DNA from: Vulcanimicrobiota bacterium
GTDB taxonomy: Bacteria; Vulcanimicrobiota; Vulcanimicrobiia; Eremiobacterales; Eremiobacteraceae
Length of the DNA: 64,000 nucleotides
Assembly (NCBI GenBank): GCA_963805945.1
Contig: CAWDVP010000006.1
Location: forward strand, 192,001 to 256,000
Direction: 5' to 3'
The position numbers and the translations under genes are program-made. The notes beneath the pieces were generated by a model. The model searched no databases. It was not told the origin of the DNA and was given only the letters and a program-made list of their open reading frames with translations. Positions 1 through 64,000 of this stretch are shown piece by piece (the stretch's first letter is position 1; each line of letters begins with the position of its first letter).

Positions 1-23
1 CGTGCGCCACAGAAGATTGCTCC

Positions 24-479
24 ATGCACGCGAGGAAAACGGCGTCCATGCTGCGCATCAGGGTCGCCGCACTGTGCGTCGCCGACGGCAAGGTGCTCCT
101 CGCCCGGCACGTGCGCGGCGGCCACACCGCCTATCTGCTGCCCGGCGGCGGTCTCGAGCCAGAGGAGACCGCGCCGGTCGCGCTCGCGCGCGAACTGCGC
201 GAGGAGGCGGGCGCAGGCTGCGATGTGGGGGAGCTCGCGTATGTGATCGAGACGCTCGCGCCCAGCGGCGAACGTCATCTCGTGCAACTGGTCTTCTGGG
301 TCACGTTGCAGGAACCGATCGGGCGCTCGAGCGACCCGCGCGTCGCCGATTGCGCGTGGCATCCGATCGCCGCGCTGCGCTCCTTGCCGGTCCATCCGGA
401 CGCCGGAGCGGCGCTCGCCGACGACCTCGAAGCGAAGGCCGCCGGCGTGCGCTATATCCTTGCGCCCTACCGCGAGTAA
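24..479 (+). CDS. Nudix hydrolase (start may be ATG at 48)
   Basis: Nudix box [25 protein letters not shown]; 3' end overlaps the ftsZ 3' end by 13 nt. Confidence 0.85.
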
Positions 480-1549
480 CGTAGGAACGCGGGGACCTCG
501 ATCTCGTCCATGTTCACCGGCTTGACCTTCTCGATCTCGCCGACGCCCACGACGCGCTGCTTCTCCCGCGCGCGCGAGCCGAAGCCGGTCGCGAGCACGG
601 TCACGCGGACCTCGCTGTTCATGTTCTCCTCGATGGTGGCGCCGAAGATGACTTCGGCATCGGGGTCCACCGCCTTGGAGATCAGTTCGGCCGCCTCGTT
701 GACCTCGTACATCGACAGATCCGGTCCGCCATAGATGTTGAAGATCACGCCGCGCGCGCCGTCGATCGTCGCCTCGAGCAGCGGGCTCGAGATGGCTTTG
801 TGCGCCGCGTCCGCCGCGCGGTTCTCGCCCGAGCCCTTGCCGATGCCCATGAGCGCCGAACCCGCGTCTGTCATGACGCGCCGCACGTCGGCGAAGTCGA
901 GATTGATCAATCCCGGCTGCGTGATGAGATCGGTGATGCCCTGGATGCCCTGGCGTAGCACGTCGTCGGCGCTGCGGAACGCCTCGGTGAGCGGCGTGCG
1001 CTTCTCGATGATCGAGAGCAGCCGGTCGTTCGGGATGATGATGAGCGTGTCGACCTTCTGCTCCAGCTCCGCGATGCCGCGTTCGGCGATCTGCGCGCGC
1101 TTGCGCAGCTCGAAGCCGAACGGTTTGGTCACCACGCCGACTGTGAGCGCACCGGCGCCGCGCGCCATCTCGGCGACGATCGGCGACGCGCCCGTGCCCG
1201 TGCCGCCGCCCATGCCGGCGGCGATGAACACGAGGTCGGCGCCCTCGACGAGCATCGCGAGGTCCTCTTTCGACTCCTCGGCGGCTTGACGGCCGATCTC
1301 CGGATCGGCGCCCGCGCCCAGCCCACGCGTCAGATTCTGGCCGATCTGCAACGTGTTCTCGGTGCGCGAGTTCTTGAGCGCCTGCACGTCGGTGTTGATG
1401 GCATAGAAGTCGGCGCCTCTGATGCCCGCGTCGACCATGCGGTTGACCGCATTGGTGCCGCCCCCGCCCACGCCGATGACCTTGATGCTCGCCATGTGCT
1501 CCGGCACGTAGCGCCGATTGTCAGTCATTCCAGTATCCCCCTGGCTCAT
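467..1549 (-). CDS. ftsZ: Cell division protein FtsZ
   Basis: [17 protein letters not shown], tubulin signature [20 protein letters not shown]-terminal EVPAFLR. Confidence 0.99.
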
Positions 1550-2775
1550 AGCCTAAAGACCTGTTCCCACCACGTCGAGACGCGCGACCATGTGCCTCGA
1601 CCGTTCGTGCGCGCCGTTTTGTCGCCGCCATCGCTGGCGGCGCCGAAGAGCACGAGCCCGACCGCGGTGGCATAGGCCGGGCTTTTGATGGTTTCTGTGA
1701 GACCGCCGACGTGCATCGGATAGCCGATGCGTGCCGGTAGATCGAAGTAGTCCGACGCGAGCGCGTCGAGGCCGGCGAGCTGTGCGCCGCCGCCGGTGAG
1801 CACCAGTTCCGCGAGCATCACCTCGGGCGGGCAGTTCTCGGACAGGTTGGCGCGCACCATCTTGAAGATCTCGGTCATGCGGGCGACGATGATCTGGCGC
1901 AGGAAATGCTTGCTCGCGCCGCGGCTCGTGCGGCCGGACAGCGCCTTGACCTCGAAGGTCTCCTGATCGAGATCCGTCGACAGGTCGGTCGTGCCGTAGA
2001 CGTGCTTGATGTTCTCGGCCTCTTGGAAACTCGTCTTGAGGCCCAGCGCGATGTCGTTGGTGACGATATTGCCGCCCACCGGCACGGTCCACGTGTGGTA
2101 CACGCCGCCACCCCAGTACACCGCGAGGTCCGTCGTGCCGCCGCCGATGTCGAGCAAGGCGACGCCGGCGTTGCGCTCTTCAGGCAGCAGCACAGCGGCG
2201 CCCGATGCGAGCGGTTCGAAGACGATGCCTGCCGGCTCGACGCCGGCGCGATGCACGCACTTGAGCACGTTGGTGACAAAAGATGTACCCGCCGTGACGA
2301 CGTGCGTATCCACCTCGAGCCGGCCGCCCGCCATGCCGACGGGATCGGTGATGCCGTTCTGGCCGTCCACCACGAATTCGCGCGGCAGCGTATGGATGAT
2401 CTGCCGGTCCGCCGGCACGCTGATGATCGTGCTCGCGTCCACCACGCGCTTGACGTCGAGCGGCGCTACCTCGCGCTCGTCGCCGCCGACCGCGACGATG
2501 CCGTGCGTGTTCTGCGACTTGACGTGTTCGCCGGTGACGCCGACGAACGCCGACTGCACGTTGACGCCCGCCATCCGCTCGGCGGTCTCGATGGCCGCTT
2601 CGATCGACTTCACCGTCTCCTCGAGATCGGTGACGACGCCCTTGCGCAGCCCGAGCGACGGCGCCACGCCGAAGCCGATGATATCCATCGTCCCTTGCGG
2701 GCTCTGGCTCGCGATCACCATCGCAGTTTTCGTCGTGCCGACATCGAGACCGGCGACGATATCGTTACGCGCCAA
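1546..2775 (-). CDS. ftsA: Cell division protein FtsA
   Basis: [27 protein letters not shown] actin-like motifs; amphipathic C-terminus; ATGA overlap with ftsZ. Confidence 0.98.
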
Positions 2776-2791
2776 CGAAAGACCTCACCGA

Positions 2792-2813
2792 TTGTCCACA
2801 GGGCTGTGGATAA
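2792..2813. promoter_or_regulatory. Inverted pair of DnaA boxes upstream of ftsA
   Basis: TTGTCCACA-GGGC-TGTGGATAA; the second box is the exact reverse complement of TTATCCACA. Confidence 0.7.
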
Positions 2814-2931
2814 CCCCGCCAAAGAACGCGCTCGGCGACCCCAAGGTCGCCGTGTTCGTTCCAACATGAACGCATTCCAAGCGAACATCGAGTTCCCTGC
2901 ACTCGCGAAATGTTCGCCGAAAAAATTTTTC

Positions 2932-3717
2932 TCATCTGTATTGCACCGTCGGCGCGTTCGTGCTGCGCACGTCGACGTACGCGACGTCGTCGGGGCGCGC
3001 GAGCCGCTTCTCGATCGCGGTGAAGAGCGCGACCTTGCGTTCGAGTTCGTCGAGGTCGCCGAACACGACGTGCAAGTTGGACGCCGTCACCGCGGTGATG
3101 CCGCGCGCCGAATCGATCTGGACCTCCACCACGTGGACGCCGAGGGCTGCCAAGCGGCTGGCGGCGGCGAGCGCGTCGAGGATGTGAGGCTCGTGCAGCT
3201 GGCTGCCCACCGCGTCCGCCTCGGGCGGCAGCGGCAGCACGGTGAGGATCGGCAGGCCGGCATCCTTCGGGTTGTTCGTGTCGACGTCGAGGACGCGCGC
3301 ATCGGCGTCGAGCAGAGCGACGCCGCTGCCCGGGGTGCCCGGCGCAAGGGTCAAGCGCGCTGCCGGCGTGCGCTCGACGACGGCGATCGAGACCTGGTTC
3401 GGCCACGCGCGCCTGATGCTCGCGCCGGCGACCCACGGCAGCTCGTCGATGCGCCGCTCGGCGGCGCCCGTGTCTAGCAGCCAGATGTCGCGGCCAGCCG
3501 GCAGCGCCGCCGCGCTGAGCACGAGCGTGCTGCCGGTGCGCTCCGCACCGGTCACCGAGACCTCTCCGAGCGCCAAGCGGGGATCCGCGACCAGCAGGCT
3601 GACGCCGTAGGCGAGCCCGCCCGCCACAGCGAGGAAGACAAGGGAGATGCCCAGCTTGCGCCACGCCGCGCCGCCGCCCACCGTATTGCGCTTCTTGCGC
3701 GCCGCGGGCTTAGCCAA
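2932..3717 (-). CDS. ftsQ: Cell division protein FtsQ/DivIB
   Basis: Basic N-terminus, one TM helix, POTRA motif LPWVAGASIRRAWPNQVSIAVVERTP, C-terminal YVDVR; probable TTG start at 3717; upstream of ftsA. Confidence 0.9.
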   Translation of the reverse strand: MAKPAARKKRNTVGGGAAWRKLGISLVFLAVAGGLAYGVSLLVADPRLALGEVSVTGAERTGSTLVLSAAALPAGRDIWLLDTGAAERRIDELPWVAGASIRRAWPNQVSIAVVERTPAARLTLAPGTPGSGVALLDADARVLDVDTNNPKDAGLPILTVLPLPPEADAVGSQLHEPHILDALAAASRLAALGVHVVEVQIDSARGITAVTASNLHVVFGDLDELERKVALFTAIEKRLARPDDVAYVDVRSTNAPTVQYR

Positions 3718-4540
3718 CGGCTTGTCCGTTCGCGAGCACTTCGAGCGCTTCGGCCACGCCGCACTTGTCCTGCGATGCGACCACCCGCTGGGCAGCCGCT
3801 CTGGCCGCCGGGGAAGCGTTGCCCACCGCAAAAGAATGGCCGGCCGCCCGCAGCATCGGCACGTCGTTATCCCCGTCGCCGATGGCAGCCAGGTCCGCGA
3901 TCTCAAGGCCCATCGACTTCGCCAGCCAGCCCAGCGCGTGGCCCTTGTCAGCGGAAGGATCCGTCACCTCGAGGTAGTGCGGCAGGCTTCTGAAGACTTG
4001 AGCCGAGTCGCCCAGCGAGGCCGCCAGTTGCGGGAGGTACTCGGCCACGCGCGCCGGAGTGTCGATCGCGAGCACCTTCATCGGGCCGGTCTCGTCGGGC
4101 GGCGCGCCGTCGAGCAGCAACCGGAGGTCGTCGACCATGACCGGCTCGACGCGCGAGAGCTCGAGATAGCCGCGCGCGGCGTCGTTCATCTGATCGAGAT
4201 AGAGCCGGTCGCCGAAGTACAGCTGGAGATGGAAGCCCGCCGCCTTGAGCTCATCGTAGGCGAGCAGCGCGATCGGCGCCGGCAGCGGCTGCGAGTACAC
4301 GCGCGCGCCGCTCGCGGCGTCGTAGATGGCCGCGCCGTTCAGCACGATCATCGGCCCGAGCAGCCGCAGCTCGTTGGCGAACGGGCGCGCGGCGGAGAAC
4401 AGGCGCCCGCTCGCGAGGCATACCGTCGAGCCGAGCGCACCGATGCGCTCGATCGCCTGCCGGTTGCGCTCGTCGATGGTCAACGATGGCCCGATGAGGG
4501 TCCCGTCGAGGTCGATCGCGATGAGCGCCGGCGGCTTCAC
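3710..4540 (-). CDS. Cof-type HAD-IIB hydrolase
   Basis: AIDLDGTLI, LASGR, DKGHAL, AIGDGDNDVPML. Confidence 0.95.
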   Translation of the reverse strand: MKPPALIAIDLDGTLIGPSLTIDERNRQAIERIGALGSTVCLASGRLFSAARPFANELRLLGPMIVLNGAAIYDAASGARVYSQPLPAPIALLAYDELKAAGFHLQLYFGDRLYLDQMNDAARGYLELSRVEPVMVDDLRLLLDGAPPDETGPMKVLAIDTPARVAEYLPQLAASLGDSAQVFRSLPHYLEVTDPSADKGHALGWLAKSMGLEIADLAAIGDGDNDVPMLRAAGHSFAVGNASPAARAAAQRVVASQDKCGVAEALEVLANGQAVG

Positions 4541-7500
4541 GCCGCGCCTCGGATCTTCGCAACATCTGTGGTGGACCGATCTTTAGATCGCTCCTCCCAG
4601 ACGTTGTGCTCGCCGAAGAGCGCGGCCAGCTCCGCCTGCAATTCCGGCGTGATCGCCACTGCTCGCTGCAGCGGCCGGCCGTCCCCCGCACCGGCGGCGT
4701 GCAACACGATGCGACCCTCGCCGGCGCCCGCGGCGAGCACGACGTCGCGCAGCCGCACGAGGCGGTGCGCGTCGGCCGCATCGCCGAGCATGCGCACGTG
4801 CAGCGCCGGCACGACATCTCCCGAGCTTCGCTCGGGCACTACATCGAGGCCGACCGAGGTTCGCTCGGGCACTGCGTCCGCGCGAGCGGGTGATATGACC
4901 CGCGCCTTTTCGAACGGCCACGCCTCGACCGCCTGGAGGCTCAGCTCCACGCGCTCTTCTTCTCCGCCCTCTTCCAGCGGCACGGCCACGAGCGGCTTAC
5001 CCGGTGCGCGACGTTCCTTGACGCGGCCCTTGATGACGACGATGGCATCGACCGCGAAGATCGGCGCGAGCTCCGCGTACCACTTCGGAAAGACGACCGC
5101 CTCGATGAATGAGGTCTGATCCTCAAGCCGGGCGATGAGCATCTGGTCGCCGGCCTTGGTGATGACGCGGCGCGCCGAGGTGATGACGCCACCTACGGTC
5201 GCCATCTCGTCTTCGTCCGTCTCGCGCAGCGCCGCGATGCTCGATGTCGTCCGCCGTGCCAGGTCGGCCGCCTTGTCGGCGAGCGGGTGGCCGGAGATGT
5301 AGACGCCGATCGCTTCCTTCTCTTGCGCCAGACGTTGTGCGGGCGAGACGTCGGGCACCGTTGGCAGCGCGGGTGGCGGCATCGGCGCACCATCGTCGCC
5401 GCCGAACAGCGATGTCTGGCCGAGTTCGCGCTCCTGCGTGATCTGCTGGCCGTAGTCGAGCGCGCCGTCCAAGCCCGCGAGCAGCGCGCTGCGCCCGCCG
5501 AACGCGTCGAGCGCACCGGCTTTGATGAGCGATTCCAGCACGCGCCGGTTGACCTGCCGGCCGTCGACCCGCGCGCAGACGTCGGCAAGCGACTCGAAGC
5601 GCTTCTCTGCGCGCCGGGCGATGAGTTCGGCGATCGCGCCTTCGCCGACATTGCGCACTGCGCCGAGGCCGAAGCGGATCGCGCCGTCGCTCACCGTGAA
5701 GTCGGTGCCCGACTCGTTGACGTCCGGCGGCCGGATCGGCACTTTCATGGTCGCGCATTCCGCCAGGTATTCCGCCACCTTGTCGGCGTTGTTCTTCACC
5801 GACGACATGAGCGCGGCCATGAACGCCAGCGGATGGTTCGCCTTGAGCCAGGCGGTGCGGTAGGCGAGCAGACCGTAGCACACCGAGTGCGCCTTCGGGA
5901 AGCCGTAGCCGGCGAAGGGCTCGATGAACTGCCAGATCTTGCCCGCGAGAACTTCGTCGGTGCCGTTGCGCACGCAGCCCTCGATGAACTTGGCGCGCTC
6001 GACCGGGATCCGTTCTTTGATCTTCTTGCTGATGACCTTGCGCATCTCGTCCGCCTGACCCGCCGTGTAGCCGGCGATGTCGCGACAGATCTGCATGATA
6101 TTTTCCTGATAGACCGCCACTCCGTACGTCTCGGCGAGGATCGGCTCGAGCTTCGGATGCAGATAGGTGATCTTACGCTGCCCGTGTTTGCCCGCGACGA
6201 AGTCGTTGATCCACTCCATCGGACCGGGCCGGTACAGCGCCACCATCGCGATGAGGTCTTCGATGCACGTCGGCTTGAGCTCGGCGATGTAGCGCCGCAT
6301 GCCGGCGCTCTCGAGCTGGAAGATGCCGGTCGTATGCCCGGACGACAGCTCGGCGTACGTCTTGTGATCGTCGAGCGGGATGTCTTCGATGCGGAACGCC
6401 GCGTCCAATGTCCGCCGGATCTCCGCGCTCGCCCGGTCGATCACCGTGAGCGTGCGCAGGCCGAGGAAGTCCATCTTGAGCAGGCCGACCTTCTCGACCC
6501 AATCCATGGAGTATTGCGTGTTGACGTCGTCGTCGCCGAGCCGCACGAGCGGCGCGTGATCGGTCACCGGGCCCGGCGCGATGACGACGCCGGCGGCGTG
6601 CGTCGAGGCGTGGCGCGCAAGCCCCTCCACCCGCATCGCGGTGTCGAGCAGCTCGCGCGCGCGCGCGTCGCGATGGTAGATGACGTTGAGCTCGGGCACG
6701 CCGTCGATCGCCTGGCGGATTGAGATCGGGTTGGTGGGGATGTTCGGGATGAGTTTGGCGATGCGATCCACGTCCGCGAGCGGATGGGCCATGACGCGTC
6801 CGACATCGCGCACCGCGGCGCGAGCCGCCATGGTGCCGAAGGTGACGATCTGGGCGACGTGGTCCGCGCCGTATTTCTGGCGCACATAGTCGATGACTTC
6901 ATCCCGGCGCTCGTAGCAGAAATCCGTGTCGATATCCGGCATCGAGATGCGCTCGGGGTTGAGGAAGCGCTCGAAGAACAGGCCGTAGCGCAGCGGATCG
7001 ACGTCCGAGATGCGCAGCGCGTATGCGACGATGCTGCCGGCCGCCGAGCCGCGCCCCGGCCCCACCGGGATGCCCTGCTCGCGCGCATAGCGGATGAAAT
7101 CCCACACGATGAGGAAGTATGAGGCATAGCCCATGCGGTTGATGATGCCGAGCTCGTACTCCATGCGCTCCACTTGCTCGGGGGCCGGCTCGCCGTAACG
7201 CTCGCGCAAGCCCACCTCGCACAGCGAGCGCAGGTACTTCTCCGCGTCGCCCTCGCCCGCCGGCACGGGGAACTGCGGCAAGGCGAAGGTCTTGGATTCG
7301 AGATCGAAATCGACCATCTCGGCGACGTCGAGCGTCGCGTCGCAGGCGTCGGGCTCGCCGGCGAACAGCTCGCGCATCTCCTCCGCGGACTTGAAGTAGA
7401 AATCGTCGCCCTCGAAGCGCAGGCGGTCGGTGTCGGCGACCATGCGTCCGGTGCCGATGCACAGCAGCACGTCGTGGGCGGGCGCGTCGTCGCGCGCGAG

Positions 7501-8118
7501 GTAGTGCGAGTCGTTGGTGGCGACCGCCCTGACGCCGAGCTCTTTGGACAGCCGCAGGAGTTGGGCGCGCACCTTGTCCTCGGCGGCCATGTGGTGATGG
7601 TGCAGCTCGAGAAAGTAGCGGTCGCCGAAGATCGCGCGGTAGTCGCGGATCAGCTCGCGTGCGTGCGGCTCGTCATCGTGCAGCAGCGCCTGTTGCACGC
7701 CGCCGCCGAGGCAACCCGACAGCACGACCAACCCCTCCTGGTGCTGCGCGAGCAGATCGAGGTCGATGCGCGGCTTGTAGTAGTAGCCTTCGAGGAAGCC
7801 CGCGGAGACGAGCTTGAGCAGGTTCTTATAGCCGACGCGATTGGCGGCCAGCACGGTGAGGTGATATTCGTCGCGCTGGCTGCGGTCGAGACGGCCGCGC
7901 GGCGCGACGTACATCTCGCAGCCGATGATCGGCTTGACGCCTTTGGCTTTGGCGGCGAAATAGAACTCGAGCGCGCCGTAGAGCACGCCGTGATCGGTGA
8001 GCGCCAGCGCCGGCATACCCCGCTCGGCAGCCGCCGTGACCAAGTCTCCCACCCTGCAAGCGCCGTCGAGCAGCGAATACTCGCTATGGACGTGCAGATG
8101 GACGAAGCTTTTGCTCAC
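4537..8118 (-). CDS. dnaE: DNA polymerase III alpha subunit (DnaE1 type)
   Basis: PHP domain FVHLHVHSEYSLLDG, GPGRGSAAGS, SMPDIDTDF, clamp motif QTSLF, OB fold. Confidence 0.99.
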   Translation of the reverse strand: MSKSFVHLHVHSEYSLLDGACRVGDLVTAAAERGMPALALTDHGVLYGALEFYFAAKAKGVKPIIGCEMYVAPRGRLDRSQRDEYHLTVLAANRVGYKNLLKLVSAGFLEGYYYKPRIDLDLLAQHQEGLVVLSGCLGGGVQQALLHDDEPHARELIRDYRAIFGDRYFLELHHHHMAAEDKVRAQLLRLSKELGVRAVATNDSHYLARDDAPAHDVLLCIGTGRMVADTDRLRFEGDDFYFKSAEEMRELFAGEPDACDATLDVAEMVDFDLESKTFALPQFPVPAGEGDAEKYLRSLCEVGLRERYGEPAPEQVERMEYELGIINRMGYASYFLIVWDFIRYAREQGIPVGPGRGSAAGSIVAYALRISDVDPLRYGLFFERFLNPERISMPDIDTDFCYERRDEVIDYVRQKYGADHVAQIVTFGTMAARAAVRDVGRVMAHPLADVDRIAKLIPNIPTNPISIRQAIDGVPELNVIYHRDARARELLDTAMRVEGLARHASTHAAGVVIAPGPVTDHAPLVRLGDDDVNTQYSMDWVEKVGLLKMDFLGLRTLTVIDRASAEIRRTLDAAFRIEDIPLDDHKTYAELSSGHTTGIFQLESAGMRRYIAELKPTCIEDLIAMVALYRPGPMEWINDFVAGKHGQRKITYLHPKLEPILAETYGVAVYQENIMQICRDIAGYTAGQADEMRKVISKKIKERIPVERAKFIEGCVRNGTDEVLAGKIWQFIEPFAGYGFPKAHSVCYGLLAYRTAWLKANHPLAFMAALMSSVKNNADKVAEYLAECATMKVPIRPPDVNESGTDFTVSDGAIRFGLGAVRNVGEGAIAELIARRAEKRFESLADVCARVDGRQVNRRVLESLIKAGALDAFGGRSALLAGLDGALDYGQQITQERELGQTSLFGGDDGAPMPPPALPTVPDVSPAQRLAQEKEAIGVYISGHPLADKAADLARRTTSSIAALRETDEDEMATVGGVITSARRVITKAGDQMLIARLEDQTSFIEAVVFPKWYAELAPIFAVDAIVVIKGRVKERRAPGKPLVAVPLEEGGEEERVELSLQAVEAWPFEKARVISPARADAVPERTSVGLDVVPERSSGDVVPALHVRMLGDAADAHRLVRLRDVVLAAGAGEGRIVLHAAGAGDGRPLQRAVAITPELQAELAALFGEHNVWEERSKDRSTTDVAKIRGAA
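4568..4594 (+). repeat. Degenerate REP-like palindrome (family A) inside the dnaE 3' end
   Basis: GTGGTGGACCGATCTTTAGATCGCTCC compared with family A GTAGGGGCCGATCTTTAGATCGGCCC. Confidence 0.55.
4820..4878 (-). repeat. Two tandem REP-like palindromes (family C) inside the dnaE linker
   Basis: Minus strand GTAGTGCCCGAGCGAAGCTCGGG (4820-4842) and a degenerate copy GCAGTGCCCGAGCGAACCTCGG (4854-4875). Confidence 0.7.
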
Positions 8119-8129
8119 CGGACGCTAGG

Positions 8130-8143
8130 CAAACACATGTTCG
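8130..8143 (-). promoter_or_regulatory. Gram-positive-type LexA (Cheo/SOS) box upstream of dnaE
   Basis: Minus strand CGAACATGTGTTTG matches CGAACRNRYGTTYG, 11 nt upstream of the dnaE GTG. Confidence 0.7.
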
Positions 8144-8176
8144 CTGCTCTATTTCAGCACCGTGGGGGTACGCCCT

Positions 8177-8248
8177 TGTGGACGCCCTGCGAACGACTTG
8201 TGAACCGCCCCCAATACTTGTGGATGAAAGCCGCAAAGCTGTGCAGCG
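8177..8248. promoter_or_regulatory. Array of five degenerate DnaA-box-like 9-mers
   Basis: TGTGGACGC 8177, TGCGAACGA 8188, TGTGAACCG 8199, TGTGGATGA 8219, TGTGCAGCG 8240; same orientation. Confidence 0.45.
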
Positions 8249-8374
8249 ATGAGGCGTAGCGCGAAATGTAGCGGCAGCCTGCCACCGCACGCCGCCGCGG
8301 CGCAGGAGGGCCTGGCGGGGCGTGGTAAGCCATCATTTTCCACCATACCTATATAGAAGGAACCAGCGCGCTCG

Positions 8375-9973
8375 ATGGCTCTGCTCACCGGTGCTTCCCT
8401 GGGGCTCGAATCGTTCGGCGTCGGCCCTGTCGCGATCGCCCATCGCAACCTCTCCGTGCCGGCGTTGTTCGAGGCGGCGATCCGCCGTGACGAAGGCCTC
8501 GCCGCCGCTGCAGGCCCGCTGGCCGTCAAGACAGGCAAGCACACCGGCCGCTCCCCCCAGGACAAGTTCTTCGTCGAGGAGCCTGGCAGCCAGGGCCATA
8601 TCGACTGGGGCAAGACGAATAAGCCGTTCGACAAGGCCAAGTTCGAGGCGCTGCTCGCCCGGGTGGACGGCTACTTGCGCGACAAGGAGGTCTTCGTCAC
8701 CGACGCCTTCGCAGGCGCGGAACCGGCCTACCGTCTGCCCGTCCGCATCGTCACGACCAAGGCGTGGCACAGCCTCTTCGCCCGCCATCTCTTCATCGAC
8801 CCGACGCCGGCCGAACTCGCGACGTTCGCGCCGCAGTTCGCGGTCGTCGACGCTTGCGATTTCCTCGCGGTGCCCGAGCGCGACGGCACCCGCTCCGAGA
8901 CCTTCATCATCGTCGACTTCAGCCGCAAGCTCGTGCTCATCGGCGGCACGACGTATGCCGGCGAGATCAAGAAGTCGGTGTTCACCATCATGAACTACCT
9001 GCTGCCGCTGCGCGGCGTCATGCCGATGCACTGTTCGGCCAACGTCGGCGCGTCGGGCGACGTCGCCGTCTTCTTCGGCCTCTCCGGCACCGGCAAGACC
9101 ACGCTCTCAGCGGATCCGGATCGCGCCCTCGTCGGCGACGACGAGCATGGCTGGAGCGATTCTGGCGTGTTCAATTTCGAGGGCGGCTGCTACGCGAAGG
9201 TGATCAATCTCTCCGCCGAACTCGAGCCGCAGATCTTCCCCACGACGCGCACCTTCGCGACCGTGCTGGAAAACGTCGTCATCGACGAGCAGACGCGCGA
9301 GTTGGATCTCGCGGACGACTCGCTCACCGAGAACACGCGCGCCGCATACCCGCTCACCGCCGTGCCGAACATCGTGCCGTCGGGGCGCGCGGGTCACCCG
9401 AACCACATCGTCATGCTCACCTGCGACGCGTTCGGTGTCTTGCCGCCGATCTCGCGCCTCACCGTGCCGCAGGCGATGTACCACTTCCTCTCCGGCTACA
9501 CGGCCAAAGTCGCCGGCACGGAAAAAGGCGTCACCGAACCGCAGGCCACCTTCTCGCAGTGCTTCGGCGCGCCGTTCATGGTGCATCCGCCTATGGTGTA
9601 CGCCGGACTGCTCGGCGAGAAGATCGGCAAGCACAAAGTCGATTGCTGGCTGGTGAACACCGGTTGGAGCGGCGGCCCGTTCGGCGTCGGCAAGCGCATG
9701 AAGCTGCCGTACACCCGCGCCATAATCAAGGCAGCGCTCACGGGGCAGCTCGCCGACGTGCCGTGCATCGCGGATCCGATCTTCAACGTCGCCGTGCCCA
9801 CGAGCGTGCCCGGGGTTCCGGCAGAGGTGCTGCAGGCCCGCGCGACGTGGAGCGATCCCGCGGCGTACGATCGCAAGGCGAGGGAGCTCGCGCAGCTCTT
9901 CGCCGCGAATTTCGAGCGCTTCGCTTCGGCTGCGACGCCGGAGATCTTGGCGGCCGCGCCGCGAACGACTTGA
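8375..9973 (+). CDS. pckA: Phosphoenolpyruvate carboxykinase (ATP)
   Basis: TGRSPQDKF, YAGEIKKS, FFGLSGTGKTTLS, GDDEHGW, FNFEGGCYAK, TENTRAAYP. Confidence 0.99.
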   Translation: MALLTGASLGLESFGVGPVAIAHRNLSVPALFEAAIRRDEGLAAAAGPLAVKTGKHTGRSPQDKFFVEEPGSQGHIDWGKTNKPFDKAKFEALLARVDGYLRDKEVFVTDAFAGAEPAYRLPVRIVTTKAWHSLFARHLFIDPTPAELATFAPQFAVVDACDFLAVPERDGTRSETFIIVDFSRKLVLIGGTTYAGEIKKSVFTIMNYLLPLRGVMPMHCSANVGASGDVAVFFGLSGTGKTTLSADPDRALVGDDEHGWSDSGVFNFEGGCYAKVINLSAELEPQIFPTTRTFATVLENVVIDEQTRELDLADDSLTENTRAAYPLTAVPNIVPSGRAGHPNHIVMLTCDAFGVLPPISRLTVPQAMYHFLSGYTAKVAGTEKGVTEPQATFSQCFGAPFMVHPPMVYAGLLGEKIGKHKVDCWLVNTGWSGGPFGVGKRMKLPYTRAIIKAALTGQLADVPCIADPIFNVAVPTSVPGVPAEVLQARATWSDPAAYDRKARELAQLFAANFERFASAATPEILAAAPRTT

Positions 9974-10040
9974 TGTAGGGGCCGAGCTTCAGCTCGGCCC
10001 GCGGGAACGAAGGGTCGACCGAAAGGTCGACCCCTACATC
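9972..10040. repeat. REPIN-like inverted doublet of family A REPs between convergent genes; likely also a terminator
   Basis: GATGTAGGGGCCGAGCTTCAGCTCGGCCC ... GGGTCGACCGAAAGGTCGACCCCTACATC; 10-bp terminal inverted repeats. Confidence 0.85.
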
Positions 10041-10045
10041 GCCAT

Positions 10046-11422
10046 CTAGGGTGCCGCGAGGTAGCGCGCGAGCACGTTGCCGTCGCCGATAAGCTCCAGC
10101 GTGTTGCCCGAGATCTGGAACGACGTCACCTCGCCGAGCGCCTTGAGATACGCCGCTTCGATGTCCTTTCCCGGCTGGCACGCCATCATCGTCGAGGCAA
10201 GCGCGGAGAAGCGCAGCGATTCGCCGCTCAACGTGTATCCGCCGGTGAACCGGTTGCAGCTGCCGTCGCCGCTGGCACGCTTGCTTGAAGCGTCCAACTC
10301 AAGCGTCGGCTTCTTCGCAAGCTTCGAGGCGTCGACTGCCAGCCCGTTGAGCTCGATCAGATCCCACAGCGTGCCCTCGAGCGGCGCCGCGGCCTGGAAA
10401 CGCGCGACCGCTTTGCCCGCGCTCAACAGCTCGAGCGTGCCGCCGGTGATCCGGAACGAGGTGGTGGCGGCAAGCGCTTTGAGATAGGGCGCTTCGACGT
10501 TGTGCCCGGGCGGGCACGCCATCCGCGTCACCGCAGACTGGCCGAAATGCAGCGAGTCACCGCTGAGCGTGTAGTCGCCGGTCAGACGATTGCAGCTCGT
10601 GTCGCCGCTGGCCCGTTTGCTCGCGGCGTCGAGTTCGAGCGACGGCTTGCGCACGAGCAGCGACGCGTCGACGGGCGTGCCGTTGAGGTCCGACAGCTCC
10701 CACAGCGTGCCTTCGAGGCGCACCGGCGCGGGCGGCCTGCACGAACCTCCCTGCGTGACCTTGGCGAAGCGGTCCACCACGACGAACTCGCGCAAGCCGG
10801 CGCCGTCCGTGTTCGGCCGTTGCGCGAAATGCCCGTAGAACGTCGCGAAGAGCGGCGCACCAGGCGCGCTGCGCTGTTGCGCGTACGCCGATTCGAGCGC
10901 GCCGTTGTCTCCGAGCTGCGCGACCGGAAACCTCTCCATGGTGTTGCATTCCTGGAAGACTCCCGCGTCCGCCATGTATGTGTAGGTGCCGTGCAGCAGC
11001 ATCGTATCGCTGATCGGGTCAACGACGTCGGTGCGGTGGAGGTCGAAATTGCCTTTGAACTCTCTGCCGGCGACGTCGAGCTGCCGCAACGTCTTGGCGT
11101 CGACGATCGCGTACTGGCGCGGCGTTTCCGTAGCGCCGTGCAGGAGCAGCTTCTTGCCGTCGTCGCTGACGTTCCAACGGCCGAGATCGAAGAAGTTGCT
11201 TAGATCCGCGTGCATCGAGCCGACGTACGTCTGGCGCATGAGAAAGGTCTTGTCGGCCCGCAGCGTGAGGGTCGTGCGGATGCCGGAGCAATCGGCGCAC
11301 GGCGTCATGCCGTCGTAGGTGACGGGCAGCGCGCCGAGTGGCTCCTGATCCGCGCGCACGGCGGTTCCCGCGCACAGCAATACCGCCGCAGCGATCATCG
11401 ACAATGCCAGTCGCGTCTTCAC
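10046..11422 (-). CDS. Secreted protein with NlpE-like N- and C-terminal domains plus two META (HslJ) domains
   Basis: AGGAGG RBS and GTG at 11422, signal peptide, YDGMTPCADCSGIRTTLTL, YTYMADAGVFQEC, two SGDxSCNRxTG...MAC repeats. Confidence 0.85.
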   Translation of the reverse strand: MKTRLALSMIAAAVLLCAGTAVRADQEPLGALPVTYDGMTPCADCSGIRTTLTLRADKTFLMRQTYVGSMHADLSNFFDLGRWNVSDDGKKLLLHGATETPRQYAIVDAKTLRQLDVAGREFKGNFDLHRTDVVDPISDTMLLHGTYTYMADAGVFQECNTMERFPVAQLGDNGALESAYAQQRSAPGAPLFATFYGHFAQRPNTDGAGLREFVVVDRFAKVTQGGSCRPPAPVRLEGTLWELSDLNGTPVDASLLVRKPSLELDAASKRASGDTSCNRLTGDYTLSGDSLHFGQSAVTRMACPPGHNVEAPYLKALAATTSFRITGGTLELLSAGKAVARFQAAAPLEGTLWDLIELNGLAVDASKLAKKPTLELDASSKRASGDGSCNRFTGGYTLSGESLRFSALASTMMACQPGKDIEAAYLKALGEVTSFQISGNTLELIGDGNVLARYLAAP

Positions 11423-11498
11423 GATCCCCCTCCTGGAGAGCGCACCTCCGGCCGCCGCCGTCCGAGGGTCGCCGCGGCTGTGATTGGCGTTCGCGCGG

Positions 11499-12731
11499 CT
11501 ACGGCCTGCCGTCGCTGCCTCTCGTCCAGGCCGCGTGTGAATCGAGCTGCTGATCCTGCCAAGCAGGCCGGGGCCTGATCGGTCCGCCGCACGGCAAGAA
11601 GCGCGCGTTGGGATCCGCCGCGGCGACGACGTATGCGCCGACGTCTTCGCACGGGAAATCGACCGGCAGGTCGGTCGACGCCCATGACAGCGCGGCCGGG
11701 TACTGCGCGTCGACGCTGAAGACGAGCGTCCGTCCGAAATGCAGCGGCGTCGTGTTGAAGAACAGCGCCATGACGAGCGAACCCGCGAGCGCATAGCGCG
11801 CGACGACCGGCTTGCTCCCCGAGAGCAGCGCTAACGCTGCGAACACCGCCGTGACGAGCGGGATCGTGTGATAGTCCCCCGCGCGATAGAGCCTGTACTC
11901 GGTGATCTGAGGCAGACGCACCAAGAAGATCTCGGCCACCAACGGCAGGCCCAGCAGCACCGCCAGCCAGCGATAGCCCAACGCCGCGAATGCGGTCGGC
12001 ACGAGGATCTCCACCAGGAACGACAGCTGGTGGAACCAATCCGCCGGATCCGCGACGAGCGGCATGACCCATGGCTTCCAGCCGTGCGCGATGATGACGG
12101 CGTAGTAGACGAACAGGCTCACAAGCGACAATCCGACCAGGATCAGTCCGATGCGGCGATCGTACCACGCCGCCGTCGCCAGCCCGAACCAGATGAGGAA
12201 GAGCGCGATGTCTTCCTTGATGCCGAGCATGAGGCAGGTCAGTGCGATGACAGGGACCAGCGCCCGGTGCCGCGCGGCGATGATCAAACCGAACGCGAGC
12301 GGCGGCAGGAATTGCTCGGGCCGGAACTCGCCGTAGGCAAATCCCTGGATCGAGGGCGAGAGCAGATACGCCGCCGAGACCGCGGCGGCGATGGCAGGCT
12401 CGGCGCCGCTGTCGCGCGAGAGCGCGAAGAGCACGATCGCACCCGACGCCACGACCAACACCTGCACCACGATGAGCGCTTCCGCGCGCGGGAAGACGGC
12501 GACGACCGGCGCGACGGCGAGCACCAGCCACGAATCGTGATACGCGAGATGATTGCCGACGTCCACGCCGTTGTTGAGCGAGCCGCTGTGGACGAAGTTG
12601 GCGAGCATCTGCAGGTACATGCCGGTGTCCTGCGTCGCGCGCAGCGCGTGCAGCGCGTTGATGTCGAGCGGCACGTAGACGGCGAAGAAGACGATCGCGG
12701 CGCCGACGGCCACCAGCGTCCAGCGGCTCAT
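11499..12731 (-). CDS. DUF2079-like multi-TM membrane protein (putative GT-C-like glycosyltransferase)
   Basis: DTGMYLQ...HLAYHDS...EFRPE...IKED motifs shared with two paralogs in this window. Confidence 0.75.
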   Translation of the reverse strand: MSRWTLVAVGAAIVFFAVYVPLDINALHALRATQDTGMYLQMLANFVHSGSLNNGVDVGNHLAYHDSWLVLAVAPVVAVFPRAEALIVVQVLVVASGAIVLFALSRDSGAEPAIAAAVSAAYLLSPSIQGFAYGEFRPEQFLPPLAFGLIIAARHRALVPVIALTCLMLGIKEDIALFLIWFGLATAAWYDRRIGLILVGLSLVSLFVYYAVIIAHGWKPWVMPLVADPADWFHQLSFLVEILVPTAFAALGYRWLAVLLGLPLVAEIFLVRLPQITEYRLYRAGDYHTIPLVTAVFAALALLSGSKPVVARYALAGSLVMALFFNTTPLHFGRTLVFSVDAQYPAALSWASTDLPVDFPCEDVGAYVVAAADPNARFLPCGGPIRPRPAWQDQQLDSHAAWTRGSDGRP

Positions 12732-14137
12732 CTGAGCCTCGTGTATGCGTGCACGTGGCCGTAGGAGCAGACCTCATGCAAGCGCCCATCTCCGAGCGCG
12801 GCTTTCAGCGCGGGTTGGATCTCGCGCTGATAGGTCACGTCCGTGCTGTCATCGGCATAGACGAGATAGTCGACTCCATCGGTGCGCTGCATCGTGGCGC
12901 GCGGATTCGCGGCGACCTGCGCGAGCCAGTCCTCGTGCGTCGACAGGCTGGCGCCCGGCGGCACGCACGCCATGGTCTGCCGAGCGGCGGGCACGTCCGC
13001 GTAGCCTTGCTTCAAGATGAAGACCGGATGCATCGGGTTCGCCGCCAGCGTGAAGACCGCGCAAGCCGCGAGCGCGAGGTTCGCCCACAGGCGCGATGCG
13101 GCCTCGCCGCGCGCGCCGAGGATGTGCACGAGCGCGGCCGCGGCGGCGATGACCATCCATGGCGCCCACAGCAGCTCGTAGTGCGCGCCCATCGTCCAGA
13201 TCTTCTGATCGCTCGCGAGCAGGACGGAGGCAAGGCCCGGGATCGCCGCAAGCCCCCAGCGTGTCATGGTCGGCAGGAATACCAGCGGCGCCAACGCTTC
13301 GAGCAGATACGTGAGCCGGCCGGTCGTCAGCACGCCGCGCGCGAACTCCAACGGGTGCAGGAAGATAGCGCCGGCGACCGCCGCCGGGCCGGCGCCGAAG
13401 CTGTACTCATAGTACGCCCCGGGTGACCACGCGCCGTACAAGCGGTGCACCGAGTAGAAGTACGCGACGGTGACGGCCAGGGCTGCGACAGAGAACAGCG
13501 CTGCGGCGCGCGCGAGCCGCACCGGCTCTTGCGGCTGATCATCGAGCAGCCCTTTTGTACCGGGCGCGCGGCGACATGCCCATAGCGCCGCTGCCGCGGC
13601 GATGACCAGGAACTGGATGGTCACGTCTTCGCGCACGCACAACGCGAGCGCTCCCAGCAGCGCGAACGCCCACCAACGCCGCCGATCCGCCGCCCACACG
13701 ACGCCGCTGGCGAGGATCGGGAAGAACGCGACCTCGTGGAAGTTATCGACGGCGCCCGAGGCGAGCGGCGGATACAGCAATGCGATCAGCCCGATGCGGG
13801 CCGCTATCCCGTCGCTCACATATGGCCGGACGAGTGCGAAGACGACGAGCGCGTTGGCGGCCACGAGGACGACTTGCGCGTATTGGAGCGCGAGGCCCGA
13901 CCGCGCCACCGCCAGCAGCGGATACAGCAGCGCGAGGATCGGCGAGAAATGGACGACGAAGTGCGGCGGCCCCTCGGCGAATGATCGGAAGCCCGAAAAC
14001 GCGCTGAGCACGACCTGCGTGAAGATGGCGGTGTCGGCGCCGATCGCCCAGTGCTCCCAGCGGATGGTCACGATCGCGCCGCAGAGCAGCGCGTACGCGC
14101 CCACGGCGATCCACACGACGCGCGCGCCCCACGTCAT
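12728..14137 (-). CDS. DUF2079-like multi-TM membrane protein
   Basis: GADTAIFTQ...HFVVHFSPI...NFHEVAF...VRED...MGAHY; probable ATG at 14137. Confidence 0.8.
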   Translation of the reverse strand: MTWGARVVWIAVGAYALLCGAIVTIRWEHWAIGADTAIFTQVVLSAFSGFRSFAEGPPHFVVHFSPILALLYPLLAVARSGLALQYAQVVLVAANALVVFALVRPYVSDGIAARIGLIALLYPPLASGAVDNFHEVAFFPILASGVVWAADRRRWWAFALLGALALCVREDVTIQFLVIAAAAALWACRRAPGTKGLLDDQPQEPVRLARAAALFSVAALAVTVAYFYSVHRLYGAWSPGAYYEYSFGAGPAAVAGAIFLHPLEFARGVLTTGRLTYLLEALAPLVFLPTMTRWGLAAIPGLASVLLASDQKIWTMGAHYELLWAPWMVIAAAAALVHILGARGEAASRLWANLALAACAVFTLAANPMHPVFILKQGYADVPAARQTMACVPPGASLSTHEDWLAQVAANPRATMQRTDGVDYLVYADDSTDVTYQREIQPALKAALGDGRLHEVCSYGHVHAYTRLR

Positions 14138-14187
14138 ACCTGGCACGAGGCGGCATTGCGCGCCGCGGTGACGAAGTCCCGCGTGCG

Positions 14188-14886
14188 ATGGACATCGTGA
14201 TCGTCGGAGGGCCGCACTCGGGAGTCGGCAAGACGCTCGCAAGCGAGACCGCGCTGCGCGCGCTCGCCGGGCTCGGCTATGGCGCGATCAAACTCACCGT
14301 CGCCGACGGCGAACGCGACCCCGAGCACGACCACGGCTCGTCCGCGCTCACGGTCGCGCACGCGGCTGGGATCTGCGGCCGCGGCGCCTCGTGCGGCGTG
14401 TGCGAAACGGTCTCGACGGGCGTGCCCAGCCGGCTCATCGTCAATGAAGGCGCGATCCGCAAAGAGCCCACCGATACGTGGCGCCTTTCGAACGCCGGCG
14501 CCGTCTCGGTCGCGTGGGTGATCGCGCTACGTTCCGGCGCGCCGAGCGCCATCGTCGAAGCGCTTGCCTACCTGCATCGCAAAGGAGCGCGCGGCGCGGT
14601 CATCGAGGGCACGACGGCGCTCGATTTCATGGAGCCCGTCGCATCGGTCATGGTGGCGACCGACCCGGGTCGCGCATGGAAAGACGTCGCGCGCCGTCAC
14701 GTCGCGCGCTGCGACATCGTGTTGCGCAACGTGCTGCCGTCCGCGCCAGGCGATTTGCCGGCCCCTCCGGAATTCGAAGCAGCGAATCCCACGCGCTGCG
14801 ATCTCAGCGATCCTGCCGACGCGGGCACGCGCAATTACGTCGAGCGGCTGCGCGCGCTGGCCGCATACGCGAAAAGCCGGCCCTGA
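14188..14886 (+). CDS. P-loop NTPase-like (MobB-like) protein with a His/Cys-rich insert
   Basis: GGPHSGVGKT Walker A, AIKLT, HDH...CGRGASCGVC, DTWRLSNAGA, VIEG. Confidence 0.65.
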   Translation: MDIVIVGGPHSGVGKTLASETALRALAGLGYGAIKLTVADGERDPEHDHGSSALTVAHAAGICGRGASCGVCETVSTGVPSRLIVNEGAIRKEPTDTWRLSNAGAVSVAWVIALRSGAPSAIVEALAYLHRKGARGAVIEGTTALDFMEPVASVMVATDPGRAWKDVARRHVARCDIVLRNVLPSAPGDLPAPPEFEAANPTRCDLSDPADAGTRNYVERLRALAAYAKSRP

Positions 14887-14900
14887 GGCCGGCTCTCTAC
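14875..14900 (-). repeat. GTAG-led palindrome carrying the stop codon of ORF 14188-14886
   Basis: Minus strand GTAGAGAGCCGGCCTCAGGGCCGGCT; the plus-strand loop contains the TGA. Confidence 0.6.
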
Positions 14901-14917
14901 GCACGTGGTCTGGGTTG

Positions 14918-15235
14918 TTACGTCCGCGGGCGTCCCCGCCCGTGGCGGGTGATGACCTCCGGGCGCGGCGGCGGCTCCTGGCCGGTGGCCTTGCACATCT
15001 CGTCCACGAAATAGTTCGCCGCCGACTCCGTCGAGCGCGCGTTGGCGGGATCGTATTGGCGGCGGATCGGGTCGTTGTCGGTATTGAGCTGGACGTCCCA
15101 GAGCTGGTTGGACCACGCCGCCGCGACGACGCGGTTCTTGTAGCTCGCGCTCTTGCCGTCCGAGCGCATTTTGGTCTCGCGCAGCTGCGACTTGATGTTC
15201 TGGAAGAAACTCTTGATATATTCGTCCGGTTCCAC
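14918..15235 (-). CDS. Hypothetical protein ending in an AT-hook-like GRGRPR
   Basis: 105-aa ORF, GAGG upstream of GTG, protein-like composition. Confidence 0.7.
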   Translation of the reverse strand: MEPDEYIKSFFQNIKSQLRETKMRSDGKSASYKNRVVAAAWSNQLWDVQLNTDNDPIRRQYDPANARSTESAANYFVDEMCKATGQEPPPRPEVITRHGRGRPRT

Positions 15236-15295
15236 GCCTCACGTCCTCTTCTTGTCGGGGTCCTATTGCTTCGCCATATGGAATCCGGATTCCGT

Positions 15296-15877
15296 CTATG
15301 GATTCAGCGGCGGCCGCTCGGGTAAGGGCATGCGCCGTAGGCCGCCGGGGTAGGTCGTCGGATGCTCGCGCAGCCAGTCGTCCGACAGCACGGCGAGGTA
15401 CTCGAAATTCTCCCAAATCGCGGCTTGCCCGGTGGCCAGGCGCGCGTCGACGAGCGCCCTCGAGACAAGCTTCCAATTGTTCGCGATGACCCAACTATAC
15501 CTGTCCAAGAACAGGTCGGCGTCCACGATGCCTTGCTTGACGAGGATGCCCAACTCCTCATAGGAATTGCAGACCATGCTCACCGCACGACGTATCTCTT
15601 CGTATTCCGGGATCGGCGCAGGCGTTTCCCCGCGGTCTAACGCGGCATTGTATGTGCGGAACTTTGGATCGTCGCTCATCCCCGGCAGTTGGTGGCGGAC
15701 GATCGCCTGGGCATCCGTGAACTGTTTGCTGCCGAGCTCCTCACCGATGGCGAGCATCGCGTTGATCTGATTCCCCGCCCGCAAGTGCCGCAGCTGCACC
15801 ATGGCCGCGATCGCGGTCGCGGCGATGATGCAGACGGTGAGCAGCGACGCGAAGGCGTTGAGCATCTCCAGCGACAT
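15296..15877 (-). CDS. Hypothetical protein with N-terminal TM helix (DUF4760-like)
   Basis: GGAGG 5 nt before ATG 15877; NSYEELGILVKQGIVD...WENFEYLA. Confidence 0.7.
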   Translation of the reverse strand: MSLEMLNAFASLLTVCIIAATAIAAMVQLRHLRAGNQINAMLAIGEELGSKQFTDAQAIVRHQLPGMSDDPKFRTYNAALDRGETPAPIPEYEEIRRAVSMVCNSYEELGILVKQGIVDADLFLDRYSWVIANNWKLVSRALVDARLATGQAAIWENFEYLAVLSDDWLREHPTTYPGGLRRMPLPERPPLNP

Positions 15878-15953
15878 GGCCACCTCCGTATATGTGAATG
15901 CGGAGCGTGGTATCGCTCCGCATCTTTTGTCGTCCGACCGGCTCAGCCGCGGA

Positions 15954-16310
15954 TCAGGTGGTGAGCAGCTCCAGCTGCGCCATCTCCGCCGCGTCGCCCT
16001 TGCGGATGCGCGTCCGGATGATGCGCGTGTAGCCGCCGTGCCGGCCCGCCAAGCTCGGCGCGATCTGATCGACCAGCTTCTTGGCGACCGCCTCGTCGGT
16101 GACGTAGGCGGACACCGCCCGGCGGCTCGCCAGGTCGGCCTTCTTGGCGCGCGTGATGAGCCGCGATGCGACCTTCGAGGTCTCCTTGGCGCGCACGACG
16201 GTAGTCTCGATCTTGCCGTGCGTGAAGAGCGAGGTGACCAGGTTGCGCAGCATGGCGCGGCGATGGTCGTCGTTGCGGCCGAGCCGCTTGTCCGCTTTCT
16301 TGTGACGCAT
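15954..16310 (-). CDS. rplQ: 50S ribosomal protein L17
   Basis: MRHKK...LGR...HRRAMLRNLVTSL, GGYTRI. Confidence 0.99.
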   Translation of the reverse strand: MRHKKADKRLGRNDDHRRAMLRNLVTSLFTHGKIETTVVRAKETSKVASRLITRAKKADLASRRAVSAYVTDEAVAKKLVDQIAPSLAGRHGGYTRIIRTRIRKGDAAEMAQLELLTT

Positions 16311-16321
16311 GGTGCTCCCCG

Positions 16322-17257
16322 TCAGCTCGCCTTGAGCGACAGATTGCGCTCGGTCAGCTTCTCTTTGATCTCGTCCACCGACTTCTTGCCGAGATTGCGC
16401 ATGTTCATGATCTCGTCTTCGGTCTTCTGGAGGAGTTCGGAGATGCGGCTGATGCCCGCGCGCTTGAGACAGTTATACGAACGCACCGACAGGTCGAGCT
16501 CGTCGACCGGGATATCCCAATCGGCGAACGGCGCGGCCTCTTCGACCGTCGTCTCGACTTCCGGCCGGCCGCTGAAGCCCACGAACAGCGCGAGCTGATC
16601 GGAGAGCACGCGCGCCGCGGTGGCGAGCGCCTCGTCCGGCGTGATGCTGCCGTTCGTCTCGACCTCCATGATGAGGCGGTCGTAGTCGGTCACCTGGCCG
16701 ACGCGGGTGTCCTCGATCGAGTAGTTCACCTTGCGGATGGGCGTGAAGATCGAGTCCACCGGGATGAGCCCGATGACGTGCTCGACGTTGCGCTGCTTGT
16801 CCGCGGTGACGTAGCCGCGCCACTTCTCGACGCCGATCTCCATGAAGAGCCGCGCCTTCTTGTCCGAGAGCGTCGCGATGTGGTACGACGGGTCGAGCAG
16901 TTCGATGTCGGCATCCGGCACGATGTCGGCCGCCGTCACTTCACGCTCGCCCGAGGCCTCGATGCGCAGCACCTTCGGCTCGTCGGTCAGCATCTTCAAG
17001 GGCAGGCCCTTGAGGTTGAGGATGATGTGCGTCGTGTCCTCGACCACGCCTGGGATGGTGGAGAACTCGTGCAGCACGCCGTCGATCTTGACGTACGTGA
17101 CCGCCGCGCCCGGCAGCGACGACAGCAGCAGGCGACGGATCGCGTTGCCCAGCGTGATGCCGAAGCCGCGCTCGAGCGGCTCGATGATGAATTTGGCGTA
17201 CGAGTCGCCGCGCTCGCGGACCTCGATGGACGCCTTTTGGAATTCCAGAACTGACAT
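16322..17257 (-). CDS. rpoA: RNA polymerase alpha subunit
   Basis: [40 protein letters not shown]. Confidence 0.99.
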
Positions 17258-17302
17258 ATCTTCGTGTTTCCCCTCCGGTCGAAGGACCGGTCCTTTATGA
17301 TG

Positions 17303-17962
17303 TTATCGCGAGTAGTATTCGACGATGAGCTGCTCTTCGACGTTCGTGTCGATGTCCGCACGCGTCGGGCGCTGCAGCACCTTCGCCTTCATGTTGGTTT
17401 CGTCGTACTCGAGCCAGGTCGGCACGCGCCGGCCCTTGGCGTATTGCTCGAGCCCTTGGAACAGCGTCGACTTGCGGCTCGCCTCGACCACGCCGATCTC
17501 GTCGCCCGGCCGGACCTGCATGGACGGGATGTTCACCCGCCGGCCGTTGAGCGTGAAGTGGCGATGGCGCACGAGTTGGCGCGCCTGCGCGCGCGACGTC
17601 GCGATGTTGAGCCGGTAGACGACGTTGTCCAGTCTCGTCTCGAGCTGCGTCAGCAGCGCGGCGCCGGTCTGGCCTTTGCTCGCGCTCGCCTTCTTGAAGT
17701 AGCCCTCGAACTGCCGCTCGAGCACGCCGTAGATGCGCCGCATCTTCTGCTTCTCGCGCAGCTGACGGCCGAACTCCGACACTTTGGGGCGGTTCTTCGT
17801 CTGCGCCTTCTGCCCGGGCGCCGCGGTGCGGCGCTCGACGGCGCATTTCTTGCTGAGGCAACGCTCGCCTTTGAGGAAGAGCTTCACCTTTTCGCCCGGC
17901 TTCGTGCCGCTGGCGCTTTCGCGCCGGCAGAGACGGCAGACGGGTCCGGTATGACGAGCCAT
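17303..17962 (-). CDS. rpsD: 30S ribosomal protein S4 (Cys-containing form)
   Basis: [35 protein letters not shown]. Confidence 0.99.
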
Positions 17963-18001
17963 ATTACTTCTTCATTCCTTCACGTTTTCCTTAGGGTATC
18001 G

Positions 18002-18403
18002 CTAGACGCGACGCCGCTTGGGCGGGCGGCAGCCGTTGTGGGGGATCGGGGTGACGTCTTTGATGAGCACGACCTCGAGGCCGGCCGCCTGCAGCGCCCG
18101 GATGGCGGCCTCGCGGCCGGCGCCCGGACCCTTGACGTGGACCTCGACCTGCTTCATGCCGTGCTCCATCGACTTGCGCGCGGCGCTCTCGGCCGCGAGC
18201 TGCGCCGCGAACGGCGTCGACTTCTTGCTGCCGGCGAAGCCCATGCCGCCGGCGCTCGCCCACGCGAGGGCGGCGCCCTGCATGTCGGTGATGGTCACGA
18301 GCGTGTTGTTGAAGCTCGCGTGGATGCGCGCGATCCCCTGGGAGACGTGTTTCGTCTCCTTCTTCTTGGTGCGACGCGCTCGTTTCGGTTTCGGTTCTGC
18401 CAT
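18002..18403 (-). CDS. rpsK: 30S ribosomal protein S11
   Basis: [33 protein letters not shown]. Confidence 0.99.
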
Positions 18404-18429
18404 TGTGTTCCTTTACGTTCCGTGGTGGT

Positions 18430-18471
18430 GGGCCGATCTGAAGATCGGCCCCTACAAGGTCGGCCCCTACA
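18430..18471 (-). repeat. Family A REP plus a partial duplicate between rpsM and rpsK
   Basis: GGGCCGATCTGAAGATCGGCCCCTAC then AGGTCGGCCCCTACA. Confidence 0.85.
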
Positions 18472-18864
18472 TTACTTGCCGATCCCTGGACCCTTGCTCT
18501 TCTTCTTGCCGGCGACGGTCTTGCGCGGACCCTTGCGGCTGCGCGCGTTCGTCCGCGTGCGCTGTCCGCGCACCGGCAGACCGCGGCGATGCCGCACGCC
18601 GCGATAGCTGCCGATGTCCACCAGCCGCTTGATCGCGCCCGAGATCTCCCGCCGCAGGTCGCCCTCGACCTTGAGGTTCTTCTCGATCTGCTCGCGCAGC
18701 CGTTGGATATCGTCGTCGGTCAGGTTCTTGACCCGCGTGTCCGGATTCACCCGCGTCTGCGCGAGCAGCTTCACGGCGGTCGGCCGGCCGATCCCATAGA
18801 TATACGTCAGCGCGATCTCGATGCGCTTCTCACGCGGCAGGTCGATGCCAGCGATTCGTGCCAT
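18472..18864 (-). CDS. rpsM: 30S ribosomal protein S13
   Basis: [24 protein letters not shown]. Confidence 0.99.
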
Positions 18865-18874
18865 GCTTAACTCC

Positions 18875-18988
18875 TCACCCCTGCGCCTGTTTGTGCTTGG
18901 GGTTCTCGCAGATCACCCGGATGCGGCCGCCCCGCTTGATGATCTTGCATTTGTCGCAAATCTTCTTGACGCTCGGTCTGACTTTCAT
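18875..18988 (-). CDS. rpmJ: 50S ribosomal protein L36 (Zn-binding form); not in the ORF track
   Basis: Manual translation [37 protein letters not shown]. Confidence 0.97.
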
Positions 18989-18995
18989 TCGTCCC

Positions 18996-19289
18996 TCATT
19001 TGTAACGGTATGTGATCCGGCCTTGGCTCAGATCGTAGGGTGACAGCTCCACCAGCACCCGGTCGCCCGGCAGGATCCGGATGAAGTTCATCCTGATCTT
19101 GCCCGACACGCGCGCGAGCACTTTGTGGCCATTGCTCAGCTCCACGCGGAAGAACGCGTTCGGCAGCGGCTCCACCACGACGCCTTCGACTTCGATCGCC
19201 TCTTCTTTCGGCGATGGGTTCTTCTCCGGCTTCGGGGGCTTCTTCTTAGCCGAATGCCGCTGCATTCCGCCGCGTCTGCGTCGCGCCAA
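18996..19289 (-). CDS. infA: Translation initiation factor IF-1 with basic N-terminal extension
   Basis: [18 protein letters not shown]...[17 protein letters not shown]...[13 protein letters not shown] 5 nt before TTG 19289. Confidence 0.97.
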
Positions 19290-20085
19290 GCATACCTCCG
19301 TTCGCCACGCGCCGTTCGAGTTCAGCCCGTTCGGCTTCGTCGACGACAGTCAGGATCTCATAGCCCTCCGGCCGCACCGCGACCGTGTGCTCGAAGTGCG
19401 CGGATAGCGTGCCGTCCGCGGTGACCACGGTCCAGTGATCTTCGAGCGTGCGCACGTCGGGCTTGCCTGCGTTGACCATCGGCTCGATGGCCAGCACCAT
19501 GCCTGGCTTGAGCACCGCGCCCATGCCCTTGCGTCCGAAGTTCGGCACGGCCGGATCTTCGTGCAGGTGTCTGCCCACGCCGTGCCCCACGAGCGCGCGC
19601 ACCACGGAGTAGCCGTTGCTCTCGACGTAGGTCTGCACCGCGTTGCCGATGTCCGACACGTGCGCGCCCGCGTGCATCGCGCCGATGCCGATGTACAGCG
19701 CCTCTTCGGTCACCGTCATGAGCTTGCGTGCCGCCGCAGACACGTCGCCGACCGCGACCGTGCACGCCATGTCCGAGTACCAGCCGTCCACCACCGCGCC
19801 GATGTCGATCTTGAGCAGATCGCCCTCGCGCAGCGCCCTGTCGCCCGGGATGCCGTGCACGACCTGTTCGTTGATGGACGAGCAGATAGAACCGGCGAAA
19901 CCGTTGTAGCCGAGGAAAGCCGGCACGCCGCCGAGCTCCCGGATGAGCCGGTCCGCGAGCGCGTCGATCTCCTTGGTGGTCGCGCCCGGACGCACCGCGC
20001 GGCGGACTTCCGCGAGCGCGCTCGCGTTGACCCGGCCGCTCTCGCGCATCTTCTGCAGCTCGCGCTCGCTCTTGCAGCTGATCAC
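19246..20085 (-). CDS. map: Methionine aminopeptidase type I
   Basis: [42 protein letters not shown] start overlapping the adk stop. Confidence 0.97.
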
Positions 20086-20762
20086 TTCGTCTGCACCTTG
20101 ACCTCGCCGCGCGCCGCCGCCACGATCTCCTCGTGGACGACGTCGACCGGCTGCGTCCCCAGCACGCGATGCAGCACGCCCTTCTTCTCGTAGAACGCGA
20201 TGAGCGGACGCGTCGAGCGGTGGTACACGTCCAAGCGGTTGGCCACCGTCCTCTCGCTGTCGTCCTCGCGCTGGATGAGCGCATGACCGCAGCGATCGCA
20301 CACGCCCGTCTTCTTGGGCGGAGCGAATTCCATGTGATAGTTCGCACCGCAGTTCGGACAGACGCGCCTGCCGGTGAGCCGGCGCAGCAGCTCCTCGCGC
20401 GGCACGGTGAGCTTCACCACCGCGTCGAGATGCTGGCCGAGCCGCAACAGCAGCGCGTCGAGCGCTTCCGCTTGCGCGGGCGTCCGCGGGAATCCGTCGA
20501 GGATCCAGCCGCGCGCCACGTCGGGCTGCTGGAGGCGTTCCTCCACCAGGGCGATGGTGACGTCGTCCGGCACGAGCTCGCCCTTGTCCATGTACGACGC
20601 GGCGATGATGCCCATCGGGGTGCCCGCTTTTTTGGCCGCGCGGAACATGTCGCCGGTCGCGATGTGCGGCACTCCGTACGTCGCGATCAGCAATTCGGCT
20701 TGGGTGCCTTTGCCTGCGCCCGGTGCTCCGATCAGCAGCAGGCGGAAACCGTCCGTGCTCAC
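20082..20762 (-). CDS. adk: Adenylate kinase with Zn-finger lid
   Basis: GAPGAGKGTQA, LDGFPRT, CPNC...CDRC lid; GTG at 20762. Confidence 0.97.
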   Translation of the reverse strand: MSTDGFRLLLIGAPGAGKGTQAELLIATYGVPHIATGDMFRAAKKAGTPMGIIAASYMDKGELVPDDVTIALVEERLQQPDVARGWILDGFPRTPAQAEALDALLLRLGQHLDAVVKLTVPREELLRRLTGRRVCPNCGANYHMEFAPPKKTGVCDRCGHALIQREDDSERTVANRLDVYHRSTRPLIAFYEKKGVLHRVLGTQPVDVVHEEIVAAARGEVKVQTK

Positions 20763-22054
20763 TGCTTTATGAACCCCTTGTAGTCGCGCATCGCCAAGCG
20801 TGCTTCGAGCTGCGTCATCGTGTCGAGCGCCACGCCGACGACGATCAGCAGCGACGTGCTGCCCAAGAAGATCGTCGTGATGTGCGTGACCGCCTGGCTC
20901 ACGTTGGGCAGGATCGCCAGCACGCCGAGGTAGAGCGCGGCCACCAGCGTGATGCGATGCAGGATCTTCTGCAGATAGTCCGTGGTCGGCTTGCCGGGCC
21001 GGATGCCCGGGATGAAACCGCCTTGCTTCTTGAGCGAGTCGCCGATGTCCATGATGTTGATGACGACTTCGCTGTAGAAGAACGTGAAGCCGACCACCAG
21101 CAAGAAGTACACCAGGTTGTAGAGGAAGCTGCCGTAGTTGAAATACAGGCTCATGAAACGGTTGAAGCCTTCGGCGAGCGGCGTGTGGTACTGATTCGCC
21201 CAGGCCGCGATCTGCTGCGGCAGCAGCAGGATCGAGATCGCGAAGATGATCGAGATGACGCCGGCGTTGTTGAGGCGCAGCGGGATGTAAGTGCTGCGCC
21301 CGCCGTAGACCTTGCGGCCCACCACGCGCTTGGCGTACTGCACCGGCACGCGGCGCTGGCCCTGATACATGAAGACGATCGAGATGAGCGAGAGCAGGGC
21401 GATGCCCACGAAGATGCCCAGGCCGAGCCAGTTGAGGCCGCCGGCGGCGCCGAGCGAGATCGTCTCTTTGAAGTAGGTCGGGTAGCGCAGGATGATGCCG
21501 ACGAAGATGATGAGCGAGACGCCGTTGCCGACGCCCTTGTCGGTGATCTGCTCGCCCAGCCACATGAGCCAGACCGTGCCGGCGGTGAGGACGAGGACGA
21601 CCGCGACGAGATAGAACGCGTCCGTGCGCTCGAAGACCTGCTGCCGGTTCAACGCGATCACCATGGTCGTCGCCTGGATGAGGGCGAGCACGACCGTCAG
21701 CCAGCGCGTCCATAGACCGACGCGCTTGCGGCCTTCCTCGCCGCCGTGCTGCATCAGCTCTTTGACCTCGGGGAACACCACCGTCGCTAGCTGCATGATG
21801 ATGCTCGCGTTGATGTAGGGCGTGATGCCCATCGCGATCACCGAGAAGTGCTGCAGCGCGCCACCCGACAGGAAGCCGAGGAAGTTCAAGAACTGGCCTT
21901 GGTTGAGGATCTGCTGCCACTTGGTGATGTCGACGTACGGCACGGGCACGTAGACCGCCATGACGAACAGGGCGAACGCGCCGAATACGAAGAGCAGCCG
22001 GTTGCGGAGCTCCGGTACGACGAGCGCGTTGGCCAGGTTACGCCACATCAACAT
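20759..22054 (-). CDS. secY: Preprotein translocase SecY
   Basis: MGITPYINASII, WLGEQITDKGVGNGVSL, FIPGIRPG. Confidence 0.99.
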   Translation of the reverse strand: MLMWRNLANALVVPELRNRLLFVFGAFALFVMAVYVPVPYVDITKWQQILNQGQFLNFLGFLSGGALQHFSVIAMGITPYINASIIMQLATVVFPEVKELMQHGGEEGRKRVGLWTRWLTVVLALIQATTMVIALNRQQVFERTDAFYLVAVVLVLTAGTVWLMWLGEQITDKGVGNGVSLIIFVGIILRYPTYFKETISLGAAGGLNWLGLGIFVGIALLSLISIVFMYQGQRRVPVQYAKRVVGRKVYGGRSTYIPLRLNNAGVISIIFAISILLLPQQIAAWANQYHTPLAEGFNRFMSLYFNYGSFLYNLVYFLLVVGFTFFYSEVVINIMDIGDSLKKQGGFIPGIRPGKPTTDYLQKILHRITLVAALYLGVLAILPNVSQAVTHITTIFLGSTSLLIVVGVALDTMTQLEARLAMRDYKGFIKQ

Positions 22055-22061
22055 CGGGTCG

Positions 22062-22520
22062 TCAGTCCTCGAACACCGCGCCGGCGGCTTCGAGCTTGGC
22101 CCGAGCCGGGGTGGAGAACACGACGTCGCGGAAACGCAGACCCTTGGGCGCGTCGCCCGTGCCGAGGATCTTGACGCCGTCGCGCTGCTTGACCACGAGG
22201 CCGGCCGCGTGCAGCGCCTCGGGATTGACTTCGACCTTCGGATCCCAGTCGGCGAGATGCGCGATGTTGAGCACCGAGTACTCGGTGCGGAAGATCACCG
22301 TCGAGCGCGCCTTTTGCGACACGCCTTTGCGCTGCGGCAGGCGACGGAACCACGGCGTCTGGCCGCCCTCGAACGTGCGGCCCTTGCCGCCGCCGCTGCG
22401 CGCCGTCTGGCCCTTGCCGCCCTTGCCGGACGTCTTGACCATGCCGCTGCCATGGCCGCGCCCGACGCGCGTCCGCTTCTGCTTGCTGCCCGGGGCGGGC
22501 TTAAGATGCGACAGGTTCAC
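22062..22520 (-). CDS. rplO: 50S ribosomal protein L15
   Basis: [16 protein letters not shown]. Confidence 0.98.
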
Positions 22521-23028
22521 TCTCGACCTCCCGTCCGAAGAGCTCCGCGAGCGTCTTGCCGCGCTGTTTGGCCACTTGTTCCGCAGTGCGCAGCCGCTTG
22601 AGGCCGTCCACGGTCGCCATGATCACGTTGATCGGGTTGTTGGTGCCCAGGGATTTCGTGAGGATGTCGTGCACGCCGGCGAGCTCGAGCACGGCGCGCA
22701 TGGCGCCGCCCGCGATGACGCCGGTGCCCTTGCTGGCGGGCTTCATCATCACTTTGCCCGCGCCGACATGGGCTTCGATGGGATGCGGGATGGTGCGCCC
22801 GACCATCGGCACGGTGATGAGCGCGCGCCGCGCCGCTTCGACGCCCTTGCGGATCGCCTCTGGGACTTCGCGCGCTTTGCCAAGCCCGTACCCCACGCGC
22901 CCTTGCCGATCGCCGACGACGACGAGCGCGCTGAAGCTGAAGCGCTTGCCGCCTTTGACGACCTTGGCCACGCGGTTGACCCGGACGACTTGCTCTTCGA
23001 GTCCCGAACCGTCAGAAATTCGTGCCAC
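22501..23028 (-). CDS. rpsE: 30S ribosomal protein S5
   Basis: [22 protein letters not shown]. Confidence 0.99.
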
Positions 23029-23031
23029 TAT

Positions 23032-23400
23032 CTAAAACTCCAAACCGGCGCTGCGCGCAGCGTCCGCCAGCGCTTTGATGCGCCCGTGGTACTTATAGCC
23101 GCCGCGATCGAACACGACCGCTGCGATGCCCTTCTCCTTGGCGCGCTGCGCCACGACCGTGCCGACGCGCTCGGCCGCCGGAGCGCCCGAGAGCGATTTC
23201 AGACCCGCCGCGACGTCTTTTTCGCGGGTCGACGCGGCGACGATCGTGTGTCCCGTCGCATCGTCGATGACCTGCGCGTAGAGATGATGCAGGCTGCGGA
23301 AGACGGAGAGCCGAGGCCGCTGCGCGGTCCCGTTGAGGCGCTTGCGCACCCGGCCGTGCCGGCGCACGCGCAGCGCGTTACGGCTTTTGATGGTCGCCAT
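23032..23400 (-). CDS. rplR: 50S ribosomal protein L18
   Basis: [20 protein letters not shown]. Confidence 0.99.
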
Positions 23401-23402
23401 GT

Positions 23403-23966
23403 CTACTTCTTACCTCCGGCGCCGCCGGCTGCCTTACCGGCCTTGCCGAGTTTCCTGCGCACGCGCTCGCCCTCGTAGCGGATGCCCTTGCCCTTGTACG
23501 GCTCGGGCGGCCGCACGCTGCGGATCTGCGCCGCCAGCTGGCCGACCTGCTGTTTGTCGGCGCCGCTGATGATGATCTTGTTCGTGCCCTCCACCTTGAT
23601 GTCGATGCCCGCCGGCGGTTCGATGACCACCGGATGCGAGTAGCCGACCGCAAGGTTGAGGGTCTTGCCCTGCGCCTGCGCGCGATAGCCGACGCCGACG
23701 ATGTCGAGCGTCTTCGAGAAGCCGTTCGTCACGCCGAGCACCATGTTGGCGATAAGCGTGCGTGTGAGGCCGTGCAGCTGCTTGTTGCGCTTCGCGTCGT
23801 CCGGGCGCGACACGGAGAGCGTGCCGTCCTCGAGCTTGACCGAGATCGGCTCAGCGCAGTGCAGCGTCAACTCGCCCTTGGGGCCCTTGACGGTCACGAT
23901 GCGTTCCTTGACGCCGACGTTGACGCCGGCCGGCACGCTGATGGGCATCCGCCCGATTCTACTCAT
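23403..23966 (-). CDS. rplF: 50S ribosomal protein L6
   Basis: [21 protein letters not shown]. Confidence 0.99.
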
Positions 23967-23976
23967 CGTCGTTCCC

Positions 23977-24378
23977 TTACCACACGAACGCCATGACTTC
24001 GCCGCCGGTGCCCATCCGCTTGGCCTGCTTGCCGCTGATGATGCCCTTCGGCGTCGACAGGATGACCAGGCCCAAGCCGCCCATGCATTTGGGGATCTCG
24101 CCTTTGGGCGTGTAGATGCGCAGCCCCGGGCGGCTGATGCGCTTGAGGCCGTTGATCACGCGCTCTTTGCCCGTGCCGTACTTGAGCGTGAGCCGGATCG
24201 TGTCGCGCGGTTGCTGCGGCACGACGTCGTAGCTCTTGATGAAGCCCTCAGCCTTGAGCAGCTTCGCCAACTCGAGTTTCACGCGCGATGCCGGGATGTC
24301 GACGCGCTCCAGGAACGCGGTGTTCGCGTTGCGGATGCGCGTGAGCATATCGGCGACCGGATCGGTTATCGTTCCCAT
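23977..24378 (-). CDS. rpsH: 30S ribosomal protein S8
   Basis: [21 protein letters not shown]. Confidence 0.99.
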
Positions 24379-24399
24379 ATCCCTCTGTCAGTCCTCAAC

Positions 24400-24585
24400 T
24401 CACCAGGACGCCTTGACGACGCCCGGAACTTTGCCCGCGTGGGCCAACTCGCGGAAGCAGATGCGGCACAACGCGAACTTGCGCACGTAGCCCTTCGGGC
24501 GGCCGCAGCGCAGGCAGCGGTTGTGCTGGCGCACCTTGAACTTCGGCGTGCGCTTGCTCTTCTCGATCAGGCAGGTCTTGGCCAT
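24400..24585 (-). CDS. rpsN: 30S ribosomal protein S14, short Zn-binding (type Z) form
   Basis: 61 aa, RCLRCGRP...LCRICFRE...KASW. Confidence 0.98.
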
Positions 24586-25139
24586 CAGGCTGCCGCCCCT
24601 TCTTTGCGCAACGGCATCCCCATCTCGGTGAGGAACGCCAGTGCCTCTTCGTCGGTGCCGGCGGTCGTCACGATGACGATGTCCATGCCGCGCACGCGAT
24701 CGACCTTGTCGTAGTTGATCTCCGGGAACACGAGCTGCTCCTTGAGCCCGATCGCGTAGTTGCCGCGACCGTCGAGCGAATGCCGCGAAGTGCCGCGGAA
24801 ATCGCGGATGCGCGGCAGCACGATGTTGACGAGCTTGTCGAAGAACGCGTACATGCGCTCGCCGCGCAGCGTCACCTTCGCGCCGATCTGCATGCCCTCG
24901 CGCAGCTTGTAGACGGCGATGCTCTTCGTCGCGCGCGTCACCAGCGGCTTCTGCCCGGTGATCGCGGTGAGATCGGAGACCGCGCCGTCCATGGCCTTCG
25001 GCTCCGCCACGGCTTCGCCGACGCCCATGTTCACGACGATCTTCGTGAGGCGCGGGACCTGCATCGGATTCTTGTAGCCGAAACGCTTGGTGAGCGCCGG
25101 CATCACCGACTTCTCGTACTTCTCTCTCATTCGATTCAT
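24585..25139 (-). CDS. rplE: 50S ribosomal protein L5
   Basis: [30 protein letters not shown] at 25139. Confidence 0.98.
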
Positions 25140-25147
25140 ATGTCTGT

Positions 25148-25477
25148 CTACGCTTTCACCGGACGATCGGCGTGCTCGCCGCAGCGCCGGCACGTGCGCT
25201 CCTTGCCCTCGCCCTTGGCCACCCGCGCGAGCTTGCTCGGCTTCTGGCACTTCGGGCAGACGTACATGAGACGGCTCACGGGCATCGGCATCTCTTTTTC
25301 GATGATGCCGGCCTTGGCCTTAGGCGTCGCCTTCGAGTGGCGCTTCACGACGTTGACGCCCTCGACTTCGGCCACGCCGAGGTGACGGCGGATCAGCTTG
25401 ATCTTGCCGTGCTTGCCTTTGTATTTGCCGGACAGCACCAGCACGGTGTCGCCGGTCGCGAGTCTGGTCATGCCCAC
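25148..25477 (-). CDS. rplX: 50S ribosomal protein L24
   Basis: [25 protein letters not shown]-terminal CPKC...CRRC. Confidence 0.97.
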
Positions 25478-25478
25478 G

Positions 25479-25847
25479 CTAGAGCACCTCCGGTGCGAGC
25501 GAGATGATCTTCATGAAGTCGCGGTCGCGCAGCTCGCGGGCCACCGGCCCGAAGATGCGCGTGCCGCGCGGATTGTTCTGGTCGTTGAGCAGCACCGCCG
25601 CGTTCTCGTCGAAGCGGATGAACGAGCCGTCGGGGCGGCGCATCTTCTTCTTCTGACGGACGATGACGGCCGAGACGACGTTGCCCTTCTTCACCGCGGC
25701 GCCGGGGATGGCGGCCTTCACCGTCGCGACGACCACGTCGCCGACGTACGCGATCGGGTGGCGCGAGCCGCCCTTCACGTGGAACACCATGAGCTCGCGG
25801 GCGCCCGAGTTGTCGGCGACCTTGAGGCGTGTCTGCGCCTGGATCAT
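25479..25847 (-). CDS. rplN: 50S ribosomal protein L14
   Basis: [20 protein letters not shown]. Confidence 0.99.
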
Positions 25848-26131
25848 CGCGCCTTCTCCACTATCTCGAGCAGCCGCCAGCGCTTGCGCGCCGACAGCGG
25901 CCGCGTCTCGACGATGCGCACGAGATCGCCGGTCTTGGCCTCGTTGTTCTCGTCATGCGCCATGAAGCGTTCGGTGCGCTGGACGATCTTGCCATAGCGC
26001 GCGTCCGCCGACTGCGTCTCCGTGCGGACCACGATGCTCTTCTGCATCTTGTCCGACACGACGCGGCCGATCCGGACCTTGCGCCTGTTGCGCGCGTCGA
26101 TGGCGGTCTGTGTCGCTGCGTTATCCATCAT
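25844..26131 (-). CDS. rpsQ: 30S ribosomal protein S17
   Basis: [25 protein letters not shown]. Confidence 0.98.
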
Positions 26132-26334
26132 CAACCCGCCAACCGCCGCTGCGCCAGGACGGTGTAGAGCTGCGCGATCTCGCGCCGCAATTTGCTCACC
26201 GTGGCATGGTCTTCCAGATGCCCGGTGACGAGCTGGAACCGTAGATTGAACATCTCTTCCTTCGTCGCGGCGAGCTTCTCTTCGATCTCCCGCGTGGTCA
26301 GTTCGCGCACGCCGCGCAGTTCGCTAGGCTTCAA
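26131..26334 (-). CDS. rpmC: 50S ribosomal protein L29
   Basis: [12 protein letters not shown]...RREIA; probable TTG start at 26334. Confidence 0.95.
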
Positions 26335-26755
26335 CGGAGTCACCCACCCCTTCACGACGCACGAGCTTCGTGGCGATCGGCAGCTTGGAGGCGGCCAGCT
26401 TGAGCGCTTCTTTGGCCACCGCCAGCTCGACGCCGGCGAGCTCGAACATGATGCGGCCCGGACGCACGACCGCGACCCAACCCTCGGGCGCGCCCTTGCC
26501 GGAGCCTTGGCGCGTCTCCGCCGGCTTCTTCGTATACGACTTGTCGGGGAACAGCGTGATCCACACCTTGCCGCCGCGTTTCATGTGGCGGGTGAGCGCG
26601 ATGCGTGCCGCCTCGATCTGCCGATTCGTGATCCACGCCGGCTCGAGCGCCTGCAAGCCGTATTCGCCGAAATGCAGCGAATTGCCGGATTGCGCGCGAC
26701 CCTTCATGCGGCCGCGCTGCATCTTGCGATACTTGACGCGTTTTGGCATCAACAT
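26324..26755 (-). CDS. rplP: 50S ribosomal protein L16
   Basis: [19 protein letters not shown]. Confidence 0.99.
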
Positions 26756-26758
26756 CGG

Positions 26759-27628
26759 TTATGCTCCCTCCGCCGCGGGCGCTTCTGCCGCCGCGACTGC
26801 AGCCTCTGGGGCGGTCGGATTTATCCGACCGTCCGCCGCGTCGGCTGGCACCGCTTCCGGTCGAGCAAGCTCGACCGCTCCATCAGCCGCGGGAACCCCC
26901 GCTGCGGCGGGCACCGATCCTGGCACGCCAGGAGCGGCCTTCGTCGGACGCGGACGGCGCTCGCGCGCCGGACGCGCTTCGCCCTCTTGGCGCGGCCGCG
27001 CGTCCGGCAGCACTTCGCCGAGGTAGATCCAGACCTTCACGCCGATGCGGCCGTACGTGGTGTACGCCTCGACCGCCGCGTAGTCGATGTTGGCGCGCAG
27101 CGTGTGCAGCGGCACCTTGCCGTCATGGTTGCGTTCCACGCGCGCGATCTCGGCGCCGCCGAGCCGGCCGGAGCACTGCACCTTGATGCCGCGTGCGCCT
27201 GCCTTCATGGTGCGCTGGATCGCCTGGCGCATGGCGCGCCGGAAGGCGATGCGCTTCTCGAGCTGATCGATGATGTTGTTGGCCACGAGCTTCGCGTCGA
27301 GCTCCGGGTACTTGATCTCGACCACGTTGACGTTGACCGCCTTGCCGACGACGCGCTCCAGCTTACGGCGCAGCTCTTCGATGCCCGCACCGCGCTTGCC
27401 GATGATGATGCCGGGCTTGGCCGTGTTGATCACGACGCGCACCTGGTTCGCGCGGCGCTCGATGATGACGCGCGACACGCCCGCGGAGCGCGACAATTCG
27501 TCGATCACCTGGCGGATCTTCAGATCCTCGTGCAGCCGGTACTTGTACTGCTTGCCTTCGAACCACAGCGAGTCCCATGTCCGGACGATGCCGAGGCGGA
27601 AGCCGATCGGGTTGACCTTCTGGCCCAT
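26759..27628 (-). CDS. rpsC: 30S ribosomal protein S3 with long C-terminal tail containing two REP-derived segments
   Basis: [32 protein letters not shown]. Confidence 0.99.
26807..26882. repeat. Inverted pair of family B REPs inside rpsC
   Basis: TGGGGCGGTCGGATTTATCCGACCG (26807) and CGGTCGAGCAAGCTCGACCGCTCCA (26858-26882). Confidence 0.85.
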
Positions 27629-27629
27629 G

Positions 27630-27971
27630 TTAGCTTCCTTCTCCGTCCGAAACGGTGATGGTCACGTGCGATACTCTCTTTCTCTTCAGCCCGGCCGAAC
27701 CGCGCGCGCGCGCCTCGACCCGCTTCATCACCGGGCCGACGTCGACGATCGCCTTGCTCACGACGAGCTCTTCGGATTTCATGCCGTGGTTGTTCTCCGC
27801 GTTGGCGGCGGCCGAGCGCAGCAGCTTGTGCAGCGCCTTGCTCGCCTCCAAGGTCGAGAACGACAGCTCGACGAGCGCGCGATCGACGCGCTTGCCGCGG
27901 ATCACGTCGATCACGCGGCGCGCCTTGCGCGGCGTCACCTTAAGGAACTTCGCGGTCGCGTGCGCCTGCAT
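27630..27971 (-). CDS. rplV: 50S ribosomal protein L22
   Basis: [27 protein letters not shown]. Confidence 0.98.
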
Positions 27972-28306
27972 CACTTCACCACCGCGGCCGCTGCCGTCGG
28001 ACCCGCCGCCGGGCCAGCCGCTGCCGCCGCTGCCGCGGCCTTTTCGCCGCTGCTGCCGTGGCCGCGGAAGATGCGCGTCGGCGCGAATTCGCCGAGCTTG
28101 TGGCCGACCATGTTCTCTTGGACGTACACGGGCACGTGCTTGCGCCCGTCGTGCACGGCGATCGTGTGACCCACCATGCTCGGCGAGATGGTCGAGGCGC
28201 GCGACCAGGTCTTGATGACCTTCTTCTCGCGCGTCGAGTTCATCTTCTCGATCTTCGCGAGCAGATGATCGGCGATGAACGGACCCTTCTTGGATGAACG
28301 GCTCAT
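27971..28306 (-). CDS. rpsS: 30S ribosomal protein S19 with Ala-rich tail
   Basis: [23 protein letters not shown]. Confidence 0.98.
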
Positions 28307-29130
28307 TTTTTGCTCCGGCGCTTCACGATGAACTTGTTGGTGCGCTTGTTGCGGCGCGTCTTCTTGCCCATGGTCATGACGCCCCACGGCGTCGTGGGCG
28401 GACGGCCCGCCGTCGAGCGCGCCTCGCCGCCGCCGTGCGGATGGTCGACCGGGTTCATCGCGATGCCGCGCACCTGCGGACGGCGTCCGAGCCAGCGCGT
28501 GCGGCCGGCCTTGCCGATGACCTGGTTCTCGTGCTCGATGTTGCCGAGCTGGCCGATGGTGGCGCGGCACAGGATCGCGATCTTGCGGACCTCGCCGGAC
28601 GGCATGCGGATCTGCGCGTAATCGCCTTCCTTGGCCATGAGCTGCGCGGCGCCGCCGGCGCTGCGCACCAGCTTGCCGCCGCCGGCCGGCGTCATCTCGA
28701 TATTGTGGATGATCGTGCCGAACGGGATGCTCGACAGCGGCAGCGCGTTGCCGGTCTTGATGTCGGCATCCGCGCCCGACACGACGCTGTCGCCCACCCC
28801 TAGGCCGAGCGGCGCCAAGATGTAGCGCTTCTCGCCGTCGCGATAGTGCAGCAGCGCGATGCGCGCCGAGCGGTTCGGATCGTACTCGATCGCCGCGACC
28901 TTGGCCGGCACGCCGTCTTTGCGGCGCGCGAAGTCGATCGTGCGGTACATCTTCTTGTGCCCGCCGCCGCGATGGCGCACGGTGATGTGACCGTTGAAGT
29001 TGCGGCCCGCCTGGCGCTTCTTCGGTTCGAGCAGCGCGTTCTCGGGCTTCTTCTTCGTGATGTCGTCGAACGACGTGATCGTCATGAAGCGGCGCCCGGG
29101 CGAGGTCGGCTTGAATTTCTTTATCGCCAT
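28303..29130 (-). CDS. rplB: 50S ribosomal protein L2
   Basis: [20 protein letters not shown]. Confidence 0.99.
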
Positions 29131-29131
29131 A

Positions 29132-29446
29132 TCAAGACTCGAAGTAGTTCACGCCGCCGAGTTCGATCTTGTCGCCTTCTTTGAGCGTCACGATCGCCTT
29201 CTTCCAGGCGTTCTGCAGCACGACCGGGCGGCGCGTCGGACGGCGCATGTTGCGCCCCGTCTTGCACTGCACGGTCACCGTGTTCACGCGCAGCACCTTC
29301 ACCTTGAACATCTTCTCGACGGCCGCTTTCACGTGATGTTTGGTGGCGCGATGGTCGACTTCAAACGCGTATTGGGAACGCGCGGTGCCGGCCACCGACT
29401 TCTCGGTGACGATCGGCCGCCGCACGACGCGACGCAGTTCAGGCAC
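29132..29446 (-). CDS. rplW: 50S ribosomal protein L23
   Basis: [15 protein letters not shown]. Confidence 0.97.
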
Positions 29447-30083
29447 CGCACACCTCCGCCAGCGCCTCGTAGGCGTTCTTCGTGAAGATGACGCGGTCGT
29501 TGCCGAGCAGCGAGTGCGGGTTCACCTCGCCATGCCCGACGATCGTCGCGTAGCGCAGGTTGCGCCCCGCCTGCTCGATCGCCGCCGCGTTCTCGTCGTT
29601 GTCGCGATGCAGCACCAAGAGCACGCGTTCGGTCCGCTTGTCGCCCCACAGCACGCCGAGCAGATCCTTCGTCTTGACCGGCGCCAGTCCGGACGCGTCG
29701 ATCACGGACAGCTGTCCGTCGCCCGTCTTCGCCGCGATCGCCATCGCCAGAGCCGCGCGCCGCGCGCTCTTGTTCATGCCGATGTTGTACGAGCGCGGGT
29801 GCGGGCCGAACACGACGCCGCCCTTGCGCCACAACGGCGAGCGGATGCTGCCCGCGCGGGCGCGCCCGGTGCCCTTCTGCCGCCACGGCTTGCGTCCGCC
29901 GCCCGCCACTTCGGCGCGCGTCTTCGTGTCGGCGCTGCCGGAGCGTCGATTCGCCAGGTGCCGCATCACGGCGAAATGGATCACCGACTCCTTCGGCTCG
30001 CGCGCGAACGCCGCCGGCACGTCGACCGTGCCGACCGCTTTGCCCGACTTGTCGAGCAGAGGGACGTGTGGAGCGTTCGTCAT
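29439..30083 (-). CDS. rplD: 50S ribosomal protein L4
   Basis: [22 protein letters not shown] at 30083. Confidence 0.98.
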
Positions 30084-30709
30084 TTCGTCTTCGCCTTCAC
30101 CGATGTCCGCACCACGACCACGCCGTTGCGCGGCCCGGGCACGCTGCCTTTGAGCAGCAGCAGATTGCGCTCGGCATCGGCGCGCACGACCTCGATGTTG
30201 AGCGAGGTGACCCGCTCCACGCCCATGCGGCCCGGCCGGTGGCTGCCCTTGACGGTCTTGGCCGCGTTGGTGTCGCCGTTGGAGCCGGGCTGGCGATGGA
30301 TCATCGAGCCGTGGCTCGCGCCGCCGCCCACGCCGTTCCAACGCTTGATGATGCCCGCGAAGCCGCTGCCCTTGCTCGTGCCGATGACGTCGACTTTGTC
30401 GCCGACCGCGAACTCGCTGACGGTGACCGTGTCGCCCGCCTTGGCGTCCGCGATATCGGTGCGGAACTCGCGCAGGTGCGTCTTCGGCGCCGTGTTGAGC
30501 TTCTCAAAACGGCCCTTCATGGCTTTGCTGAGCTGCTTGTGCTTGGCGTCTTCGAAGCCGAGCACGACCGCCTCATAGCCGTCACGCTCGCGCTCTTTGC
30601 GCTCGACCACGGGGCACGGGCCGGCCTCGATCACGGTCACGGGGACGTAATCCCCGTTCTCCGTGAAGACGTTGGCCATGCCCAGCTTGCGGCCGATGAT
30701 GTTCTTCAT
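30080..30709 (-). CDS. rplC: 50S ribosomal protein L3
   Basis: [23 protein letters not shown]. Confidence 0.98.
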
Positions 30710-30714
30710 TGTCC

Positions 30715-31023
30715 TCAGGCCTTCAGTTCGATGTCCACGCCCGCCGGAAGATCGAGGTGCATCAGAGCGTCCATCGTCTTGGCGGATGCTTGGAGTATGT
30801 CGATCAAGCGCTTGTGGGTGCGGATCTCGAAGTGCTCGCGGCTCTTCTTATCCACGTGCGGCGAGCGCAGCACGCACCAGCGCCGGATCTCGGTCGGCAG
30901 CGGCACCGGGCCGCTGATGAACGCACCGGTCCGCTTCGCGGTCTCCGCAATCCGCTCGGCCGACTGGTCGAGGATCTTGTGGTCGTACGCGCGCAGGCGG
31001 ATGCGGATCTTCTGACGTGCCAT
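30715..31023 (-). CDS. rpsJ: 30S ribosomal protein S10
   Basis: [25 protein letters not shown]. Confidence 0.99.
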
Positions 31024-31025
31024 GT

Positions 31026-32220
<1,195 letters not shown>

Positions 32221-32235
32221 TGCTTTACTCCGTCT

Positions 32236-34336
32236 CTAACTCGCGGCAGCTTTGCCGGTGTTCTTAGCGACGATCTCTTCTTCGATCGATTTCGGGACCT
32301 GGGCGTAGTGCGCGAACTCCATCGTATAGGTCGCGCGGCCTTGCGTGCGGCTGCGCAGATCGGTCGCGTAGCCGAACATCTCCGCCAGCGGCACGAACGC
32401 GGTGATCTTCTGCGCGCCGCCGGCTCCGGCTTCCTGATGCTGCACCTTGCCGCGGCGCGCCGAGATATCGCCGATGACGTCGCCCATGTGCTGGTCCGGC
32501 GTCACGACTTCGACCGCCATGACCGGCTCTTTGATGATCGGGCCTGCCGCGCGATTGCCTTCCTTGAACGCCATCGAGCCGGCGATCTTGAACGCCATCT
32601 CGTTCGAGTCGACGTCGTGGTACGAGCCGTCGAACACGGTGGCCTTGAAGTCGAGCACCGGGTAGCCGGCGAGCACGCCCGCTTGCGCCGATTCGCGGAT
32701 GCCTTGCTCGATCGGTTTGATGAACTCTTTGGGGATCGAGCCGCCGACGATCTCGTTCTCGAACTGGACGCCGGAGCCCGGCGGCAGCGGTTCGAGGCGG
32801 ATCCAGCAGTCGCCGTACTGGCCTTTGCCGCCGGTCTGGCGGATGTAGCGGCCTTCCTTCTCGACGTGCGCGTGATGGTCTCTTTGTACGCGACCTGCGG
32901 CTTGCCGACATTCGCCACGACCTTAAACTCGCGGCGCAGCCGGTCGACGATGATGTCGAGGTGCAGCTCGCCCATGCCGGAGATGATCGTCTGGCCGGTC
33001 TCTTCGTCGGTCCGCATCTTGAAGGTGGGATCTTCTTCGGCCAGAGCTTGACGAGCGACTGGCCGAGCTTCTCCTGGTCGGCCTTCGTCTTCGGCTCGAT
33101 CGCTTGGCTGATGACCGGCTCCGGGAAGGTGATGTTCTCGAGCACGATCGGGTGCTTCTCATCGCACAGCGTGTCGCCGGTGCGTCGTGTTCTTCAGGCC
33201 CACCGCCGCGGCGATGTCGCCCGCCTCGACGCTGTCGACGTCTTCGCGATGGTTGGCGTGCATGCGCAGGATGCGGCCGATGCGCTCCTTGTTGCCCTTG
33301 TTCGAGTTGTAGACGTACGAGCCGGCTTTGAGCGTGCCCGAGTACGTCCGGAAGAAGGTGAGCTTGCCGACGAACGGGTCGGTCATGATCTTGAAGGCGA
33401 GCGCGGAGAAGTGCTCGTCGTCGCTGGGCTTGCGTTCGATGATCTTGTCCGGATGGTCGGGATCGAAGCCGGTGACGGCCTCGAGGTCGAGCGGCGAGGG
33501 CAGGTAGTCGACGATGGCGTCCAGCAGCGGCTGCACGCCCTTGTTCTTGAAGGCCGAACCGCACAGCACGGGGATCGCGATGCCCTTGATGGTGGCGGCG
33601 CGCAGCGCGTTGCGCAGCTCGTCGGCCGTGATCTCCTTGCCCTCGAGGTACTTGTGGGTGAGATGGTCGTCGGTCTCGGCGACCGCCTCGATCAGCTCGG
33701 AGCGGTATTGGTGGATCTGGTCTTTCATCTCGGGCGGCGCGTCCACTTCGGACATCGCCTTGCCGAGGTCATCGGTGTAGATCGGTCGCCTTCTCGGTGA
33801 GCAGGTCGACGAAGCCTTTGAACAGGTCCTCTTGCCCGATAGGCAGCTGGACGGGTAGCGCGCGCGCGCCGAGCCGTTCGCGGATCTTGTCGACCGCGTT
33901 ATAGAAGTCGGCGCCGGTGCGGTCCATCTTATTGATGAAGATGAGACGCGGCACTTTGTATTTGTTCGCCTGGCGCCAGACGGTCTCGCGTCTGCGGCTG
34001 CACCGCGGCGACCGCGTCGAACAGCGCGACGAGGCCGTCGAGCACCCGCATGGAGCGCTCGACCTCGACCGTAAAGTCCACGTGGCCGGGCGTATCAATA
34101 ATGTTGATGCGCGCGTCGCGCCAGGTGCACGTCGTCGCGGCGGACGTGATCGTGATGCCGCGCTCCTGCTCTTGCTCCATCCAGTCCATCGTCGCCGCGC
34201 CTTCGTGCACTTCGCCCATCTTGTGGGTGCGGCCGGTATAGAAAAGGATGCGCTCCGTCGTCGTCGTCTTGCCGGCGTCGATGTGGGCTGCGATGCCGAT
34301 GTTGCGCGTGTTCGCGAGCGTGTATTGTCTGGCCAT
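32236..34336 (-). CDS. fusA: Elongation factor G; about five apparent frameshifts (likely sequence error)
   Basis: [54 protein letters not shown] spread across successive frames. Confidence 0.97.
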
Positions 34337-34343
34337 CGGAGCA

Positions 34344-34814
34344 TTACCAGCGGTAATGGGCGAACGCTTTGTTCGCCTCGGCCATGCGGTGCGTGTCCTC
34401 GCGCTTCTTGATCGCCTGGCCTTGGTTGCCTGCGGCGTCCATGATCTCGGCGGCGAGCTTGTCCGCCATCGTGCGGCCTGGGCGCGAACGCGAATATTGG
34501 ATGAGCCAGCGCATGCCCATCGCCTGGCGGCGATCCGGGCGGACCTCCATCGGCACCTGATAGGTCGCACCGCCGACGCGCCGCGGCCGCACTTCGATGA
34601 GCGGCATCACGTTGTTGAGCGCCTGGGTGAAGACTTCCATCGGGTCCTTGCTGGTCTTGCTGCCGACGATGTCGAGCGCTCCATAGACGATGCCTTCCGC
34701 GGTGGCTTTCTTTCCGCAGAGCATGATCTTGTTGATGAAGCGCGCCATGGTCCGCGAGTTGAAGCGCGGGTCGGGCAGCACTTGGCGCTTGGGCGCCGGT
34801 CCTTTACGCGGCAT
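34344..34814 (-). CDS. rpsG: 30S ribosomal protein S7
   Basis: [24 protein letters not shown]. Confidence 0.99.
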
Positions 34815-34827
34815 ATCTTCCTTTAGA

Positions 34828-35265
34828 TCACTTCGGGCGCTTCGCGCCGTACTTCGAACGAGATTGCTTCCGGTTCTGCACGCCTTGCGTGTCGAGCGTG
34901 CCGCGGATGATGTGGTAGCGGATGCCCGGCAGATCTTTCACCTTGCCGCCGCGCACGAGCACCACCGAATGCTCCTGCAGATTGTGGCCGATGCCGGGGA
35001 TGTAGGCCGTCACTTCGATGCCGTTGGTGAGCCGCACGCGCGCGACTTTGCGCAGCGCTGAGTTCGGCTTCTTCGGCGTGATCGTCTTGACTTGGGTGCA
35101 GACCCCACGGCGCTGGGGGTTGCCCTTCTTTATATGCGTGGATCGCTGCGGCAGGTCGGGGTGGCCGGGCTTGGCGCCGGTCTGCGACACCAGGAACGCC
35201 GGCGACTTCGACTTCTTCTTGACCTTTTCGCGACCGCTGCGGACCAACTGGCTGATTGTCGGCAA
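34828..35265 (-). CDS. rpsL: 30S ribosomal protein S12 with a long N-proximal insertion
   Basis: TTG start (M)[24 protein letters not shown]. Confidence 0.98.
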
Positions 35266-35467
35266 GACGACCCTCATCTGACAGAAAGCAAAAAGACAAC
35301 GTGCGCGCCGCGCAGCTGTCTCTCCCTGGGGTGTCCCGCCTAGGATCCTAAGGTGTGTCGATCGGTGGGGAGCAAACCTCCGGGGATTTTCCACCGGCAG
35401 CCGCCTGGGCGGCTGGGCCGGTCGGAATAGTACGGGCGCCTATGAGGGACACCCGCCCAACCAACGT

Positions 35468-35496
35468 ATTTTACCAAACGGTACGCCCCCGGTCAA
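35468..35496 (-). promoter_or_regulatory. Sigma70-type promoter of the rpsL (str) operon
   Basis: TTGACC-17 bp-TAAAAT with extended TG. Confidence 0.75.
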
Positions 35497-35600
35497 GCCA
35501 GACCGGCCGGATTGGTCTAGAACCCAGTTGCCGATAGTATCCGCATGGGCTGCCATGCCCGTCCCGGAGCCTATTCCCCCTTGCCGTTCAGGAGAATCCG

Positions 35601-36568
35601 ATGAAACGTCTCACCCTTCTGGCGCTCGCGTTGCTGGCCGTTGGCTGCAGCGCCAGCAACACCTCAAGCCCGGCGACCCCGACGCCCAGCAGATCTACGC
35701 GGGCAACGTGGGCAACAATTCGATCTCCGTCTTCGCCGCCGGCTCGAACGGCAACGTCGCGCCGACGTCGACCATCACCGGCGCTGCGACGCTCATCAAC
35801 CAGCCGTATTACCTGTGGGTCGACTCGAGTGGAAAGATCTGGTCGTCGAACTGGACCGGCGGCGCAGCTGGGTCGGTGACCGCGTACAGCGCGGGATCCA
35901 CCGGCAACGCCGCGCCCGTCGTGGACCTCACCGGCGCCGCGACCAACCTCGTCGGGCCATGCGGCATCTACGTCGACTCGACCGGCAAACTCTATGTCGC
36001 CAATTGCAGCAACGCCAGCGTCGCGGTGTTCGCTCCGGGAGCCACCGGTAACGTCGCGCCCGTTCAGTTCATCCAAGGCGCGACGTCGAACTTGAGCTTC
36101 CCTGAAGGCCTCGCCGTGGACACCGCCGGCAACATCTGGGTGGGCGATTGCGGGGCGGCCGGTCATGAGGCCATCTATAAGTGGCCCAATAACGCCACCG
36201 GCAACGTGGCGCCGTCCACGACGATCACGTACGCGCCGATGACGTGCGTCGACGGCGTCGCGGTCGATGGCGCCGGCCGGGTCTACGCCGCGCAGGAGTC
36301 GGGCGGCGCACCGGGCGCCGACGCGATCTATGTCTTCGCCAGCGGCGCGAGCGGCCTGACCACCCCCGTCCAGATCATCCAGGGCGTCAACACGAAGCTC
36401 AACGTCCCCTACAGCGTGCAACTCGACAACGCAGGCAACATCTGGGTGGGCAACGCCGACAACGTCGAGATGTTCCCGGGCAACGCGACGGGCAACGTGG
36501 CGCCGACCGTGTTCATCCAGGGCGCGAACACGTTGGTCAATGAGCCGTGGGGCGTGGCGCTGCACTAA
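35601..36568 (+). CDS. Lipoprotein with NHL/SMP-30-like six-blade beta-propeller; apparent frameshift near 35690
   Basis: AGGAG RBS, MKRLTLLALALLAVGC lipobox in one frame; six (G/N)xxGNVAP...I.G repeats in the other. Confidence 0.75.
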
Positions 36569-36578
36569 AGACAACGGC

Positions 36579-36632
36579 CGGTCGAGAAAACTCGACCGCT
36601 CCACACACAAGGGCCGGCACATGCCGGCCCTT
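36579..36632. repeat. Family B REP plus a second hairpin between convergent genes
   Basis: CGGTCGAGAAAACTCGACCGCTCCAC; AAGGGCCGGCACATGCCGGCCCTT. Confidence 0.75.
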
Positions 36633-36641
36633 CTTTCCACC

Positions 36642-37311
36642 CTACGTCGCCACCGCCAGCATACCGATCAAGTCCGCCAGCGCTTTGATGATCACGTCCG
36701 GCGCGACGAGCTTGCGTCGGATACGGCTTGTCCTCGAGGTCCGCCCAGCACGCCACCATGCCGGCGGCTTTCGCGCCCACGACGTCGGTCGCCGGCTCGT
36801 CGCCGACGTACATCGTAGTCTCGATCTTCATCCCCAATCGCGCGGCTGCCACCTCGAATGCACGCGGGTCCGGCTTGAAGAACCCGATCTCTTCGGACAC
36901 CACGACCGAGCCGGTGAAGCCGATGAGATCCGCCTTGAGGTACTGCAGTTCGGTCCAGCCGTTGGTGAGGATGCCGACCGGCACGTCGCGCTCGCGCAGC
37001 TCGCGCAGCATCGCCTCTGCGCCTTTCATCGGCGTGACGCGCCGCGGCGCTTCTTGCAGCGCTGCAAGACGGAAGGTGGCCGGGATCTCGCCGAGCTTCG
37101 ACTCAGGACAGCCCCAGGCGCGGAACGATTCGATGAGCGCGTCGTTCAGCCGGACTTCGCCGGAGCGGAACAGCGCGAGCGCCGTGGCGATCGCGGCCGC
37201 CGAGGGCGGCGTCGGGCACGTCTCTTTCGCGAGCTCCGTGAGCACGTCAAGTTCGAGATGGCGGTCGAAGCCCAGCGTGTGGTCGAAATCGAACATGACG
37301 GCCGAGATCAT
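36642..37311 (-). CDS. HAD-IA family hydrolase; apparent frameshift near 36715
   Basis: FDFDHTL, ILTNG, KPDPRAF, YVGDEPATDVVGAKAAGM; the other frame gives APDVIIKALADL...TAG at 36642. Confidence 0.85.
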
Positions 37312-37369
37312 GGCCTCGGCTTACGAGAAGGCCGCGGCGCGACCTTCAAGCCGCGCTTCACGGAAGACA

Positions 37370-37399
37370 TAGGGGCCGATCTAAAGATCGGCCCCTACA
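37370..37399. repeat. Family A REP downstream of rpoC (possible terminator)
   Basis: TAGGGGCCGATCTAAAGATCGGCCCCTACA. Confidence 0.85.
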
Positions 37400-37429
37400 T
37401 CAGGCCGCGTCGAGTTAGCGAGCCGTCGG

Positions 37430-41490
<4,061 letters not shown>

Positions 41491-41506
41491 ATACACCGTC
41501 TAAAGT

Positions 41507-45354
<3,848 letters not shown>

Positions 45355-45394
45355 CAGTTGTGGCTTACACCTTTAGCGCTGCGCGACCTAATAC

Positions 45395-45457
45395 GGAGCG
45401 GTCGATGGCGCTCGACCGTTTTTCTTGTTCTGTAGGGGTCGATCTTCAGATCGACCC
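45395..45457 (+). repeat. One family B and one family A REP in the rpoB leader
   Basis: GGAGCGGTCGATGGCGCTCGACCG (45395-45418) and GTAGGGGTCGATCTTCAGATCGACCC (45432-45457). Confidence 0.8.
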
Positions 45458-45588
45458 GCGCGTGTGGTCGTGGTTCCTCGGGGATTAAAAAGACGACTTG
45501 CTCCGGCCACCGGTGGTCTGCTTCGCGAGGCTGCTTCTCGCTTGGTCCAACCGGTCGGCGCAATCGTCCCAATGTGACACAGACATGT

Positions 45589-45616
45589 ATTATATCACAA
45601 GCTGGACGCTTGTCAA
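45589..45616 (-). promoter_or_regulatory. Consensus sigma70 promoter of rpoBC
   Basis: TTGACA-16 bp-TATAAT with extended TG. Confidence 0.8.
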
Positions 45617-45650
45617 ACGGGACAGGGCGCGGGCCGATTCGCGACCCGGT

Positions 45651-47384
45651 CTAATCGGCTCCGGCGGGCGCCGGCACCAGCATCTGCTTCTCGTACAGGG
45701 ACGCGTACAGGCCGTGCCTCTGGAGCAGCTGGTCGTGCGTCCCGTTCTCCACGATCCGCCCCTCGTCCAGGACGAGGATGGTCGTGGCGCGCCGGATCGT
45801 CGAGAGCCGGTGGGCGATGACGAAGGTCGTCCGCCCCACCAGCAGATGGTCCAAGGCCTCGCCGATGAGCGCCTCGGCGTGCGCATCTAATGAAGAGGTC
45901 GCCTCGTCCAGGATCAGGATGCGCGGGTCGCGCAGGATGGCGCGGGCGATCGCCACCCGCTGGCGCTCGCCGCCGGAAAGCCGCATGCCGCGCGACCCGA
46001 CGAGCGTGTCGTAGCCCTCGGGCATCTTCACGATGAAGTCGTGGGCGTTGGCCAGGCGCGCCACCTCCTCGATCTCCGCCTGGGTCGCATCGAGCTTGGC
46101 GTAGCGGATGTTCTCGGCGATGGTGTCGGAGAAGAGCTGCGGATCCTGCGGCACGATAGCGATCGCGCCGCGCAGCGAACTCAAGGTGACCCCGGAGATG
46201 TCGTGGCCGTCCACCAACACCGCGCCGCTCGTCGGCTCGTAGAATCGCGGCACGAGATTCACCAGCGTCGTCTTACCGGCGCCTGACGGCCCGACGAGCG
46301 CGACGATCTCGCCCGGCTCGACCTTCGCCGAGATGCCCTTGAGCACGTCGTGGATGCCGTCGTAGGCGAAGCGCACGTCCTTGAACTCGACCGCGCCGTG
46401 CACGTCGGTGAGCACGGTCTTGTCCGGCTCTTCCGCCGCCTCGACCGGCAGGTCCAGCACCTCGAACACGCGCGTCGCCGCGGCATACGCTTTGTTGAGG
46501 TCGCCGATGTAGTTCGACAGCTGCGAGATCGGGTTGGCGACCGTCATGGCGACGGTGAAGAACATGAAGAACTGCGTGTAGCTGAGCCGCCCGATCACCA
46601 CCTGGTACAGTGAGAACGCGGCCAAGGCGAGCACGCCCACCATGATCACGAAATCGATGACCGGCGTCTGGGTGAGCGAGACCTGCGCGACCTTCATCGA
46701 GGCGCCGTAGTTCGCGGCGTTGCGCTCCGAGAAGCGCTCGATCTCGTACGGCTCGCGCGTGAAGGCCTTGATGATGCGCATCGACTCGAGCGATTCCTGG
46801 AGCGTCGAATTGAGGTCCGACACACGCCCGAGCGCGCTCGTCGTCACGCGTCGCAGCAGGGTCGAGAAGCGGTAGACGACCCACGACACGAGCGGCGCGA
46901 CCGCCATCGTCACCAGCGTGAGCTGCCAGTTGAGGTAGAACATGACGATGAGGCCGGCGAGCAGCGTGAGCGCGGCGCTCGCGAAAAGCGGCAGCGCGGA
47001 CACGCCGACGACGAGGATCAGCATGTCGTTGGAGAAGCGCGACAGGATGTCGCCGCCGCGCCACTTCTCGAAGGTGGGCAGCGTGAGGTATTGCACGCGC
47101 TTGAAGAGGTCGCCGCGCAGGATGGTGACGACTTGCTGGCCGACCGAGGTGAGGGTGTAGCCGCCGAAGTACTGCGACGCGTTCTTGATCACGTTGAGTC
47201 CGAGCGCCGCGGCCAGCGCGATCGCCAGCCCTTGCGCGCTCTTGTCGGACACCGCGTTCACGAGCAGCTTCACCGCGCCGGCGTAGCCCACGGTCGCGAG
47301 CGATGCGAGCGCGGTGAGCAGCAGGCCGCCGATCATCGGCGCGAGGAACGGCCGCACGTAGGCGAACAGGCGCTTATAACCCAT
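45651..47384 (-). CDS. ABC exporter, fused TMD-NBD (MsbA-like)
   Basis: Six TM segments, GPSGAGKTT, LSGGERQR, ILDEATS, IAHRLST. Confidence 0.93.
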   Translation of the reverse strand: MGYKRLFAYVRPFLAPMIGGLLLTALASLATVGYAGAVKLLVNAVSDKSAQGLAIALAAALGLNVIKNASQYFGGYTLTSVGQQVVTILRGDLFKRVQYLTLPTFEKWRGGDILSRFSNDMLILVVGVSALPLFASAALTLLAGLIVMFYLNWQLTLVTMAVAPLVSWVVYRFSTLLRRVTTSALGRVSDLNSTLQESLESMRIIKAFTREPYEIERFSERNAANYGASMKVAQVSLTQTPVIDFVIMVGVLALAAFSLYQVVIGRLSYTQFFMFFTVAMTVANPISQLSNYIGDLNKAYAAATRVFEVLDLPVEAAEEPDKTVLTDVHGAVEFKDVRFAYDGIHDVLKGISAKVEPGEIVALVGPSGAGKTTLVNLVPRFYEPTSGAVLVDGHDISGVTLSSLRGAIAIVPQDPQLFSDTIAENIRYAKLDATQAEIEEVARLANAHDFIVKMPEGYDTLVGSRGMRLSGGERQRVAIARAILRDPRILILDEATSSLDAHAEALIGEALDHLLVGRTTFVIAHRLSTIRRATTILVLDEGRIVENGTHDQLLQRHGLYASLYEKQMLVPAPAGAD

Positions 47385-47508
47385 CGAATACCACGTTTCA
47401 GTCCCTAGGGTGGCCCGCCCTTGTCGCAGCGCGTTGAAACATTGCGCTGCCGCCGCCGGTAGCCATCGACGTCGGTCCGCAGACGCAGAAGCGATCAGGA
47501 GGCGAGCT

Positions 47509-48089
47509 ATGGGTTGCTATTACCATCCGAAATTGCCCACCGCGGTGCTGTGCCGCGATTGCCAGCGCGAGATCTGCTCGAGCTGCTCCGAAGGCAGGCG
47601 TGTGCCCGGGTTGCCGGCTCGGCCGCGCGATGAAGACGATGTCGTCGCAGATGCCGGCCAAGCCGTCGCCGCAGACGCAGGCCTATCGTCAGACAGCGGT
47701 GCAGGACAGACCCGCGCCGAGCGCGGCCGCCGCTCACGGTCGCGGCTGCTGACGAGACCAAGCCGAGCAGCGAAGAGCGTGTGCTCGCGGCGCTGTGCTA
47801 TCCGCTATGGCCGCTCGCGTTGCTGCTGCTGCTTCTGCCCGCCGCGCACGGCAAGTTCGTGCGCTTCCACGTGTTGCAGTCGCTCGGCGTCAACGCGCTC
47901 GGCGTCGCGCTTTATGCGGTGTACGCGCTTTCGGCCGGCCTGCCGGTCGTCGGCTGGCAGAGCGCCTTCGCGCTGCCGCTGCTGGTGCCGCTGTGGATGC
48001 TCGGCGATCTGTACTTGGCGATCCGCGCCGCGGTCGGCGAATCGCCGCGCGTGCCTTTCGCGGCGGACCTGGCCTCGAAGTTCGGCTAA
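47509..48089 (+). CDS. B-box-like zinc finger probably fused to a DUF4870/Tic20-like membrane domain; apparent frameshifts
   Basis: AGGAGG RBS, MGCYYHP...CRDCQREICSSC, then LAALCYPLW...FVRFHVLQSL in another frame. Confidence 0.65.
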
Positions 48090-48105
48090 GCCTCGCCGGG
48101 GGACA

Positions 48106-49514
48106 TCAGGTCCTGGCGCGGTTGAACTCGCGATAGCGGACGAGGAACTCGCGCGCGGCCTTGCTCGTGCTCGACGATCGGCTGCGGGTATTGTTGCGGC
48201 GTGAAGAAATTCAGCTCGATCTGATGCTGTTTGTCCATGCGCCAGGGCGCGAGCGCCGCGGCGGTCGGCAGTTTCCGCAGCTCCGGGATCCAGCGGCGCA
48301 CGTAGACCGCTTGCGCGTCGAACTGGCGCGCCTGCTTCTCGGGATTGTAGATGCGCGGATACGCCGCCTGATCGGAGCCGACGCCCGCCAGCCATTGCCA
48401 GTTGCCGTCGCACAGCGCCTCGTCGGCGGCGAGGTGCTCGCGCATCCAGGCGCTGCGCCCGAGCCGCCAATCCAAGCCGAGATCGAAACAGCAGAACGAA
48501 GCGGCGACGATCGCGGCGCGCTGATGCACGAGCCCTTGTTCGCGCAGCTGCCGCATCGCGGCATCCACGAGCGGATACCCGGTCCGGCCTTCGAGCCACG
48601 CCTGCAGCGCGGCCGCGTCGCTCGACCATGCGAAGCTGCGCATCTTCTCCTGAAGCGCCTCGTCGTGGACCTCCGGCACGTAGAAGGCGAGCTGGGTGAA
48701 GAAATCCCGCAGCGCGAGCTGGCGCAGGAACATCGCCATCGAGCTGCGCTCTTGCGCGAGCGTCCATGAGAACGCGCTGCGGCGCGCGATCGCATGATAG
48801 ACGGTGCGCGGACTGATGCAGCCGAAGCGCAGGTACGGCGCCAGGTTCGAGGTCCCATCGCGGGCCGGGTACGCGCCGCTCGTGGCGTAGTCAGCAGCAC
48901 GCGCGGTCGTGAACTTCTCGAGCGCGGCGAGTGCGGGCGCTTCGCCGGGCTGGACCGCGAACGACTCGTCGTACGCCGGAAACGCCCCCGGCTGATCGTC
49001 GCGCCCGGTCGGCGGCGAATCGCCGGACGGCACCGCGACCTCGAGCGTCTGCCACGCCGCCGCGAACGGCGGAAATACCCGATAACCTTCCCCCGCCGAT
49101 TGCTTGCGCTCGGCGACCGCCTCGGGTTCGTGGACGACGTCGCCCTTGTGCCCGTGCCACGCCACCCCGGCCGAACGCAGCGCCTGCGCCACCGCTTCTT
49201 CTACGGCGCGCTCGCTGCGCGCGTACGAGCGCGAGGAGTGCACCGTCGTCGCACCGAGCCGGCGCGCGGCCTCGACGAGCGCGCTGCTCGGCGGCCCGGA
49301 CAGCAAGCGAGAGCGTCGCATCGCTTTTGGCGAGCGTCGCCCGCAGCGCGCTCAGGCAGCCCAGCGCGAAAGCGCGCTGACGGGCGCTCAGACGCTCCAA
49401 CTCGTCCAGGCAGAACACCGCGTAGACCGGACCGCCGGCGGCGCACGCCGCGTGCAGCCCGACGTTGTCGCCGAGGCGCAGATCGCGGCGGAACCAGAAC
49501 AGCGTTGCGCTCAT
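48106..49514 (-). CDS. Photolyase/cryptochrome family protein with divergent active site; apparent frameshifts near 49305 and 48160
   Basis: LFWFRRDLRLGDN, TSNLAPYLRFGCISPR, GRTGYPLVDAAMRQL, DWRLG, GNWQW, RIYNP. Confidence 0.9.
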
Positions 49515-49535
49515 CCGCTCACCTCATCCCAAGAC

Positions 49536-49573
49536 AAAACGCGCCGACCGGCGATGCACCGGCGGCGCGTTTT
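49536..49573. terminator. Rho-independent terminator (bidirectional form) after the cytochrome c gene
   Basis: AAAACGCGCCG-ACCGG...CCGG-CGGCGCGTTTT. Confidence 0.65.
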
Positions 49574-49593
49574 CGGACGAAGCGATGGTCGCG

Positions 49594-50070
49594 TTATTTC
49601 AGCGAGGCGACGTACGCGGCGATATCCGCCACCTGCTGCTTGGTCAGGTGCAGGTCCGGCATGCCCGAATCTTTGTCGACGGCTTGCGGGTGTTCTTCCA
49701 TCTCCGCGACTTGGCCCGCTTTCAGGCCGACGCCGGCGAGGCTCGGTCCGACCGTGCCGTTCTTGCCGCCCGCCCCGTGACAGCTCTCGCAGTTGGCGGC
49801 GAAGAGCTTCGCGCCGGAGGCGACGTTGCCCGCGGCGACGGGCTCGCTCGGCAGTTTGGCGAGCGGGATCGGCAGAGCGGCGGCTTTCATGGCGCCCGGC
49901 ATCGCCGAGGCGGCGGCCATCGCATTCGAGGCGGCGGTCGCGACGGCAGCGGCGGTCGCCGCGGTGTTCGCGGCGGTGTTCGACGACCCCGAATTATCGC
50001 TCTTCGAGCAGGCCACCGTGAGCGCGGCGCATGCCGCGATCGCGATGATCAATGATGCAACCTTCTTCAC
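49594..50070 (-). CDS. Lipoprotein class I cytochrome c
   Basis: Lipobox LTVAC, Ala-rich linker, CESCH, GPSLAGV, distal Met in GMP. Confidence 0.9.
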   Translation of the reverse strand: MKKVASLIIAIAACAALTVACSKSDNSGSSNTAANTAATAAAVATAASNAMAAASAMPGAMKAAALPIPLAKLPSEPVAAGNVASGAKLFAANCESCHGAGGKNGTVGPSLAGVGLKAGQVAEMEEHPQAVDKDSGMPDLHLTKQQVADIAAYVASLK

Positions 50071-50118
50071 GGGAACGGCTCCTCTCTGAAGGGTTCGGCT
50101 GATGACTTCGCCCCGACC

Positions 50119-51381
50119 TTAGGGGGTGCGCGGTGGCACTCCTTCACGCGGCTCGCGCACGAATGTGAGCGCGAGTCCGCCCAGCACCATCCATACCGCG
50201 ACGAGCCCGAAGAGCGAGCGATAGCCGATGCCGAGATCGCCGGTGACGGCGCCCAAGTGGTCCACCAGCAGGCCGCCGATGATGGGCGCGGCGACCTGCG
50301 GCGCCGACGCGCCGATGTTCCACAGCGCCATGAGCGCGCCCGCGCGGCCCGGCGGCAAGAGATTGCACGCCAGCGCCCAGTCCACCGAATAGTACGCGCC
50401 CCAGCCGATCCCGAGGAACACCGACAGCACCGCGACCGGCGTCAGCGAGGTGGCGAACGCGACCGTGAGCGCGGCCGCGACGATCAGCGCGAGCGATATA
50501 TAGATGATGGATTTCTTCGATATCCGGTCGCCGAGCAAGCCCGCCGGCACGGTGCCGACGAGCGAGCATCCGACCATGAGCAGCAGCAGCGTGAGGCTGG
50601 TGGCCTGATAGCGATCGATCTTGAGGGCGAAGCGCAGATAAAAACCGAGGAACGGCAGGATCGAATACAGGCCCGCGCTCACCAGGGTGCGCGAACCGAT
50701 GAGCCACCAGAAGCTCGCGCGCAGCGGCCAGGCGGTCAGCACGGGCACGGCCTCGGGCACATCTTCCCTGCGCTCTTTGACGCCGAACACGGTGACCAGC
50801 AGCGCGGCGAGCATGATCACCGCGATCGCCGTGACGAGCCGCAAGAACCCGCTCGTGTACATCTCGGGCGTGACGTCCGGACCCGGCTGGTGGACGACGA
50901 GCTTCGCGAGCAGCAGGCCTCCCGCGGTGCCCGCCAAGCGCATCAGACCCATCACCGCGGAGGCGCTGCCCTGCGCGCTCTTGGCGACGCGGTCCGGGAT
51001 GAGCGCTTGGTACGCGCCACCGGCGATGTTGAGCAGCTGCAGCACGACGAAGGCGACCAGCACCGCCAAGAACGACGGCGCGAGCGCGAACATGTAGAGG
51101 CCGGCGAAGTTGATGAGCGTGCCGACGATGATGAACGGCATGCGCCGGCGCACGATGTCCGACCAGCGGCCGGCGCCGTACTGGATGACGATCGCGATGA
51201 GCGCCCCGCAGCCGAGCAGAATCGCCGACGCGCGGCCGTAGAACGTCGGCGGCACGAAGCGGGCGATCTCCGCTTGCAGCGCTGCGCCGAGCAGCGCGGC
51301 CCATTGCAGCTCCCAGGCGAACCAGTAGAACGACAGCGCGAACGGGTTCGGCGTCTTGACGCCTGGAGCGGTCGAATTCAT
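50119..51381 (-). CDS. MFS transporter
   Basis: About 12 TM segments, GRWSDIVRRRMPF, GLLGDRISKK. Confidence 0.9.
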   Translation of the reverse strand: MNSTAPGVKTPNPFALSFYWFAWELQWAALLGAALQAEIARFVPPTFYGRASAILLGCGALIAIVIQYGAGRWSDIVRRRMPFIIVGTLINFAGLYMFALAPSFLAVLVAFVVLQLLNIAGGAYQALIPDRVAKSAQGSASAVMGLMRLAGTAGGLLLAKLVVHQPGPDVTPEMYTSGFLRLVTAIAVIMLAALLVTVFGVKERREDVPEAVPVLTAWPLRASFWWLIGSRTLVSAGLYSILPFLGFYLRFALKIDRYQATSLTLLLLMVGCSLVGTVPAGLLGDRISKKSIIYISLALIVAAALTVAFATSLTPVAVLSVFLGIGWGAYYSVDWALACNLLPPGRAGALMALWNIGASAPQVAAPIIGGLLVDHLGAVTGDLGIGYRSLFGLVAVWMVLGGLALTFVREPREGVPPRTP

Positions 51382-51388
51382 TCGACCG
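51364..51388 (+). repeat. Family B REP spanning a stop/start (ATGA) gene junction
   Basis: TGGAGCGGTCGAATTCATTCGACCG. Confidence 0.85.
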
Positions 51389-52130
51389 TCACCTGCGCCG
51401 CGTGCACCCGCGCGTATTCGAAGTCCGCCGCCTCATCGCAATCCATCGCGAGCGCCGGATCCGCACCGCGCAGCGCGACGAGCGAGCCGCGCGTGAGCCG
51501 CTCGATGCGCGCCTTGACGTCGGCGACGCCTGCCTTGTTCGCCGCATAGCGCAGCGCGAGCTGCGGCCCGAGCAGGCTCGCCATCGCGACCAGGCTCTTG
51601 CGCGCCCCGAACGCCTTGCGGACGAGCTGCTCGTTGCGCAGGAATGCGCCCGCGTTGACGACGAGCGCGCTGCCGCCGGTCCACTGGCCGTCGCTCAGCC
51701 GTGCGAAACTGCTGCGCGCGCCCGGATACGCGGCCTCGAACTCCTCGCGCGTGAAGATCGGATAGACGCAGTCCGCGCTCGGCGGACTCGCCGCGAGCAG
51801 CCCGGCGATGCTCGCGCTGCGCACGAAGGGCATGTCCGACGCGCAGAAGACGACGCGTTCGTCGCCGGCATCGCGCAGCGCCGCGAGCACGTTCTCCTCG
51901 CCGCTGGCCTGTTCGTCGATCCAGCGATCCGCCGCGGCGCCGCATGCCTGCGCGGTGCGCGGCCCGACCACCGTCACGCGACCGATCTCCGGCACGCCGC
52001 GCAACGCCTCGATGACGATCGCCAGCAGGCTGCGGCCGCCGATGCGCACCAATGCTTTGATGTCGCTGCCATAGCGCTGCGCGTCCTCGGGCCCGAGCCG
52101 GCCTGCTGCGGTGATGACTGCGTTGAGCAC
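51378..52130 (-). CDS. Nucleotidyltransferase (MobA/NTP-transferase-like)
   Basis: AVITAAG...KALVRIGG, ASDMPF, MDCDE. Confidence 0.8.
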   Translation of the reverse strand: MLNAVITAAGRLGPEDAQRYGSDIKALVRIGGRSLLAIVIEALRGVPEIGRVTVVGPRTAQACGAAADRWIDEQASGEENVLAALRDAGDERVVFCASDMPFVRSASIAGLLAASPPSADCVYPIFTREEFEAAYPGARSSFARLSDGQWTGGSALVVNAGAFLRNEQLVRKAFGARKSLVAMASLLGPQLALRYAANKAGVADVKARIERLTRGSLVALRGADPALAMDCDEAADFEYARVHAAQVTVE

Positions 52131-52181
52131 GCCCGCCCCGTTGGCGCATGCGCGGCCGAATCCATTCGAGCCCGCGTGCTC

Positions 52182-52207
52182 GTGGAGCGGTCGAATTTAT
52201 TCGACCG
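52182..52207 (+). repeat. Family B REP containing the methyltransferase stop codon
   Basis: GTGGAGCGGTCGAATTTATTCGACCG. Confidence 0.85.
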
Positions 52208-53417
52208 ACGTTCGGGCAGCCTTGCACAGGATCGCCATCTTCTTCTCGCCGACGGTCGTGCACACCAACACCGCCGACGCCTCGCCGCGCGGTTTGAGCA
52301 GCGCCTCGATCGCCTCGGGCAGCAGCGGGAAGGCGCGCGTCTTGATGACGAGCGAGCCGATATCGCGTGCGCGCAGCAGCGCGCGCACCTTCTTCTCGTT
52401 GAACGGCATGGCCGCGAGCACTTCGTACCAGCGGAAGAACGGCGTCGCCGCGGCGCGCGAGGCGGTGACGTACGCGACGTTCGGATCGAGCGCGGCGGCG
52501 CCGATCGGCTCGCAGGCGGCACCGAGCAGCCCTGAGCGGATGACAGCGGCGTCCGGCTCGCCCAGCCAACCTTGGAGAAGACGCACCTCCGGCGCGCTCG
52601 CGGGATCGCCATCTAAAGGATGGACTCCGTCGGCCGCGATGACCGTCGCCCGGCGCGCGCCATGGCGGCGGGCGAGGTCGCCGCACCACGCGATCGCCTC
52701 TTTGCACACACCGCGCTCCGAGATGTACTCGAGCTCCACCGGGAAGCCGCACGCGTCGCGCAGCGCGTCCTCGGTGACGCGCAGCCCGGGCGCGATCTTC
52801 ACACCGAGCGCCGCCGCGCGCAGATCGCCGATGCGCGCGAGGATGCTGCGCAGCGGCGGGCTGTATTCCGCACCGGTCTTGGCCCGGCCGCTCGGCGTCC
52901 GCCGCGAGGGGTCCGCAAAAGCGGCGTCCATGTCCTGAAGCGGCCAGCGCAGCGCGTCGCCGATGCTGAACGCCGCTGACGGCTTCACGCCGTACACGAT
53001 CGCGTTGTGACGCGCGCAGACGAGCGCATCGGTGTCGACATCGACGCCCGAGACGGTGCCGCCCGGCGGCCGAACGCCGGCGATGGCGATGGAGTCTGAG
53101 CCGATGCCGCAGCACAGATCTGCCACCCGTTTGAAACGCGCGAAGCGCTCGGCCGTGTGGCGCGAGATCGCCTCTGACGACGCCTGCTCGTAGCCGGCGC
53201 GCGTGAAGAACATCTCGGCGGCGCGGCTGAACTTGCGCGACGCGAGCGCCCTGCGCCGCGCGAAGGCGGTCGACAGCGCTGCCGCCGCGAGCTCGGGGTC
53301 GGCCATGCGGCGGGCGAGCGCGGCGGCGGCGGGCACCTGCACTTCGGTGAACGGCGCGAGCGCGGCGAGCAGCCGTGCGCCGTCCGCGGATTCAAGCCGG
53401 TCGTACGCGTTGGTCAC
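52197..53417 (-). CDS. Class I SAM-dependent methyltransferase with THUMP-like C-terminus
   Basis: EQASS, VADLCCGIGSD, FADPSRR, EPDAAVIRSG. Confidence 0.85.
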   Translation of the reverse strand: MTNAYDRLESADGARLLAALAPFTEVQVPAAAALARRMADPELAAAALSTAFARRRALASRKFSRAAEMFFTRAGYEQASSEAISRHTAERFARFKRVADLCCGIGSDSIAIAGVRPPGGTVSGVDVDTDALVCARHNAIVYGVKPSAAFSIGDALRWPLQDMDAAFADPSRRTPSGRAKTGAEYSPPLRSILARIGDLRAAALGVKIAPGLRVTEDALRDACGFPVELEYISERGVCKEAIAWCGDLARRHGARRATVIAADGVHPLDGDPASAPEVRLLQGWLGEPDAAVIRSGLLGAACEPIGAAALDPNVAYVTASRAAATPFFRWYEVLAAMPFNEKKVRALLRARDIGSLVIKTRAFPLLPEAIEALLKPRGEASAVLVCTTVGEKKMAILCKAARTSVE

Positions 53418-53435
53418 GCTTCTGGAGCGGCCGCT

Positions 53436-54035
53436 TCAGTCGGCCGAAGCCGGAATACGGATCGTATCCACGCCGCCGGACTCCCGCAGACACGAGACGA
53501 TCCCGTCGGCCGACGCGGCATCCGCGACGACCACGAGCGCGATGCCGTGATGCTCGATCTCATCGGCGATCCGATATGCGGCGTGCGTCGAGCGTTGCGG
53601 CGACAAGCCGCTGCCCAGCGTCGCGCCTGCCAGCGCACCAAGCACGAAGCACAGCAGCACGTCGGCGAGCACGCGATAGTGCGGGTCGGTGTCGACGAGC
53701 GTGAAGTTCGGCACATACGCGACGACAAGTCCGGCGGCCGCGCCCATCAGACCGCCCATCACGCCGCCGAGATTGATACCGGCCGCCGCGTCCGCAGCAG
53801 AGGCGAGGCCCGGCGCTCCGGCCAGGGGATCGATCGGATCGATATCCGAGCGGACGCCGAACTCGGCCGCAAGCACGCTCACGTCCTCCGCGCCTGACGG
53901 CTGCGCGCCCAGGCCGACCGCCGACGGCGCGACGCCGAGCGCGAGCAGCGCGCACAACGCGGCGTGCGCGGTGGCGCGATCGCGCGCGGCGCACGCGACG
54001 AACACGGAAGGGGCGACTGAAGGTCCCTGTGTCAA
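53436..54035 (-). CDS. Hypothetical membrane protein with glycine-zipper-like helices
   Basis: LGGVMGGLMGAAAG and LGALAGATLG hydrophobic segments. Confidence 0.6.
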   Translation of the reverse strand: MTQGPSVAPSVFVACAARDRATAHAALCALLALGVAPSAVGLGAQPSGAEDVSVLAAEFGVRSDIDPIDPLAGAPGLASAADAAAGINLGGVMGGLMGAAAGLVVAYVPNFTLVDTDPHYRVLADVLLCFVLGALAGATLGSGLSPQRSTHAAYRIADEIEHHGIALVVVADAASADGIVSCLRESGGVDTIRIPASAD

Positions 54036-54083
54036 CGCGCGTTAATTCCTTCGCATCACCGCAATTGCCTGGAACGTGAGAAC

Positions 54084-54374
54084 GTGGAAAAACCTGGAGT
54101 GCTCGTGGGCCGATCCGTCGTCGTCCGCTCGAATGCGGACGAGCCGGAATACTACACGGACGTCCATCGGGCGCGCGTCGGCCATGAGGGCCGCGTCCAT
54201 GCGATCGTGCCGACAGACGATCGCGCCAATCCGCTCGTCAAGGTCGGCTTTGATGCTGGCACCCAGATCGTCTTCTACCGGCTCGCCGATCTGCAAGTCG
54301 ACCCCGATGCCGGGCTCGATCTCTCGAAGAAGCACGGCGTGCGCGGCAGCCACTTACCGAAGGGCGCCGGCTAA
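54084..54374 (+). CDS. Hypothetical small protein, possible SH3-like barrel
   Basis: 96-aa ORF filling the gap between minus-strand genes; alternating beta-strand pattern. Confidence 0.6.
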   Translation: MEKPGVLVGRSVVVRSNADEPEYYTDVHRARVGHEGRVHAIVPTDDRANPLVKVGFDAGTQIVFYRLADLQVDPDAGLDLSKKHGVRGSHLPKGAG

Positions 54375-55196
54375 CCACTCCAGACCGTCGACCACGCGCG
54401 GCCCGTTGCGCTCTAGGATGGAATCGTTGGGCGGGCGCAGCACCTTGCCGTCGCGCACGGCGCGCAGACTGCGCCACGGTTCGCTCGCCCGCACCGCTGG
54501 GCCGAAGTGCGTGTCATCCGAGACGATGAGGACGTCGGGATCCGCTTTCAGGATCGCCTCCGCCGTGAGGCTCGGGTACGCCTCATCGACGTCCCCGGCG
54601 ACGTTGATGCCGCCCGCGAGGCTGATGAGATCGTTGAGATAGGAGCGACCGCCGGCGGTGAATCCTGGCAACCCCAACAGATAGAGCACCGTCGGCTTGT
54701 GCCGCCGATCCTTGGTCTGTGCGGCGACGCGTTCGATGCGACGCCGTAATGCCGCTGCCAAGACCACGCCCTTCTTGATGCTCCCGCAGGCCTTGGCGAC
54801 GCCCGCGATGTCCGCGTAGAGGTCGCCGATATTCCGGTTCGGCAGATACACGACCGGCACGCGCAGCCGTAGTGCGACAGCGGACCCTTCATTCTCTTGA
54901 TCGTGCAAGGCGACGACGACGGTGGGCCGCAGCTGCGCGATCCGCTCTAGGTCCACATGCGCGAGATCGCCGACGTGCGGCAGCGCTTTGGCGGGCGCGG
55001 GATAGTCGTCGTAGGTCGTGTCGGCGACGAGATGGCGGCCGCAGTCGACGGCATACGCGATCTCGGTGAGCGACGGCGCCAGCGAGATGACTCTGATCTT
55101 ACCCGCTTGGTCTGTAGCGGTCGAATTTATTCGACCGTGAGATGCGCACCCGCCAACGAGCGCGCACGCAGCCGCGGCGATGAGGAAGCGTCTCAA
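54354..55196 (-). CDS. btuF: Cobalamin ABC transporter substrate-binding lipoprotein
   Basis: Lipobox LVGGC, RVISLAPSLTEI, LAGGINV, RNGPRVVDG; downstream of a B12 riboswitch. Confidence 0.88.
   Translation of the reverse strand: MRRFLIAAAACALVGGCASHGRINSTATDQAGKIRVISLAPSLTEIAYAVDCGRHLVADTTYDDYPAPAKALPHVGDLAHVDLERIAQLRPTVVVALHDQENEGSAVALRLRVPVVYLPNRNIGDLYADIAGVAKACGSIKKGVVLAAALRRRIERVAAQTKDRRHKPTVLYLLGLPGFTAGGRSYLNDLISLAGGINVAGDVDEAYPSLTAEAILKADPDVLIVSDDTHFGPAVRASEPWRSLRAVRDGKVLRPPNDSILERNGPRVVDGLEWLAGALR
55113..55137 (+). repeat. Family B REP in frame inside btuF
   Basis: TGTAGCGGTCGAATTTATTCGACCG encodes GRINSTA directly after the lipobox. Confidence 0.85.
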
Positions 55197-57202
55197 TGCG
55201 CGGTCAGCCTCACCGAGAACGTCGTGCCGAGCACCGGATATCCATATGCCTCTTCGACTCGTTGACCGGTCAGATTGTTCAAGCGCAGCGTCACCGTCAG
55301 ATGCTTGCTCACGAGCCGTGAGATGTGGGCGCCGACCGTCACATACGCGGGCAGGAAGTGGGTGTTCTCCTCGTCGCCATAGCGGCTTCCGACATAGAGC
55401 AGGTCGAGGCCGTCATCGCCCGTCGCCTGGCCCGCATCCGGCGTCGGCCCGCTCTTGCGCCAGATCTCGAAACTGCCCGTAGACGTCGGTCGGTAGAGCA
55501 GCCGGTTGCCGTTGGTGACGACGCCGTTGATGTCCGGCACCGTGCTCTCGTCACGCGCAACCGGAAAGCCGGTGTAGGAGGCTTGCGCACCGACGCGGAC
55601 GTTCTGCGCGTTCGAGATGTGCAGGCTGTAGCCGCGCACGCGCGCCCGGCCGACGTTGAAGGGCAGGAAGTCGCCCATCGTGTCGATCGCCTGATTGACG
55701 ATCAAATTATTCGTGTCGCTGCCGAACAGCGTCGCCGAACCTTGGAAGCGGTTGTTGCCGGTGAACATCCCGATGTCGAACGTCGCGGCATACTCCGGCT
55801 GCAGATGCGGGTTGCCGAAGCCCGGGAAGTAGAGCTCGTCGAGGTTCGGCACGCGGAACGAACGCTCGTAGCTGCCGCGCAACGACGTTCCCTCGTCTGC
55901 GCTCGAGCCGCCCACCGATTTCTTGAGCGAGAAGCTCGGCACGGTCGTCGCCTGCGTGCCCTGCGTGTCATCGGTGCGCAGGCCGGCGACGGCCTCGAAA
56001 CCGCCGTCGGGCGAATCGTACGTGTCGTTGGCGTAGAGGTACGTGGTTGAAGACGCCGCGACGACCTGGGGCGGCGCGTCGATCGTCCCTTGGAACAGCG
56101 CGCGATCGGCGCGGCCCTGGTAGCCGACCAGCAGCACATCGCCGCGCGAGAGCCGCACCGACTGCGTCAGCTTGTAGCCGCGCGCCGTGGCTTCCGTCAG
56201 CGTATCGTACGGAAACGCCGGCGTCGGGTCATAGAAATGGACCCGTCGCCCGTCCGCAAAGACCTCGACCTGCGTGAGCGCATCGGAGCCGCCGGCGAAG
56301 TCCAGGTTGAGCGCGCTCCGGTTGACGTCGCGCTGCTGGCGCGCGAACGCGCTCACGAACGCCGATCCGAATTCCGTGCTGCCCGGCGCACCTACGTCCG
56401 ACGTGTTGTCTTCCAAATGCAAGGCCGCGCCGAGATGTCCGAAGCCGTAGCAGACGCACGCGGTGACGTCAGACGCCCTGACGTCGTTGTTCGACCGCGT
56501 GCCACCCGCGATGCCGTTGAAGGACGGGTAGTCGAACGTGTTGAGCTCGGAGCGCGTCAGTGCGTCGACGTGCAGCCCGCCGCGAGGGAAATCGCCGGCT
56601 GACGCGCCGACGCCGCCCTCAAAGGCGCCTTGATATCCGATCTGCGCGAACGCGGACGTTTGATCGCGGCCCGGATACTTCGAAGTGAGCAGCACGACGC
56701 CGCCGACCGCGCCCGAGCCGTAGCGCGCGGAGAGCCCGCCCTCGATGACGGTGATCGCCTGGATGCTGTTGAGCGGTATCGATGAGAAGTCGGTGACGCC
56801 TGTGTCACCTTCGTTGACGGGCCGCCCGTCGAGAAGCACGAGCGTCTGTTCGCTGCTGGCGCCGCGCAGCGCGACGGTCTGCAGCGTGCCAGTCGTGCCG
56901 TATTGCTGCACGAAAGCCCCCGGCACGTAACGCAGGGCGTCCGCGACGGACTTCGCGCCCAGCCGCTGCAGCTCGATGATCGGTACGCTGTAGCCTTCGC
57001 GGGTGTTGCCGCGAACGACTATCTTGCCGAGCGGATTGGGCGCCGGGCTCGCCGACGGCGTCGGCGATGCGGTCGGTTTCGGCGACGGCGCCGGCGTTGC
57101 GCCATCAGCGTGCGCGGCCGCGCAGGAGAGTGCGAGCAGAGCCGCCGTCGCGAGCGCAGCCGGCAGTAGCTGCGTCGCGCGGACGTTTAGCGCGGCGTGC
57201 AT
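55193..57202 (-). CDS. btuB: TonB-dependent receptor (BtuB-like)
   Basis: Plug motifs LRGASSEQTLVLLDGRP and YGSGAVGGV, SFRVPNLDELY, NPHLQPE, LNNL; in a riboswitch-led operon. Confidence 0.85.
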   Translation of the reverse strand: MHAALNVRATQLLPAALATAALLALSCAAAHADGATPAPSPKPTASPTPSASPAPNPLGKIVVRGNTREGYSVPIIELQRLGAKSVADALRYVPGAFVQQYGTTGTLQTVALRGASSEQTLVLLDGRPVNEGDTGVTDFSSIPLNSIQAITVIEGGLSARYGSGAVGGVVLLTSKYPGRDQTSAFAQIGYQGAFEGGVGASAGDFPRGGLHVDALTRSELNTFDYPSFNGIAGGTRSNNDVRASDVTACVCYGFGHLGAALHLEDNTSDVGAPGSTEFGSAFVSAFARQQRDVNRSALNLDFAGGSDALTQVEVFADGRRVHFYDPTPAFPYDTLTEATARGYKLTQSVRLSRGDVLLVGYQGRADRALFQGTIDAPPQVVAASSTTYLYANDTYDSPDGGFEAVAGLRTDDTQGTQATTVPSFSLKKSVGGSSADEGTSLRGSYERSFRVPNLDELYFPGFGNPHLQPEYAATFDIGMFTGNNRFQGSATLFGSDTNNLIVNQAIDTMGDFLPFNVGRARVRGYSLHISNAQNVRVGAQASYTGFPVARDESTVPDINGVVTNGNRLLYRPTSTGSFEIWRKSGPTPDAGQATGDDGLDLLYVGSRYGDEENTHFLPAYVTVGAHISRLVSKHLTVTLRLNNLTGQRVEEAYGYPVLGTTFSVRLTAH

Positions 57203-57918
57203 ACGACGTATCCCTCCGGATCCTTGTGCGTGCGCACGTCCACGCCGAACGCGCGGGAGAGCGCTGCCGCTTCGAAGACTTCTTCAGGTGGGCCGACAGC
57301 CAGCGCTCCGCCGGCCAGCAGCGCGATCGAGTCCGCGAAGCGCGCCGCAAGGGTGAGGTCGTGGATGGCGGCGACGACGGCGACGCCGGCGCGCGTCAGG
57401 GTCTTGAGCAGCCGCAGCACCTCGAGCTGATAGCGCAGGTCGAGGTGCGTCGTCGGCTCGTCGATGAGCAGCACGCCGGCTTCGGCCGCGAGCGCCGCGG
57501 CGATCCACGCACGTTGCAATTCGCCGGCGCTCAAGCCCGACGCGGCATCGTGCGCGCGCTCGCTCAGGCCCGTGCGCTCCAATGCGTCGCCGATGGTGGC
57601 GCGTTCGGCATCGGTGAACGAGAAGCGCCACCATGGCCTGCGCAGTGCGAGCACGTAGCCGGCGAGTTCCGCCGGCGATACGTCCGATGGCAACGCCAGC
57701 GCGGTCGCCACCAACGCGACCTTTGCGTCGCGCGCGACTGCTCCGGCTTGCGAACGTTGCGTGCCGGCAAGCACGCGCAGCAAGCTCGACTTGCCGGCGC
57801 CGTTGGGACCGACGAGCGCCGTCAAGCGGCCAGGCTCGATCGTCACGTCCAGGTCTGCGAAGATGTCGCGCGCGCCATAGGCGACCTGAAGTCCGCGACC
57901 TGCCAGCACGGCGCTCAC
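57187..57918 (-). CDS. btuD: Cobalamin/siderophore ABC transporter ATPase
   Basis: GPNGAGKSS, LSAGELQR, IDEPTTHLD, IHDL; GTG at 57918 overlapping the permease stop. Confidence 0.85.
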   Translation of the reverse strand: MSAVLAGRGLQVAYGARDIFADLDVTIEPGRLTALVGPNGAGKSSLLRVLAGTQRSQAGAVARDAKVALVATALALPSDVSPAELAGYVLALRRPWWRFSFTDAERATIGDALERTGLSERAHDAASGLSAGELQRAWIAAALAAEAGVLLIDEPTTHLDLRYQLEVLRLLKTLTRAGVAVVAAIHDLTLAARFADSIALLAGGALAVGPPEEVFEAAALSRAFGVDVRTHKDPEGYVVCTPR

Positions 57919-58934
57919 AGCTCCACCGGCCGGCGCGCTATTATAAGGAAGAACGGCACCCCGACGAACGCCAGCAGGACGCCGAGCGGCAGCTCGCTCG
58001 GCGACAGGATCGTCCGCGCGAAAGTGTCCGCCACGATCACCACCGCCGCGCCGCCGGCGGCGCTCGCCGGCAGCAGCCACGCGGCGTCCCCGCCGACGAG
58101 CTTGCGCGCGCCGTGCGGCACCATCAAGCCGACGAATCCAACGATGCCCGACACCGCGACGCACGCTGCGGCGATGAGCGCCGCCGCTGCGAGCACGAAG
58201 AAGCGCGCGCGGCCGACGCGGATGCCCAATCCTGCCGCCGCGTCCGCGCCGAGGCGCAGCACGTTGAGCGCCGGCAGCAGCAGCAGCGCCGCGAGAAATC
58301 CGGCCGCCAAGTACGCGGCGATCCACGCGACGTCGCCCCAGCTTCTGCCGCCGATGCCGCCCGCGAGCCAGCCAAGGATGGTGAGGCTATCCGACGCGCC
58401 GCTGCGCAGCAGCACGATCGTCACCATGGCGGCGCATAGCGACGAGATCGCGATGCCGCACAGCACGAGACGCAGATTGCCGCTCGGACCGCTGCCGGCG
58501 CCGAACAGCGAGACGACCGACGCGCACGCCAGGCCGCCACCGAACGCGAGAGCGGGTACGAGCGCGAACGAGACGCCGAGCCCGATGCTCACGCTCGCGG
58601 CGAGCGCGGCACCCGCGGAGACGCCGGTGACATACGGGTCGACGAGCGGATTGCGGAAGAGCGCCTGCAGCATCGCGCCCGCGACGCCCAGCCCGGCGCC
58701 GACGCAGGCGCCGATGAGCAGCCTCGGCAGGCGGATATCCCACACCACGGTGTGCGGCAGGCCTGAGGCTGCCGGGTGCGCCAGCGCGTAGACGATCGCG
58801 TCCGGTGAGATCGGCACGCTGCCGACGCCAAGCGATATGACGCCCGCCAGCAGCGCGACCGCGCTCAAGCCCACGAGCCACAATGCTCGGGGAACTGCTA
58901 CGTCAGACCGAAGTTCGGGATAGGTTGCGACCAT
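57915..58934 (-). CDS. btuC: Cobalamin ABC transporter permease (FecCD/BtuC)
   Basis: IRLPR, QALFRNPL, GFVGLMVPH, ELPLG. Confidence 0.9.
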   Translation of the reverse strand: MVATYPELRSDVAVPRALWLVGLSAVALLAGVISLGVGSVPISPDAIVYALAHPAASGLPHTVVWDIRLPRLLIGACVGAGLGVAGAMLQALFRNPLVDPYVTGVSAGAALAASVSIGLGVSFALVPALAFGGGLACASVVSLFGAGSGPSGNLRLVLCGIAISSLCAAMVTIVLLRSGASDSLTILGWLAGGIGGRSWGDVAWIAAYLAAGFLAALLLLPALNVLRLGADAAAGLGIRVGRARFFVLAAAALIAAACVAVSGIVGFVGLMVPHGARKLVGGDAAWLLPASAAGGAAVVIVADTFARTILSPSELPLGVLLAFVGVPFFLIIARRPVEL

Positions 58935-58995
58935 CGCCCAGCTCCCTTATCGCGAAGAGCTATGCAGCGGCGCGACCTTGCGGCCGCGCGCATCT

Positions 58996-59142
58996 GACTC
59001 GGGGCAGGTCTCCTGACTTCCGGATCTTTGCCTTGCGCCGCGCCTTCCCATCTCGTGCGAGACAGTGGCGATGTCGGCGGCTCCCCGGTTACAGTGGCGC
59101 GACCGCGCCGGAATCACACCGGCTTCCCTGTCGCCCCGAGCC
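58996..59142 (-). ncRNA. Cobalamin riboswitch
   Basis: AGGGAAGCCGGTGTGATTCCGGCGCGGTCGCGCCACTGTAA...GCCACTG...GGGAAGG...AAGTCAGGAGACCTGCC; P1 GGCTCGGGGC pairs with GCCCCGAGTC; upstream of the btu genes. Confidence 0.95.
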
Positions 59143-59238
59143 ACGTTGCCGTGTGGTTTACACGAATGCGGCGAGGCGACCTTTTCGGGCGTGGCGGCGA
59201 GAATGTTTCTGCCGGCCGACGACTGAAACGTCGGGCGG

Positions 59239-60660
59239 ATGAAGCGGCTGAGCATCGCCGTCCTCGCCTTTTGCGGGCTCATGGCGATCGTGCAGAGCTA
59301 TCGCTGGCATATCTGGACGTTCGGCGCCGACACCGGCACCTTTTCGCAGATCGCGCTCAGCGCGTTCAGCGGCTTTCAAGGCGGCCCCGAAGCCGCTTCG
59401 CACTTCCGCTACCACTGGTCGCCCATCATCGCGACGCTCTTCCCGCTCGTCGCCGTCACGCACTCCGCGCTCTCCCTGCAATTCGTGCAGTTCATGCTCG
59501 TCGCGCTATGCGCGTTTCCGCTGTACGCCATCGCACGCGCCTATGCGAGCGAGCGCACCGCGCTCTATTGCGGCCTGCTCCCGCTCATCTACCCGCCGCT
59601 GGTCGCGGTGGCCTTCGGCGAATTCCATGAGCTCGCGTTCTATCCGCTCATCGCGCTCGCGCTCTTCTGGACCGCCGACCGCGAGCGTTGGGCGGCGTTC
59701 GCGGCGCTGGCCCTCGTCTCGGCCCTGGTGAAAGAGGATTGCTGCATCGTCTTCGTCGCGGTCGGGCTTGCGCTCACGGCGATGGGCATCGCGCGCCGCG
59801 ACACGCAGCGCGGCGGCCTGTTGCTCTTCGAGCCCAAGACGCCGCGCGCGCTCGCCATAGCCGGCATCGGACTTGCGGCGGTCAACGCGCTCGCGCTCGT
59901 CGTCTATTTCATCGTCGTGGTGCCGCGCGTCGGCGGCTTGTGGCAGCCTGCGCACTTCTTCGACTATCCCTTCGGCTACGGACCGGCCGCTATCACCGTG
60001 GCGCTGCTGCTCCATCCCTGGCTCCTCGGCCGCGTCATCACGTACGCGAAGATCGGCTATCTGCTCGAGGCGTTCGCGCCGCTGGCGTTCCTTCCGCTGC
60101 GCTCGTGGTGGACGCTGCTCGCGCTCCCCGGCCTTGCCGAACTCGTGCTCTCAAGCGAATGGGGCGCTTTTCGCATGGGCTCGCACTACGCCGCCATCTG
60201 GATCCCGTGGTTGGTGCTCGCGGCTGCGGCGGTGCTCGTCGGGTTCGAGCGCGCCGGCGGCCTTCGACGCGCGACACGCGCGTTCGCCGCGACGGCAGCC
60301 ATCTGCGCGCTCTTCTTCATCGCGTTCGACCCCGTGCATCCGCTCCATTTCATGCGCCAGATCTATCCACATGACGCCGTGAGGCCGCTTGCCGCGCTCG
60401 TCCCGCGCGATGCGAGCCTCATCACCCACGACGAATGGTTCGCCCAGCTCGCGATCGACTTCCCGAAGGCGACGATCTTCCCGTACACCGCGCATGAGTA
60501 CGCGCTCTTCGCAGACGACTATCCCAACGCATACTACCAGACCGTCTCGCGCGCGCAGCTGCTCGCCGATCTCGCCAGCGGGAGAGCGAAGCAGATCCGA
60601 CGCATCGGCCACGTCGCGCTGTACCGCCTCGAGCCGCCTCGCGGGGTCACCCAACCCTGA
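59239..60660 (+). CDS. DUF2079-like multi-TM membrane protein (paralog of 12728-14137)
   Basis: GADTGTFSQ, HFRYHWSPI, EFHELAF, VKED, YLLEAFAPL, MGSHY. Confidence 0.8.
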   Translation: MKRLSIAVLAFCGLMAIVQSYRWHIWTFGADTGTFSQIALSAFSGFQGGPEAASHFRYHWSPIIATLFPLVAVTHSALSLQFVQFMLVALCAFPLYAIARAYASERTALYCGLLPLIYPPLVAVAFGEFHELAFYPLIALALFWTADRERWAAFAALALVSALVKEDCCIVFVAVGLALTAMGIARRDTQRGGLLLFEPKTPRALAIAGIGLAAVNALALVVYFIVVVPRVGGLWQPAHFFDYPFGYGPAAITVALLLHPWLLGRVITYAKIGYLLEAFAPLAFLPLRSWWTLLALPGLAELVLSSEWGAFRMGSHYAAIWIPWLVLAAAAVLVGFERAGGLRRATRAFAATAAICALFFIAFDPVHPLHFMRQIYPHDAVRPLAALVPRDASLITHDEWFAQLAIDFPKATIFPYTAHEYALFADDYPNAYYQTVSRAQLLADLASGRAKQIRRIGHVALYRLEPPRGVTQP

Positions 60661-60715
60661 CGCTGGCCGGCGAGAATGTTTCCGGCACGGCGGAGGCGTA
60701 GAGACGCCCACCGGC

Positions 60716-61570
60716 ATGCAGTATTTCGAACCGAACTTCGTCGAGGAAGCCCTCGCCTTGCTCGAACAGCTCGGTCCGAGCGCGCGCGTGCTCGCCGGCG
60801 GCACGCTGCTCGGTCCGGAGGTGCGCGCAGCGTCCGGATCGACGAGCGCGATCGTCAACATCAAACGCATCTCCGAACTGCGCGATATCGACTTCGATGG
60901 CCAGGCGCTGCACATCGGCGCGCTCGCGACGGCCCGCGATCTCGCCGAGAACGATTTGGTCCGGCGGCACGCGCCGTTGCTCTCGCTGGCCGCCGCCTCG
61001 CTGGGTGCGACGCAATTGCGCAACGTCGCCACCATCGGCGGCAACCTCTGCTCGGGCCATCACGCGGCGGATCTCGGCGCTGCGCTGCTCGCCTGCGACG
61101 CGCGGTGCGTCATCGCGAACCTCATCACGGGGCCGGCGACGATGCCGGTGGCGGAGTTCTTCCGGCCCGGCGGGCACGCTCTCGAAGAGGGCGCGATCCT
61201 CACCGCGATCGAGATCCCGGCGAGCTCGGCGCACGTCTCCTATGTGAAGATGCAGACGCGCCGCGCGTTCGAGATGGCGATCATCGCGGTGGGCGTCGTC
61301 CTGGCGCATGACTCAGTACGGATCGCTCTCGGCGGCGCCGCGCCGACGCCGGTGCGTGCCGTCCACGGCGAAAAGACGTGGACCGACGGTCGAATACATT
61401 CGACCGCTCCAGACGCGGTAGGGCGTGAGGCCGGTCGCGTCGCCGCGGCGAAGGACTGCGATCCGGTCACCGACCACCGCGCCTCAGCCGAATATCGTCG
61501 GCATCTCGTCGCTGTGCTCACGGAGCGCGCGCTGCTCGAGGCTGCCGCCGCGCACGGATCTGGGCGCTGA
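60716..61570 (+). CDS. Xanthine dehydrogenase/CoxM-family FAD-binding subunit
   Basis: LAGGT, QLRNVATIGGNL, DHRASAEYRR; ATG at 60716. Confidence 0.92.
   Translation: MQYFEPNFVEEALALLEQLGPSARVLAGGTLLGPEVRAASGSTSAIVNIKRISELRDIDFDGQALHIGALATARDLAENDLVRRHAPLLSLAAASLGATQLRNVATIGGNLCSGHHAADLGAALLACDARCVIANLITGPATMPVAEFFRPGGHALEEGAILTAIEIPASSAHVSYVKMQTRRAFEMAIIAVGVVLAHDSVRIALGGAAPTPVRAVHGEKTWTDGRIHSTAPDAVGREAGRVAAAKDCDPVTDHRASAEYRRHLVAVLTERALLEAAAAHGSGR
61387..61411 (-). repeat. Family B REP in frame inside the FAD subunit
   Basis: CGGTCGAATACATTCGACCGCTCCA encodes GRIHSTAP. Confidence 0.85.
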
Positions 61571-62094
61571 TGCAGCCCGTCACCATCTACGTCAACGGCG
61601 AAGAGCGCGAAGTCGTCGTCGAGCCGCTGCAGCCGCTCTTGCACGTGCTGCGCTGGCAGCTGCACCTCACCGGCACCAAAGAAGGCTGTGGCACGGGCTA
61701 CTGCGGCGCATGCACCGTGCTCGTCGACGGCCAAGCGGTCAATTCGTGTCTCTATCCGGCGGTCGACGCCGATCGGCGCGAGGTCACGACGATCGAGGGG
61801 TTGGCGGCTGCGGACGGCACGCTCCATCCGGTTCAAAGCGCATTCGTCGACGACTTCGCGCTGCAATGCGGCTACTGCACGCCGGGCATGATCCTCGCCG
61901 CCGCGGCGCTGCTCGCCGATGACCCTGAGCCGACCGACGAGTCGATCCGTCGCGCGCTCGCGGGCAACCTCTGCCGCTGCACCGGTTACCAGCCGATCGT
62001 CAACGCCGTGCTCGACGCCGCCAAGCGGCTGCGCGATCAGGGCAGAGCCGGTGAGCGGCCGGGCAGACGCACCGACATCCGGTCGAGGGCATAG
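61570..62094 (+). CDS. Xanthine dehydrogenase/CoxS-family 2x[2Fe-2S] subunit
   Basis: [33 protein letters not shown]. Confidence 0.95.
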
Positions 62095-62097
62095 GCG

Positions 62098-64000
62098 ATG
62101 ACGAACTACGTCGGCACCACGCGCCCACGCCACGACGCCGTCGGCAAAGTCACCGGCGAGACCAAGTACACCGCCGACATCGCGCTTGACGGAGCGCTCG
62201 TCGGCCTGGTGGTCCGCTCGCCCCACGCCTTCGCGCGCGTGAGCAAGATCGACGTCGCCGCGGCCAAAGCGATGCCCGGCGTCCACGCGATCGCCTATGC
62301 GGGCAACACGCCGGACACGCCCTTCGCGCACGGCATCAAAGACGAGCACCTCTTCCCGCGACCCTACGTGCGCTATATCGGCGAGCCGATCGCCGCCATC
62401 GCGGCCGAGACGATCGGCCAGGCGCGCGCGGCGTCACGCGCGATCGTGGTGGAGTACGACGTGCTCGAGCCGGTGCTCGACGCCAAGCGCGCGCTTGAGC
62501 CGAACGCTCCGCTGGTCCACCCGGATTGGAAGACATACGACAAGGCCGCGACGCGGGTCCTCAAGGGCAACATCTGCCACTATAGCCGCATCAAGCGCGG
62601 CGATGTGGAGAAGGCGTTCGCGCTGCCCGGCGCGATCATCCACGAATCGGAGTTCCGTTTCGCACCCGGCATGGCGGGCTACCTCGAACCGCGCGCGGCG
62701 TTGGCGCGGCGCGAACCGGACGGCGGTCTTACCGTGTGGTGCGGCTCGCAATCGCCATACGACAATCGGGATGAACTCGCCGAGTTCTTCGGGCTCGACC
62801 CGAAGCGCGTCCGCTTCATCAACCAGTTCGTGGGCGGCGCCTTCGGCGCCAAGATCCTGATGGCGGCCGAGTGGTACGCTGCGGCGCTGGCGTTGCAGTG
62901 CGAGCGGCCGGTGCGGGTCGTGTGGTCGCGGCATGAGGACGGGCTGCACGTCTTCCCGCGTCATGGCGGCTTCGCGACGTTCAAGACGGCGGCGAAACCA
63001 GACGGCACGCTGCTCGCGATGCGCGCTTCGTTCCTGTACGATAGCGGCGCATACATCGGCTATGCCGGCGGCACCGCGCTCCTCTCGACCATGCTCGCAA
63101 GCGCGCCATATCGCATTCCCGATCTCGACATCGAAGCGACGCTTGCGTACACGAACAAGCAGCCCGCTGGTCCGGTGCGCGCGCCAGGTGGGCCGCAGGC
63201 CAACTACGCGAAGGAACTGCATCTGGACGAGCTCGCCGCGAAGTTGAAGATCGATGCGCTCGAGTTCCGCCTGCACAACGCGTGGGAGGACGGCGACGTC
63301 GGACCGACCGGCCAGAAGCTCGCCGGCGTGCGCGTGAAAGAGACGCTGCAACGCGCCGCAGACGCGATCGGCTGGGGAACGCCGCTCGCGCGCGACCGCG
63401 GACGCGGGCTCGCTTGCACGTGGTGGTTTTCGGCCTGCGGTGATTCGAAGGCGCGCGTCGAGGTGCTCCAAGACGGCGCGGTCCGCGTGCTCGCCGGCAA
63501 CCCGGAGGTCGGCACGGGCGCTTCTTCTAGCGCCCTGCCGATGATGGTCGCTGAGGTGCTCGGGGTCGCGCCCGAGCAGATCGAGGTCGTGCTGTCGGAC
63601 ACCGCGACGGATACCTACGACAGCGGCGTCGGAGGGAGCTCATCGACGTTCGGCATCGGCGTGGCGGCGACGGCCGCCGCCAAGGACGTGCGCGCGAAGC
63701 TGCTCGCGCGCGCGGAAAACGCGCTCGAGGCCCGCTCGGAGGACATCGAGTTGCGTGACGGGCGTGCCGCGGTGCGCGGCGCGCCCGAGCACGCGGTGAG
63801 CCTCGGCGATCTGGCGCGGGCCGCGGGCGGGTCCATCGAAGGCCGCGGCGAGAGCACCGAGATCGAAGATCCGGAGTTCGACGAGACGCTGACCGAGACG
63901 CACGGCTTCGCGAGTTTTCTCGCGCCGTCGTTCACCGCCAGCGCCGCGGAGGTCATCGTCGATCGCGGCACGGGCCGCGTCGAAGTCCGCAAGATCGTCA
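62098..64000 (+). CDS. Xanthine dehydrogenase-family molybdopterin subunit (runs off the window; not in the ORF track)
   Basis: Manual translation: KVTGETKYTAD, VRSPHAFA, VGGAFGAK, GPVRAPGGPQ. Confidence 0.9.
   Translation, partial: MTNYVGTTRPRHDAVGKVTGETKYTADIALDGALVGLVVRSPHAFARVSKIDVAAAKAMPGVHAIAYAGNTPDTPFAHGIKDEHLFPRPYVRYIGEPIAAIAAETIGQARAASRAIVVEYDVLEPVLDAKRALEPNAPLVHPDWKTYDKAATRVLKGNICHYSRIKRGDVEKAFALPGAIIHESEFRFAPGMAGYLEPRAALARREPDGGLTVWCGSQSPYDNRDELAEFFGLDPKRVRFINQFVGGAFGAKILMAAEWYAAALALQCERPVRVVWSRHEDGLHVFPRHGGFATFKTAAKPDGTLLAMRASFLYDSGAYIGYAGGTALLSTMLASAPYRIPDLDIEATLAYTNKQPAGPVRAPGGPQANYAKELHLDELAAKLKIDALEFRLHNAWEDGDVGPTGQKLAGVRVKETLQRAADAIGWGTPLARDRGRGLACTWWFSACGDSKARVEVLQDGAVRVLAGNPEVGTGASSSALPMMVAEVLGVAPEQIEVVLSDTATDTYDSGVGGSSSTFGIGVAATAAAKDVRAKLLARAENALEARSEDIELRDGRAAVRGAPEHAVSLGDLARAAGGSIEGRGESTEIEDPEFDETLTETHGFASFLAPSFTASAAEVIVDRGTGRVEVRKIV

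Follow-up and report, generated by a model that had tools for sequence, protein, structure and literature searches.

Short hairpins headed by GTAG or GGAG recur across the window (the whole 64,000-nucleotide stretch analysed, from a soil bacterium of the Eremiobacterota), and several are read in frame within genes such as rpsC and rpoC. This raises the question of what these repeats are, how they came to lie in coding sequence and whether the encoded peptides serve the host proteins. The first-pass annotation took them for REPs mobilised by RAYT transposases, which add functional peptide modules to essential proteins and remodel gene ends.

Repeat families and their structure

A log-odds scan of the window identified 18 clear elements: six of family A, ten of family B and two of family C. 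With the degenerate copy at 4568-4594, three decayed copies in the rpoC tail and the hairpin at 14872-14900, the total reaches 23 of the approximately 24 elements counted at first. The elements are 23-26 nt long with GTAG or GGAG heads, and their locations are given in Table 1. The hairpin at 14872-14900, previously listed as an extra variant (14875), is single-copy and terminator-like; it is probably an ordinary intrinsic terminator outside the REP families. An Rfam scan of the window returned a cobalamin riboswitch as the only match.

A pattern scan at the level of 0-1 mismatch was performed on the 2.3-Mb genome (G000), which is 82% complete and assembled with many frameshifts. It revealed 140 copies of A, 167 of B and 53 of C, and none in two fifth-order Markov genomes. 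The compensatory stem changes noticed in the window hold in this genome-wide set: B pair 11/16 is A-T in 120 copies, G-C in 25 and C-G in 14 (n = 167), and A pair 11/18 is T-A in 65, C-G in 57 and A-T in 11 (n = 140). Four clear copies gave folding z values of -4.7 to -6.6. The arms CGA and TCG of family A are separated by eight bases, not by the six first described. The GTAG head is present in A and C, while position 2 of B is G in 139/167 copies; the B copies of the congener G002 are mostly GTAG-headed. Singlets make up 85/140 of A, 119/167 of B and 42/53 of C, and the inverted doublet (REPIN unit) is therefore not the usual form.

Table 1. Repeat elements and their host genes in the window
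Feature	Position	Strand	Remarks
dnaE (DNA polymerase III alpha)	4537..8118	-	two C copies in linker, A-like copy in tail
Degenerate A-like REP	4568..4594	+	within 15-codon insertion at DnaE C-terminus; absent in 5/5 congeners
Family C REP, in frame in dnaE	4820..4842	-	VVPERSSG; C copy at same site in G002
Decayed family C REP in dnaE	4853..4875	-	tandem with 4820..4842
Family A REP, intergenic	9975..10000	+	inverted pair with 10012..10037
Family A REP, intergenic	10012..10037	-	inverted pair with 9975..10000
GTAG hairpin	14872..14900	-	single-copy in genome; followed by T run
Family A REP, rpsM/rpsK intergenic	18430..18455	-	gene names from translations
rpsC (uS3)	26759..27628	-	variable Ala/Pro-rich tail with two B copies; 5/5 congeners lack them
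Family B REP, rpsC tail	26808..26831	+	GRINPTAP
Family B REP, rpsC tail	26858..26881	-	GAVELARP
Family B REP, intergenic	36579..36602	-	apparent HAD-gene placement due to assembly frameshift
Family A REP	37373..37398	-	immediately downstream of rpoC
rpoC, 3' part	37430..38758	-	acidic tail holding five B copies (two clear, three decayed); conserved ISELD end in frame
Decayed B, rpoC tail	37541..37564	-	4 mismatches
Decayed B, rpoC tail	37592..37615	-	5 mismatches
Family B REP, rpoC tail	37622..37645	-	GAVEFIRP
Family B REP, rpoC tail	37667..37690	-	GAVEFIRP
Decayed B, rpoC tail	37769..37792	-	3 mismatches
Family A REP, rpoB/rpoC intergenic	41465..41490	-	B at same site and orientation in G005 and G006
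Degenerate family B REP, intergenic	45395..45418	+	upstream of rpoB
Family A REP, intergenic	45432..45457	+
Family B REP, gene start	51365..51388	+	ATG and first residues (MNSTAP) of MFS transporter (50119-51381, -)
Family B REP, gene end	52184..52207	+	last codons and stop of THUMP-like methyltransferase gene (52197-53417, -)
Family B REP in BtuF-like binding protein gene (54354-55196, -)	55114..55137	+	right after signal peptide
Family B REP in CutM-like flavoprotein gene (60716-61570, +)	61387..61410	-	within PF03450 domain

Placement in coding sequence

Gene calls were made with our own hexamer model. Three of the 140 A copies lie inside ORFs, which agrees with the early description of this family as almost wholly intergenic, against 58/167 B copies (35%) and 21/53 C copies (40%), both in frame; even so, most copies of B and C are extragenic. 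Eight of the ten B copies in the window had been placed in or across coding sequence, and this is borne out, since six lie inside genes (two each in rpsC and rpoC, one each in the BtuF-like and CutM-like genes) and the other two supply the start codon at 51365 and the stop codon at 52184, a remodelling of gene ends as proposed. The genome-wide share is lower than that of the window, with 72/167 B copies inside or overlapping an ORF.

Hosts of in-frame copies include uS3, RpoC, DnaE, ValRS, CarB and the activation loop of a PASTA kinase, and the copies add about eight residues in flexible loops and tails. A Pfam match was obtained for 45 of the 50 host ORFs tested. The number of open reading frames per element is 3.4 for A, 4.9 for B and 5.2 for C. 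Family B is read in five frames, two more than first listed, and is found in both orientations within genes. The peptide motif GR[IMVL][NH][SP]TA occurs 21 times in the proteome and 0 times in shuffled proteomes, an example of motifs that lie far above chance, as anticipated. The reads of sequencing runs X1, X2, X3 and X5 were dominated by other organisms and contributed no strain-level or RNA evidence.

Two simple accounts of this placement were rejected. Stop codons alone would predict a 0.7-fold difference against the 24-fold one of family A. The GGAG head is not the key to gene entry: 45/128 GGAG-headed and 7/21 GTAG-headed B copies are intragenic, C carries GTAG, and the GGAG singlets of G009 are in genes in 0/20 cases.

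Orthologous sites and permissive loops

The ortholog comparison revealed empty sites in congeners for coding copies, as the first-pass annotation would expect, which supports the view that the REPs were inserted into existing coding sequence. Independent hits on the same variable loops also occurred, with copies of another family or in another reading frame. The CarB loop is 33-77 residues long across relatives and holds B in four genomes and three frames, and the linkers of MutS2, ImuB and penicillin amidase were hit by copies that differ in family or orientation. The uS3 and RpoC tails predate the arrival of the REPs, and both end in conserved motifs in frame. The empty sites, together with the loops struck in other frames or by other families, indicate that the REP peptides are most likely tolerated passengers and not functional modules.

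The net length of the insertions is widely scattered, from -27 to +24 residues at the protein level and from -6 to +38 nt at the DNA level; the CutM-like flavoprotein shows a net gain of about +4 residues relative to 5/5 congeners, and a near-clean insertion of 23-24 nt was seen once (L348). A fixed 24-nt frame-keeping unit is not supported, given this scatter and the 24-nt family of G015, which is intragenic in 0/65 cases.

RAYT genes and the distribution of the families

A search of G000, at 82% completeness, identified one RAYT gene, that of family A, and none for B or C. It is located on another contig than the window (G000:C3:119579-120109) with inverted A copies on both sides; the prediction of a RAYT flanked by the same REPs is thus realised for A, and no such gene was found for B and C. 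The protein scored 100.1 bits against NCBIfam NF047646 (cut-off 80), its best PDB match was 4ER8, and its HUH and tyrosine residues (H66, H68, Y125, N129, P130) are invariant among 16 family RAYTs. The gene has 57% GC, and G001, G002 and G003 lack it at the joined site. The A REPtron is an insertion private to G000 and a recent arrival in the lineage; the A pattern occurs in one of five congeners, as a single match.

B-like repeats adjoin RAYTs in the sister genera g4 and g10, those of g4 being GGAG-headed. This observation and the cognate REPtron of A support the identification of A, B and C as RAYT-type REPs, and with it the proposed mobilisation by RAYT. The RAYT tree is poorly resolved. 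A profile search detected RAYTs in 0/6 congeners, among which G002, G005 and G006 (97-98% completeness) carry 129-151 exact B copies at mostly unshared sites; in three congeners B is nearly lost. No RAYT was found beside the 134 metagenome B loci, nor any candidate mobiliser gene flanked by B. A Y2 transposase was detected in 0/7 genomes, in a search whose control was equally silent, and B had 0 matches on viral contigs. This distribution shows B to be older than the genus, and B and C to be now without a detectable RAYT.

The intragenic share is 0-6% in RAYT-linked families (1/87 in G009, 0/65 in G015, 2/31 in G011) versus 24-40% in orphan families, a contrast that head, length and open frames do not explain. 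In relatives, the REPs along roughly half of the chromosome are strand-polarised and follow the orientation of most genes; within G000 strand polarity was not seen.

Re-use of sites and decay

Among 55 intergenic sites with a REP in relatives, nine have in G000 an identically oriented A copy no more than 8 nt away. The null mean was 1.0, and 0/5000 permutations reached nine. Old B sites appear to be overwritten by A copies. Decay is more advanced in the B copies inside genes than in those between genes (mismatches 40/1140 versus 41/2147, p 0.006), and changes in the in-gene copies are least frequent at codon position 2 (6/396 versus 34/744 elsewhere, p 0.007), as expected of older, translated sequence. 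An enrichment of survivors in genes was also considered and rejected: the leftovers in B-poor genomes, some of which may be chance matches, are internal in 0/13 cases, with one in a tail.

Origin of the coding copies

The reading that we consider probable is that three waves of RAYT-driven REPs were tolerated in variable loops, where sites were re-used or overwritten and the peptides are passengers. Families A, B and C would be three waves of hairpins, moved by RAYT (HUH/Y1) transposases that use single-stranded DNA as their substrate. Most insertions would be lone hairpins, sharply bounded at the 3' end and variable at the head, so that part of them would fall in frame, B and C leaving about five of six frames open. 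Selection would retain only the copies in loops, linkers and tails that were already length-variable. Such permissive sites may be re-used, later copies of any family or orientation landing on or overwriting earlier ones, and like-for-like overwriting would preserve the reading frame. Family A, which appears younger, is 2 nt longer and is richer in stops, would take over intergenic B sites and rarely coding ones. What is kept uniform would be the hairpin sequence, not the peptide.

Alternatively, the hairpin might have a host function on DNA or mRNA (protein binding, processing or pausing), so that B is selected everywhere and outlives its RAYT. Two coding sites that species have in common, in EtfB and in the BtuF-like gene, fit this idea, as 24-27 nt are identical, third positions included, between diverged flanks (55114..55137 is identical in G002), and so do the two top B variants common to species 83-89% identical in protein, the compensatory stem pairs and the persistence of B without a RAYT. 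A function selected everywhere is, however, at odds with sites that are mostly unshared between species, a few shared inserts aside, and with the near loss of B in three congeners, the use of both orientations in genes and the greater decay of in-gene copies; overwriting or template switching could also keep stems perfect. We regard this explanation as unlikely.

Slightly less probable still is a spread of B by another single-strand process, which would enter genes more readily than RAYT-driven spread. It would account for the missing RAYTs in congeners and at the metagenome loci and for the lack of a B-flanked candidate, as well as for the mostly single B and C copies, against the mostly clustered REPs of G009 and G015. 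Yet in g4 and g10 RAYTs are bordered by B-like repeats, and G011 combines a RAYT with singlet REPs and the strand polarity of the B-rich genomes, which indicates that a RAYT can make the B-type pattern. Assemblies can also drop repeat-flanked genes, and the accessible parts of PMC3333891 and 10.1101/2024.10.14.618302 describe REPs that outlast the loss of their RAYT.

That the peptides are selected modules changing the behaviour of essential proteins, as first proposed, appears very unlikely. Some inserts do lie within domains, such as the PASTA kinase activation segment, which has 36 residues against 23-33 in 16 relatives and has gained Ser/Thr; a few are common to species, and the motif excess and position-2 constraint point the same way. 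Nevertheless, five frames and both strands are used, one loop holds different peptides or none among close relatives, the uS3 and RpoC tails are older than their REPs, DNA at shared sites is at least as well conserved as the peptide requires, and the position-2 constraint shows translation only.

It is hardly credible, and already largely refuted, that coding placement is a gene-calling artefact of a GC-rich, frameshift-prone assembly: frameshifts do split EF-Tu, EF-G, RpoB and RpoC, the HAD case is an artefact (the ortholog-matching frame stops at 36642-36644), as probably is the A case in a UbiD-UbiA fusion, and 35/82 in-ORF copies are without an ortholog in the DNA compared, but for 29/82 the ortholog alignments extend across both flanks, the uS3 and RpoC tails keep their in-frame ends, and independent assemblies agree, with 14/64 internal copies in G002 and 22/134 in the metagenome loci.

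Comparison with known systems

In Rickettsia, RPE-1 exceeds 100 bp and the RPEs are not known to be linked to a RAYT. Like the repeats here, RPEs are in-frame palindromes in housekeeping genes; RPE-4/6 carry CGTC tags, unlike our 23-26 nt elements with GTAG or GGAG heads (PMC3733652, accessible text, as below). The first-pass annotation held that intragenic palindromes are known mainly from these RPEs. The same source tabulates short GTAG REPs inside genes of many species, including at least 70 rows for Opitutus terrae (Di Nocera 2013, PMC3733652), and already proposes the neutrality of linker REPs; the novelty of intragenic REPs therefore fails. The Opitutus-type REPs resemble ours in their in-frame GTAG hairpins, peptides of 7-8 residues, heads supplying TAG stops and hosts, among them DnaE2, helicases, tRNA synthetases and pseudouridine synthases. 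More than half of them are dimers or groups, whereas ours are mostly singlets, and GGAG is not among the head variants in that text. Our case further differs in phylum, in its core genes (rpsC, rpoC) and in sites empty or differently filled across a genus.

The A REPtron shares with that of E. coli (4ER8; PMC3333891, PMC6006769, in part) the HUH-Y1 fold with its Y...NP signature, inward-facing repeats and hundreds of copies. It differs in being a recent insertion instead of a long-standing, vertically inherited locus; no RAYT for B or C turned up in the genomes searched, and the stems are perfect where those of E. coli are bulged. In Pseudomonas, according to the accessible parts of 10.1101/2024.10.14.618302 and 10.1101/2021.07.10.451892, REPIN families are likewise exchanged with their RAYTs at one orthologous space, and a family can be abundant without a RAYT; those REPINs are inverted doublets and almost exclusively extragenic, in contrast to our singlets, and re-use is here resolved to within 8 nt and extends into coding loops. 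Strand polarity in the direction of the gene majority recalls the HUH-dependent lagging-strand targeting of IS200/IS605 (PMC3971601, PMC3333891, in part), which is mirror-wise on both replichores; here it concerns REPs, in relatives, over about half of the chromosome.

Our literature search found no paper on REPs in the phylum Eremiobacterota, on GGAG-headed REPs or on REP strand polarity, and nothing relating orphan status to intragenic REPs. REPs inside genes are thus known behaviour, of which this is a strong new example; new here are the GGAG head, the contrast between RAYT-linked and orphan families, the apparent overwriting of B by A and the strand-polarised REPs of relatives.

Significance

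The genus provides a natural experiment on REP copying, with three families of opposite habits in one genome, congeners that carry or lack each of them, orthologous sites both empty and occupied, re-use within a few bases and strand polarity. Loops of core proteins, including a kinase activation segment, steadily gain insertions of 7-13 residues from a short repeat, and the insertions map where core proteins tolerate change. We tentatively raise the doubtful but attractive possibility that the GGAG REP is inserted as a lone, bare hairpin into a single strand of one replication arm, spreads or is refreshed after RAYT loss and rewrites the same loops. To our knowledge, the REP transposition step has never been caught in vivo. 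If this possibility is true, the genus would hold a readable record of that step, and dozens of its enzymes would owe part of their sequence to the repeat and not to the protein itself.

Abundance and coding share of the repeats

The studied genome (G000; 2.3 Mb, 82% complete, 66% GC) carried 140 copies of REP family A, 167 of B and 53 of C at 0–1 mismatch, whereas none was found at this threshold in two fifth-order Markov genomes. A log-odds scan at a threshold of at least 22 bits returned 164, 173 and 80 copies, with none in the control, and stem positions covaried among the copies. Of 72 B repeat loci, 71 came from Candidatus Eremiobacteraeota records. Clear elements numbered 18 in the window, alongside about five degenerate copies. 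The first-pass annotation had reported repeat palindromes in coding sequence, with eight of ten family B copies of the window in or overlapping CDSs, and both the observation and the count were confirmed. The middle of family A, described as six bases, is in fact eight, and a hairpin listed as a further REP variant proved to be single-copy and terminator-like.

Gene calling with a hexamer model trained on the genome gave 2441 genes (83% coding). Wholly within called ORFs were 58/167 B and 21/53 C copies, compared with 3/140 for A (A vs B, p = 2e-14); a further 28 A and 14 B copies overlapped gene ends, mainly supplying stop codons. Both the S10-spc-alpha cluster and rpoBC lie within the window, where EF-Tu, EF-G, RpoB, RpoC and a HAD gene were broken by frameshifts, most likely assembly errors. 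As frameshifts split long genes, coding claims were checked against orthologs where possible.

Locations of the features described
Feature	Location	Strand	Remarks
Single-copy hairpin	window 14875		
Frameshifted genes	window 31026-45354 and others		
Beta-propeller-like gene	window 35528-36568	+	Repeat-rich, NHL matches; between rpsL and HAD gene
Tandem B array	window 37541-37792		In frame, within gene
Cobalamin riboswitch	window 58986-59153	-	Upstream of Btu-like ABC and TonB receptor genes
Y1 transposase	G000:C3:119579-120109		A copies on both sides, facing inward
REPtron (L001, L145)	G000:C3:119548-120182		~0.7-kb low-GC insert; the two convergent genes on either side have abutting stops in three congeners
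Family C copy in PASTA Ser/Thr kinase	G000:C6:96404 (L434:12192-14300)	-	In activation segment; contributes Ser/Thr residues; segment shortened instead in congener G002
Reading frame that we take to be MutY-like	L187:17982-18642 (G002)		Atypical hexamer content; inward-facing B-like copies on both sides
Double-headed elements	G005:C2:17502, G005:C3:227906, G002:C1:821470, G009:C3:114126	both	Tetranucleotide head on both strands

Origin of the families

The Y1 transposase enclosed by A copies exceeded the NCBIfam RAYT cut-off, and the best match of its family profile was E. coli TnpA-REP. Its GC content is 57%, the genes flanking the REPtron adjoin directly in congeners G001, G002 and G003, and family A had one match across five congeners. 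Family A and its RAYT are therefore recent and private to G000, the RAYT not having been inherited in place.

Family B is old. Exact copies numbered 129, 142 and 151 in congeners G002, G005 and G006, and five, one and zero in G001, G003 and G004; family C had one exact copy in G002. A two-gene tree, in which the G003 and G004 rows are partial, placed G000 deepest within the genus. No RAYT was detected in the six congeners by Pfam or family-profile search, in G000 outside the A locus, or adjoining 134 metagenome B loci. The unpublished genomes G016 and G013 entered the family-level tallies, and none of the present conclusions depends on them. Sister-genus RAYTs have B-like repeats alongside, with GGAG heads in genus g4. 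Thus, B is a RAYT-type REP orphaned in this genus. Within the host family, nearly every RAYT at loci L004-L024 had its own REP sequence, which provides a matched set of enzyme-hairpin pairs, GGAG-headed ones included.

Families that retain a RAYT were hardly ever in genes (A 3/140; 1/87, 0/65 and 2/31 in the relatives G009, G015 and G011), in contrast to the orphan families (B 35% and C 40% in G000; 17/66 in G002). In G042, a relative 55% complete with no RAYT detected, the share was 1/12. As all orphan cases come from one genus, this is a contrast and not a rule. Age is consistent with the greater decay seen in in-gene copies, but not with the 13 leftovers in B-poor genomes, none of which was internal and one of which lay in a tail. 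Head type, length and open frames each failed as a single cause.

In-gene copies as insertions

Ortholog comparison indicates that the coding copies are real insertions. Among 82 in-ORF copies of G000, 29 were spanned by an ortholog alignment and 18 lay in tails or ends outside it, the remaining 35 being without an ortholog in the relatives' DNA compared. Of 72 host ORFs, 50 were searched for Pfam domains and 45 of these had matches; genes of the window were covered by a separate scan. The uS3 and RpoC proteins have long variable tails without REPs in all five congeners, and their G000 tails finish in the conserved motif, in frame. The CutM-like protein has about four extra residues within PF03450, at a gap position relative to a solved CutM sequence. 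The PASTA kinase activation segment spans 36 residues in G000 against 23–33 in 16 relatives (27 in 12 of them), 10 of 26 relatives having escaped the search pattern, and for RibH the figures are 53 against 39–49 in 23 of 26 relatives.

The reverse test agreed: relatives' B copies that lie within a protein and have a G000 ortholog to either side numbered 14/64 in G002, 22/134 in metagenomes and 19/92 in loci L073-L144, which may overlap the other genomes and were not treated as independent. Changes in in-gene B copies were fewest at second codon positions, which is an independent sign of translation, although consensus composition could bias it. Tandem in-frame B arrays with periods of 36–45 nt were also present inside genes (L337, L129, L359, L063 and the window), which suggests local amplification after insertion.

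The first-pass interpretation, that a mobile repeat adds peptide modules to proteins, is partly supported: for true insertion of RAYT-type REPs, but not for peptide function. Family B is read in five frames, with both strands used. The CarB loop varied from 33 to 77 residues across 13 relatives, with B in four genomes and three frames. The MutS2 linker of G000 carried C where relatives carried B, in either orientation; the ImuB linker held B, C and a third family in G000, G002 and G011, respectively. That one loop holds different peptides or none argues against a peptide function, and the in-gene copies look like passengers at permissive sites.

Site re-use and strand polarity

Relatives carry a REP at 55 intergenic sites; at nine of these, G000 had a like-oriented A copy no more than 8 nt away (null mean 1.0; 0/5000 permutations), with B likewise at five (null 0.9) and C at two (null 0.3), under a null matched for gap class and length but not for hidden hot spots. 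REP sites are re-used. Of 11 coding sites occupied by a REP in G000 as well as in the relative, none showed a change from B to A. Overwriting at conserved spaces has been suggested for Pseudomonas REPINs (10.1101/2024.10.14.618302), and integration via recombination with a resident REP has been proposed in E. coli (PMC3333891). In the cleaner empty/filled pairs, the 3' end of the hairpin was sharp, with a variable number of extra bases on the head side, and no constant unit length emerged; such ends would be expected from cuts at loose sites near the head.

Near-complete one-strand placement over about half the chromosome was observed in relatives and involved two distinct REP families, one with a RAYT and one without. 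Among the copies listed, 58/63 lay on one strand at 1.2–2.2 Mb of G002:C1, against 20 vs 17 before 1.2 Mb, a breakpoint picked after viewing the copy list, and 57/58 on G005 contigs C3 and C4. In G011 the counts were 13/13 (C8), 11/11 (C9) and 19/20 (C10). REP strand was independent of that of host or neighbouring genes in 58 copies viewed in context, dnaA sits in the mixed-strand part of G002 and G005, and G000 showed no strand bias. Lagging-strand-template targeting by IS200/IS605 elements (PMC3971601) has the same direction but does not account for polarity on one arm alone. The double-headed elements may be steps on the way to an orientation flip through template switching.

Relation to published REPs

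Short GTAG REPs inside genes are already present in PMC3733652 (70 rows for Opitutus terrae by our count), together with stop codons provided by REP heads and the idea of neutral inserts in linkers; PMC6006769 repeats the intragenic finding and describes REPs within RAYT genes. The GGAG head had no match in the main text of either paper, although figures and two PMC3733652 supplements may bear on this point. Within the openly available literature, no work was found that deals with REPs of this phylum, and none on a strand polarity of REPs. Intragenic REPs are therefore known, and the present genome offers a dense, well-resolved case with unusual side features, which bear on how REPs move.

Follow-up and report, generated by a model that had tools for sequence, protein, structure and literature searches.

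In-frame REP palindromes of opposite orientation in the C-terminal tail of an Eremiobacterota ribosomal protein S3

REPs are short tagged palindromes whose mobility is attributed to RAYT tyrosine transposases. In the parts of the survey by Di Nocera (2013, BMC Genomics 14:522, PMC3733652) drawn on here, REPs with GTAG/CGTC tags are described as mostly extragenic and close to the 3' ends of ORFs, and their commonest form is a dimer with the tags outside and a spacer of 20-100 bp. Intragenic, in-frame copies are reported there for several species; over half of them occur in dimers or groups that encode 20-30 aa, and the authors suggest that inserts of this kind may be neutral where they fall in termini or flexible linkers. 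The RPEs of Rickettsia (Ogata 2000, as summarised in PMC3184786, PMC10969869 and PMC3733652) are selfish palindromes that lie in frame in many unrelated, apparently functional genes and are absent from the orthologues. In a search of the literature on palindromic repeats in Eremiobacterota, none of the listed titles and abstracts dealt with such repeats. Here, we describe two REPs within the frame of rpsC, the gene for ribosomal protein S3, in a 64-kb stretch of Eremiobacterota DNA that was analysed as a whole and is referred to as the window. The stretch is assigned to the Eremiobacterota (WPS-2) by the names of its S3 homologues and of related loci.

In the window, rpsC is part of the S10/spc ribosomal-protein cluster, with rplV upstream and rplP downstream (Pfam). 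The features at its 3' end are the following:

26759-27628, minus strand: rpsC (ribosomal protein S3), ORF of 289 aa with core residues 1-207 and tail residues 208-289
26762-27007, minus strand: C-terminal tail of S3, 82 aa, hypervariable and of low complexity, host to both REPs
26858-26882, minus strand: REP S3_a, tag TGGAGC at the mRNA-sense 5' end, frame F2, (D)GAVELARP
26832-26857, minus strand: spacer between the two REPs, 26 nt, coding for (P)EAVPADAA
26807-26831, plus strand: REP S3_b, tag TGGGGC antisense to the mRNA, frame R2, (D)GRINPTAP
26753-26772, minus strand: rpsC-rplP junction, GGAGGGAGCA TAA CCG ATG, without intergenic room, as read directly

On the plus strand, S3_b has the sequence TGGGGCGGTCGGATTTATCCGACCG, which divides into TGGGGC-GGTCGGAT-TT-ATCCGACC-G. 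S3_a reads CGGTCGAGCAAGCTCGACCGCTCCA on the same strand, that is, C-GGTCGAGC-AA-GCTCGACC-GCTCCA, and is a reverse-oriented copy of the same kind of unit. The tags point outward, the two units are 26 nt apart, and their 25-nt arms are 72% complementary. The peptide DGAVELARP of S3_a occupies residues 249-257 (26858-26884, minus strand), and DGRINPTAP of S3_b occupies residues 266-274 (26807-26833, minus strand). Two hairpins with outward-pointing tags in the S3 tail had been proposed in a sequence-only reading of this DNA, and their coordinates, spacing and peptides all proved correct on recomputation. Only the rpsC frame is open through both REPs, the other two sense frames being stopped inside the REPs. 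The ORF continues for 289 codons up to a stop that adjoins rplP, with the core domains intact, so that the repeats are intragenic and in frame. The further claim that both orientations are read through in one protein agrees with this open frame, and the continuity of the ORF suggests that both peptides are indeed translated.

The part of S3 that hosts the repeats differs markedly from the rest of the protein. The Pfam domains KH_2 and Ribosomal_S3_C span residues 37-201, and in the 30 closest S3 homologues (276-306 aa) the core is near-invariant to about residue 207, followed by Ala/Pro/Glu-rich tails that cannot be aligned. All Eremiobacterota relatives have such a long Ala/Pro/Glu-rich tail, which extends to the rplP start; the S3 stop adjoins the rplP start in the window as well as in the two related loci L001 and L002. 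In the window, the tail consists of 32% A, 17% P, 11% R and 10% E. Its GC3 is 0.65 (26762-27007; 0.69 without the REP codons) compared to 0.94 in the core (27008-27628), and the codon usage of the tail therefore differs from that of the conserved part of rpsC. The low value fits a relaxed or young coding sequence. In an AlphaFold2 model built with 30 close sequences, no secondary structure was predicted for residues 201-289 (pLDDT 36-46); as the mean pLDDT was 50.5 and part of the folded core also stayed below 50, this model supports disorder of the tail weakly.

Of these otherwise unalignable tails, nothing but the extreme C-terminus, ..EG[ATK], is conserved. This may be because the Shine-Dalgarno sequence of rplP overlaps the last S3 codons, within which it likely lies, judging from the letters (GAG GGA GCA TAA; ..EGA*). 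Since the tail runs to the ribosome-binding site of rplP, it is the only unconstrained DNA behind rpsC. Other repeats occur in these tails as well. P0066 and P0072, two further S3 proteins, carry tandem SAPASALPVVE repeats, and the S3 tail of Eremiobacterota seems generally prone to the gain of repeats. In the window, the end of rpsC (26763-26795) recurs as a 33-nt direct repeat of 73% identity in the stretch just before REP S3_a (26877-26909), possibly as the trace of a duplicated gene end or as a chance match between runs of Ala codons.

Both S3 hairpins belong to a REP family, here called family B, whose consensus is approximately TGGAGC-GGTCGAAT-TT-ATTCGACC-G (in full TGGAGCGGTCGAATTTATTCGACCG). 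The unit is a short stem-loop palindrome of 25 nt with a 9-bp stem and a 2-nt loop. The window holds 10 strong copies of it, dispersed over its 64 kb, in addition to decayed ones, and their alignment has 14 invariant columns. The motif CGGTCG-N(4-14)-CGACCG matched 11 times where 0.95 matches were expected, a number that none of 100 shuffles reached. We also built a covariance model from all 10 copies, the two S3 copies included, and searched it within the 64-kb window. The family scored 36.4-46.4 bits, with S3_a at 42.7 and S3_b at 42.6; as training copies match the model by construction, the informative figure is the gap to the best match that was neither a training copy nor its opposite-strand reading, which scored 20.2 bits. 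Chance palindromes in GC-rich low-complexity DNA were considered as an origin of the hairpins and were ruled out by the motif statistics together with the covariance-model scores. Thus, the view that the S3 hairpins are two members of a dispersed REP family, set in opposite orientation within the open rpsC frame, was borne out.

The tag of the unit reads GGAG in eight of the ten copies, GTAG in one (55110-55140) and GGGG in one (S3_b). Four strong copies are located inside the rpsC and rpoC tails, three overlap ORF ends and three appear intergenic. Among the latter, the copy at 55110 falls within the opening ~29 codons of the longest ORF, and is intergenic only if the start of that ORF was called too far upstream. 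The remaining copies outside the two tails are:

36576-36606: overlaps the end of a HAD-hydrolase ORF and is read through as WSGRVFST
45391: looks intergenic
51361-51391, plus strand: its loop ATGA (51378-51381) combines the TGA that ends an upstream NTP-transferase gene with the ATG of the longest ORF for an MFS transporter
52180-52210, plus strand: its loop TAA (52197) ends a THUMP-like methyltransferase gene (..TSVE*)
61384: looks intergenic

The consensus is open in five reading frames out of six, the remaining one giving V-E-stop. Its copies are read in three or more frames, in addition to the one that supplies a stop. A search with Pfam among the 63 ORFs of the window revealed no RAYT or tyrosine-transposase domain. 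Beyond its Pfam domain, the HAD-hydrolase ORF (36565-37311, minus strand) continues for 59 aa, a stretch that takes in an 11-bp GC hairpin (36609-36632) and the REP; an inserted repeat or a frameshift may account for this extended end.

A further, related REP family, TGTAGGGG[TC]CGAnCTTnAGnTCG[AG]CCC, has the stem GGG[TC]CGA... and carries a GTAG tag in all six of its window copies. These are found at the following positions:

9971-10041: dimer with the tags outside, between convergent genes
18427-18459: copy
37370-37402: copy directly behind the rpoC stop
41462-41494: copy
45428-45460: copy forming a mixed pair with a family-B copy (45391-45460)

How the S3 copies came to be where they are may be judged from related proteins. 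The closest S3, P0002 (277 aa), is 12 aa shorter than that of the window and identical to it over residues 1-217. P0002 lacks exactly 10 codons (30 nt, 26804-26833) which contain S3_b, plus two codons elsewhere. At the site of S3_a it has AGAVSTAEP, equal in length to DGAVELARP and differing in four of nine residues. Its tail reads AAE--PVL-AGAVSTAEP-APVVADTA-(gap)-AAPAAVDAPAAEGA, with APVVADTA at the position of the spacer. GAVSTAEP in P0002 was considered as a possible collapsed hairpin. An in-frame indel of roughly 75 bp had been expected in the rpsC tails of close relatives; the comparison with P0002, at the protein level, yields an in-frame indel, but of 30 nt, its length being derived from a protein alignment in a low-complexity region. 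As only the S3_b block is missing from P0002, the pair was probably not gained as one unit. The sequence-only reading had spoken of a complete inverted REP pair, of which both hairpins are present, but their gain as one unit is improbable. The two proteins suggest that the copies probably arrived, or were lost, in two separate events rather than as one unit of 75 bp. With arms of 72% complementarity, two separate hairpins and a relative that lacks one of them, the pair is also not a REPIN in the sense of one long hairpin that moves as a unit.

The insert is lineage-specific. At the protein level it is absent from the orthologues, P0002 lacking the S3_b block and 117 of the 119 other S3 clusters having no REP-like peptide. 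A regular-expression search found such peptides in three of 120 S3 clusters, namely the window's own, P0025 and P0073. The S3 tail of P0025 contains DRINSTAT, which matches frame R2 of the consensus (GRINSTAP), and that of P0073 contains VEHSSTAT twice; from the protein sequences, both look like REPs translated in other frames. A looser STA[PT] pattern matched four more clusters and was regarded as non-specific. The sequence-only reading had named one observation that would speak against it, relatives with the same peptide and synonymous changes that break the hairpins. Among the S3 proteins compared, no relative has the same peptide, and this observation was therefore not made. A genome-contig scan gave two Eremiobacterota loci, of which L001 showed no hairpin of at least 8 bp in the S3 tail and L002 none in the rpsC tail, both loci (75% and 70% identity) being too distant to define the indel.

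S3 is not the only protein of the transcription and translation machinery affected. The window contains a second group of in-frame copies:

37538-37796, minus strand: REP cluster in the rpoC C-terminal tail, all copies head-to-tail in one orientation and in frame F2

Two intact copies (37664-37694 and 37619-37649) read GAVEFIRP. They are accompanied by at least three decayed copies, also in frame, whose readings include GPVELARP and RAIERARP. Covariance scores in this tail were 46.3, 41.5, 13.4 and 7.1 bits. The tail ORF ends at 37430 with ISELDA, to be compared with ..ELD[MAV], on which many of the 27 nearest Eremiobacterota RpoC homologues (P0122-P0148) end, the closest included. The tails of these 27 homologues are 57-165 aa long and hold no REP-like peptides. 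A search with the rpoC tail against 1.84 billion representatives gave a single match (E 1.5e-4), an unrelated repeat protein without REP-like peptides, and the sole match in a word-indexed search that covered proteins of 243-774 aa was the protein of the window itself.

The shared frame of all rpoC-tail copies raises the question of whether the peptide itself, G-A-V-E-[FL]-[IA]-R-P, has been selected in the tails of transcription and translation proteins, with the palindromy of the DNA being secondary. A single orientation and frame is not predicted by random insertion, and the F-to-L and I-to-A replacements are common to GAVELARP of S3 and GPVELARP of rpoC. However, S3_b is oppositely oriented and gives the unrelated peptide GRINPTAP, while other copies are intergenic, lie in other frames or supply stop codons. 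The peptides are also absent from the 27 nearest RpoC proteins and from 117 of the 119 other S3 clusters, and the searches with the rpoC tail led to one irrelevant protein among the 1.84 billion representatives and, in the word-indexed search, to the window's own. We therefore regard selection on the peptide as very unlikely.

The quality of the assembled sequence also has to be considered. rpoC (37913-41399) aligns to P0125 in frames -3, -1, -2, -3 and -1, plus one short segment in frame -3. tuf (31026-32235), fusA (32236-34094) and rpoB (41507-43820) likewise consist of overlapping or adjacent ORF pieces. These broken essential genes are most likely not pseudogenes but the result of indel errors in the assembly, and the many frameshifts in neighbouring genes mean that the sequence quality of the assembly is imperfect. 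The repeats could then have been placed in rpsC by misassembly or sequencing error, a possibility to which the splitting of rpoC into five or more frame segments in the alignment to its homologue and of tuf, fusA and rpoB lends some weight. In contrast to these genes, rpsC is intact, and its residues 1-217 are identical to those of P0002, an independent database protein that also agrees with the window on either side of the REP region and in the GAV of one copy. Moreover, both S3 copies differ in sequence from all others in the window, unlike what collapse or chimerism would give, and the S3 proteins of the window and of P0002 differ in net length by a multiple of three. An artefact is thus, in our view, very unlikely.

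We then consider the hairpins themselves. S3_b has arms of 12 nt that match at 92%, and S3_a arms of 9 nt that match at 100%. Folded as RNA, the two S3 hairpins reach -20.1 kcal/mol (z -3.0; equalled by one of 200 shuffles) and -14.9 kcal/mol (z -1.9; equalled by 11 of 200). The 91-nt region that contains both folds better than its shuffles (z -2.7 and -3.2), and its minimum-free-energy structure consists of two separate hairpins. No Rfam family reached its gathering score across 24000-39000. Over the 10 copies, 95.6% of the 90 stem pair cells are paired. Four of the 90 cells are changed on both sides relative to the in-window consensus, and three of these four belong to the S3 copies, in agreement with the compensatory stem changes that had been noted from the sequence. 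S3_a has two adjacent compensated pairs, by which the codons GAA TTT ATT CGA (EFIR) become GAG CTT GCT CGA (ELAR); S3_b has one, A-U to G-C, by which CGA..TCG (R..S) becomes CGG..CCG (R..P). All stem changes in S3 are AT-to-GC transitions. The S3 stems are perfect, and their cores, at -12.9 and -12.7 kcal/mol, are two of the three most stable among the ten copies, compared to -13.2 kcal/mol for the copy r36580 and -10.5 kcal/mol for the consensus copies.

Not all of these changes are private to S3. A decayed copy in the rpoC tail has the inner-stem, ELAR-type changes in common with one S3 copy, and r36580 shares an outer stem change with an S3 copy. Therefore, the S3 changes may be inherited variants of a subfamily or may have arisen convergently. 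The statement that each S3 copy carries its own compensatory changes accordingly stands as far as the changes are real, but they are perhaps not each copy's own, some being shared with the rpoC-tail copy and r36580. As a pattern, GC-enriching changes that preserve the stem fit both amelioration within the coding context and inheritance from a variant subfamily.

These data bear on the possibility that the hairpins are selected as nucleic-acid structures in the S10/spc transcript, where they would act as a barrier to 3'-5' decay, as a site of processing or by causing a pause that sets the output of S3 relative to L16, with the peptides as a by-product. The perfect S3 stems with two of the three most stable cores, the concentration of three of the four double-sided changes in S3 and the better-than-shuffled fold of the 91-nt region speak for such a structure. 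REPs near gene ends are furthermore reported, in the relevant parts of PMC3184786 and PMC3733652, to alter transcript stability. On the other hand, P0002 lacks one hairpin and has a different peptide at the site of the other, nothing comparable is found in 117 of the 119 other S3 clusters, and the region has no Rfam match. Ribosomes unwind hairpins in translated regions, and the ELAR-type inner stem also occurs in the decayed rpoC copy, so that it may be an inherited variant. In addition, stem-restoring changes in palindromes can be produced by templated repair without any selection. On balance, we consider a selected structure in the transcript unlikely.

A broader reading of the same observations is that, in this lineage, the disordered tails of the most highly expressed, tightly packed core genes (rpsC, rpoC) may act as refuges for REPs and that the S3 copies are actively maintained, either because the hairpins do work in the transcript or the DNA, where they may serve as a decay barrier, a pause, or a gyrase or transposase site, or because the peptides were co-opted on the surface of the ribosome near the mRNA entry site. 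That the S3 copies are not decaying speaks against neutrality and could indicate selection on structure. We nevertheless deem active maintenance improbable. Because the stems in S3 are perfectly paired and of raised stability, with the compensatory changes concentrated in them, and because the rpoC copies keep a single orientation and frame, we retain the structural-RNA and the peptide explanations at the low likelihoods given above.

Our findings are most readily explained if family B is selfish, genome-specific REP DNA that is tolerated, and read through, in the disordered tails of S3 and RpoC, an explanation that we hold to be likely. According to this model, REP copies, presumably mobilised by a RAYT, would have settled in the 3'-terminal extension of rpsC, which encodes a fast-evolving, low-complexity tail. 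With rplP following immediately, this tail would offer the only unconstrained DNA at the place where REPs normally settle, just behind the gene. Copies that land in an open frame and add a whole number of codons, such as the 10 of S3_b, would survive and be read as peptides. GAVELARP and GRINPTAP would then be neutral passengers in a disordered tail, leaving the S3 core untouched.

If selfish REP DNA is indeed tolerated in this way, even S3 and the RNA polymerase beta' subunit may carry translated selfish palindromes, as the open frames suggest, provided that these lie in disordered tails. The intact copies, the decayed copies and the relative that lacks one copy together form a natural series for the amelioration of REPs into coding sequence. 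There are also practical consequences, as REP-bearing tails inflate and diversify proteins that serve as phylogenomic markers, and gene callers can be misled where a stop or start codon comes from a REP loop. The host is an uncultured, soil-type bacterium, and the phenomenon of intragenic REPs is hereby extended to the uncultured phylum Eremiobacterota.

Compared with the systems described so far, the S3 pair shares features with several of them. In PMC3116915 (Bertels and Rainey 2011), as far as its relevant sections go, REPIN/RAYT systems likewise show two inverted REPs with a short spacer in a multicopy genomic setting; REPINs are, however, described there as extragenic, whereas the S3 pair is intragenic, forms two hairpins, has arms of 72% complementarity and is found in a window without a RAYT. 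The fusions of BRE, ERIC/YPAL and RUP elements treated in parts of PMC3184786 (Delihas 2011) resemble it in that small repeats extend or interrupt ORFs, 3'-terminal extensions included, but those elements are longer and MITE-like, have terminal inverted repeats and come from proteobacteria and firmicutes. With the RPEs, as characterised in the summaries cited above, the S3 REPs have in common that they are in-frame selfish palindromic repeats in protein genes and absent from orthologues. RPEs measure ~100-150 bp and keep one conserved peptide frame per family, whereas the S3 unit has 25 nt and is read in several frames, and, unlike in RPEs, the insertions seen in the window are confined to disordered C-terminal tails.

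The closest match is to the REP dimers in the portions of PMC3733652 used here. Like these, the S3 pair has its tags outside and a 26-nt spacer, encodes 25 aa from GAV to TAP, and, with its unlike stems, corresponds to a 'heterodimer'. It departs from them in that the family-B tag is mostly GGAG rather than GTAG, that the host belongs to the Eremiobacterota and that the genes are rpsC and rpoC; a search of the supplementary files of PMC3733652 found no 'RNA polymerase' entry and only two 'ribosomal' entries, an NRPS and RsmE. The in-frame REPs in the S3 tail are thus a clear case of selfish DNA in an essential gene, but one that is precedented by the published intragenic REP dimers.
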